A stretch of 63,329 nucleotides of DNA, the filler included, from Reclinomonas americana ATCC 50394 (Eukaryota), in assembly GCA_048213135.1 (NCBI GenBank). It is 12 parts of 12 records of this genome, joined end to end, with 100 filler letters (N's around TTAATTAATTAA, not from the genome) between each part and the next. Parts side by side here need not be neighbours in the genome. Positions count along the whole stretch, not along the records: positions 1 to 14,669 come from AFZH01018470.1; positions 14,770 to 17,249 come from AFZH01018474.1; positions 17,350 to 21,580 come from AFZH01018475.1; positions 21,681 to 24,680 come from AFZH01018476.1; positions 24,781 to 33,053 come from AFZH01018477.1; positions 33,154 to 34,296 come from AFZH01018479.1; positions 34,397 to 44,796 come from AFZH01018480.1; positions 44,897 to 51,064 come from AFZH01018481.1; 4 more parts are not named here. One strand, written 5' to 3'. The first letter of the stretch is position 1; each line of letters opens with the position of its first letter. The position numbers and the translations under genes were made by a program. Below are positions 1-63,329 of the stretch, piece after piece. Below the pieces are notes generated by a model. The model saw nothing but the letters and a program-made list of their open reading frames with translations, was not told the DNA's origin and did no database searches.

Positions 1-137
1 CGCAAGGAAGTGCCAAAGTCCGTCCTGGTCCCACCCAACGGTTTTACACACCACACAACAGAGTTGAGAGTTAAGAGTTCTATCTGTTTCTCCTCTCTCT
101 CTCTCTCTCTCTGCTCTCCTCTCTCTCCCCCATCATC

Positions 138-1232
138 ATGTCCACCGCTCCCTCTCCCCTCACTCTCCTCCCGTCCAAGCGCATCACCGGTCACACTTTT
201 CTTGTGATGTGTGTCGCCATCACTCCCGATGGTGAGCACATCATCTCTGGGAGTGCAGACACGACAGTGCGCGTGTGGTCTCTGGCGACTGGGGCTGAGA
301 TGCGACGACTGGAGGGACACGCGCTTCAAGTGCACTCTGTCGCCGTCACTCCAAATGGCCAGCACATCGTGAGTGGCAGCTTCGACCGCACGTTGCGAGT
401 GTGGTCACTGGAGAGTGGAGAAGAAGTGCGTCTGTTAAAGGGACACACTGGAGAAGTGGTATCTGTGGCCATCACTCCTGACGGAGATCACTTTGTCAGC
501 GGAAGCAGGGACAACAGCGTGCGTGTGTGGTCACTGGCGAGTGGAGACGAGGTGCGACGAATGGAGGGGCACATTGGCGGAGTGAACTCTGTCGCCGTCA
601 CGTCGGATGGTCTCCACGTTGTCAGCGGAAGCAATGACAACACAGTGCGAGTGTGGTCACTGGAGAATGGTGCCGAAGTGCGACGGCTGGAGGGTCACAA
701 AGGTGGGGCGCTGTCGGTTACCGTTACACCCAATGGTCAGCACATTGTTAGTTGTAGTCACGACAGGACTATGAGAGTATGGTCAATGGCGACTGGCAAA
801 GAAGTGCGACGGTTTGAGGGACGCAATCTTGACACGATTCGCATCTCCATCGCCCCCGACGGTGAGCACGTCGTTAGTGGAGGTAATGTGTTTGATCCGG
901 TTGTGCGAGTGTGGTCGCTGGCAAGTGGAAGAGAGGTGCGACAGCTGGAGGGACACACTGGAGGTGTGCGCTCTGTTGCTGTGTCTCTTGATGGTCGGCA
1001 TGTTGTGAGTGGTGGTTATGACAATACTTTGCGAGTGTGGTCCACTCCCTGCGGCCTCGCTGCTTGTGAGTTGGGCACAGCACGCGAGGCAATGTGGGCC
1101 GTGCAGGAAACAGACGAGAACGACGAGCTGGATTGTTGGTGTTTGGCGGAGATTGTGCTGCGCTGCTTCATCGTGGAGGAGGCGGCGGTGGTGCTGCACC
1201 GGCGCAGCATGGAACCGGAGTCGCACTTGTGA
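138..1232 (+). CDS. WD40-repeat protein (about 7 highly regular repeats) with a conserved C-terminal helical tail; intronless
   Basis: 364-aa ORF with repeated GH...VxSVAVTPDGxHIVSGSxDxTVRVWSL units, then tail TPCGLAACEL...VLRCFIVEEAAV. Confidence 0.93.
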   Translation: MSTAPSPLTLLPSKRITGHTFLVMCVAITPDGEHIISGSADTTVRVWSLATGAEMRRLEGHALQVHSVAVTPNGQHIVSGSFDRTLRVWSLESGEEVRLLKGHTGEVVSVAITPDGDHFVSGSRDNSVRVWSLASGDEVRRMEGHIGGVNSVAVTSDGLHVVSGSNDNTVRVWSLENGAEVRRLEGHKGGALSVTVTPNGQHIVSCSHDRTMRVWSMATGKEVRRFEGRNLDTIRISIAPDGEHVVSGGNVFDPVVRVWSLASGREVRQLEGHTGGVRSVAVSLDGRHVVSGGYDNTLRVWSTPCGLAACELGTAREAMWAVQETDENDELDCWCLAEIVLRCFIVEEAAVVLHRRSMEPESHL

Positions 1233-1690
1233 GAGGAATGAGAGAAGGGGAAAAGAGTTACCTTTTTTTGTTGTGATTCCTCTTCGTGCGCGCAATGCAG
1301 TGAACGTGCTGTGCCGTTCATATACCTGCATTGGAATCGGCACTTTTAGGTGTGGTTTGCAAGAAAGTCCTTGTGCCGCTCGAATTCCATGACTCTGCAC
1401 CCTCGACCGACACTCGTATCCAGTATCGACGTTGCATGGTGAAGTTGGTCATGCTGCTCTATGCTGCGCACGCAGTGCTGCATATATAATCCAATACAAT
1501 TTTACAAAACCGAATGCGTCCCTCCCGGGCCACACATTGTCAACTCCGCAACTCACCGAATCCGTTCCGCGATTTTCTTCAAAGTGCGAGGATCACTCTC
1601 GCTCACACACACACTCTCTGGCACACACACAATAGAGAGCGCAAGAGAGTTTCCGAACACCAACTCCGCACTTCTCACACTTCTCACACC

Positions 1691-2039
1691 ATGGCCGACG
1701 GAGATGAGACGGAGGAGGAGAGATATGCGTGTCGCCAACTCGCCCTCTTTGACAATGGAGTGTGGGAGATTGCTGCGTCGCCAGCAGTGCGCGGGAAAAT
1801 GCAGGTAAGTAAGAGAGAGCAGAGAGAAACGAGAAGTTGTGTGACAGTGAGAGTGATCTCTTGCTCTTCTGGCACGTGTGCGTGTGCGAGGGAGCATGTG
1901 TGAGAGAGTGAGACACACAGAGAGCAACGCAGCGAGAGTCAGTGAATGTGAGCAGAAAGAATGACACAGTCGCTCTCTCTCTTTCTCACTCTCCCCTTCT
2001 CTCCGTTTTTGCTCCTGCTCTCTCACTCTCATTCGCTAT

Positions 2040-2080
<41 letters not shown>

Positions 2081-5000
2081 TCTTCACTCCTCTCCCCTGC
2101 TCTCTGACTCTCTCGTTTGGCTGATACCACTGTTTACGAAACCGAACTCACTGCCTTCACTCTCTTCTCACTCTCCTCTCTCTCACACTCAACCACACAC
2201 TCACACTCACTTGCTCTCTTTCCACCTCTCTCTCCACCTTGCTCTCTCTGTTGCCGATGCCACAGTGCACGAAACCGAACTCACTCACACTGTGGACCCG
2301 CCTTCCTTCTTCTTCTTCTCTCTCTCCTCTCTCTTTCACTCTGTTACACTCACTCACTCTCACTCACTCACCTGCTGTCCTTCTGTCCCTGTCTTGTGCC
2401 TTCTCACTCTCTCGTGTGGCTGAAACCACGCGAAACCCGAACTCAATCTCATTCTGAACCTTCCCCCTCCCTTCATCTCCTCTCTCACACTAGTGCACAC
2501 TCACACTCTCACTCACTCTCCTTCTACGTCTCTCTCCTACTTGCTCTCTCTGACACCGCACTGCGGAAACCGAACTCGGCGCTCGCCCGCCTTCCAACAC
2601 TTATTTTCTCTCTGTACTCAGTCGACAACTCTCACTCACTTGCCCACTTCGTCTCCTTCTTTCCCTGCCAGCTCACTCCGACACCACAGTGCGTGAATCT
2701 CCGTCACTCACTTCCTTCCTCCCTCCCTTCCTCCCTCCCCATCGCTTTCTCCTGCCTTCCGTTCTCCCACTTTTTCTCTCTTTATCTCTCATTCTCTCCT
2801 CCCTCCTTCGTACGCCAGTCTTCCCTTTCCCCTCTCCCTCCCTCCCTTCCTCTCTTTCTCCACACTTGCCCTCCTCATCCACTTCTTTAATCTCTCGCGC
2901 TTTCTTCTCCAAGATCTCCCCCACCTTCCCCCTTACCCCTCCCTTGCCCTTCCTCCCCCTTCCCCCTTCCCCATCCCTTCCTCCCTCCACCCAGTTCATC
3001 GCCTCCGCCGGCATCCACCCCCACGTCACCCTCCTCCACTCCCCCTCCGGCACCCCCGTCGCCACCCTCCGCGGCCACCTCCTCGAAGTCACCGCACTCG
3101 CCTTCTCTCCCGCTTCCTCGTCCCCCACTGTGCTACTGGCCACTGCCGATGGCGGCTGGGATCTTCCGTACTACGCAGTGCACGTGTGGGATCTCACCGC
3201 GCACAGTCGTCGCTGGTGCGCGCAAGGCCACACGGATAACATCAACGCGCTGGCGTTTGTGTGCAACGGAGAGCGCCTGGTCAGCTGTGCCGACGACCAC
3301 ACCGTGCGTGTGTGGGCCGTGGACAGTGGGCGCTGTCTGGGCGTGTTGACCGGGCACACCAAGTCCGTGTATGCGTTGACAGTGTGTGCGGACGATGATC
3401 GGTGGGTGGTCAGTGGCGGCGGTGATTGTGCATTGCGCTGGTGGCGCTGCGATGGTGTTGACGTGGGGGTGGCGGGTGGCGAAGAGCGGCAGGGGAATGC
3501 GTTGACGGATGCGTGTGTGTCGTCGCTGACGAGCAGTCGTCGTCGTCGGTTGTTGGCGTCGGGACACAAGGACGGTGCGGTGCGCTTGTGGCGCGGGCGG
3601 GAAATGGTTCGCGAGTTTCGCGGGCACGAGAATTGGGTGAACAGTGTGGCGTTTGATGATGGGAGCGGGAGGTTTCTTGTGAGCTCGTCGACGGGTGAGT
3701 GGAGGAAGGGGAGGAGGAGGAGGAGGGAGGGGGAGGGGGAAGGGGGAAGAAGGGGAGGGAGAAGAGTGAGAAGTGCGGTGAAAGTGAAGAAGGGGAAGAG
3801 GAGGGGGAAGGAGGGGGTAGGGGAGGGGAAGGGGAGGGAGAAGAATGAGAAGTGCGGTGAAAGTTTGTGTCTTGCACGCAGCAGGTTGCTGCAGCTCTCT
3901 TTGTCAGGTAATGTGCCGTCAGTTGCTTGACCCGTATGATGTCCATTGTTTTCCCTGCGTTGCTTGCTTGGTTTCGTTCTCCTCTCTTTGTTTCTTCTCT
4001 CTGTCTGTCACTTTCTCTTCTCTGTCTTTCTGTCTCTATCTCTCTCTCTCTCTCTCTCTACGTCTCAGACGTCTGTCTGTCTCGACTTCTCTCTTGCCCC
4101 TTCCTTGCGGTGGAGGCCAAGCTTACTCTGCCTCCACCACTGTTTCTCGCTCGGCTCGCTCTCTCGCTCTCTCGCCTTCCCCCTTGCTCCTTCTCAGCGG
4201 CGGAGGCCATGCTTTCTCTGCTTCCATCTCTGTTTCTCACTCCGCTCCCACTCACTCTCCCCACTCTCTGCATAAAGCAACTTGTCCTTTCTCCGCGTTT
4301 ATCCTAATATTTCTATCTTTCTTGTCTTCTCGCTCCCATTCTTTTTCTTCTTCGTACTCTGCCTGTCGTTGGCTATCTGGTGCCTAATCCCCTCTCGTCC
4401 TGTTGGTTTTGGTTCAATCTCTCTCTCTCACTCTCTCTCTCTCTCTCTCTGCTCTGTCTCTCTCAGTCTCTTCTTCTCCCTTGCCCGTTCTCTGCGGCGG
4501 AGGCCAAGCTCTCTCTGCTCCTGCCGCTGTTTCTCGCTCTCTCTCTCCTCTCTCTCTCTCTCTCGCCTTCCTCTTGCTACTTCTCTGCGGTGGAGGCCAA
4601 GCTTCTCTGCTTCCATCTCTGTTTCTCTGTCCGCTCCCGCTCACTCTCCCCACTCTCTGCATAAGCGTTTTGTCCTTCCTCCGTGTTTATTCTCCTTGTT
4701 TCTCTCTTTCTTCTCTTCTCGCTCTCACTCTGTTTTTCCTTGTTCTTTGTGTCAATTCGGCAATCAGTTCCTGATCTTTTCTCATCTTACTGGTTTTGGT
4801 TCAATCTCTCTCTGCTTTTTCTCCCAATCTGTCTCTCTCTCCCTCTTGCTCGCTGCATTAAACCGTCCATCCTTTCGCCCCTTGCTTTCGCTGTGCCAGT
4901 CATCTTGTTCTATTCAGTCAGAAGGTTCCAGTTGCTTCAGTCTCCTTTATCTCTCTTTCTGCAAGTCTTGTCACCCTTCCCCCGCATAACCTCACGCACT

Positions 5001-5664
5001 GTATCATAATCTCGCGGCTCTTCTCTCATCCTCCCTCTCCTCCTCTTCCCCTCCCTCTCCTCACCTTCTCCTTCCTCCTCTCTCCCTCTCCTTCTCTTCC
5101 GCCTCCCTCCCCTCACTTCCCGTTGCATTCTCCTTCGCAGACCGAACTGTCCGCGTATGGCACCTCTCCACAACACACTGCATGGCTGTGCTGCGCGCAC
5201 ACACCGACGAAGTCACCTCTGCCTTGTTCCTCTGCGACGGTTCCATTGCGACCGGCAGTCTCGACCGCACGATTCGTTGTTTCCCCAACGGTATGCAATT
5301 TCACGTCATCTTTTTCCCTATCTCTGCTTCCATCCAACAGTGCACAGGCCCATGGTCACCGCTGTGGTTCCTCGATGCGGAGATGGAAGCGCTGTCGGTC
5401 GCTGTGGCCTGTTTGAAAGAACTGTCGGCCGGTGAAGAAGCAGCGCTACCCCTGCAGGTGCTGCGATGTTTCGTGCTTGAGGATGCGCGAGTCTCGGCAC
5501 ACCACTGTCGTGTCGAGAAGACGCAGCGGGATCTTGATTTCCCACCAGTGCCAGTAGGGGCTGAGGTGGTGACGGTGGGCGAAGATGTTGGCGACGAACT
5601 GGGGGATGCGGAAGGCTGCGAAGTGGAAATGGTGGCGGTGCAGGAGCAGGTTGCGTTGCGGTGA
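1691..5664 (+). CDS. Divergent WD40-repeat protein with the same C-terminal tail; 4 exons (1691-1804, 2995-3694, 5141-5290, 5348-5664)
   Basis: GT-AG splicing restores the WD repeats (GHTDNINALAF..SCADDHTVRVW; GHENWVNSVAF..SSST|DRTVRVW); tail SPLWFLDAEM...VLRCFVLEDARV. Confidence 0.85.
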
Positions 5665-6127
5665 CGTTGACGGTCAGCGCAGTGTGAACAGCACACTGCG
5701 TGCACCATTCGGTGCGCTGAACTGGACCCATGCACGCCGCATTCGAGCTGCAATGGCTGGCGGTGGCACCTGATCTGGTCGACTGTGGAGCTGAGAGATG
5801 CCGCGTTTCGTCGTCCCGTCTCCACGCCTCGGGCTGTCAGCGATTCGTCTTGATAGACTCCTCTGCCGACGACCCACAGTTGCCGCAATGTACCGTTTTA
5901 CAAGGTGGTCTGCATTTTGTCAACTAGTTGAGCGTTGATGGTCTTCGAACATATGCAAGAGCAACTTGCCGTCGCCGACACAACCACCAACTCGGTAATC
6001 TTTCTGTATTCCAATTCCTCTTTCAAGGATTGGATTCAGTCCCACGTTTGTGCACGCGTGGTTCATTTGCAGAAACGCCAGAAGTTAACATGTCGATACG
6101 TCCAGTTCCAGTTGCATTCCCTTTCAC

Positions 6128-9100
6128 TCAAATCTTCAGCCCCGATGTGCAGTCACCGCTCGTCGCACACGCCGTCGCCGTCGACGTCGCCACCACGCCA
6201 CTCTTTGGCACACACTGCTTCGTCGACACAGTGAATGTCCACGACCCGCATGCAGTCAACTGCGAGCACCACAGCGAGCACGCTTGTGGTCCGGTTGTTG
6301 TCTTGATGGCCCACGTGAGGTCGCCACCAGGTCGGTCTGCATGCCAACAGCAACCAACATTAGTCCCGATTCTTTCTCTCATCTCTCATGCGAAGACTCA
6401 CCCGTGCTGGTCAGGAAGCCGCTGCTGTCGTACGCTGCCACACTCGTCTTGCGTCCCGACACCAAGCAGAAGTGCGAGCCACACACGTTGCTGGTCTCTG
6501 CATTGGCGGCTGTCGCCGGCACGGTGCTCTACAAACAGTAAGATGGTGAGATTGTCATCTGCCCACAAACCACTTCTTCGATCTCTGATCACGCACCTTC
6601 AGTGTGCACACACTCGCGCCTGACGAGTTCGACGCCGCAGCGGCATCCAGGAATGTCCACGATATACACTGGGAGTACCGATCACACGCTTCGCAGCACC
6701 CGACCTCGCTAGTAACAGAAGTCATCACAGCGAAAATCGTGCCACCAGGTCGATCCACTGCCTCAAACAGGCACACTTCCAACGCCGCTGCTCGATGACG
6801 AAAAGTGAGACGGTCGACAATTGGCACATTCGAGCTGAGAAGCAACGCAACGAGCGACCACTCCATTTTGCACCGCTGCACACCCCGTTCCCCAAGCTGC
6901 ACAAACACCCGACCACCGTCAGCAGCAACCACATTCTCAGCGTGCGCCACCTCATAGAAGGAAGAGAGGGCGATGACATTCATGCAGATCTGCTGCTTCC
7001 ATTTCTCTCTTCACCCCATCCACGCACCATACACAATCGAGAACTGCTTCGTGTACGTCAGCGTCCCGTCGCTCACTTGCACAAACACTTGCAGTCGCCG
7101 ACTCAGCGGCGGCGCCACCGAGATTGTCAGCTGGTTGCCGCCAACCAGGCTGAAGAGAGCCGCATGCACGCCGCCCACGATGCTGAATGTCGGCGTCTGC
7201 CCCGTGTTGAGATCCACCATGCTCAGTGTGCCCACGGTGAATGGCACCGTCGCACTCGAGTATGTCTGCGGACCGGACAGCAGAATGTCGCTCGGCGCCA
7301 CATTTCCTGCACATTCACACAGACAAAGGTTCAGCATTCTTTTTCAGTCTCCTCCTCCTCCTCTCTCTCTCTCCCCTTTCAATTGCACCATCTCCCCTCT
7401 CTCTTCTCCCGTCTCTCTGCCCTTTGCCCCTCTCTCTCTCTCCCTTTCCCAGCTTCACCCTTCCCCTCAGTCTCACCAATGGCGAATGCCGACACTGCCA
7501 CATATCGATTGGCAGGCGCCCAGCGAGTGCACAGCTCGTACGTGCCAACAGCTGCACCCGCTGCTCCAATCGTCAGCGTGATGCTGGTCGCACTGCCGAA
7601 TGCACTGCTGACGCTGGTGCTGGCCACAGCCGTCGGCGGCGTCGTGGCGCCACAAAGGGGAGTGGCCACCACATACGCCGACGCATCGGCCGAGTTATTC
7701 GCCAGTGCGGTTCCGGTCAGTGTTATCAACTGACCAGCCAGTGCCGACACAAATGTAGCCGACAGCGATGTGACAGAGGGCGCTGCATGCAAATGACAAG
7801 GCAATCAACATCATCGCGCATCAGAACATCAGACGCAGTCAGAATAGCATGCAACCAGCAATGTTGAGTGTCTGGTCAAACGACATGACAGGATTGCCAT
7901 TGTCGGTCGTGCGAACAATCACCACCAGCGACGCCGTCACTCCCGCATTCACAAATTGCAGTTGGTTGCCAGACGCAATCGTCACCAACGCGCTGCTCGC
8001 ACCACCCACCACCGAATATGTGAACGACTGCTGCGAATCCGCGTCATTCGTGCTCATGGTGCCAATCGCCAGTCCCGCAGTGCTGGGTGGAATGTATGAG
8101 CTTGCACTCAGTGTCACCGCCGTCGGTGCATTGTTCACTGGCGGAAAGACAAGGTCAGCAGCATAGCTATGATACGAAGCACTCTCAATCGAACATTCAC
8201 TCACCCGACGTAATGCTGAAGGACTTGTCGTAGAACATTGGAGGCGTTCCGTTATCGTACGAGCGGATCGTGACGACCAGTGGACTGCCCGACTGTCCCG
8301 CCGACGTGATCTGCAGCTGTGCGCCAGCGCTCACCGAAAATGCACTGCCATTCGCTCCTCCACTGACCGCGTACGTGTACGACTGGCCAACATCAACGTC
8401 GCTTGTGCTCATCGTACAAAGTGGAACACTGGCCGTCGATGGAGCGACGTACGTATTCGTTCCGGTGCATGCAATGTCGGTAGGCGTCGAGTTAGAGATA
8501 GAGGTGGTGAAGGACAAGGTGGAGCCGGTGAGGGTGCTGGGCACGGTGGAGGTGGAGATGGCACGGAAGTAGTACGTCCAATTGGCGGCGAGTGACGTCA
8601 ATGTCGCGACCAGGGCCGTGCTGGAGGCGACACCTGAAGAGGCTGGAGTGGCCGAGACGGTGGTGGAGCCGATAGCGAGTCGACGAATGGTGTTATTCCA
8701 GTACTCTACGGTGAGAATGTTGAGAAGGAAGTGGTGTGACAACTGCACAATCAGCTGGAGGCATCACACCTGCGATATGCAGAGTGGACGTCACGGCATC
8801 GAATGCCATCAGAAGCTGCTCTTGCATGTTAGCTCGAGAGCACAGTTACATGGAACATTACAGAGCGAACCGGATTTGAGAATCGAGCGGATGCGAGTGG
8901 GCTCCCATCGGCAGATCCAGAGACACCAGCAGCCCCAGCGATTGTTGTGACAGCGGCCGTGCTGATGACAATTTGGCGGATCGTGTTGTTTGTTGTCTGC
9001 GATGGCAGCGTTAAAACCGAGAAAGATAATGAAATACATCAAAAAGCGCAAACACAACATCAGTTACGTAGAGAACGCCCCGTGCTCGATCAACCTGGAT

Positions 9101-12100
9101 GCCGACTGGCGTGTTGAAAAGAGCCGCTGTGCCGGTGGCATCTGTCGTACCGGTTGCCGCGGTGAGCGAGCCAGCCAGAGTCGACGCAGTCATCGCCAGC
9201 GTGTCGATTGCACGAACATTGTGTCTGGATCTGTCAACTGCATATCTCAATGGTGTGAGTACACGTCCCTCGTCGACAGCACATTGCAAAGACGCACATA
9301 TATGCACATACACACACCGACGTACAGCTGACTCGCCGTTGAATCCAATGCAAAGCTATTCGGCGCACCAAACCTTGCTGTTGTTGCACAAGGTCCATCG
9401 ACTGTGCCCGATGACCCAATCGTGCCGCAGTAGGTCGTGACCTCGCCGCCGTATGTGACCTGCGGGGATGATGGCATCTCAGCAGAGCGCCGCACAAGTA
9501 CAGAAGTCGTTCGGAACATGCATCCACGCACTTTTTTGACGACTTTGTTCAACGTGTCGCCAACGTATATGACTTTGTTAAACGAGTCCACCACAATGCC
9601 GTAAGGACTATTGAACCTCGCGCTTGATCCAGTGCCATTGGCAATGCCAAAAACTCCGTTGCCAGCCAATGTAGAGACAGAGCCAGAAGGCGTGCTCATG
9701 CGAACAGCATGATTGCTTTGCTGTAAAGCCTTGGGTGTAAGACACACAGAGCACATTTTTTCGCCCGCAAAATCACTCTCTTAATGGTAGTAGAATCGTC
9801 ACGCAACATCAGCGATGTACAAATACCCCGTGGTCAGGTCGATCGATAAGCCAGTGGGCAATTTAAATCGTGCAGCAGAGCCGATTCCGTCAACAAAGCC
9901 GTTGGCTCCAGCAGTCCCCAGAAAAGTCGACGTCACACCTCCACTCGTCACCCGCCGGATAGTTTGGTTTTGTTGGTCGCAGACGAATGCAGTTCCCGAC
10001 GCGTCAAATGCAATTCCCTGTATCGCAACACATAAGGGAGAAGGCGTGCACCTTGTAAAAGGCAAATGAAAGACACACGTTTGGCCTGTTGAATTGAGCA
10101 GCATTCCCCGTGCCATCCGTCGTACCAGACACGCCCGCCGTGCCCAACCACGTTGACACTGCCGGCGTTACACTGAGTGCAGCCGCCGACGGCGCCCACT
10201 CAAACGAGTTGCTCATTGTCGAGGCCGCCACAGAATTGCCCACCACAGCATTCAAAGTCACAGACGATGTTGTCACACTGCTGGCCGCTAGCGTGGCCAG
10301 TGACTGCGTGGCTGTGACACGCCAACATAGAGAGAGAATCATGTTGAGTGACGAGCACAAGATAGAGAGGGGGAGGGAGAGGAAGAGGGGGACGGCGAGG
10401 GGACAAAGAGGGGGGAGGAGGGACAAGGAAGAAAGAAGAGAGAAAGAGGAGGAGGAGGAGGAGGAGGAGGAGGAGGAGGAGGAGGAGGAGGAGGAGGAGA
10501 AGGAGGAGGAGAAGGAGGAGAAGGAGAAGAAGAGGAGGAGGAGAAGGAGGAGGAGAAGGAGGAGGAGAAGGAGGAGGAGAAAGAAGAAGAAGAACAAGAA
10601 CAAGAACGAGAAGAATAGACAAAGGAGAAGGAGAAGAAGGAAATGAAGAGAAGTCACACAATCACAGACAAACAGAGTGAGATCACAACGAGGACGACAG
10701 ACACACGCAAAGGCTGACCATCATGCAGCCTCCAACCGTCTCACCTGTAGTGATGGCGAACGCCTTGTCGAAGAACAGCGGCGGCGTTCCATTGTCCGTC
10801 GACCGGATCGTCACCGCCAGCGAGCTGCCCGCCTGCCCTGCGGCCACAATCACCAGCGACTGCCCGCTGATCGAGAAAACCGCACTATTGGCGCCCCCGA
10901 CAATCGAGTACGTGAACGACTGGCCCGCATTCGTGTCGGTGGTCTGCAGCGCACAAACGACTTGATTCGCCACCGACGGCGACACATACGTTGTCGACGA
11001 GCACGTAATGTCGGTCGGCGCCACATTCGTGGTGGTGGTGAACGACACGGTGGCGCCATTGATGGTGCTGGGCGTGGAGGTGACGCCGACGGCGCGATAG
11101 TAGTACGTCCAGTTGCTCACCAATCCAGTCAACGAGGCGGTGATTGAAGCGGCCAGGGAGCCAGTGGAGGTGGCGGATGTGGCCGACACCGATTGAGATG
11201 CTAGGGAGAGGCGACGGATGATATGCGTGGTGTAATCGGCAACCAGCACGGACGCCGTTGATGCATCGAAGGCCAGATGGACAGGCGAGTTGAACCGTGC
11301 CAAGGTCAGAGCGCTGCCGTTGGCTGATCCGCTCACGCCCGCCGCACCGCCAATCGTTGTCACAGACGAGTCTGACACTCGAAGTTGCCGCACGGTGTTG
11401 TTGACGGACTGCGTCGGACACAAGGCATTGAGAACCAAGAAGCGAAACTTTCGGAGTGTGGTGGGAAGGTACTCAACATCGGCAACATAGATGACGTTGC
11501 TTCCCGAGTCGTATGTCAGTCCGATCGGCGTGTTGAAGCGGGCAGCCGTTCCTGGTGTGCATCGATCAGCACGCAAGCAAAGGATGAGCACATTGCGATG
11601 AACTCACCGGTGGCATCCGTGGATCCTGATGTACCGCTCGTTGAACCCGCCACCGTCGTCACCGTCATCGCCACCGTATCAATGGCCCGTATGGAGTTGT
11701 TCACACGGTCGACTGCACCCACGCAAAACCAAGCAGAAGGCGCAGATGAGGATGGGATGAAGGGCATCGTCTTTCCCGCACACTCTCACCAACATACAGC
11801 GTGGTTCCGACAAGCAGCACGCCATTGGGACCTCCGAATCGCGCCGCTCCCGCACACGCACCATCGGCGGTGCCACTCATGCCAGTAGAGCCACAAAAGG
11901 TCGTCACCGCGCCGGCATAGGTCACTCGCCGGATAGTGTTGTTGAGCCAGTCGCCCACATACACCACTTGGTTCGTGGCATCCACCGCGATGCCCATCGG
12001 CTGATTGAACGAGGCGGCTGCACCCGAGGCATTGGCACTCCCCGACGCCCCGTTTCCCGCCAGTGTGGTGACCACGGCTGCTGAGGTGACAGCGCGAATC

Positions 12101-13152
12101 GCGTGGTTCGTCAACTGTGTGTGTGAGAGAGAGAGAGAGAGAGAAAGAGGCAGAGAGAGAGAGAGAAAGAGGCAGAGTCAACAAAATGCAACACGAGCAT
12201 GATCAAGAAAGCAAGCATGCAAGAACACACTCACATCGGCGACATACATAGTTCCCGTGGTTTGGTCGATGGCGAGACCGGCAACACTGTGAGCGCGTGT
12301 GAGTGAGAGAAGAGAGAGGAGGGAGAGAAGAGGGAGAGAGAGAGAGAGAGAAAGAAAGAAACAGCAAGAACGCACTTTTTGAACTGAGCTGCCACTCCTG
12401 TCGCATCCACCAGGCCGCATGTGGTGCCAGCAAAGGTGGTCACTGTGGCTGCGGGCGTGATGCGTCGAATGCGACAGTTGCTGCCATCATCGAGTGCGCG
12501 CACGCGAGTGAGAAGAAGTGACGAATCAACAACAATCGACAGACAACGAGGGAAGAGTGCATGCACGACAAACCCGTAGTCGCCCACATACACGTTGCCC
12601 ATGGCATCGAAGGCCAGTCCCTGTCGAGAGAGCACGCACACTCAATGTCAGCGAAAGTGCACGACATGCTACAGAGGGTACAACATAGTACTGTCGTGCA
12701 CAAACCATTGGCGTGCTCAACAATGCACTTGCTCCAATGCCATTAGTCGTTCCCGACGTGCCTGCTGTGCCCGCAAAGGTGGAGACAGTGGAGGAAACGC
12801 CCAGAGTGGTAGAGTAGGGCGACCACTCAAAGTAGTTGGTGGTGCCTCCCGCGACATTGTTGGGATTGATCCATGCATTGAGGGAGGCGGACGAGCCAGT
12901 GATGTTGGTGGCCACAGCGGTGGTCACCGTCTGGGCGTCTGTGGTGGAGGTGTGTAAGCAACGAGTGAAAACACAAGGCGGCCGCGGGCATGTAACGGGT
13001 TCGTGCAGCGTGCGCGCGCGCGCGCAGCGCTGCGCTCACACAACACGTATACGCGCATTTTGACGTACGCAACTCGCACGGACAGCCAGAGAGAGGACGA
13101 CAAGAAGACACAAGACGGTGACTCGAGAGTGGGAGTGTGGAAAGACGAGCAT
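6128..13152 (-). CDS. Large secreted multidomain protein: signal peptide, 2x (Fn3-like domain with inserted NHL beta-propeller + cadherin-like domain), further cadherin-like/Ig-like domains, two PAN/apple-like domains; about 20 introns
   Basis: Signal peptide MLVFPHSHSRVTVLCLLVVLSLAVRA(N)AQ; NHL repeats TxAGxxGxxDGxGxxARFNxPxGI..YVADxxNxxIRR; cadherin-like NxAPTDI...TxDxDxGQSFTYS..GG...VxIRSxDNGxP; Cys-rich PAN motif CSLWCSQLTACGSWTF...C; no transmembrane segment seen. Confidence 0.85.
10441..10645. repeat. Intronic (GAG)n/(GAA)n trinucleotide tract
   Basis: Visible directly; produces spurious polyE/polyS/polyL ORFs. Confidence 0.95.
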
Positions 13153-13244
13153 TCTATCTGTGCGCACAAGTAAATTTTATAGAACTCGAATACGAAACGG
13201 TAAAAACTCTTGATCTGGGCGCGAAAATTCACTAAACTCAAATT

Positions 13245-13720
13245 AATCTTCAACCCCGACCTGCAGTCACCACTTGACGCACACGCCGTCACCATCGACA
13301 TTGCCACCATGCCGCTCTTCGGCACAAACTGCTTTGTCTACGCGGTGACGACCCGAAATTTAAAGCGGACAACTGCGAATTCGCGATCGCGATTGAATTC
13401 GAACACCCGCAGCGCAGCGAGCATGTGCATGTGCTTGTGCTCCGGTTGTAGTCTTGACGACCCACGTGAGATTGCCACCAGGCTGATCTGCAAGCCCTGA
13501 ATCACTTCACGATCAATCATGCGATTCTCTCATTTCAAGATCACCACATTGCATGCGCATGCGCAACACGAGATGTTCGCTTTCCGCTGTGCTGGTGGCA
13601 ATCAGGCTCAAACCAGAACCAAGCAAACAATCTCCCACCCGCAGCAGCTGCGCCGCCCGCAGTCTCAGGGTAACTAGTACCATCGCGTCGCTACTGCAGC
13701 ACCATGCTTCAACGAGTTCA
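13245..13720 (-). pseudogene. Decayed copy of the 3' (PAN/apple) end of the NHL/cadherin gene
   Basis: 13245-13500 aligns by eye with 6130-6350 (TKQFVPKSGMVAMSMVTACASSGDCRSGLKI vs TKQCVPKSGVVATSTATACATSGDCTSGLKI), with an in-frame TAG and an insertion. Confidence 0.8.
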
Positions 13721-14322
13721 GCGTTTACGCAAGCCGCTGGCGTAGACACTATGCATATGCATATGTGCGCCACGAAATCCCCTCGATCGCGAGGCCAACA
13801 CGCGTTTGATTGGCCTTTGCCTCCTGCAAGGGAAGATGACAGTTGGAGAAGATTATCTATGTGTAACTCACCGCGGAATGCGAGTGGAGTGGGAGTGAGG
13901 GTGGCGCAGCCGAGGAATGCAATACTGCGCACATACGTTTGTACTTTACATGTACATGAGTTCGATTTCATCGCGAACACGCACGCAGAAGAGACTGCAG
14001 CTGGCCTCAAGATTGGTGATTGTGTGGTAAGTGCTGTGCGTGCTGCTGGTTCTTGTTCGTCAAGACAGCTGCTGTTCAGGTTTGCTTGTTCATTGCTGAA
14101 CGATTTTGAAGTTGCACTGCGGTCATTGGATCTCGTGCGTTGAATGCGTATACGTTGCCGCTTTCGACGTACGCGTACAATGCACGGTCTGTGTCTCTAT
14201 CACAGATCGCACTTGTACGGCTGTCCTGTTGAGTCAGTCATCAACCGATTTCACTCATGCATTTGCGAACTCACCACACACTTCTCCTCCTTCCCATCCT
14301 CCTCGTCACCACTGTGTGCGTG

Positions 14323-14571
14323 ATGGCAAGCAGTCATCGCCACCGCGACAGAGACAGAGACATGATCGCAGTGTCAGCCAGTGGGCAAGAGGTCGACAGT
14401 GATGACAATGAGGAGAGTGCAGAGGAGGCATTTGCGCGGGATTCTGCGGCACTGGTGACAGAGGAGTACGATGACTCACCGCGGAATGCGAGTGGAGTGG
14501 GAGTGGGAGTGGCGGGAGGAGGCGCGCAGGCGAGGGCGTATGCGCGGTCGGTGGAGGTGTCGATGAGGGTG
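14323..14571 (+). CDS. First exon of a hypothetical protein (acidic/low-complexity N-terminus); remainder lost in gap
   Basis: ATG at 14323, coding-like composition, G|GTGAGT donor at 14572. Confidence 0.5.
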
Positions 14572-14669
14572 GTGAGTGGAAGGGAGAGAGGAGAGAGGAG
14601 AGGAGAGGGAGAGGAGAAGTGAGTGTGTGTGTGTTGTCTTTCTCTTTCTCTCACTCTCTCTCTCTCTCT

Positions 14670-14769
14670 NNNNNNNNNNNNNNNNNNNNNNNNNNNNNNN
14701 NNNNNNNNNNNNNTTAATTAATTAANNNNNNNNNNNNNNNNNNNNNNNNNNNNNNNNNNNNNNNNNNNN
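14670..14769. other. Artificial scaffold-gap linker N44-TTAATTAATTAA-N44; also at 17250-17349, 21581-21680, 24681-24780, 33054-33153, 34297-34396, 44797-44896, 51065-51164, 53626-53725, 60198-60297, 61716-61815
   Basis: Identical 100-bp spacer with stops in all six frames; the DENN, CD36, PPR and cupin genes continue across it. Confidence 0.98.
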
Positions 14770-15389
14770 AGGGCAAATACACATTTCTCATTCCTCAGTT
14801 GCTTGCTCAAATACCGAACAACACAACGGAAGAGTACAAAAACGCACAACACTGCACAGACACAAGTACAGCACGACACAACACGGAGCGACGCAGTACA
14901 AACCAAGACGAGTTCTCGCTCCACATGCAGTGTTTCCCACAGAAACAGCAAGCGCTCTATCGACGGCTCAACGGTAGCGCACAACAAGTGTAGCGAAGAA
15001 AACGTGAGACCGCACAAAAACAGATGTCACTCTCTCACATACAATGATTCCACAGAAACAAATACAGTCACAAAAGGCACAAAACGAAACAAAGCCATCG
15101 TCCCTCATAATGCGCGCTCTCAATTCGACTCGATCACTACCCTGCACATCAGCAATGCACAGCACGCGAAGACGCGGCACGAAAACCCAATCGTTTGCTC
15201 CACTCACTCCACCGCAGACACAAACATTAACGCTCTCACAAACTCAAACACGGCACGCCACACCACAGAATCTCTTTCCTTGTGCACACTCTCGATCATT
15301 GCGCAGCACATTTGCAAGACGCAGACCCTCATACTCTTTTCTCTCTTCCCGCCCCTCCCTCATTCCCTTCCCTGTTATCCCTCACCCAC

Positions 15390-17201
15390 CTCCTCAATTG
15401 GCATCTTCTTCAGCATGGGGATCATGGACGTGTGCATGCCAATCAACCACGGCATCGGCGCCGTGAGATAATCCAGCAGTTTCTTGGGCAAAATCGGGAT
15501 GAAAATGTGCTGCGCCGAACAGTGAGGCGACACGCAAGAGAGGACGAGGTGACGCGAGACGAGGATTAACCTGCCACCGGAATGGGTAGAGCATGGAGGT
15601 GCACGCTTGCATGCATGTGGACACGGTGGCGAGGTTGCGAGACGTGAGCAAAATGCGGCGTTCCTCGAGCAAGGCGGCAAAGATCTGTGTAACGGGTGGC
15701 GTGAGTGCGATGGGTGCGAAGGAGAAGGTGGGTGGTGCAGTGTGTTACCTTGACGACGCCATCTGCACCGCAGGAGGCGAATAACCGCTCGACGCGAACC
15801 TGCGGGATGAGAGAGGTTGAGCATCGCGGTCACCCATTCCCATCTTCTTATCCCTCCCAACTGACCTGCGTGATTGGCGGATTCTCCTGGTTGTCCTCAA
15901 AGGTGAACTCGCGTGTAATGGTCTGTCCACCAAAGCCAAACTCATCCTCGGCCTCGATGGAGAACGTCACGGGTGGTGGTCCCTGTGGCGACAGACGTGA
16001 GATCCTCTGTGATTGGGGAAGAGAGAAATATATAATGGACGCACTGGAATCTTGCACAGCTGCGTCATGAACGGGATGAGGAAGCTGTTCAGGCTCACAC
16101 GGAGCTCCTCCAGTGTCTTCAAAATGTGCATGAACAGGCCGTAGTATTCGCTGTGGAGATGGGGAAGAAAGAGTGAGCCGAAGGGGGGAGGAAAACATGC
16201 AATTGAGCGATTCTTTACGCAACAATGACGAAATGATGCAGAGACACTCGACCGAGTACACCTCTCGGCCATCATCCAGCAATGTCGGCGCCACCAATCG
16301 CTTGCAGTACCCAAAATGACGACCTCCAGACGAGTCCGTCAGTGCAAACGTGAACATTTCGCTGCGGGTGGGGAGAAAAGTGAGAAGAAGGAGCGGGGAG
16401 GAGAGGGGAGCAAGGGGAGAAGAAGAAGATGTGCAAGAAGAGGCAGAACATGGTAAAGAAGAAGAGGGGGAGAGGAGGAGCATCAAAGTTGCGCAATGAG
16501 TGCAAGGACGAGTCGGATGTGTCTCTCACAAATACAATCGCTGCCTTCGACATTCGACGTGTGAGTTGATGTATGTCTGATCAGAATGGCACACACGGAG
16601 AGACACTGGAGAGTGTGCTGCCCGACCAAACAGGCTCTCTCTCTCTCTCACACACACACGCGCGCGCGCACACACACATAAACACAAACACAAGCGCATT
16701 TCGACGCGTGAGATTGGAAGGGTACGCGTGATAACAAAGGCGCACGTGCGCAATACAGCGAGAGATAACAATCCTTCTCTCTCCGTGTGTGTGTGTGCGT
16801 GTGTGTGTCTCTTCCTCCTCGCCCTTTCTCCTCTATCCATCTCTCTCACTCTCTCTCTCCTTGCGCGTGGGTGCAATCTTCCAAGGCGTACTTATAGTGA
16901 CACGATACTCTTGTTCGCGTGCGATACCAAGCTCCCAGCACCCCACACATCTCCTGATCTCACAGAGCTACGAGCCGCCTTTCTCCCCTACTCTGCGCCA
17001 ATGTATTTCAAGTCTCCCGCCCTCACATCCTCGCACGAATCACCCTGCATGGGTCACAAGGAGCTCTCTCTCTCCGAGTGTGAGTGTGCGTGTGTGAGAG
17101 AAAGAGAGAGTGCGTGAGTGTGTGTGAGAGAGAAAGAGAGAAAGAGAGTGCGTGTGCCTGTGTATCTCAAGTCTCCCGCATGGAACTGTGTGTGTGTGAG
17201 A

Positions 17202-17249
<48 letters not shown>

Positions 17250-17426
17250 NNNNNNNNNNNNNNNNNNNNNNNNNNNNNNNNNNNNNNNNNNNNTTAATTA
17301 ATTAANNNNNNNNNNNNNNNNNNNNNNNNNNNNNNNNNNNNNNNNNNNNACGTACGTCGTTACGTACGTACGTACGTACGTACGTACGTACGTACGTACG
17401 TACGTACGTACGTACGACACACTCTA

Positions 17427-17500
<74 letters not shown>

Positions 17501-17925
17501 GCGCACACACAGATACAAGAGCATCCATGCATCTTCGCGCGCGAATCACACCACACAAACACACACACACACACTCTCTCTCTCTCTTCCACACAAACAC
17601 ACACACTCTCCTCTCACACAAGACACTCACAAACACGAGGTTGGCCATGACCAAGATGCCACATCGCGCACACCCTTCTCCCCCTCTCTCTCTCACGCAC
17701 ACGCAACTCATTCATCACTGTGCTCAACGGCGACGGCCACTCCGGGAAGCAGAACTCCGGCACCTGTCTCACTCGCGTGGCATCCAGCGCCCCCGCCAGT
17801 GTTCCATCCTCCTCCACGGCATCGACTTGCTGCAGCACACACGGTGCCTTGTTGGTGTCGCCGTGGTCGGGGAAGCCGACTTGGAAGAAGTGTGAGAGGA
17901 GGTGTGACGATGAAGGCGATGGCAT
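15390..17925 (-). CDS. DENN-domain Rab GEF (DENND1/connecdenn-like); multi-exon, spans a gap, 3' end missing
   Basis: Motifs [80 protein letters not shown]. Confidence 0.92.
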
Positions 17926-18923
17926 TGACTTGATGATGATCAAAGTGGAGTTACCGTGAAGCTGTGCGCGAAATGGAAATCGTGATCACGTGAGGCGTAA
18001 CCCTGCACTAATCGAGGAACCAAGCCCAGGCAAAGTCTTGCAGCGGTAGGCTTCACGAGTAATCGCTCTCGGAGCTTCAGGACGACGGCTGCGATCTTTC
18101 GAATTTCGATATCGACTACTGCGCATGCCTTGCTTGCTTCGAATTCGAATTCGAATTCGCAGATCCGGACCCGCAGCGCTAGCGCTATCCGGATTTCCGT
18201 ACTGCTGGAATAATATCGCGGTTTCAGAAAGTGAAAATACGACCGGAGTCTGCACATTCTCCTCTCGGTTTTCACTTTCTTTCCTTTCTCGAATTTGACG
18301 TGTTCGAACGCAAAAATGCACACCTCCACAACAACAACTTTACTAATCCAAACAGCAACACAGCTGCATGATGATCACCATCTTGAGTGAGCACCAGAAA
18401 CTCAGACATCACGGGAAAAAAGCGAGAAAAAATCGAGATGGCTAATGCAGGCGTTTCTGCAAGAGAAACCACGGCTCATGACAAGCATGGCTTTGACGCC
18501 GAATTCCACAAAGGAAACGAGAAAGATAGCACGAGGCGTTGGTGTCAGAACACATAGGGAAAACCAACAGAGCCAGGCAACGTGCAAGGAAGGTCCGGGA
18601 AGGAGCCAAGGTGTCAATTGAGTTGTTGTCGCTGATGATGGTGTTGCTCACGGGAGTTGTCACTGCCGCCTGTTGATCCTGGCAACGGCACCGCAATGCG
18701 CCGACCAGATGTAATGGTCGTGGCGCGCAGCGCAGCTGCACAGTTTCGACAGCAAGCGATCCGTGTCGTCACTGCTTCGACGCTCCTGAGGTGAACGGCC
18801 ATGCACCAGTTCGGCCACCAGTCCGTTTCGGGACGATGCCGCCGGAGCCACACAAACACCCGTCTTGAGGGTCCTGATCCGAGAAAGAAGCAAAGCAGTG
18901 GAAGCGTCGTTGTTGTTGAGACT

Positions 18924-19940
18924 TTACTCGAACACCACCGGCTGCGCCAGACACCGATACAAAACAACTTCCGCCTCCTCGACAAGGAAACACCGCAGCA
19001 CAGTCTCCGCAAGACAGCGGCGATCCGCTTCCGCCAGCATCTCCTGGACGGACCACGTCGCTCGGCGTGCCACCTCGAGCTCGTCACGAGCCAGGCCACG
19101 AGGTGTGCACCATGCACGCACCGTGTCGTCGCCACTGCCACTCACGATGTGCTCACCATCGCGAGTAACGGCGACACACCACACCACCTCTTCGTGCCCC
19201 TCTAGCCGTTGCACTTCCTCGCCACTCGTCAGCGACCACACGCGCACCGTCGAGTCATCACTGCCACTGACAATGTGCTCACCATCGGGAAGGACGGCGA
19301 CAGATCGCACCGTGCCAGTATGCTCTTTCAACCGTCTCACTTCTTCTCCAGTGCTCAAGGACCACACTTGCAAGGCCTTGCCAGCCACAATCACCACATG
19401 CCGCCCGTCGGGAGTGACGGCCACAGACCACACCGCACCAGCAAGCCCCCCCAACAGTCGCACCTGCTTTCCACTCGCCATGGACCACACACGCACGAGC
19501 TTGTCATCGCCGCCACTCACAACGTGCTGACCATCAGGAGTCATGGCGACACTCCACACCCACCCATTGTGCCGCTCGAACAGTCGCACCTCCTCGCCAC
19601 TCGCCAGCGACCACACCCGCACCGTGTTGTCATTGCTGCCACTCACAATGAACTGACCATCGCGACTGACGGCGACAGCCCGCACCCACCACGTGTGTCC
19701 CTTCAATCGTCGCACCTCCTCCCCAGTCGCCAGCGACCACACTCGCACTGTGTGGTCATCGCCTCCACCCACCACATGCTGACTGTCGGGAGCGACGGCG
19801 ACGCACATGACTACCTCGTGTCCCTTCCATTGTCGCACCTCGTTCCCGCTCGCCAGTGACAACACTCGCAAGGTGTTTTTGTCGGCAATCACAACGTGCT
19901 GGCCGTCGGGAGTGACGGCGAATTCACGCCTAACCACGCA
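18924..19940 (-). CDS. WD40-repeat protein, paralogue of 138-1232, with C-terminal tail; 5' end uncertain or frameshifted
   Basis: About 7 WD repeats closely similar to the first gene; tail TPRGLARDEL...VLRCFLVEEAEV. Confidence 0.88.
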   Translation of the reverse strand, partial: CVVRREFAVTPDGQHVVIADKNTLRVLSLASGNEVRQWKGHEVVMCVAVAPDSQHVVGGGDDHTVRVWSLATGEEVRRLKGHTWWVRAVAVSRDGQFIVSGSNDNTVRVWSLASGEEVRLFERHNGWVWSVAMTPDGQHVVSGGDDKLVRVWSMASGKQVRLLGGLAGAVWSVAVTPDGRHVVIVAGKALQVWSLSTGEEVRRLKEHTGTVRSVAVLPDGEHIVSGSDDSTVRVWSLTSGEEVQRLEGHEEVVWCVAVTRDGEHIVSGSGDDTVRAWCTPRGLARDELEVARRATWSVQEMLAEADRRCLAETVLRCFLVEEAEVVLYRCLAQPVVFE

Positions 19941-20088
19941 GTGGAGGCAGTTGCGAAGGAAGAACGGGGGTGAGGGAGGCATATGTGACAGAGAGGGGAG
20001 AGAGGGAGAGAGGGAGACAAGCAGTCAGAAGACAGACACACAGCGAGAGAGAATGTGTTGTGTGTTGTGTGTTGTGTGTTGTGTGTTG

Positions 20089-20126
<38 letters not shown>

Positions 20127-20672
20127 TGTGTGTGTGTGTGTGTGTGTGTAGGGTTACCCGCCACCAAGGCGAAATCGCAGGCCGATTGGAGACTTACCTT
20201 CATTTTTGTCACACACGAGAGATGGTGAGTGGTGCGGCGTTTCGCGGCACTTGTGTGCTGGAGAGGCGGTGGCGGTGGATTAGAGAACGGTGCCTTTTCC
20301 TTCTGTCTTTGAGGGAGGCGTGGGAGGGGAGTGAAAGGAAGTGTGTGTTGTGCATGTCATGCGCATGCATGGCGCTGACTTTGTTGCGCCCCCTTCCCTC
20401 GCTCCCTCTCTACCGCTTTCCCTCGTATGTGTGTGTGCTGTCTTAGGTCAGTGACTGTTTCTGCCGTGAGTGAGAGTGCGGGTGAATGAGCGTGACGAGT
20501 AGACAAAAAGTGTGTCATGTGCATGGTCAGCACGCACGCACACACGCACACACGCACAACAGAGCAGGCTTATCTGTGAGGCAACTCACGTGATCTGCTA
20601 CCACCACTTGAGCAAGCACGCCTTGCTGTCTCTCCTCTCTTCTTGTGTCTCTTGTGCTTGTTGGTTAGCGAC

Positions 20673-21326
20673 ATGGTGACCGCGCGTTGCTCTTCACAAG
20701 AACGCGCGGCAGCACTGTGTGTTTTGATTACGTGTGCATGCATCGAGAGGGATGGAGAGACGCTGCTTCGTGTTCTTCACTGGTCGTGCGTGTGTTGAGC
20801 GAGCGAGAAGAGTCATGTCCACTGCTTTCACGCACACTGTTTCTCTCGTCCTTCTCCCCTCCGTTGCACCGCGCGAGTACGCCTCTCTCTCCACCCAGTG
20901 TGTGTGACCATGTCTCGCTAGTGAGAATGCCCTTTGCCCGACGCCCGTGCGACATGGTGCTCACTCTTGCACACGCACACTCGCAGACCACCCGGTTGAA
21001 GAAGAACCGCAAGAAGCGCGGCCACGTCTCGGCTGGTCACGGTCGTATCGGCAAGCACCGCAAGCATCCAGCGGGTCGCGGTAACGCTGGTGAGTCGCAT
21101 CCCTCTTCTCATCCAAATCACACGGATGCGCGTGAGTCTCACTCTTCCGTGTAATCCAGGTGGCCAACACCACAATCGCATCATGATGGACAAGTAGTTG
21201 CGTACCTGCCTCTCATTACTACCATCCCTCTATGTTTCCTTGTGCTCACGCTCATCTCCACTCCACAGCCATCCTGGTTACTTCGGCAAGGTCGGCAACC
21301 GCTACTTCCACAAGACCAACAACCAG
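20673..21326 (+). CDS. RPL27A: 60S ribosomal protein L27a (uL15), 5' part; exons ATG(20673 or 20954), 20987-21089, 21160-21196, 21269-21326; 3' end in gap
   Basis: Spliced [62 protein letters not shown] is the uL15 signature. Confidence 0.97.
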
Positions 21327-21406
21327 GTGAGCACGCACACTCCTTCTCTCTCTCTCTTTTCTCTTTCCCCATCTCTCTCCACGAAAGAGTGGAGGAGTGC
21401 ACACAT

Positions 21407-21507
21407 GCGCGCCATGATCGAGTGTCTTGATAACACGTTCGCAGTAACCCCTGAGGTGGCCGAAAGGTCATCAATGCAGTTCTTTATGCCTTCCTTAGTC
21501 TGAGCGC
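21407..21507 (+). ncRNA. U14: U14-like box C/D snoRNA in an RPL27A intron
   Basis: Terminal GCGC/GCGC stem, degenerate box C ATGATCG (21414), domain A CGTTCGCAGT (21436-45), GAAA-tetraloop hairpin, domain B TGCCTTCCTTAG (21487-98), box D CTGA (21500). Confidence 0.85.
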
Positions 21508-21544
21508 CCATTCAAACTCCTTCTTCTCCCCTTCCCCCCCCACT

Positions 21545-21580
21545 CGAGTGATGAAAGATGTGATTGGCTCACTCTCATTC
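21545..21580 (+). ncRNA. Possible 5' end of a second intronic box C/D snoRNA, truncated by the gap
   Basis: Perfect box C GTGATGA at 21548, about 40 nt after U14; no box D visible. Confidence 0.35.
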
Positions 21581-21697
21581 NNNNNNNNNNNNNNNNNNNN
21601 NNNNNNNNNNNNNNNNNNNNNNNNTTAATTAATTAANNNNNNNNNNNNNNNNNNNNNNNNNNNNNNNNNNNNNNNNNNNNTGAGAGAGAGAGAGAGA

Positions 21698-24600
21698 ATG
21701 AAGTCTCGCGGGTGCTTTTGGTGCGGCTTCACCTGGCTCATTCTCGGCCTCGGCCTCGTCGCTCTCGGCATCACGGCCTACTTTGTGCTGAAGACGACGC
21801 TGGAGCAGGGCATCAAGGACCAGACGCTCATCAAGCAAAACACGCAGGGATTCACCGCCTGGGCCAACAACTACAATGTCGACCCCAACAGAGAGGACAC
21901 TGTGCCCACGTATAATCAGTTGCGCATGAAGGAGGGAGGGAGAGAGAGGGTGGAGGAGAAGAGAGAAGAGGAGAGGGAAATGTCCGAGTTTTTTCTTGCG
22001 CGCTCTCTCTCTTGTGTTGCTGTTGTGTTGTGTATGAGAGAGAGAGTGCACGAGGAGAGAGTGCGTATGTGTGTGTGTGTTTGCGGGCAAGGGATGTTCT
22101 GCGATTCCTTTATTCCAATCACGTGTATCAGTCACTTGCGCGCGCGCGTGCGTCTCTCTCCTCTTCTCTCTCTGTGTGTGTGCACTGTGTGTGTATGAGG
22201 GAGAGAGAGAGATGTGCACGCGCGTCACTCGGGAACAATCAGTGTGCAATCAAAGTTCGCATTCGCTTTTCCCGAGTGTGAATGCGTGAGTGTGTGTGAG
22301 GAAGAATAAGGAACTGTCACTCCACACACGCGCTCTTATGCACTCTCACTGATGCACTTCCGATTGCGCTTGTCTATTGTGATTGTGTGTGTGCATCGCG
22401 GCTCCTTGTGTTGATTATTGACCATATTTGGTGGGCAGGTTTTACATGTGGAACATTACGAACCTCGAGGAGTCGCTGACGATGGGCACCAAGCCGCACT
22501 TCGAGGAGGTCGGCCCGTATGTGTACAAGTTGCGTCTTGATTGGTGTTGTGCGTGAGTTGATTGGTGTGTGCTGGCGGGAGAATAATTGAGGAGGGGAGG
22601 GAGGGAAAGGAGAGATGGGGAAGGGGGAGGAGGCAGGGGAAGGGACAGAAGAGAGAGTAATATCGTCATAATTCGTGCCTTCTTTGCGATTGTTGTGGTT
22701 GGAATGATCGGTGTTTTGCGTGGTGTGCTGGCGGGATAATATTTGCGCGTGGATGGCCAGAGGGTGAAATGGGAGATAGAGGGAGAGGGAGAGGGGGAAA
22801 GAAGAGAGAGTAATATCGTCAAGACACGTGCTTTCTTTGCTTGTGTTTGATTGGTGTATGTGGCGAGTGAGGAAGAGCGAGAAATGGAGTGCAGAGAGTA
22901 ATTGATATCGACATAATTCGTGCATTGTTTGCGCTTGTTGTGTGTGGATTGGTTGATGCTAGCGTGTGCTGGCGGAAAATTGAGCGTGGATTGCGAAAGA
23001 GGGGAAGGGAAAGAGTAGGAAAGCAGAGAGAGGGAGAGAGAAGCGGATGGGGCAGAGAGGGAGCAATATCGTCAGAATTCGTTGTGCTGGCGTGCGGGTT
23101 GATTGATGTTTTGCGTGTGGTGAGAATAGCAAAGAGTGTGAGTGAGAGAGAAGGAGAGGAATGCGTGCTATGTCTTCAGAATGGATTCTGCGCGATTGAA
23201 GTTGGGAATCGGGCGCTCTTGATGTCTCTCTCACTCTCACGTGTAACTGATTCTTCGCTGGTGAAAGAGAGATTTTGCGGTCAGTATTGAGAGGGAGAAA
23301 CAGAGACGCTGACTGGGTATATTGAGGCATACGTATTCTCCTTGAATGACAGATAGCTGCGACAGGAAGCAGCAGATAACTCAGTCGGGAAAACAGCTTG
23401 TCCTCTCCGCTCTCTGTGTGTTTTTCTTTCTTTCTTTTTTCTTTCTTCTTCTTCTTCTTCTCTCTCTTTCTCTCTCTCTCTCTCTCCCTGTTCCTTCGTT
23501 CATCTCTCCATTTGACTTCAGCCACGCAGCAACTTCAACGAAGTCATGCCGATCGAACTATATCTTGCACTCTGCTCGTTGTTCTCTCTCTCTCTCTCAC
23601 ACACACTCTCTGTATGCGTGTGTGTGTATTTGTGTGTTTATTCTTTCTTTCTTTGTTCACCAGACACACATCAGCTTTCGAAGAGAGGACACGATTTTCT
23701 TGCTCATGTTCTCAATCATGTATCGCAAGTACACCGACCATCATCATGGCGCAACAGCCGTGCGCAGTCTTTCTCTCCCTCCAGTCTCTCTTTCCCGTTC
23801 ACCCATCCCCCTTCTCTCTTTCCCTTTTCTACGCATCATCTCATCATCATCGCCCTCAGGAAACTGCAAACACGCGTGCCAGTCTCCTTCAAGGACGACA
23901 TTGTCACGTACGTGCAGTGGACGCGCTACATGTTCGACCCCGACTCCACACCCGCCCATCTCAGCGTCAACGACAAGATCACCAATGTCAATCAGCGTTG
24001 CGTCGTCGTTGCCTTGCCTCCCCCCTTTGCCTTCCCCTCACTTCTTCCTCCGCCCGCCTCGCAGTCTACATTGGCGCCATGGCTCAGGCCGGCGGCGAGG
24101 AGGGCATCGCCCTGCTGGGCCTCACGGGCTTTGTGACGCGCCAGATCTACAATTTGTATATGTCAGACGCGTTTATGATCCCGGTCAAGACGGGCATGCG
24201 TGCATCCATTCTCACCTCGTTCTGGGAGGCCGCCAAGAAGGTCTACAGCGACCCCGGTGATCTGGCCAAGGCACTCGATGCGATCGGCAAGGCCAGTCGC
24301 ACCGATGGCTCCTGCTCGCAGTTCCTGCCGCCGGTGGCCGAGTGCCAGCAGTATTTGGGTTCGCTGACCACCGGCGCCGATCTGACCACGCCGCAAGTGT
24401 CGCTCTTCCTCGACACCTCCAACGGCGCCTCGCCGTTCAACACCAATGCGAACAAGTTGTGGACGGCGGCGTGCTACCAGGCGGATAAGGATGCTCTTGG
24501 TGAGTGGGAAAAGGGGAAGGTGAACTAGGGGAAGAGAGATATAATGGAGTCCTGTCAGTGGATCAACGCACGCAGCGCATCATCTCTTGTGAGCCAGGAG

Positions 24601-25004
24601 CAGAGTGTAAGGAGGAGAGAGAAAATGTGGGAGAGAGTCATAGCGCACTCAGCAGATCATAGCCTGTGAGGAATGTGAAANNNNNNNNNNNNNNNNNNNN
24701 NNNNNNNNNNNNNNNNNNNNNNNNTTAATTAATTAANNNNNNNNNNNNNNNNNNNNNNNNNNNNNNNNNNNNNNNNNNNNAGCATGCAGTGAGCGGGAGA
24801 GAAATGTGAGAAACAGCACGCTCTTGGAACTGGCACATTGTCGACTTGCATGTTGTGAAGGAGCAGAGTGAAAGCGAGAGCAATGTGCGTCGCTTTCTTC
24901 TTGCGAAATCGAACGCGACAGAGAACCAATGGCATCGTCTTTTTCACCCTTTCCAGAAAAGAGTGTAGCAACTCTCCGTTTTCAATCCTCACCAATCCGT
25001 TTGT

Positions 25005-25046
<42 letters not shown>

Positions 25047-41134: not shown

Positions 41135-43910
41135 GCATGACAGATAAAATGTGGGACACGCGCACCCACTCAGTGACAGAGGGAATGTGTGAGAGAGAGA
41201 GAGAGAGCGGAACGGGGAGGATCAGATAATCTCGTTCACCCTCCTATTGCATGAAGAGTGCATTTCAAGGATGATGGGTGAATCGAGAGGGTGTGCGTAC
41301 ATGCTCTCCTGGCAATATCTCAAACGGTTGGGTGCGTCTCTCAGTCTGTGTGGACCACGAACACATCTTGCATCTTCTTCTCTTTCTCTCACTTCTCCAT
41401 TCACGCCAAGCTTCTTTGTTCTTCTGACTTACCATTTTTCTTCTGGCCTCTCTATCCACTACTCTGCTTCCTTTTCCCCCTACCCTTCCATTCTCTCCAT
41501 CCTCCTATCACATGTGTGGGTCGGCCTCAGAGCTTGCCTCCTCTTTCTCTCTTTCTCACTTCTCCTTGTAACCTCATTCTGTCGTTCATCGATCTCACCA
41601 TTTCTCTTTCTTCTGCTTCGTCTCCTACTCTTTCCACCACTCTGCTTCCCATTTTCCCCCTACCTTTACTCTTTCTCCGTCCTTCAGTCACTGGTTTCAG
41701 TCCTCTTCCTCGCAACTTGCTTTCCCTTCTCCTCTTCCCTCTCTCATCCCCCTGTCTCCTTCACCTCTCTGCACACTTCTCTTCACACCTCCTTTGTCTC
41801 AGTCTCACTGTACTCTCTCTCTCGCGCCCCTCTTCCCTTTACCCCTGTCCCCCCTTCGCCCCTCTTGCTCACCATCATACACCGCTCCACTCGCATAGAT
41901 AAACACGCCATGCCCATGCCGCATGTCATCGCGAAATTGTCCCGTGTACTTGCCGCCACCCATCGGATACCGAAACTCGCCACGCTGCAGGTGATCCAGT
42001 CGGAAACTGCCGTCAAACACACACCCGTTGCTCATCTCCAGCCGCCCACGACCGTGCCTCTGGTCCTCGGCCCACGTGCCCGTGTACACACTGCAGTCGC
42101 TGTAGTGGCAGCTGCCTTCGCCGTGCCGCTTGTCGTGCGCCCACATGCCTGGCGGGGGCGGTGAGTGGGGGGAGGGACAAGAAGAGAGGGCGGCGGTTAC
42201 CTTCGTATCGTGCTCCGTCCGTGTAGTAATGCGTCCCCCTTCCGTGTCGCATGTTGTGGTAAAATTCGCCCACGTAGATCTGGAGGAAAGGAGGGTGAGT
42301 GAATGTGTAACGCGCTTTCGTCCTTCACCTTTGTCGAACCTGCCCATTCGCATACTCGAATCGCCCCTCCGCAATCTCGTCCTTGATAAAGGTGCCAGAG
42401 AACTTGGAACCCTTTGTGGTCACAAAGGAGCCCATGCCGTGCCGCTGGTCGTTGCGCCAGTCGCCTGTCGCGAAGTTGGATGAGTACGTGACGAGGTGGG
42501 TGAGAGGATCGACAAGCGACTCACCAATGTATGTTCCATGCGGTCCAGTCAGTGTGCCGTGTCCGTTTCTCATACCGTGTGCAAACTCGCCCTCTGCAAT
42601 GATCGAGAGAAGGAGAGTGATGTGAGAGATAGAGGGAGAGAAACAGGGACAAGAGCCCACATCTCTTCTTCAATTCTGTCTCGTCATCTCACTATCCTCA
42701 GCAAGACAGAGGACGAGCATTACAACTCTCAGCAAGAAAGGACTGAGCGCCAGCATGAGCTCACATCTCCTCCTGTCTCTCAGTCTCACCCACTCTCGGG
42801 GTGCATCGCATATCCTCCTCCTCAACCCGCGCCTTTCCCTCTTGCGCCCACACAGAATGAACAAGGAGGCATCAATCAGCGACCTCTTCTCAGTCTCTCT
42901 TAACCTCGTTCGCACTCTCAGCCTGACTCTCCGCCTTGAACCCTTTCAGAATGAACACGCATTGCACGGCGCTTTCATCCCTCTCCCCCTCCCAGCAAGA
43001 AGGACACAGCTTCGAATGAATGCACAACTCTTGTGAATCCCTGTCTCCCTGACTCACGGAGCATCACACTTCGCTCACAAATCTCTCCCCTCAGCCTGCG
43101 CCTTTCCCACTCTCGCCCCTTCGAGGAAAGATAGAGGACGAAAGAGCAACGTAAAATCATCACTCTTGTTCAACAAAGTCACTCCGCATTGCGCTCTCAC
43201 AGCAAGACAAATAGCACGCATCACAAGGTGTTCTTATCCCTCTCCAGCAAGAAAGGACTGAGCTGCAACTTGAGGCCATCTGCCTGCCTCTCTACCCTGT
43301 CAACGAACACGCATTACAAGGTGTTCTCCAGCAAGAATAGACTGAGCTGCTACATGAGCCCACCTCCCCTCCTCAGCCCGTCTCTCAGTCTCAGGCAAGG
43401 CGGTGAACACGCAATCTTATCTCTCTCCCTCCCTCCCCGCAAGGTGGAGAAGAAACCAATTACTGAGCCCACAAGTCCGTCTAGTTTGGCACTATCTCAC
43501 TTCCCAGCATCGCACACTCGCCAAGGCTAGGCACCCTTCACTCCCACCCTTCCCACAAGTCCGTCTCCTTTCTCTTCTATCGACAGCCTTCCCTCTCTTC
43601 TCCTCCCACCCTTCCCTCTCCTTCTCACCATATGCAGATCCATCGGGAAAGTGCAGCACGCCATGATACACTGTCGACGCCTCCAAATCCGCCTCCAGCA
43701 ACTGTCGCTGTGGCGACATGCGCCTCGGCGATTGTCGCTGTTGCAATAACTGTTGATCGGCGTCGAGCTCAGCGCGTTCTCGGAGCTGGGAGAGAAGAGG
43801 AGAAGAGTGAGGACTGCTTCGATATTATCGACATCTGAGTGAGGAGAGAGAGAGGGACGAGGAGGCAGAGAGGAGAGGGCTTTCTTCAATATCTTGGCTG
43901 CTGATTGTGA
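40168..43910 (-). CDS. MORN-repeat protein; multi-exon, 5' end uncertain (possibly beyond the gap, near 45140)
   Basis: More than 10 YxGxWxxDxRHGxG repeats across exons. Confidence 0.9.
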
Positions 43911-44615
43911 TCCGAGGGAGTGAGAGAGAGAGAGAGGCAGAGGGAGAGCGCGCGTGAGGACAGTCAGAGAATGCCTGAGTGACAGAGAGAAAGACCTGAG
44001 CGATCTGCTGAGAAAAGATGAGAAGATCAAGAACACCACGACTCGCCTCTCTCCCACACTGACTCCTGCTGAGGCACTAGAGGGACCTCTCCTCTCACAC
44101 ACTCTCCTCTTCCTCCTCTCTCTCTCTCTCTCTCTCTCTCCCTCTCTCTCTCTCTGTTTCTTTTCAGTCCCTTCCACTCCATTCTCATCTGTTTCATCCT
44201 TCTCTCAATACTCCACGCGCTGTTCCTCTTTCCATCTTCTCTCTGGTTTTCTTCAACCCCTTCCAACATTCTCATCCGTCTCACCTCCCTCTCAACACTC
44301 CATCTGCTGTGTTCATCTTCCCCTCTTTCTCTCTCTTTCTTTCAATCCGTTGCACTGCATTCTCATCTGTCTCACCTCCCTCTCAACGCTCCATGTGCTG
44401 TGTTTTCTGTAACTTGTCCGCCTTGTACTCTCACATCCCTGATCTCCTCTTCTCTCTGTTCCCCCGCGACATCCATGCAGCATCTTCTCGCTCTCTCTCT
44501 CTCTCTTTCTCTCTCTCCTCATTCCGTACCTCTGATCTTTCACTCTCCTATCCATACCTGTACCATTCTTCCGACTTGTCCGTTGCCACCTCGTCTTCTG
44601 TCCTAATCCTTTGTC

Positions 44616-44710
<95 letters not shown>

Positions 44711-45546
44711 CGTACTACTCGTACTCTCGTACGTACTACGTACGTACGTACGTACGTACGTCGTACGTCCGTACGTACGTACCGTACCGTACGTACNNNN
44801 NNNNNNNNNNNNNNNNNNNNNNNNNNNNNNNNNNNNNNNNTTAATTAATTAANNNNNNNNNNNNNNNNNNNNNNNNNNNNNNNNNNNNNNNNNNNNCCCG
44901 AACCGTACCGTCCGTCCTTCCTCCCCTACCCACTACGTACCTCCGTCTCGTGGACGACTACGTAGGACGTACTCCTCTCCACACCTCTCCTCCTTCCTCC
45001 TCTCTCTCTCTCTCTCTCTCTCCCCACGTCTCTCTTCTCACTCTCTCTCTCTCTCTCCCCTTCCTGCGCAACATGGCGAGTGGCATCGATGGACGAGTAC
45101 ACCAACCCGGGCGTGGGTGTGGTCACTTGGTCGGCCAGCATCCGCGAAGAGACAGCGTGAGTGAGTGAGAGTGTGTTCGACGTTGGGTGAGAGGCGTTGT
45201 GGGACTCGGCGACGTCGATGATGAATGAGGGTCCACTGCGTTGATTGTCGCTCGCTTTGTAGTAGCAAGTAGTTGGTAGAGCCAGTGCCTTTGTTTGCTT
45301 GCAGTGGAGCTTGCCAGCAACGTCGCTCTCGATTGTGTTCGGAAACTGCACCGGTTTTCGATATCTCCAGCTCCAACGACGTTGTCTTGGTCGCCCAAGT
45401 CCAAACCATGTTGAAACCGTCAACACAAGCACAGTCCTTGAAGGCAATAGGTTTCCTTGTGTCGAACCAGTCGAGAACTGACACGCTTGCAATTGGAAAT
45501 TTGTCGCAATATCGAAAAGTGGTATGAAGTGTTTTTCTTTCTTTTG

Positions 45547-45800
45547 TCGGCAACAACAACAAATTCATTCCCCAACCAACAAGCAACAGCTGTCCTGATG
45601 ACCAAGTTCAACCGTATCCAAAACATCAACACAGGCAGCAGCAGGTTCCTTGTGTGTGTGTGTGTTCGCGCGCTCTCGGAGCTCCGAACAAGTCGAGAAC
45701 TGCGATCTTCACCGCAAAAGCGTGGTTGACCAGTGGATTTGACGCACTTGCATAGACGCATAGCGTTTTCTGCGATCGCACACGGCACATCGAATTCGGG
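45547..45800 (+). mobile_element. Dispersed repeat family, near full-length copy
   Basis: Colinear high identity with 39835-40092 and 60298-60463. Confidence 0.75.
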
Positions 45801-46243
45801 AAAAGGCCAAAAGCCAGGCAAACAAAGCAAAGCAGGGTCCGGATCCGTGAAGCAGGCAGAGCAAAAGCAGTGGAGGTGTCGTACGTTGGTGGCGTGGTTG
45901 AAACAGGAGAGAGCTTGTCATGTTGTTGGTGAGGCTCATATCGGTGGTGGCTGGTGGTGGGCGCAGTTGTTGTTGTTGTCATTGTCGACACTGTGACACC
46001 CACTGACCGGTGGCCACACAGTGAGAAACAAGAGGACTGAGGGTTGAAGACGACGTTGACCACAGACACAATGTTGTTGTTGTTGTTCGTCATTATGTTA
46101 TGTACAGTGATGGCGGTGGAGGGGAAGAACGTGGAAGACATGCTGGTTGCGTGAAAGCAGAGCCAGAGTCAGCATTTGACACTCGATATGTGCATACGAT
46201 ATGCTTGCAAGCGTTTATTCAACGAAGCAAGCCCTGTCGCTCA

Positions 46244-47259
46244 CTACTGTGGAGTCAGCAGCTTGTATGTCTTGGCCCACTGCAACGGCGATGTGAGCAG
46301 ACAAGTGCGTGTGTCTTAAAAATTCGCTGCCGTATCAATATTAGTACCTGTCCGCGCAGGAAGCCTGTCGTGCACCACAACCGGCAGAGCGCCTCCAAAG
46401 CACGTCCCGACTCGGCAAAGCCGGCGTCTTCGGCCACATAGCCGCCCTGCCGTTGCGCAGAAGTGAGTGGCCACGGTTTCGTGCATACCGATATCGAAAT
46501 CGTTGATATCGATCTCACTTACCGCCTTGACGAGCTCTGCCACCACCTCCTTGGCACCGGCATCGTTTCCAGCAATGAACATGGTGGCAGGGCCACCGGG
46601 GAACGCATTGCCCTTGTCAAACATGCCGGCGCCCACCGTGTTGAAGGCCTTGACGAAGCGAATGCGCGGGTACGTCTCCTGCAGCACCTCCAGCAGGCTC
46701 TTGTTGATGTCAGTGAAGTAGTTGAAGACGCCGTTCTCGAGTGGAGCGTCCGCAATCGGGTTAGTCTGCGCGCGTCGCGAGAGAAAGGCAGTGAGCCGGC
46801 GAAGCATCGATGTATCGGGACTCAACACTCAGCGCAGCGCAACAGCATCAATGACAATCTTGTCGCCAATCAGCTCAGCCAGAGGCTCCACAGCAGCAAC
46901 TGCAGCCGTGCCCTTCACAGCCAGCAGGACCACATCAGCCGACTGCACAGCGTCGGCATTGGTGGCCGTCTTGATGCCAATCGAGGAGGCAAAGTCGGCC
47001 AATTTCTCCGGTTCGCGACTGTGGGTGCAGCAGAGCGCGGATCGTTATTTTCTGTGCATCGCGTTGTGCGTGTGTGCGTATACCTGGCAATGGTCACGTC
47101 ATAGCCACCGCTCTTGAAGACGGAAGCGAGGGCCTGCAGGTGCAGCACTGTTAGTCACCGCAGCGCGCGTGCAGAGAGCGCAAGTGCGCGCGACAGACAT
47201 GCCTTGGCCACATCACCAGAGCCGATGATGGCGAGGCTCTTGACAGCAGAAGCAGACAT
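46244..47259 (-). CDS. NADP oxidoreductase, F420-dependent/dinucleotide-binding family; 6 exons
   Basis: Spliced LAIIGSGDVAK|ALASVF..IA|SREP..ADVVLLAVK..KIVIDA|TNPI..VKAFNTVG..MFIAGND..ALEALCRLWC. Confidence 0.9.
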
Positions 47260-47705
47260 GGGGTCAGTGTGTGTAAAAGGAGATCCGGAGGTGATGAGCT
47301 TCGCTCAAGAGACAACAATGATGCAAAGATGCTATTTTGTCTTTCTCTCGGGTCGCCCTCTCTCGGAAGTTGGCTCCGAACTTGCGAGCAGTGTACATGT
47401 TCTCTCTTATGACCCCGTACGACTGTTGCGAGCTGCCCGATAAGCAGTTGGCCATGCATGGTCGGCAAAAGGGGTAGAAGAATTACAAAGACGTGCACGT
47501 TATTCAACAGCCAAGATGCTAGCGCTATTTGTCTTTCTTCAGGTCGCCCTCTGGAGGCTGTACGGGGGATATGGCATACCCGCATTCCCCACTTCCCGTT
47601 GGTTGTTTGCAGGGATTGCTGTAACAGAAGAACCCGACAGCTTCATGATAACTCCATTAATATTGACAGACGCACAATGTCGGTGTGTTGTACGTATTGT
47701 TTGTT

Positions 47706-47707
47706 TG

Positions 47708-47778
<71 letters not shown>

Positions 47779-47905
47779 CGCTCTCGGAGCTTCGAACAAC
47801 TGCAAGTCGAGAACTGCGATCTTCGAATTCACCGCACAAGCCTGCAACAGTGCATTTGGCGCATTTGCTTGGAGGCGCAGCGTTTTCTGCGATCATACAC
47901 GGTAC
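47706..47905 (+). mobile_element. Dispersed repeat family, 3' half copy preceded by an expanded (GT)n
   Basis: GTTCGCTCTCGGAGCTTCGAACAA..GTCGAGAACTGCGATCTTC..GCGTTTTCTGCGATC. Confidence 0.7.
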
Positions 47906-48289
47906 ATCCACGGGAAACGACAAATTCGACGCAAGAGAGCAGTGGAGAGAAAGCGTAAAAGTGATAATCCGAAGAGCAACGTGGATCAATTGAGAGAAAC
48001 GAGAGACCTCTGAGACAGCCCGCCACACAACGGTCTCCATCTGTAGTAGATGGAGCTCGCCCAAAGTCCCCTCAGATCACCAACCCCTCCACCCTTATGC
48101 CGACGACGGCGTTCAACATTCATCCATTACCCCTCATTCTCCATCGAAATCCTTGACCATTCTCATTACCCTCTCATCTTTTCCCTCAGCATAGCACTTC
48201 ACCCTTCCCCGTAACCCCTTCCCCCCTTCCCCCCTTCTCCACCCTTCCCCCCTACCCCTTCCACCCTTTCCCTCTACCTTCCCTTTCCT

Positions 48290-49851
48290 TCACTCCCCCT
48301 CCACCAACCTCTCCTCTAACACCTCCGCACACAACCGCAACCTCGCCAACCTACTATTCTCATACACCACCCACAACGCCGCCACCACACACTCCACATT
48401 CGCCAGCGTCGCCTCCGACAACTCCGCCTCCCGCTCCACCATCTCGTCCTCCAACGCCATGGCCACGGTCGACAACTGCAGCAACTCCATGCGCAGCACC
48501 TGCACCGGCACGCAGTGCGACACAGAGTCGATCTCGTAGGCCACGCCGAATCTGGCCAGCGTCGACGACGCCGTTACCTCCTCCTCGTCCTCCTCCTCCC
48601 CATCTCGCCTTGCTGGCTGCAGCATCACGTGCGACAAGCGCGGGCAGTCGGTGTGCGGCAGCAGCACGGCGGCCGAGCCACGACGCGGACGCAAAACGAA
48701 TCGTCCATAGTGGTTCGTGTGGCCCACAACGTCGGCCGTGAACTGCGCCGTGTGCGTGAAGCAGCGAATCGTGCTGTGGCTAAGCATCTGCGCCTGCACC
48801 AGAGTGCACTCCACCTGCACGTGCAGACGGAGGGCGCGATCCGGCGGCTTGCGCTGCCACGACTCGCACACGACCGTGCCGGGCGCCACCATGTGCGGCG
48901 ACAGCCGACTGCACTGCACCACCACCAGCTCGTTGGCCTCGGCGAAATCCTCCACCGCGCGCCCACAATGCAACGAGTACAGGCTGCTGATCTGCACGTC
49001 GACGTTGCTCGGCGTCAGCATATACGTGCGTCCACGCACCATTTGCCCGGCCACGACCAGGCACACCAGCCACGTGACGCCCAGGCCCAGCTGCTGCTGC
49101 TGTGACTGCGCCACTGCATATACACACGCACGCAGTGGTTGCTCATGCTCCTCTTCTCCTCCTCCCACCTGCAGCTGTCGTCGTGCCAACACCGGCGTCC
49201 ACTCCAAGGCCGCCAGCAACGCCTGCCGCTCGTCCGCCCACACCAATGCCGTCTGCCGGAACCCGAACCGTTGCAGCGCACGAAACAGGTCACTAAAGTC
49301 GACCGCTGACTCCACCGCCGGTCGCGTCCACTGCGGACGACCACCGCTGTCACCAATCGCAAAGACCACACTGGTGCAGCCAAAGCCGGCGGCCTCGCGC
49401 AACATGCGGATCAGCTCCTCGTTGGTGGAGACGCTGTGGCGGTGCTCCCAGCTCACAGGCACCAGCAGCACGTTGGCGAGGAAGCAAAAGACGCGTCGCA
49501 TCTGGGCGTCGTCGGGACGAGTGATAAAGAGCGCTGTGCGAGAGTGTGGAAGGCGCTGTGGTACGGCCCAGGCGGGAAGCTCGCGGGTGATGGTGCTGGC
49601 ATCGTCCTCTGCTTCTGCTTCTTCTTCTGCTTGTGGTGCGAGGAGGAGGAGGGAGCGGATGCGGTCGATGAGTGCGGACGCGAGAGGGTCGGCGGTGGGA
49701 GGAGGTGTGAGGATGGTGATGGTGAGGGGAGGGCAGGAGGAGGTGGAGGTGGAGGAGGTGTCGATGGGCTGTGCGTGGAGAAGAGAGTGAGAGGGGAGAG
49801 GGGAAGAGAGAGAAGGCGGTGCGTGTGAACCTTTCTCGATGTGTTTCCCAT
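48290..49851 (-). CDS. Highly divergent eEF1A/EF-Tu-fold protein with degenerate G domain and C-terminal helical tail; exons 49851-49831 and 49768-48290
   Basis: Domain II PLRACVYAV..GLGV..VVAGQM..MLTPSN..VAPGTVVCES; domain III PPDRA..VQV..THTAQF..DCPRLSHVML..TLARFGVAYEID colinear with eEF1A; no P-loop; starts MGNTSRK. Confidence 0.7.
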
Positions 49852-50441
49852 TTTTGGTTTTTATCCGCGTGTCACGCGACGTTTTTAGTCGCACGCAGTA
49901 CGACAGCGGATGCATTGAGAGGTTCTGTGACAGTGCGCTGCTGCCCTCGGAGACAGCGAGAGCGAGAGCGAGAAGGAATTCGTGATCAATCGTCGACGTC
50001 GACGTCGCGGTATTCGATCCCTCTCCTCCTTCATGCGCATGCGCTCGTACACCAAGCTGTCGCGATAGTAGTATAGGGTCCAGAAGCGTACGTTGAGCAG
50101 GAGACGCACTGGGATCCGGTTGAGTTCTTCATCCGCCTCGCTGATCGATCGATATCGCGACGTCGCGATTGACAAGTACAGCCAGCCTCCCTCGCTCGAC
50201 TTTGGGTTGAAGGCAACGTCGACCACAGAACACAGCAGTGTTGTTGTTGTTGTTCTTACTTGATGTGGAGAAGAGAGGGACGTCGTTCGTGAGGTGTCCG
50301 CCAACAACGCTGCGGGACGGAGTAGAGCGGAAAAACAGAAAAAAAGAGCAAGCGGAGCCTTCAGTCCGCAGACTGTTTCCCTATTTCTCTCTGTGTGCAT
50401 GCGTGTGGAGAGAGAGATATTCGCTTCAGCTGCTGTAAGAA

Positions 50442-50867
50442 ATGAGGTGAGCTTCGTTGCTGCTCGCTCTGGTGAACTCCTCCTGTCTCTCTCTCTTCTC
50501 TGCTTGAATCATGTGCGCCTTTGTTAATGTATCACTGTGTCGGCAGTGCCCGTCCGGAGAGAGTTGATGAGCTGGTGCGCGATGCTTCCCAAAGAGGTGC
50601 GTGTGTGTGCAATTTTATACGCTGTCAATCTGCTTTCTTGCACACCACCTGTTTATGGGCACTTATTTGCTCGACACCGTTTGGATTCAGCTGAGGCGAC
50701 AAACGCTGCTTTCGAGGCGCAGGCTGTGCGGGCGCTGTGCGTCGGAGACTGGCTGTGGAAACACCAATTCTTCAAAAGCATGTCACGTGCCGAGCGCTGG
50801 GTGCAACTCTCGGCTGACCGCACGACGATTTCATGGGGGCCCTCCAAGGGCTCCAGGAAATCAACTT
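50442..50867 (+). CDS. 5' exons of a PH-domain protein (Mcp5/Num1-like PH); truncated by gap, possibly the 5' end of the downstream kinase
   Basis: Spliced MSARPERVDELVRDASQR|AEATNAAFEAQAVRALCVGDWLWKH..ERWVQLSADRTTISWG. Confidence 0.65.
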
Positions 50868-50890
50868 GTTCGTGGCCCTCATTCTACTTG

Positions 50891-50965
<75 letters not shown>

Positions 50966-51164
50966 AGTCGTTCGTTACGTTTGTTGTTTAGTTTAATTAA
51001 CGTACGTTACCGTTCCGTCGACACGTGGTCGTCGTCGGTCCGGACCGTAGTTACGTTCGTAGTTNNNNNNNNNNNNNNNNNNNNNNNNNNNNNNNNNNNN
51101 NNNNNNNNTTAATTAATTAANNNNNNNNNNNNNNNNNNNNNNNNNNNNNNNNNNNNNNNNNNNN

Positions 51165-51260
<96 letters not shown>

Positions 51261-53273
51261 GCAGCAGCAGCAACAACAACAACGACAACAGCAACAGCGA
51301 CAACAACAACCATGGTCGGCACCGAACCAGGAGCAGGTGAGACCGCTTTGCCACTGTGAAGTCCAGTAAGCGTTCTTCTCAAGTTGTAGTGTATGCTTTC
51401 CTCTGCTCCGTTGCGCAGGCCGCTAACGCCGCGGTCCATGCCCAACTCCAGCGCGATCTTGCCGCGGGGCGGCAGGAGCGTGAAGAACTACGGCGTGAGT
51501 TGGATTGTCAGCGACAAAAGCATCAGGACATAGTGGCGCAGTTCCAGCGAACCAACACCGAATGGCAGCGAGTGCACGCTGCTGCTCAGCAAGAGAATGC
51601 CCAACTGCAACGAGACAAGGCAGAAAGCCAGCAGCAACTCGATCAACTGCAGCAAAGCCTGGCCCAGCTGCAACAAACCAACGTCGAATTGCAACATGCG
51701 AATGCCGAATTGCAACGTGCTTATGATCTGCAGCAAACTCAGATTGTTACTGCTCTGCGCGACAAGGACGCCCTTGCCACCCAGCTGCAAGAAAAGGATC
51801 AAGTGGTCTCGCGTCTGCAACAGGAACTACTTCTTGCTCTTGGTTTGCATGTGCTTTTCCCTCTTGATTCTTTACAGGTGTGGCTCTCTTCACCGTTCCT
51901 CACTCGTAAGCATCTTGTGCAGTGGACACCTCAGTACAACGCTACGAGTGGCCAGAGATCGTACAGGCCACCAACTCATTCTCAGAAGGGTGTCGGGTTG
52001 GCGAGGGTGGCCAGGGTGCTGTCTACCTCACCTACCTCCGCGAGAATTACGTGGCCATCAAGGTGCTCGACCCCGCGGCTCCGTGGACCATTTCGTCGTT
52101 TGAGAGCGAGGTGCTCCCCCTTGCTGCTGTACGTCATTTTGTGTTTGGTGCTCATCGATTTCGTTGCCTTTTCTCAGGTGGCTACTCTCGGGCGCCTGCG
52201 CTACCACCGAATCGTCCCTCTCGTCGGCTACTCTGTCGGTGTCGACAAGGAGCGCTGTCTCGTGTACAAGGCATTGCAGTACGTGTTCATCTCCTTGGAT
52301 TAGGTGTTTCTGTGTTAATCGCCCTCACTGTCGACTCGACAGAGTCCCCAACCTGGAGAATATGTTGTTGCTACCACGAGCCGGGCAAGCGCCACTCACG
52401 GTAATACAGCGTGTGCAAATCGGTCTCGGACTCGCCGAGGCCGTCGTGTTTCTGCACAAGGTAAACGACGCTGCTGAGAAGTGTACGTTCATCGTCTTAC
52501 TGCCTTTTTGCAGAACAATGTGGTGCACCGCGACATCAAACCCTCGAATGTTCTTCTCGATCACCGACTGGAGCCGTGTCTCGGTGACTTTGGTGTCGCT
52601 CGATCGATTGCAGATGGCAAGGTGTGCGGATTGTCCCCTCCTCTCTCTCTCTCTCCCTCTCTACTCCCTCCCTCCCTCTTGCAGTTGGTCATGCACTTGG
52701 ATTCTTGTCTTGCTGACCGTTCATGTCTCGCTCTCTCATTTTTCTCGTGCTTTCATGCTATTTTGTGTCCTTCTAGAATTCTCATCATAGCTAATCTTGT
52801 CTCCATTTTTCTTCTTTTTCTTCCCCCCCTCCTCTCTCTCTGCACGTCTCTCTTTCCGTCACTCGTTGTTGTTCATCCCTCTCACATTTCGTCTACAGAT
52901 GACTGCTGCTGCCGGCACGCTGGACTACATGGACCCTCTGGCCATGCGAGTGAGATCCCCGCACCCGGAACACGATATTTATAGCATGGGCATTGTGCTG
53001 GTGCAACTGGTGACTGCCAAGCCAGTGGAAACTGTCGTGAGTTGGTCCGTTACATGGGATCGCTCTGGCGCCGCCGCTCTGCGCCCCATGGAACTGGTGG
53101 ACCGTGGCAGCGACCGCACCGTGGAGTGGACGCCGCGCATTGCCGAACCAATGTTCGAGCTCGGCATGCGATGCATGACCATGCGGCCGGATCGGCCGAC
53201 AGCGCAAGAGATGTTGGATGTGATGCGCACACTGCGCGAGGTTTGCGGGCAATTTACGTTGCTGCTTGACTGA
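51165..53273 (+). CDS. PolyQ - coiled coil - IRAK/Pelle-type kinase; 5' end in gap
   Basis: (CAA)n exon, Q-rich coiled coil, YEWPEIVQATNSFS..GEGGQGAVY..VAIKVL..RCLVY..HRDIKPSNVLLD..LGDFGVAR..GTLDYMDP; most intron positions shared with the 27804-31196 kinase. Confidence 0.9.
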
Positions 53274-53384
53274 TGGATTTTTCCTCTCTCTCTTTCTGGG
53301 ATTGTTGCTGCAAGAATAAGTTATCGACGAACTCAACTGTGAACGCGATGACTTGTCGACGTGTAGCCTTGCTGTGAATTGGCG

Positions 53385-53470
53385 TTGATGTTTTGACAGG
53401 GTTAGCGTCGTACTTGGCCATCATGGCAGCTATTGCCTGTTTGTTGGTGAATGAATTTGTTGCTGTTGTT
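53385..53470 (-). mobile_element. Dispersed repeat family, diverged 5' fragment
   Basis: Reverse complement CAAATTCATTCACCAACAAACAGGCAATAGCTGCCATGATGGCCAAGT. Confidence 0.65.
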
Positions 53471-53808
53471 GCGCGCGCTGCGATCCCTGATCGGCGTAGA
53501 CAGCCTCTCTCGCTCGTACAACGGAACTCGTAGTTCGGAAACCACGTGTACGAGCGGGTCCAGAAGGTTAACACCCTCTGTCTTGCCTGTTTTTTTCCGT
53601 CAAAGAGACGAATTCGAATTCGAAANNNNNNNNNNNNNNNNNNNNNNNNNNNNNNNNNNNNNNNNNNNNTTAATTAATTAANNNNNNNNNNNNNNNNNNN
53701 NNNNNNNNNNNNNNNNNNNNNNNNNCCTCCCTCCCTCCCTCCCTCCCTCCCTCCCTCCCTCCCTCCCTCCCTCCCTTTACCCCCTTTCCCTTCTCCCCCC
53801 TCGCGCAG

Positions 53809-54270
53809 CCCCGCTTCGTGGAAGACGTGGAGCGCACAATGTCACTCCTGGCATTCGGCCTCATGGCCCCGGCAGCTGGCGAGGGAGGTGCCGGTGCCGC
53901 TGGCTCCTCCGCCGGCCTCCCCGAGAGTCTGATTCCGCCCGAGTCGGCCTCGCTGCTGGACATTACGCACCGACAGCAGGTCGGCGCCGCCCTCAACGCC
54001 GCCATTCTGCAGTCGCAGTCACACGACCAAAGTTGCGCTCTTTCTCGACTATCATCCTCTCTCTTGTCATCGCGTGTCTTACTCTCTCCTGCCCCCTTTT
54101 CCTCAGACGCCAAGCTGCCGATTCTGTTGAAAATCCTGGTGTGGGCACAGAAGCGACTCAGCGAACGCTACGAGTTCCCCGTCATGTCGAGCTTTGCGGG
54201 CACGGTGTTTGCTGGTGGCTCTGGTGCTTCGGCGTCGGCCGCGGCCGCCGCCAGTGGCAGTGGTCGTTGA
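53809..54270 (+). CDS. GID8: GID8/TWA1 (CTLH/GID E3 complex subunit), 3' exons (CRA domain)
   Basis: VERTMSLLAF..LLDITHRQQVGAALNAAILQSQSHDQ|NAKLPILLKILVWAQKRL..FPVM. Confidence 0.88.
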   Translation, partial: PRFVEDVERTMSLLAFGLMAPAAGEGGAGAAGSSAGLPESLIPPESASLLDITHRQQVGAALNAAILQSQSHDQSCALSRLSSSLLSSRVLLSPAPFSSDAKLPILLKILVWAQKRLSERYEFPVMSSFAGTVFAGGSGASASAAAAASGSGR

Positions 54271-54390
54271 GGTGGCGATGTGGTGGTGGTGGTGGTGAAA
54301 AACATGTAAAGCAATGTGAATGCATCGAAATAGAAAAGGGCGAAGAAGCTCTCATTTGTGCATTAGCGACTACAATTACAACAACAACAT

Positions 54391-57300
54391 TTATTCCTGC
54401 TCACGATGAGCATGCGAACACCTGGAGGCGCTCGTGCGCACTCCGTCACCACTGCCAGGGGCGCCATGCTCGTCGTCATCGTCGTGCGCATGTCCCTTGG
54501 TCTTGCCCTTCTTGCCACCTGCCTTGCCCTTCTTCTTCTTTGCCTTCTTGCTCGCTTTCTTCTTGGGCGACGACGCATCGGCAGCCGCATGTGCCGACAG
54601 GGACGACGTCGGCGCCAACTCTTCTTCCTCCGGCTCGACGTCGCAGGCGAGCGTGTCGTTGATGAGATCGTTGATCAAATCCACACATTCGTCGAGCGAA
54701 AGCAGCCGCCGGAAGCGCGCGGTGGATCCGCGTCGCTGGTGCGAGACGTACAGGCGGCGGCGCCAGACGACCATGTCGGTGACCTTGTTTTGCACGTCCT
54801 CTCTGCGGGTGGAGAGGAGGGGTGAGTGGCAGCAAGAGGCCAAGGAGCAAGTAATGCATGCTCGATCAAGAGTGCTCAACGGCAGCAACAAGAGAAGAAG
54901 TCCACACACACAAACAATCCTCTCCTGTGAAAGACAATCGAGACAGGACAGACTCCAGAGGAAGACACCGTGCAAGCATGCTCGCTCTATTGCACTCACT
55001 CCCATCAATGAGGGCATCGGGGACAGGCTCAAAAGGAGGAGTTGCGATCTGAATCATACAGGTTCTCTCACTTGCAAGCTCTCCAACCAACTCAAGAGGA
55101 AGAGGAGTCGCATTCCTCGCCAGGCATGCTCGCTCCATCACTCAATAATCACAGAGACCCAATAAACTCAAGAACAGAATACCACAACAACAATAGCATC
55201 GAGTCACAACAGACTCTGGAGGAGTTCCGCTTCACATCGCACAATCTCGCTCTTTGCATCCAAGACCTTGTATCAAGTCACCCTTTCTCTCACCGCATAC
55301 GAAACAATGAACCCGCACCATCCCCCAGCTTCCTCGCTCACAAATCTCTCTCGTACTCTCTGCACACATACCAACACTCAAACACACACTACATCAAAAC
55401 ATAGCACACACAAACAAGCAAACAGAACACAGCGCACCACCACACTCCCATTCAAAGACTCTCTCTCTCGTATCTCTCTCTCGCACACTCGCTCTCTCTC
55501 ACCGCCTGCCCACCGCTTCCCTTCTCCCCTTACCCCTCTCCTCTCCCTTTTCCCTCTTTCGCCGCAACTCGGATATCAAATCCGTCTTGGGCGTCGCCAT
55601 AATCAACCGCGAACGCACATCTCGCAGCTGCGCCACATTGATGCCCGCACGCCGCATGAGCACCGCCAGTGTCACTGACTGCGGCTCCGACAACCACGAC
55701 CGTGGCTGCCGCTCACGCCCGCCTCCCGGCACCGCGTGAAGCATGCGCAAGAGACCGACAACGCGGAGATAGTTGGCCTCCAGCTGACAGCGCCAGGCGC
55801 ACAAGGTGGTGCGGAAGGCGCGTTGCAGGCAGTGCAGAGAGCGCGAGAAGCGGTGGATGGCGCGAACGCACTGCAATGGTGTGAACAGAAAAGCGAAAGT
55901 GTACGATAGAGAGACGAGTGCACAAACCATCTCCGATCGATTGTGATCCACAATCGACTGGCGAATCAGGCCAGTGAGACGACGCACGCGGTGCCGGTGG
56001 AGGCGGAACTGAATGAGACGAATGTTTCTGGCAGAAGAACAGCTGATGAGCAGCTGGTGAGATGACAGAAGTGACACAAGGAGCGCAACTCTTCGATCAC
56101 GCGAATGGCGTGTAGACGGCGCAGAATCTTGAGCTGCACACGGGGCCACAAACGCAGTTGAAGAGTGCGTGCCGCATGCTGTCGTCTCCGTTTCTCGCGT
56201 TGGCGAGAGACCAAGACCTGGTGACACGAACAGTGAGCCATCCTCCTCCTTTCATCGCTCTCTCCCTTCCCAACACACCTGCGCCGACTCGTGCCACATT
56301 TCCACACCGCGCACCGCCACCGACAAAATCACCCACTGCCTCACGCACGGGCGCATGCGCACCACGTGTAACCGCTTGTCCACCTCCTGCACGGCACGCT
56401 CCGTGCGTTGCTCTGTGGCCACCACCTCGGCCACCTGCCGCTCGTGCTCCTGCACGAAGAGCTCCTTGCGGATCTCGCGAGCCTGATGCAGGCGCTGGTC
56501 GCGGACCTCGGCCTGCGAGAGGGGGAGGGGGGTGGGGGAGAAGGGGGAGGTGAGGGGGATGAGGGAAGGAGAAAGAGAGTAAAGGGGGAAGAGGGTACGA
56601 GAAATAAGGAACGTCTTTCTTTCTCATTCTCATTTTCTTGGTCTTCTTTTTCTTCTTCTTTCAACAGGGAGGACGTAGAAGTGGTGCATAGTATCAGAAA
56701 CACTGGCGAAGAGAAGTAAAACTGAATGTGTGAGGGGTGCAGACGAGGTAGCGAAGAGAAACCGAGTGGACTGAGACCAAACGAGTGAGTAAGAAAGTGA
56801 AGTGGTGGCGAGTGCCAGATACACTGGCGACGTGAACAATGACTGAAAAGAGCGAGTAAAACTAAGTGTGTGAAGAACATGGCACAATGGAAAGAGAAAG
56901 AAAGCGTGAGTGAGACAGTGATTGATGGAGAGACAACCAGGCACACAGACGAACAAACTATGAATAGAAGAGCGTATTGAAGAGTGTGAGGCACAATGGC
57001 ACAATGGAAAGAGAAAGAAAGTGTGACTGAGATAGTGATTGATGGAGAGACAGCTAGGCACACAGACGAACAGAACTGTGAACAGAAGAGCGAGTATTAT
57101 AGAGTGTGAGGCACAATGGCACAATGGCAAGAGAGAAACAGAGCGAGGAGACAGTGGGCAATAAAGTGAACACATGGCACACTTACAACGAGAAACAGCG
57201 CGGACACAGGCGAGAAAGTGAGTGGGAGGTCGATGAAGAGACAACGAGGTACATCAGAGATTGATAGAGGGAGAGTGAGACAACGGACAGCGAAGAAGCA

Positions 57301-59929
57301 AGGCACATTGGCAAGGAGAATCCGAGTGCACTACAACCAAGCAGAGCGTGCAACTGTGTGAGAGGCGGTGGAATGCAGAAACAAACAAAGGCTGCGTCAC
57401 GCAGATCGAGAGAGATGCCATGCGAGTGCGGGAGGATGACACGGGAAGAGAGCGGGAACGGCAGACAAGCACACACCGCAAACAAACAGACGAAAACTAC
57501 GACGGAAAACAAGCGTACTACAGGAAATACTGGCACAGAGAACAAGAGATAGAGAGACGCAACATGCTTGGCGCACGCATCAATAATCGCCGTCGGCGAC
57601 CACTCAAACGCGAGTCGCTTGTTGCGATCGACAAGATCACGCCGCCGTGGTGTCAACTGCTCGGGCTGATTGCCAGGTTCTTGCATTTTCTCTGCAAAGT
57701 CTCACGCTCAGCCAAACACCGCCTACACCGCAATCTTCCCCAGCAACAAACCCACTCACCAACTTCCTGCACCTTGCGCAGCAGCTCGGTGGGTCTTTCG
57801 AGATAATACTTGACACGATCGTCGATGCGCTCGCGCAGCATGCGCGGAGAGAGGTAGATTGGAGAGCGTTCCTTGTCGGCCTCCGCGGTAATCACCACGG
57901 CCGTGGCAGCCGGCACAAAGCGCGCGAGTGGCGACACATTGTCCATGGATGAGCGCACCGACGGCTTTCCGACGGAGCGCGGGGAGGTATTCGCACCAGC
58001 GGTGGGCGACTGAAACGACTGGCCCTTGCGCGGACTGCCGACAAGCGACGACTTTCGAGGCGACGCCATTATCGCCGCACCGGTGGGTGAACCAAAGGTG
58101 GCATCTGCGAGCTGGGGTTGAGAAGACGGAAAAGGGGAAGGCGCAAAACCAAGCTGTGTGCACGCACCCATGTCGTCCATGTCGTCGCTGTCACGGGCAC
58201 GCACGCGTCGCTCCAGCGTCTGCAGAATCGACTTGAACTCCTGCTGCACCTCCTCCACGGGTCGTTGATTCACATCGGAGAGGAGCAGGGGCGCCGGGTG
58301 CAGCGAGTCGCGGAGCGTGCGGCGGCGGGCAGATCTGGGGGGACGAGGGATGAGGCGCAGGGGAGAGAAGAGAGACTCCTTTGTGCACGCAGCGCAACTG
58401 TGCAGCCACCGGTAATGGTGGGTTCTGTCGCAGTGGAGTAGGAGGCGGTCGAGGCACGAAGGCCAGGTCAGCAGCGGCCTTTTTGCGCGGTGACGTGGCG
58501 ACGCCACGTGCAGAGGCGGACTTGTTGCCGGCGAATCGCGGTGGCGATGTGCGAGTGCTCAGTAGTGGTGGGACGTGACGAGCGCGGGGGGAGGAGGAAG
58601 TGGGGTGGCTGGTGGTGGTGAGGGAGCTGGGAGGGAGGGGAAGGGGGAAGGGGGGAAGGATGAGAAGGGAGAAGTGAGATGACAACATGACGTGATGAAT
58701 AGTGAGGAAGAGCGAATGGGCACGAGAGGAGGAATACGGCAGAAAACAAGAGGCGTAAGCTGATGGGAATAGAGAATGCGACCTGAAGCGAGGAGAACGA
58801 CTCGAAAACAAGAGGAAAAAGTTGACACATATGGATGATGAGTCCAAGAACGAGATGAAGATCAAGAGAAAGCAAATGAACACGGCAAGAAAACACGAGA
58901 GATGAATGAACGATTAACGCAGCGAAGAGGACGTGATGAGAACGGCAACAAAACAGAAGCAAACAGCGACACAACGTGGCGAAGAGAAAGAATGAAACAC
59001 GAGGCGAGGAGAACAGCACGAGAAACAAGAGCCACACGTTGACAGGAACGAATGATGACGAGCATGACTTCCAAACAAAACCAGGAGAATGGACAGGAAT
59101 GTGACACAAGGCGACGAGAATGGAACGAAAAAGATGACAGACACGAAGAGAACGTGATGAGAACGGCAACAAAAGAGGAGCAAATAGTCGACAGATAATC
59201 GACTGAAGAGATCAGAATGGCAACAAAAGAGTAAAAAGTCGACAGATAATCGAATGAAGAGAACGTGATGAGAATGCGACAAACGAGCAAAAAAGTCGAC
59301 AGATAAACGCATGAAGAGATCATGATGAGAACCGGATGAGAATGGCAAAAAATCGACAGATAAACACATGAAGAGATCATGATGAGAACGTGATGAGAAT
59401 GGCACAAAAGCGATAGAGCAACGCATGAAGAGATCATAATGAGAACGAGATGAGAACGGCAACAAAAGAGGAGCAAAAGTCGACAGATAAACGCATGAAG
59501 AGAATGATGAGATCACGATGAGAACGGCAACAATGGAGCAAAAAAGCGACAGATAATCGACTGAGGAGATCATAATGAGAACGTGATGAGAATGGCAACC
59601 AAAAAAGAGAAGCAGAAGTCGACACATTAACGCATGAAGAGATCATCATGAGAACGCGATGAGAATGGCAGAAAGTCGACAGATAATCGCACGAAGAGAT
59701 CACGATGAAAACGTAATGAAAACCAACAGAGAATGTGGAGTAAAGACGAACATAATGGCAAACACAATCTTCCGCACGTCTCTCTTTCTCACACACTCTC
59801 TCATTTCTGTTTGCATTATTCAATCACTCACGTGAACGAGAGATGCGGTTGAGCTCCTCGCGCAGACACATTGCCTCGCAATGAGGGCAGTGAGAGAGCA
59901 GGAGGAGCGGCACGAGGGCTCCTGCTCAT
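54391..59929 (-). CDS. Hypothetical helical/coiled-coil protein with IQ-like segments and Lys-rich C-terminus; exon model approximate
   Basis: Series of coding-like segments with phase-compatible GT-AG junctions; IQFRLHRHRVRR and LQRAFR motifs. Confidence 0.55.
58900..59720. repeat. Intronic degenerate minisatellite, about 10 copies of a 55-70 bp unit
   Basis: Unit approximately AAAGTCGACAGATAAACGCATGAAGAGATCATGATGAGAACGTGATGAGAATGGCAAC. Confidence 0.9.
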
Positions 59930-60297
59930 GTGTGTGAGTGAGAGTGAGTGAGGGACAGTTCGGCGAGCGCGAGCCGTGTCTGTCCACGTACTTGTGATGA
60001 GTGCAGCGGGCGATGTGGTTAGACAGGTGTGTGAGGAGTGTGTGTATGTGTGTGTGAGAGAATGAGTGGCACAAAGAATTGGAAAAAATGAGCGAGACAA
60101 TTTTGCATGTGTGAATGAGAGAGAGAGAGAGTGAGGGAGTGTGTGCAGTGAGTGACGCCTAAGTCGTCACCTAACTCGACATTAGGCGTCGGATAAGNNN
60201 NNNNNNNNNNNNNNNNNNNNNNNNNNNNNNNNNNNNNNNNNTTAATTAATTAANNNNNNNNNNNNNNNNNNNNNNNNNNNNNNNNNNNNNNNNNNNN

Positions 60298-60463
60298 CAA
60301 CAACAAATTCATTCACCAACAAACAAGCAACAGCTGTCTTGATGACCAAGTTCAACCGCATCCAAAACGTCAACACAGACACCAATCTTGAGGCAGCAGC
60401 AGGTTCCTTGTGAGTGCATGTTCGCTCTCGGAGCTCCGAACAAGTCGAGAACTGCGATCTTCA
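60298..60463 (+). mobile_element. Dispersed repeat family copy at contig start
   Basis: Near identical to 39835-40092 (reverse complement) over about 165 bp. Confidence 0.75.
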
Positions 60464-60926
60464 TCATGGTCGATGAGGTGTTGCTCTGTTGCATTGTAGG
60501 TGAACACGATGACACCTGTCTGTCGGAAGACGCTGGGGAAGAGTGTGGGAGGCGACAAGTAATTGAGAAACTTCGGCAGCAAAACCGAACACTCCGAACA
60601 CAAGTGTCAATGAGGTGCTGCTGTGTTGCATTGCAGACATGTATGGCAGCTGGGCTGTTTCTTACACTTGTCCTATCCCCTCTCCCTTCCCTTCTCTTCT
60701 CCCTTCTCCCTTTTCCCCCTTCCTCTCATCACATTGGCAACATCCCGTTCATAAAAACTAATTAACCACCACTCGCGGCAGGACAACGAACAGGGACGAC
60801 GCAGAGACACAGAGACAGACGGAGAAGAGGGCGCGGCTGCAAAGACAGTGTGTTGTGGCGAAAGAGTATACAAAAAACAGCGAGGGAGAAGGCAGCAGCA
60901 CGCACTTGCCAGCAAGAATCACCTCC

Positions 60927-61815
60927 TCACTGGTCCACCATGTTGACCTTGACCAGCTTGCCGTCGTCCTGGTTCCTCAGAATGACGGTGGAGAATTGCT
61001 CGGCCACCGAGTACACCACGCTGTACTCGCCCACCAGGAAACCGTCATTGTGAATGACGTTCGAGGGCATGTAGATCGAGAAGCCGTACGGGATGCGGAA
61101 GCCAGAGAAGCAGTACGAGTCGCCGTCCTTCTTGCCCATGAGGAGATAGCCGCGGGCCTCCGGGTTCAGCGGTTGGTGGTAGTGCGGGCGGTCGTGGTAC
61201 TCCACGTACACACCTGTGGAGAGAGGGGAAGGGGGACGTGAGGGAAAGAGAGGGAAAGGGGGGAGGTGATGGGAAGGAAAAGGGAGAGTGAATGGCGAGG
61301 GAGAGGGGAGAGGGAGCGAAGGGTGAGAGGCAGAGAGGGCAAGGGAGAGAGGGAGAGAGAGGGTGAGGGAAGAGGGGGGAAGGAGAGGGAAAGCGAGGAG
61401 GTGAGGGAAAGGAAAAGGGAGAGTAAACGGCGAGTGTGAGGGAGGGAAGGGTGAGAGGCAGAGAGGGACAGGGAAAGAGGTAGAGAGGGAAAGGGAGGAG
61501 AGAGGAGAGGGAAAGGGGGAGCAGAGGGATAGAAGACAAACAGGCAAGAAGGAGAGATAAGAGTCTCAGAGTGTGGCACAATCTCTGGCACAATTAGAGG
61601 ACTTTGCAGAAGAGGTACAATCTCTTGTTGAAAAAGGACTGAGTTTGAGAAGAGCCAACCTCAAACTCTCCCAAAACGCTCTCGTGCAACAGAGAGTGTG
61701 TTTGTGAGACAGAGANNNNNNNNNNNNNNNNNNNNNNNNNNNNNNNNNNNNNNNNNNNNTTAATTAATTAANNNNNNNNNNNNNNNNNNNNNNNNNNNNN
61801 NNNNNNNNNNNNNNN

Positions 61816-61849
<34 letters not shown>

Positions 61850-63167
61850 AACAGTGAGAGAAGCGATCAGTTCATCAAGTCACATCTTCCCTCCTTTCCG
61901 CCCAATCCCTCTCCTCCTTTCCCTTCATCATCAACTCACCACCACCAAGCTCGCCCTTCTGCAGGTAGTTGACCGAGTACGTCTCACCAATCTGTACCGA
62001 CACAAATCAGCGCACAACTCTTTGCACCAGCCACCACGAGCAGCAACGCACATCCATGAGGCACACGGGCAGGTTCTTCATCGTCGGATCCTTCAGCTGG
62101 AAGCAGTCACCGTGCGCGAGCATCACGGCACCGTACCAAGCGACGCGACCTGTGATTTAGCAGGTGAATATAATGGCTCACTCACTCTTGCTGACTCTCC
62201 CATTCACTCCCTCATTCGTTCTTCACTGCATCCTAGTCTCCAAGCCTCAGACGACGAAAGAGAAAGAGAAAGATGCGTTCACTCATTCCGTTCTTGCCTG
62301 CAGACTCTCCCACTCACTCTCCCTCATGCCTTCTCCACTGCTGATTAGTCTCGATGTCTCAGACGATGCAAGAGAACGAGAAAGATGCTGTCACTCACTA
62401 CCTCCATGCCACCATCGCCGACTCTCCCACTCATTCCCTCATTCCTTCTCCACTGCTTATTAGTCTCGATGTCTCAGACGACGTAAGAGAACAGAGAGAC
62501 GCTCTCACTCATGCCGCTCATGCCACCTTTCCCACTAACGCGGCCCTCATTCCTTCTCACTGCCGATCTAGTCTTCAAGCCTCAAGAGAAAGAGAAAGAT
62601 GCTCACACTCATACCGTTCATGCCACCTTTGCAGACTCTCGGCACTCCCTGAAAGAGAAAGATGCGCTCCTCTCTCTTCCCTCTCCCTTCTCCTCTGCCT
62701 CCCTTCCCCTTGTCCCGTACTCACCAGGCGTGGCCTCCACCGTGGGAATGTTGAGCTCGCCACCATGCATCAGGAACGTGCCGAAACCTGTAACCAACCA
62801 ACAAAACAATCAACAACCAATCCTCCACCTTCTCCCCTTCTATCCCCCACCACTTACCACCCAGAATATTGGCCGCCGCCTCGGCCTCTCCCGACGCCTC
62901 CGTCGTGTCCCATATGGCCTTCACACGCACATGCGTCGGCTCTTCCTTCTCCGGCTCGACCGGCGGCGCGTGCGTCTTGTGGTTGCAGTGCGTGATGCCC
63001 TTCGGGCCGACCTGGTAGTAGCGGCTGGGATCGACAAAGCCCGTAATGGCCACGGTCTCCATAAAGGCGCGCTTGGTCGCACCACGGCGGCGCACCACCA
63101 GCTTGTCGACGTCCTTGCGGATGTCCTTGGGGAGGACCACGCAGGCTTCGTCCGTGTCGAGCGTGCT
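60927..63167 (-). CDS. Hypothetical protein with C-terminal cupin-like metal-binding domain; 5' end outside window, spans a gap
   Basis: GVYVEYHDRPHYHQP..FRIPYGFSIYMPSNVIHNDG resembles cupin motifs 1 (ExH..H) and 2 (G..IYMP..VIH). Confidence 0.6.
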
Positions 63168-63234
63168 CTGAGAAGGGGAAGGAGGAAGGGGGGGAGAATA
63201 AGGAAAGGGAAGGGGAGAAAGGGAAGGGGTAAGC

Positions 63235-63275
<41 letters not shown>

Positions 63276-63288
63276 GAGAGAGGAGGAG

Positions 63289-63323
<35 letters not shown>

Positions 63324-63329
63324 GAGAGG

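Follow-up and report, generated by a model that had tools for sequence, protein, structure and literature searches.

A C-terminal tail shared by three clustered WD40 propeller proteins of Reclinomonas americana and its possible role in docking

WD40 genes of the window

The window analysed here is a 63,329-nt stretch of Reclinomonas americana DNA, joined end to end from 12 genome records. It contains three WD40 genes (A, B and C), each encoding a C-terminal tail, and an open reading frame, P0003, that an earlier note on this DNA had proposed as a fourth carrier of the same tail. The features were as follows.

138..1232, plus strand: WD40-A gene (P0001), single exon, 364 aa; seven-bladed propeller and tail
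1044..1229 (T at 1044), plus strand: tail A, TPCGL...VLRCFIVEEAAV...SHL; helix-linker-helix
1691..5664, plus strand: WD40-C gene, four exons, 426 aa model
1691-1804, 2995-3694, 5141-5290 and 5348-5664, plus strand: WD40-C exons of the predicted model
5350..5547, plus strand: tail C, VLRCF core from 5458
18924..19982, minus strand: WD40-B gene (P0002), single exon, 352 aa; paralogue of A
18927..19106, minus strand: tail B, TPRGL...VLRCFLVEEAEV
48290..50128, minus strand: P0003 ORF, possible degenerate member of the EF-Tu family; 612 codons between stops, 541 aa from the first Met
48293..48511, minus strand: C-terminal helices of P0003, outside the tail family

The WD40-A and WD40-C genes were separated by 459 nt, and WD40-B lay 13 kb away. 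The WD40 gene that had been proposed at 1691..5664 was confirmed to be real, although in the predicted model it was split by three introns of 1190, 1446 and 57 nt, whose GT..AG junctions were read from the sequence and indicated an intron-bearing eukaryote. In this model the reading frame into the tail depends on the 57-nt intron. The starts previously given for tails A and B were one to two codons off.

Searches with the Pfam WD40 model (PF00400) matched A at E 3e-71 over seven stretches, B at E 4.9e-59, and two of the WD40-C exons at E 2.4e-29 and 1.5e-7. The AF2 model of A was a seven-bladed propeller (pLDDT >90 at residues 13-302), and in Foldseek comparisons the propeller matched WDR5 and 5yzv at E about 1e-29; the top structural matches were a Thermomonospora WD40 protein (5yzv, 36% identity), the WRAP-derived design 7big, and WDR5. 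Taken together, Pfam, AF2 and Foldseek identified both the repeated units and the closed propeller of a WD40 beta-propeller. The blades within A and B were 65-74% identical to one another and varied at few positions, as in recognition propellers that are diversifying. This high internal blade conservation is shared with WRAP-type and fungal HET-E/NWD-type propellers; those propellers are usually C-terminal to NTPase or kinase domains, whereas the propellers of A and B stand alone with a helical tail.

A and B were 53% identical over 356 columns (E 3e-112), in an alignment that extended through the tail. The spliced WD40-C model was in frame and was likewise collinear through the tail with A (26% identity, E 7e-24) and with B (31% identity, E 1.5e-25). 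On this sequence evidence, A, B and C are a local cluster of three paralogous seven-bladed WD40 propeller genes. Since A and B are paralogues over their whole length and C is collinear with both, the alignments showed the tail to be co-inherited with the propeller rather than shuffled, with no apparent movement between folds.

WD40 proteins named Gcp1-3 are described from jakobids, heteroloboseans and malawimonads in the available text of Horvathova et al. 2021 (PMC8134430), and they resemble the present proteins in being lineage-restricted WD40 paralogues in jakobids, some with C-terminal signals. As described in that text, Gcp1-3 are Pex7-like and are therefore a different family from the tail-bearing WD40 proteins. 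The strings VLRCF, ILRCF, LRCFI and LRCFL were absent from the text of six supplementary files of the same paper.

The tail family and its carriers

In A, B and C the tail directly adjoined the last WD40 blade and was about 60 residues long. Helix 1 reads (S/T)P-x-G-L-A-R-x-E-L-x2-A-R, and is followed by a variable linker of 10-20 residues that was net acidic in four of the six tails of the family, neutral in B and net basic in P0008. Helix 2 is very hydrophobic, C-L-(P/A)-E-x-V-L-R-C-F-[ILV]-V-E-[ED]-A; an L, the LRCF and one E within it were invariant in the six tails, and VLRCF[IVL][VL]E[ED]A was common to A, B and C. After LRCF, 15-25 residues remained in the aligned pieces, and the modelled ORF of C extended beyond. 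AF2 placed two tentative helices in the tail of A, at residues 315-323 and 334-355 (pLDDT <50).

The similarity of tail C to the other tails was significant over helix 2. The string VLRCF had three matches in 103,585 six-frame residues (window ORFs of at least 30 aa), each of them in tail A, B or C. BLASTP aligned tail A with tail C at E 1e-4 over 15 residues, in a search of 1279 ORFs an HMM built from A and B recovered C at E 9.7e-4, and an HMM from the five other family tails recovered it at E 1.3e-5; in every case the aligned part was helix 2 only, the helix-1 likeness of tail C being that of the loose pattern and nothing further.

An exhaustive hmmsearch of the tail profile against 1,835,955,588 representative proteins, with hits kept at E <=0.001, returned three further carriers, P0006 (1.9e-19), P0007 (6.5e-5) and P0008 (1.3e-4), in each of which the aligned part was the 60-70 residues that end the protein, following a beta-propeller. 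Matches to the family profile that included the LRCF..E core were found in A, B, C, P0006, P0007 and P0008. The nearest sequence outside the window was P0006, an EST-derived EukProt entry labelled Reclinomonas americana (a jakobid); its EST origin indicated that a tail-bearing gene is transcribed. All six known carriers, three in the window and three among the 1.84 billion proteins, were beta-propellers that end in the tail, and the profile search found no non-propeller carrier among those 1.84 billion; this picture of the family is based on few sequences (n = 6), and carriers of another fold may occur elsewhere in the proteome of the source organism. The proposal of domain shuffling among many sensors did not agree with six propellers out of six, nor with the paralogy of A and B and the collinearity of C through the tail. 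Similarly, the four carriers in 63 kb that had been taken to suggest many genome-wide were really three linked paralogues, which are uninformative on the genome-wide number.

When the six-tail profile was run as a word-index search with longer lengths, the matches were P0007 and P0008 alone, which were part of the profile to begin with, and a word-index protein search with tail A gave no match. The six-tail profile gave 164 pattern matches in metagenome contigs, five in prokaryote genome contigs and four in viral contigs, none of which was confirmed, and an ESM Atlas query with tail A gave no usable match. In agreement with the earlier description of the tail as unnamed and conserved, a Pfam hmmscan (E up to 10) of the four tails first proposed and the six family tails found no family at the cut-off, the sub-cut-off entries being DUF7353 (0.03), Flavi_propep (0.09), DUF3632 (0.07) and FHA (0.31), and a PDB sequence search with the tails gave no match. 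No paper containing LRCFIVEE, LRCFLVEE, LRCFLVED, LRCFVLED or LRCFIKED was found, nor was the tail family found in the titles and abstracts of the literature on jakobid nuclear genomes and WD40 or on Reclinomonas and WD40. On the profile searches, the tail belongs to a small protein family, apparently confined to a few sequences from protists.

The common tail described in four proteins was upheld for A, B and C by the VLRCF core and the HMMs, but not for P0003, the supposed carrier with a different fold, which was negative in every similarity test. BLASTP of its C-terminal region against the WD40 tails gave E 1.6 and 0.054, and the registers of the two alignments disagreed. An HMM of the three WD40 tails missed this eEF1A-like tail (E 19, 1.5 bits), the first part of the outcome that the earlier note had named as refuting its proposal; the six-tail HMM gave E 0.35 and 6.9 bits, with the helix-1 part alone aligned at 5.0 bits, and hhalign gave a probability of 0.4% and E 0.14. 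The LRCF..E core, invariant in helix 2 of the family, was absent. As judged by these comparisons, P0003 is not a carrier and falls outside the tail family as a chance look-alike.

The resemblance lies in helix 1. The tail of P0003 begins right after the last beta-rich region with P-VQ-V-LRM-E-L, which fits the helix-1 pattern present in five of the six family tails, and an acidic stretch and more helices follow; the HMM also placed this helix-1 piece in the right register (conditional E 0.0087). These features would be expected if all four tails were one portable module whose fourth copy had diverged past sequence detection, a reading that we regard as very improbable indeed. The P0003 tail had no significance in any whole search, AF2 secondary structure gave the P0003 tail three helices and not two, and a portable module was at odds with the absence of a non-propeller carrier from the profile search. 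The pattern P-x2-[LFV]-x3-E-[LM] did fit all four tails, as had been reported, but it was drawn post hoc and had eight six-frame matches in the window, four of them elsewhere.

P0003, which the earlier note took for an eEF1A-derived pseudo-GTPase, had no match in Pfam, NCBIfam or PDB sequences when searched whole and in two pieces, and its residues 180-612 had none in a word-index protein search. In an ESM feature search the ten best named clusters all carried EF-Tu-family domains (0.87-0.91), and the nearest were GTP_EFTU_D2, eEFSec and eIF2-gamma, a lead rather than a test. The AF2 model was poor (pLDDT 40). Language-model features suggest that P0003 is possibly a degenerate EF-Tu-family protein.

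Comparison with known receptor boxes

In WSB1, as given in the available part of PMC3355856, the WD40 domain precedes a short helical box at the C-terminus, and the tail-bearing proteins have the same architecture. The tail could accordingly be read as a divergent cullin-ligase receptor box of the VHL-box/SOCS-box type, or an F-box-like one, in which helix 1 would bind an Elongin C/Skp1-type adaptor, LP-x2-V-x3-F would be the cullin box and the three WD40 proteins would, like WSB1, serve as receptors for substrates. This is unlikely. Helix 1, which opens with (S/T)P, does have an L-x3-x spacing reminiscent of the BC box, and the Cul2 box phi-P-x2-phi-x3-phi occurred in three of the six tails (LPLQVLRCF, LPEMVLRCF and LPEMILRCF). 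The hydrophobic pattern L-P-E-M-V-L-R-C-F-I, which we take to be similar to F-box helix 1, was also counted in its favour. However, the Cul2-type pattern was degenerate, with 182 matches in the 103,585 six-frame residues, it was not preceded by a BC box in these three tails, and its Pro was absent from A, B and P0008.

The remaining signatures were missing from all six tails. The BC-box consensus, (S,T,P)Lxxx(C,S,A)xxx-phi (PMC4878042), was found in none, the C/S/A position being occupied by an invariant Glu, and neither the Cul5 box motif LP-phi-P, as given in the available part of PMC3355856, nor the F-box LPxE (LP.E[LIVM]..) was found in any. For the BC box and the F-box this confirmed what had been observed for the original tails. 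The Pfam models SOCS_box, VHL, F-box, F-box-like and PRANC had no match even at E up to 10, and the 15-25 residues after LRCF in the aligned pieces leave too little room for helices 2 and 3 of an F-box.

The Elongin BC-Cul5 receptors WSB1 and WSB2, as far as they are covered by the available part of PMC3355856, share with the present proteins a WD40 domain followed by a short protein-terminal helical box and the conservation of the box while the recognition domain varies; unlike theirs, the tail has no BC box, Cul5 box or Pfam SOCS_box match. Conversely, the SOCS-box consensus in the available parts of PMC4878042 and PMC3355856 lacks the variable linker of 10-20 residues and the invariant LRCF..E helix. 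The VHL box (CRL2) is matched by the three tails that fit phi-P-x2-phi-x3-phi with Leu first, Leu being the most frequent first residue of the Cul2 box in the available part of PMC3355856. The tail differs in the lack of a BC box, in the degeneracy of the Cul2-type pattern and in spacing, since its LP segment lies about 20-30 residues past the helix-1 motif, at or beyond the 8-23 residues after the BC box published there for the Cul2 box. In the F-box/WD40 proteins (FBXW7, beta-TrCP and Cdc4/SEL-10), too, a WD40 propeller occurs together with a short helical box that binds an adaptor, and we take the LP...VL..F pattern of the tail to be similar to F-box helix 1. The F-box, of three helices in about 45 residues, lies on the N-terminal side of the propeller; by contrast, the box of the tail-bearing proteins is C-terminal, with LPxE in none of the six and no Pfam F-box or F-box-like match.

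Candidate roles of the tail

To compare the two parts of the protein, identities of tail and propeller were set against each other for ten pairs of carriers. Tail identity was equal to or higher than propeller identity in eight of these, for example 40% compared with 22% for B and P0007 and 35% compared with 18% for C and P0008, and this conservation fits a docking role. In the A-C and B-C pairs the tail fell below the propeller (25% and 32%, and 29% and 32%, respectively), which counts against docking. Because the blades diverge while helix 2 is near-fixed and too hydrophobic for solvent exposure, our leading guess, held tentatively, is that the tail is a helix pair that serves as a docking element for a partner. 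The tail would then act much as the C-terminal SOCS box does in WSB1, without belonging to the SOCS-box family, by linking a propeller that is variable and binds ligand to a single shared partner.

A structural or self-association element is a possible but more doubtful alternative. The helix pair would fold back against the propeller, on its side or bottom, or, in the second form, a helical bundle would oligomerise the protein. Coronins, for instance, are oligomerised by a C-terminal extension and coiled coil. Helix 2 (V-L-R-C-F-I-V-E-E-A-A-V-V) is extremely hydrophobic, like a buried core helix, the tail was contiguous with the last blade and protein-terminal in six of six carriers, and strict co-inheritance with the propeller suits an intramolecular role. 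In contrast, AF2 did not dock the tail confidently on the propeller (pLDDT <50), and the variable linker, together with a tail that is often better conserved than the propeller, is easier to reconcile with a partner outside the protein than with a co-evolving contact within it. Complex prediction with two tail copies scored 0.01 against a mark of 0.32 and gave no answer; it was run without an alignment, the fold was uncertain, and the outcome is neutral as to self-association.

We hold it moderately probable that the explanation as a whole is a cluster of three WD40 paralogues with a co-inherited tail, P0003 excluded, and the tail probably a docking element. As it stands, this outcome is mainly corrective, in that it leaves a small WD40 family, tandemly clustered, with its own C-terminal extension, plus one chance look-alike; the six-tail profile can be used to annotate such proteins in protist proteomes as these become available. 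If the tail is a docking box, it would represent an undescribed link from receptor to hub in jakobid-like protists, which form a deep branch of the eukaryotes and are little studied, and a fourth sequence class, after SOCS, VHL and F-box, for the design of a recognition domain with a short helical box.

A more far-reaching form of the docking proposal appears improbable: that the LRCF tail represents a novel kind of adaptor-binding box confined to Discoba, parallel in function to the SOCS, VHL and F-boxes and unrelated to them in sequence. Locally amplifying WD40 propellers, varying at a few blade positions, would then be plugged into one hub, a ubiquitin ligase or other effector, and the EF-Tu-like P0003 could be a very remote extra carrier. 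Were this so, it would amount to a protist recognition system analogous to the WSB/ASB receptors or to the diversifying WD40 sensors of fungi and bacteria.

As a separate observation, WD40-A ends in SHL. A PTS1 was rejected as a feature of the family, as this ending belongs to A only and the other five tails end otherwise.

WD40 proteins with a common C-terminal tail

In an earlier note, four proteins were described as ending in tails of one kind, a two-helix extension of about 55-70 residues with an acidic linker. This observation was partly confirmed: the tails of the WD40 proteins A, B and C, three of the four, were upheld by BLASTP, HMM searches and the VLRCF motif, and the tail of the fourth protein, P0003, had no significant match.

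138-1232, + strand: WD40-A, complete single-exon gene, 364 aa (Pfam WD40, E 3e-71)
18924-19982, - strand: WD40-B, complete single-exon gene, 352 aa (Pfam WD40, E 4.9e-59)
1691-1804, 2995-3694, 5141-5290 and 5348-5664, + strand: exons of WD40-C, predicted spliced model, in frame, 426 aa
1805, 2994, 3695, 5140, 5291 and 5347, + strand: WD40-C intron boundaries, read directly
48290-50128, - strand: P0003, long orphan ORF; 5' end putative, upstream exons possible

The WD40 gene reported at 1691-5664 was present, not as one continuous ORF but with its coding sequence split into four exons. The predicted exon model restored a perfect WD40 junction (LVSSST joined to DRTVRVW). Among the short-intron choices, only a 57-nt intron kept the tail in frame, leaving just a four-residue insertion relative to other family members. 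The spliceosomal introns, read directly in the sequence, were canonical, with GTAAGT, GTGAGT or GTATGC donors, pyrimidine tracts and CAG acceptors. Both long introns (1805-2994, 1190 nt; 3695-5140, 1446 nt) were CT- or GA-rich and of low complexity, with nested tandem repeats at periods of 79, 90, 93 and 389 nt, the last of which occurs as two copies at 4029-4813, and with spurious long ORFs that could pass for coding sequence.

Across the window's six-frame ORFs of at least 30 aa (103,585 residues), VLRCF occurred three times, each time approximately 20 residues before the end of a WD40 protein (3/3). The A and C tails were matched by BLASTP at E 1e-4 over 15 residues. An HMM of the A and B tails, run against 1279 ORFs, ranked C first behind its two training tails (E 9.7e-4), and an HMM built on the five other family tails recovered C at E 1.3e-5. 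In BLASTP and both HMM tests only helix 2 of C aligned; helix 1 of C was common to the family through a loose pattern alone. The tail similarity of A, B and C is real.

The three-tail profile was run exhaustively with hmmsearch against 1,835,955,588 representative proteins (threshold E ≤0.001). It yielded three proteins, each matched at its very C-terminal end, where the tail immediately follows WD40- or PQQ-like propeller sequence.

P0006: 116 aa, E 1.9e-19, EST-derived EukProt entry labelled Reclinomonas americana
P0007: 381 aa, E 6.5e-5, Logan assembly
P0008: 394 aa, E 1.3e-4, Logan assembly

The Reclinomonas label of P0006 suggests that the window probably derives from a jakobid or a related organism. 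The profile of all six tails gave no new carrier in a word-index search of longer proteins and no carrier in metagenome, prokaryote-genome or viral contigs; the tail motif was not found in the published literature by motif or jakobid/Reclinomonas WD40 searches. Invariant across the six tails were E10, L35, L40-R41-C42-F43 and E46 (A-tail numbering). Linker length was 10-20 residues; four of the linkers were net acidic, one was neutral and one was net basic.

Inheritance of the tail with the propeller

The tail had been proposed to be a module spread by domain shuffling. The alignments did not support this: WD40-A and WD40-B were whole-length paralogues (53% identity, 356 columns) whose alignment ran straight through the tail, WD40-C could be aligned collinearly, starting at the first blades and continuing into the tail, to both A (26%, E 7e-24) and B (31%, E 1.5e-25), and the architecture, a propeller and then the C-terminal tail, was identical in 6/6 carriers. 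The tail was thus inherited with the propeller rather than shuffled. WD40-A and WD40-C lay on the same strand with 459 nt between them, and WD40-B on the opposite strand, 13 kb away by window positions. The three are a local paralogue cluster; four carriers in 63 kb, from which many had been expected genome-wide, therefore reflects that cluster and predicts nothing of the kind.

Tail identity equalled or exceeded propeller identity in 8/10 pairs, including B-P0007 (40% vs 22%) and C-P0008 (35% vs 18%); the exceptions were A-C and B-C. Such conservation, together with a helix 2 that is extremely hydrophobic, points to functional constraint on the tail. The modular-adaptor reading was partly supported: the C-terminal module is real, unnamed and constrained, and no evidence of shuffling or of a hub was found. 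The best reading of the sequences is a small WD40 family, restricted to protists, whose inherited helix-linker-helix extension is most likely a protein-docking element.

When WD40-A alone was modelled with AF2, a seven-bladed propeller was confidently predicted at residues 13-302 (pLDDT >90); the tail (309-364) had pLDDT <50, with predicted helices at 315-323 and 334-355. The 42-residue blades were unusually alike within WD40-A (138-1232) and within WD40-B (18924-19982), with mean pairwise identities of 65% (4 full units) and 74% (2 units), respectively. Differences clustered at about 10 positions (consensus LASG.EVR.LEGH.G.V.SVAVT.DG.H.VSGS.DNT.RVWS), the pattern of propellers that have recently been amplified or are diversifying. 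Among the best matches by structure were a Thermomonospora WD40 and a WRAP-derived design. The Ser-His-Leu end of WD40-A (1227-1229) resembles a PTS1 peroxisomal signal; this ending was found in 0/5 other family tails.

The fourth protein, P0003

The HMM from the three WD40 tails missed the P0003 ORF (E 19), the first of the findings that the earlier note held would count against it. The six-tail HMM gave E 0.35, through a 5.0-bit piece of helix 1 only. BLASTP of the P0003 tail gave E 1.6 and 0.054 in registers that disagreed, the hhalign probability was 0.4%, and the invariant LRCF..E core was missing. P0003 was ruled out as a fourth carrier by these results. AF2, whose model of P0003 was poor (pLDDT 40), predicted three C-terminal helices.

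P0003 had been labelled an eEF1A-derived pseudo-GTPase, which is plausible but unproven; sequence-family searches, including Pfam, NCBIfam and PDB, detected no match. In the feature search its nearest clusters were GTP_EFTU_D2, eEFSec and eIF2-gamma (0.87-0.91), and 10/10 of the best named clusters belonged to the EF-Tu domain clan, a lead only by the method's calibration. The AF2 secondary-structure order was alpha/beta, beta-rich, then helices, and by our reading of the sequence GxxxxGK[ST] was absent after the first predicted strand (TITILTPPPT). Both features would fit a degenerate EF-Tu-like protein, and P0003 may be related to translational GTPases while lacking a P-loop. What P0003 is has no bearing on the tail family.

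Adaptor-binding boxes and other genes

In the earlier note, a match to a described Pfam domain would have counted against the proposal. No tail reached the cut-off of any Pfam model, and none matched SOCS_box, VHL, F-box, F-box-like or PRANC even with the E limit raised to 10. When PDB sequences were searched with a profile, the single match (E 0.98) was attributable to chance. Published consensus motifs, drawn from PMC4878042 and PMC3355856, were applied to the six family tails. The BC box (S,T,P)LxxxC/S/Axxx-phi, the Cul5 box LP-phi-P and the F-box-type LPxE each occurred in 0/6, in agreement with the earlier statement that the tail lacks BC-box and F-box consensus. Where the BC box has a small residue (C/S/A), the family tails have an invariant Glu. 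The Cul2 box phi-P-x2-phi-x3-phi was matched in 3/6 tails (LPLQVLRCF, LPEMVLRCF, LPEMILRCF), which carries little weight because the pattern occurs 182 times in the six-frame translation of the window. Judged by the defining sequence features, the tail does not belong to the SOCS/VHL/F-box-type families. The SOCS box of WSB1 is the nearest analogue of the tail, although the family tails are not members of the SOCS-box family. The jakobid WD40 proteins Gcp1-3 (Horvathova et al., PMC8134430) were excluded because none of four LRCF-containing strings was found in the supplementary text files of that paper.

A Pfam scan covered 81 ORFs, hand-picked from the 150 longest of 205 complexity-filtered ORFs (out of 362 of at least 90 aa) and leaving out those overlapping WD40-A, WD40-B, WD40-C and P0003; no further WD40 ORF was found among the 81.

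11704-12177, - strand: arylesterase-like segment, exon-sized ORF, Pfam match
15378-16525, - strand: uDENN/DENN, exon-sized ORF, Pfam match
25466-27428, + strand: CD36 family, middle and C-terminal parts in two overlapping-frame ORFs (E 8e-15 and 2e-28), presumably a single gene interrupted by an intron or frame change
30481-31596, - strand: ankyrin repeats, exon-sized ORF, Pfam match
40809-42419, - strand: MORN repeats, exon-sized ORF, Pfam match
52478-53270, + strand: protein kinase domain, split across two exon-sized ORFs, Pfam match

The window was eukaryotic DNA of approximately 51-57% G+C and contained (CA)n runs as well as CT-rich tracts of low complexity. Its 968 N, read as assembly gaps, lay in runs, among them those near 51060-51170 and 53630-53730. 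The runs were bordered by long homopolymer-codon repeats and by (CA)n/(GT)n microsatellites, such as those at about 20090-20150, 47700-47800 and 50900-51000.

Follow-up and report, generated by a model that had tools for sequence, protein, structure and literature searches.

Among human 5' splice sites that U1 reads in a shifted register is the motif GUUAAG, which has A at +4 and +5 and pairs well. Shifted-register sites are described as rare exceptions (Roca and Krainer 2009, as cited in PMC4856993), and the same account presents both shifted and bulged U1 registers as experimentally known in human. According to the counts given there, a bulge at +2/+3 was assigned to 68 donors (54 curated) and a bulge at +3 to 51 (36 curated) of 201,541 (Tan 2016, PMC4856993), and the two registers combined amount to well below 0.1% of human donors (PMC4856993). 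A view in which 5' splice sites fall into two classes, by exon-side versus intron-side pairing, is put forward in PMC11732430. On the side of the snRNA, variant U1s (vU1) have been described in human (PMC3561869), and the diplonemid S. specki is reported to have two U1 genes, one of them with a replaced 5' end (PMC12621601). Both cases are precedents for a genome in which different U1 5' arms coexist.

In the window, by which we mean the whole stretch of 63,329 nucleotides of intron-rich protist DNA analyzed here, a class of donors beginning with GTTGCG shares with the human shifted-register sites a U at +3, a G at +6, a U at +7 and an A rather than a G before the cut, and both gain U1 pairs when the whole pairing is displaced by one position. 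The human sites are rare, however, whereas GTTGCG accounts for about 17% of the introns predicted in the window. In comparison with GUUAAG, moreover, the GC of the window motif yields a weak duplex, and the A-containing GTTGAG is almost unused. The likeness to a bulged register is that the extra U after GU could bulge, with GCGU then pairing like positions +3 to +6 of GUGCGU. Although the intron side does fit GUGCGU, a bulge would still favor G at -1, which is depleted in this class (at most 1/18, P = 0.024). The see-saw of the two-class view recurs in the window between exon-side AG/ (the slash marks the cut) and a strong intron motif, but GTTGCG is complementary neither to the U6 ACAGA box nor to the U1 arm in its normal register. 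It is also unlike the diplonemid donors, (G)/GTATG.

An abundant donor class tied to the base before the cut

The first-pass annotation had listed at least 13 introns that start with GTTGCG, together with a related GTTGAG at 11477 and a GTTGTG at 9058. All of these are present at the positions and on the strands of Table 1, with an open reading frame upstream of each of the 15 donor sites. In our best intron set the GTTGCG donor is found in 18 of 106 predicted introns (~17%, or about one in six), four of them at new sites, while the usual donor GTGAG is found in 25 and GTGCG, a minor form, in 5; the denominator is approximate because the predictions include at least one that is false (53241) and others, such as 5650, that are doubtful. 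About half of the 106 have unrecognizable donors. The class also emerged from a donor-agnostic gene finder that knew only "GT" as donor. Among the 102 introns this model predicted in the window GTTGCG ranks first of all donor hexamers with 11 cases, as against 49 copies among 7865 GT sites, a 17-fold enrichment (Poisson P ~1e-10), and no other hexamer in the sequence is as specific to donors. A window-wide excess of the hexamer was not found (49 copies, compared with 44 of GTTGCA and 60 of GTTGCT). Of its heptamers, GTTGCGT lies at a donor in 12 of 15 cases (80%), and in 7 of 7 where an A precedes, while the corresponding figures are 0/9 for GTTGCGA, 1/39 for GTTGAG and 1/57 for GTTGTG. Note that the donor-blind model set several GTTGCG junctions 3 to 24 nt off. 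As far as the sequence can tell, GTTGCG donors are confirmed as a real and major class among the predicted introns.

The base at -1 is A in 11, T in 5, C in one and G in one of the 18 donors, the G case being dubious. A is thereby strongly enriched over its background of 16.5% (P = 2.5e-5), and the contrast with the GTGAG donors, 19 of 25 of which have G at -1, is pronounced (Fisher p = 1.3e-5). The earlier statement that A, C or T precedes the cut at all 13 listed sites holds, as G was never found there. Its counterpart, that GTGAG and GTGCG donors mostly follow a G, has to be restricted to GTGAG because only 2/5 GTGCG donors do so. Within the intron, G occupies +6 in 18/18 donors and T occupies +7 in 12/18, mirroring the T at +6 in 17/25 GTGAG donors, and +8 shows no purine preference (9/18). 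GTTGCG donors are therefore a genuine and frequent class, linked to a base other than G (mostly A) before the cut, and with the consensus (C)A/GUUGCG(U/C) they form a second sequence-specific donor class. Donors without G at -1 carry a strong intron motif, which in the window has two forms, GTGAGT and GTTGCG, and donors with exon-side AG/ tolerate degenerate introns: where the intron positions are degenerate and the donor is unambiguous, the exon ends in AG/ in 6/6 cases and in CAG/ in four.

As evidenced by their 3' signals, the GTTGCG introns resemble the others. All 18 run from GT to CAG, and a CAG acceptor is found in 23/25 GTGAG introns. A branch-like CTNAY is present in 15/18 GTTGCG and 17/25 GTGAG introns, with the branch-like A of the former located 14-38 nt from the 3' end, and the pyrimidine fraction before the AG is 0.78 and 0.77, respectively. 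The class thus shares its branch, pyrimidine-tract and CAG signals with other introns. U12-type introns have an RTATCCTT donor, have a TCCTTAAC branch near the 3' end and lack a pyrimidine tract; with a GTTGCG donor, a branch-like CTCAC, CTCAT or CTTAC and a pyrimidine tract, the present introns do not belong to that type. Their removal restores the conserved frame, residue-exact at six junctions, and a branch-like YTNAY with a pyrimidine tract lies near the AG; complementarity of positions -3 to +8 to U1 in the canonical register, calculated for a standard arm, is poor. They are ordinary major-spliceosome (U2-type) GT-AG introns.

Placement of the individual junctions

Table 1. Introns with GTTGCG or related donors in the window (the slash marks the junction).
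Position	Strand	Gene and intron	Junction	Length (nt)	Phase	Remarks
8997..9058	-	NHL-repeat	GAT/GTTGTGT	62		downstream exon TTNNTIRQ
9721..9807	-	NHL-repeat	GAT/GTTGCGT	87	0	YIAD/QSNH
11409..11477	-	NHL-repeat	GAT/GTTGAGT	69		downstream exon SVNNTVRQ
12939..13073	-	NHL, first intron	A/GTTGCGT	135		after signal-peptide exon; ambiguous
16151..16223	-	DENN	TT/GTTGCGT	73	2	
16362..17707	-	DENN	GA/GTTGCGT	1346	2	ORF, acceptor
21197..21268	+	RPL27A/uL15, intron 3	TA/GTTGCGT...CACAG/C	72	2	
21919..22438	+	CD36-family, intron 1	CA/GTTGCGC	520	2	
22529..23859	+	CD36-family, intron 2	AA/GTTGCGT	1331	2	
23997..24064	+	CD36-family, intron 3	C/GTTGCGT	68	1	
27904..27979	-	kinase, last intron	CA/GTTGCGT	76	2	
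36799..36869	+	PPR-repeat	CCA/GTTGCGT	71	0	new
39140..39506	-	MORN/SET-like	ACA/GTTGCGT	367	0	
43835..45072	-	possible first intron	CAT/GTTGCGC	1238		new, weak
46766..46843	-	F420-type NADP oxidoreductase	GCT/GTTGCGC	78	0	VIDA/TNPI
54032..54106	+	CTLH/CRA (GID8-like)	A/GTTGCGC	75	1	
54803..55568	-	uncharacterized	GA/GTTGCGG	766	2	
56513..57563	-	same gene as 58335..58398	CAT/GTTGCGT	1051		new, weaker
58335..58398	-	uncharacterized	CA/GTTGCGC	64		new

Six GTTGCG junctions (21197, 21919, 22529, 23997, 16223 and 27979) are fixed to the residue by homologues, by a solved uL15 sequence or by a paralogue within the window. In the uL15 gene, residues 40-54 of chain 6zj3_La match the exon before 21197 and residues 56-90 the exon after it, which leaves one residue for the split TA/C codon. 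Homologues run across all three CD36-family junctions without a missing residue: P0137 and P0210 at 21919, P0130, P0145 and P0146 at 22529, and P0122, P0125 and seven more at 23997. Exon 2 of this gene begins at position 54 of the CD36 profile, the Pfam profile around 22529 covers 54-82 and then 87-129, and use of an in-frame GTGAGTT 24 nt downstream of that junction would add 8 residues. The DENN protein P0247 aligns without gaps across 16223 with a score of 146, compared with 114 and 138 for other GTs, and positions 37-55 of 57 of the uDENN profile fall inside the exon. The C-terminus of the kinase spliced at 27979 aligns gaplessly to a paralogous kinase on the + strand of the window.

Three more junctions, at 9807, 46843 and 54032, are backed by family profiles. 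The match to F420_oxidored (28-91 of 94) stops at the exon end before 46843, where the upstream frame closes 12 nt inside the intron, and the match to CTLH (73-125 of 146) lies in the exon upstream of 54032. At 9807 the repeat motif is readable, and the intron was recovered by the donor-agnostic model. For the other NHL-repeat donors, at 9058 and 11477, matches to positions 1-19 of 28 of the NHL profile run up to the end of the preceding exon, and the intron at 11409..11477 is open and in frame. As the donors at 9807, 9058 and 11477 occupy homologous repeat positions, they are not independent; homologous NHL-repeat introns have GTGAGT, GTTGAG, GTTGCG and GTTGTG, all after a GAT/ exon end. The first intron of the NHL gene, at 13073, can be read in phase 1 as MLVF...AVRA/N/AQTV, but is ambiguous because a GTGCGAG located 6 nt upstream of it could serve in that phase as well.

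The claim that conserved protein pins many of these junctions is accordingly borne out to the residue at six of them and by profiles at several, but not at 13073, while 17707, 39506 and 55568 rest on open reading frame, coding potential and acceptor. P0247 prefers 17707 only weakly over a GTTGAGC at 17728 (146 vs 143), the acceptor at 39506 is strong but no Pfam match was found in its flanking exons at E<=1, and 55568 was also recovered by the donor-agnostic model. That model likewise found two of the new introns, at 36799, where PPR_2 matches both flanking exons in different frames, and at 58398. The intron at 56513..57563 appears only after donor training and has a strong acceptor, with 9 other in-frame GTs possible, and the one at 43835..45072 is a candidate from the model in which the first exon is short and the acceptor uncertain.

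U1 pairing and competing explanations

Pairing was computed with a standard U1 5' arm, which is assumed for the host. GTTGCG donors reach 5.8 pair-equivalents when shifted by one base and 3.75 in the canonical register, compared with 7.4 for GTGAG donors, and the best duplex in any register averages -1.5 kcal/mol for GTTGCG vs -9.3 for GTGAG. More pairs form with the +1 G placed on C9, and the prevailing bases of the class (-1 A, +3 U, +6 G, +7 U) conform to this placement; a stable helix at +4/+5 was not found, as the +5 C is mismatched and the duplex weak. The likeliest reading, although at somewhat less than an even chance, is that the U1 5' arm is displaced from the cut site by one nucleotide. 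C9 of U1 would then pair with the +1 G, U10 with A at -1 and G11 with C at -2, and the +2 U would be left unpaired. A7 would pair with the +3 U, position 6 would wobble with the +4 G, and C4 and A3 would pair with the +6 G and the +7 U. U6, U5 and Prp8, acting later, would settle cleavage at the sole GU present. The host arm itself may be standard: exons before degenerate donors end in AG/ or CAG/, and U1 positions 9-11 therefore look standard. The CA/G at the exon end of 5/18 GTTGCG donors is the same exon-side box displaced by one.

The proposal of the first-pass annotation that shifted or bulged recognition is a major class is thus upheld in part. The class is major, it avoids G at -1, and the shifted register predicts both A at -1 and T at +7. 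On the other hand the duplex is very weak, T at -1 (5/18) has no pairing partner in the shifted register, and the lack of a purine preference at +8 also counts against it. Under the shift GUUGAG should moreover be no worse a donor than GUUGCG; the counts of 1 and 18 go against this, and the shift does not explain them. The simple equation of GTTGCG with GTGCG plus one T has to be abandoned, since canonical donors are 25 GTGAG to 5 GTGCG and those with the additional T are 1 GTTGAG to 18 GTTGCG (p = 8e-8).

A tentative alternative is that a dedicated snRNA variant, either a second U1 with a CGCAAC arm or an altered U6, reads GUUGCG. The high specificity of the motif down to the heptamer favors such a reader, as do the very weak duplex with the standard arm, its failure to account for the C at +5 and the U1 genes with altered 5' ends known in other organisms. 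The CAG/ consensus of weak donors, suggestive of standard U1 positions 9-11, speaks against it, and a search for snRNA genes in the window returned none, even at E<=1. That the lineage would run two 5' codes on a single major spliceosome, G/GUGAGU through standard U1 and A/GUUGCGU through an additional U1 or else a modified U6, appears rather doubtful to us. Recognition might also require nothing special. In a short-intron genome with very degenerate donors, introns could be defined mainly by 3' signals, length and an exon-side CAG, and GTTGCG would be a variant that is tolerated and owes its frequency to descent or mutation bias. Unambiguous donors such as AG/GTAACC, GTACTA, GTCAGT, GTCTAT, GTTAAT and GTTCGA are in line with this, T at +3 is seen after G at -1 too, and the four donor hexamers of the homologous NHL introns show easy interconversion. 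We nevertheless regard it as unlikely in view of the positional enrichment in the donor-blind model, the share of GTTGCGT heptamers that are donors and the strong bias toward A at -1. GTTGCG introns also lie in unrelated genes and have no common sequence beyond the motif, so that common descent does not explain their frequency.

Misplaced junctions, with true donors at canonical GT sites nearby, might be suspected from the in-phase GTGCGAG near 13073, the in-frame GTGAGTT near 22529 and the marginal preference for 17707. As independent proteins fix six junctions to the residue, and 9807, 23997, 54032 and 58398 have no other in-frame GT usable with the acceptor, we consider this very improbable. 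Hardly credible, finally, is an origin as introner copies or as euglenozoan-type nonconventional introns held by end pairing, although many GTTGCG introns are similarly short (64-87 nt) and discobid protists are among the nearest named relatives of the CD36 gene. All-against-all blastn of the 106 introns gave 34 non-self matches, all microsatellite, and a single 17-nt out-of-register match alone joins two GTTGCG introns; copies alignable along their length were not found in this set. GT...CAG ends occur in all GTTGCG introns, and their 5' ends pair with their own 3' ends no better than with those of other introns (-7.8 vs -7.4 kcal/mol).

Implications for splicing and annotation

Non-canonical U1 registers are rare in human, and in the window about one in six predicted introns is served by a motif whose third base is U and whose conserved G has moved to +6. 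A gene finder that has learned its donors from the GTRAGT type will miss or misplace GTTGCG junctions. If the lineage does run two 5' codes, about one-sixth of its introns would depend on an undescribed snRNA variant. Should RNA data confirm the class genome-wide, it would provide a natural system for cut-site choice with out-of-register or near-absent U1 pairing, as well as a test of the co-evolution of snRNA arm and donor class.

Position and composition of GTTGCG donors

All 13 GTTGCG donors listed in the first-pass annotation were found on the strand claimed, each preceded by an open frame, and the same holds for the related GTTGAG at 11477 and GTTGTG at 9058. Our analysis combines the DNA with protein homology and our own gene model. 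The window has a G+C content of 54% and contains 22 masked N blocks, and because several masked stretches fall within long introns, some intron lengths and the acceptor at 33158 are uncertain. There are 24 copies of GTTGCG on the + strand and 25 on the - strand, and this total of 49 is not an over-representation in comparison with GTTGCA (44) and GTTGCT (60), so that position is the right test for a donor class and total frequency the wrong one.

Introns were predicted with a two-strand Viterbi model that combines coding scores from a 3-periodic Markov model, a self-trained acceptor matrix and a penalty on intron length, requiring only GT at the donor; it replaced earlier gene finders that joined genes across long spurious introns or predicted too much on both strands. 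This donor-blind model yielded 102 introns with GTTGCG as the commonest donor hexamer (11, versus 10 for GTGAGT), and since the window as a whole has GTTGCG at 49 of its 7865 GT sites, this is a 17-fold enrichment (Poisson P ~1e-10), with several true donors placed 3 to 24 nt off. Training with a hexamer table gave 104 introns, 16 with GTGAGT and 14 with GTTGCG. For the final set, five model donors were removed and seven introns put in, five as replacements; the other two, one with donor 11477 and one a second intron of RPL27A, had been missed by the model. Of the seven added donors, six have protein evidence, while the seventh, 13073, is ambiguous because GTGCGAG sits 6 nt upstream in phase. 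The resulting 106 introns comprise 25 GTGAG, 18 GTTGCG and 5 GTGCG donors and a heterogeneous remainder, about half of the predicted donors being without recognisable motif. Note that donor 5650, with an intron of 42 nt, is dubious, and that predicted intron 53241, which joins the + strand kinase to the CTLH (GID8-like) gene, is demonstrably false, as this kinase ends in ...REVCGQFTLLLD and a stop. The GTTGCG observation is confirmed and extended by four donors, 36799, 58398, 57563 and 45072, the latter two weak.

Among the 18 GTTGCG donors the base at -1 is A in 11 cases, T in 5, C in one and G in one, the last being the dubious 5650; in the 11 best-supported donors the counts are A 7, T 3, C 1 and G 0. 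The claim of a non-G base at -1 is thereby borne out. The companion claim that GTGAG and GTGCG donors mostly carry G at -1 holds for the former (19/25), but not for the latter (2/5). The GTTGCG class differs from these two classes with a Fisher p of 1.3e-5, and when the bases found before GT within predicted coding sequence (A 16.5%, G 27.4%) serve as background, P(≥11 A of 18) is 2.5e-5 and P(≤1 G of 18) is 0.024. Position +7 is T in 12 donors, C in 5 and G in one. Of all GTTGCGT heptamers 12/15 are used as donors (7/7 with a preceding A), as are 5/20 GTTGCGC, 0/9 GTTGCGA and 1/5 GTTGCGG; the corresponding figures are 1/39 for GTTGAG, 1/57 for GTTGTG and 17/121 for GTGAGT. At the 3' end the GTTGCG and GTGAG classes have the same signals. 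GTTGCG donors form a real and major class in which the base at -1 is non-G, mostly A.

Junction evidence and neighbouring genes

The RPL27A/uL15 junction can be read directly from the sequence. Residues 40-54 of the solved uL15 chain 6zj3_La correspond to the upstream exon and residues 56-90 to the downstream exon, so that exactly one residue remains for the split Tyr codon. For the CD36-family gene, HMMER recovered 113 homologues from the full library, while a word-indexed search with the ORF returned nothing. Local tblastn revealed no missing or extra residues across the junction at 21919 in homologues P0137 and P0210, at 22529 in P0130, P0145 and P0146, and at 23997 in P0122, P0125 and seven others, and the Pfam CD36 profile agrees, with positions 54-82 in one exon and 87-129 starting at residue 4 of the next. 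The DENN junctions were scored against P0247, one protein returned by a word-indexed search with the DENN ORF: donor 16223 gave a gapless alignment with a score of 146, other in-frame GTs reaching 114 and 138, but the preference for 17707 is marginal (146 vs 143). The kinase junction at 27979 is gapless with respect to the paralogous kinase on the opposite strand. Profile end-points back donors 46843 (F420_oxidored, 28-91 of 94) and 54032 (CTLH), and in the NHL gene profile positions 1-19 of 28 stop at the exon ends of donors 9058 and 11477, while 9807 is the sole in-frame GT able to serve its acceptor. For donors 39506 and 55568 the support consists of ORF, coding potential and acceptor.

As donors 9807, 9058 and 11477 lie at homologous repeat positions, they are not independent of one another. 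A fourth such position carries T/GTGAGTG at 12234, and comparison of the four forms suggests that they turn into one another through a one-base indel together with point changes within the intron.

A broad search of 150 ORFs against Pfam provided a gene map but did not resolve junctions. The three DENN exons found nothing relevant in the PDB, and the oxidoreductase exons no chain common to both; a resemblance of the oxidoreductase upstream query to TAL-effector repeats was rejected as chance, arising in the read-through part of the ORF. A metagenome scan with a 612-aa ORF gave 593 pattern matches, 0 confirmed. Word-indexed search with a WD40 ORF produced 2196 generic matches with at most about 50% identity. 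The three WD40 genes share near-identical repeat wording (VRVWSL..GEEVRRLEGH), with best database relatives only ~50% identical, and are a local family expansion within 63 kb. The nearest named CD36 relatives, with identities of 40% or less, are from Andalucia, Stygiella (both jakobids), Endostelium, Balamuthia and Thecamonas, spanning jakobids, amoebozoans and one apusomonad; Andalucia is intron-poor.

Rfam gave 0 matches at gathering threshold and 25 at E≤1, mostly microRNA models on (ACGT)n or other simple repeats; the (ACGT)n repeats account for these microRNA-model matches and for most GTACGT counts. A sub-threshold SNORD14 match (32.8 bits vs a gathering score of 64, E=0.008) is a putative C/D-box snoRNA; for a ribosomal-protein gene to harbour a snoRNA in one of its introns would be nothing unusual, and this candidate is probably an unannotated one.

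Features of the window and their positions (a slash marks a splice boundary)
Feature	Position (strand)	Sequence	Remark
RPL27A/uL15 donor	21197	AAG TA/GTTGCG...CACAG/C CAT CCT	
NHL intron	12234 (-)	GTGAGTG	after GAT/ exon end
NHL intron	11477 (-)	GTTGAGT	after GAT/ exon end
NHL intron	9807 (-)	GTTGCGT	after GAT/ exon end
NHL intron	9058 (-)	GTTGTGT	after GAT/ exon end
Six unambiguous degenerate donors	15570, 42339, 42200, 46347, 15865, 29927 (-)	GTTAAT, GTTCGA, GTAACC, GTACTA, GTCAGT, GTCTAT	near-zero intron-side consensus; every exon ends AG
GTTGCG directly before acceptor-like CAG	46452 (+)	...CCGTTGCGCAG/	antisense to predicted - strand intron
GTTGCG directly before acceptor-like CAG	51410 (+)	...CCGTTGCGCAG/	ends model + strand intron
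IRAK/Pelle-like kinase	27804-30876 (-)		
IRAK/Pelle-like kinase paralogue	about 51300-53280 (+)		no intron at position of 27979
WD40-repeat gene	75-1229 (+)		
WD40-repeat gene	2554-3927 (+)		
WD40-repeat gene	18927-20024 (-)		
SNORD14 match	21409-21507 (+)		in RPL27A intron 4
(ACGT)n tandem repeats	17351-17415; 44728-44796		adjoin masked N blocks
Masked stretches	11 places, 14670-61815		each two 44-N blocks with 12 readable bases between

Recognition of the donor

Pairing was computed with a standard U1 arm, from which the organism's own arm may differ. In the canonical register GTGAG donors reach 7.4 pair-equivalents, with a mean duplex of -9.3 kcal/mol; GTTGCG donors reach 3.75 there and 5.8 when shifted by one, and their mean duplex is only -1.5 kcal/mol. 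On this balance, and with variant and tolerance rivals less favoured, we tentatively prefer displaced-register reading by a standard U1 to any other single account, although with somewhat less than even confidence. In the shifted register an A at -1 would face U10, which would account for the preference for this base as well as for the frequent CA/G (5/18) and the T at +7. The near-absolute C at +5 is left unexplained, however: better pairing would be expected of GTTGAG, which is hardly ever used, although GTGAG leads the canonical class (GTTGCG:GTTGAG 18:1 vs GTGCG:GTGAG 5:25, p=8e-8). The same disparity speaks against the first-pass equation of GTTGCG with GTGCG plus one T; what stands of that interpretation is the major class with its non-G base at -1, and, for shifted or bulged recognition, the larger number of pairs in the shifted register, set against a weak duplex and the C at +5. 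A register with a bulged U suits the intron side, but G would then be favoured at -1. Both kinds of register were described by Tan et al. 2016, who count, in 201,541 human donors, 68 (54 curated) of the bulge +2/+3 type and 51 (36) of the bulge +3 type (PMC4856993), and a review (PMC9311317) treats these registers as accepted.

A dedicated U1 or U6 variant is a serious rival, if an unlikely one; no snRNA genes were detected in the 63,329-nt window, whether Rfam was run with its gathering scores or with E≤1. Variant U1 5' ends are present in a diplonemid, but diplonemid donors are (G)/GTATG (PMC12621601), unlike GTTGCG. A weaker rival, which we consider improbable, is that degenerate donors are simply tolerated. 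Fourteen introns have a single possible in-frame GT and good flanks, among them 3 with GTTGCG, 3 with GTGAGT and six degenerate ones, all six after AG/. This is the classical see-saw between exon side and intron side, and any base at +3 to +6 seems to be tolerated in this genome when the exon side pairs.

Three further ideas were rejected: an introner origin of the GTTGCG introns, as the 106 introns share microsatellite similarity only; end-to-end intron pairing (-7.8 kcal/mol with the own 3' end vs -7.4 with those of other introns); and U12-type introns, for which the motifs are wrong. TTGCAG/ closes several introns, and the occurrence of GTTGCG just before acceptor-like CAGs at two sites is possibly chance.

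Among the full-text literature matches listed, judged by title, we found no description of a GTTGCG/GUUGCG donor class, which the organism's genome paper, if any, may report. As a proposed case of donors of non-canonical register, the GTTGCG class is remarkable in both abundance and specificity.
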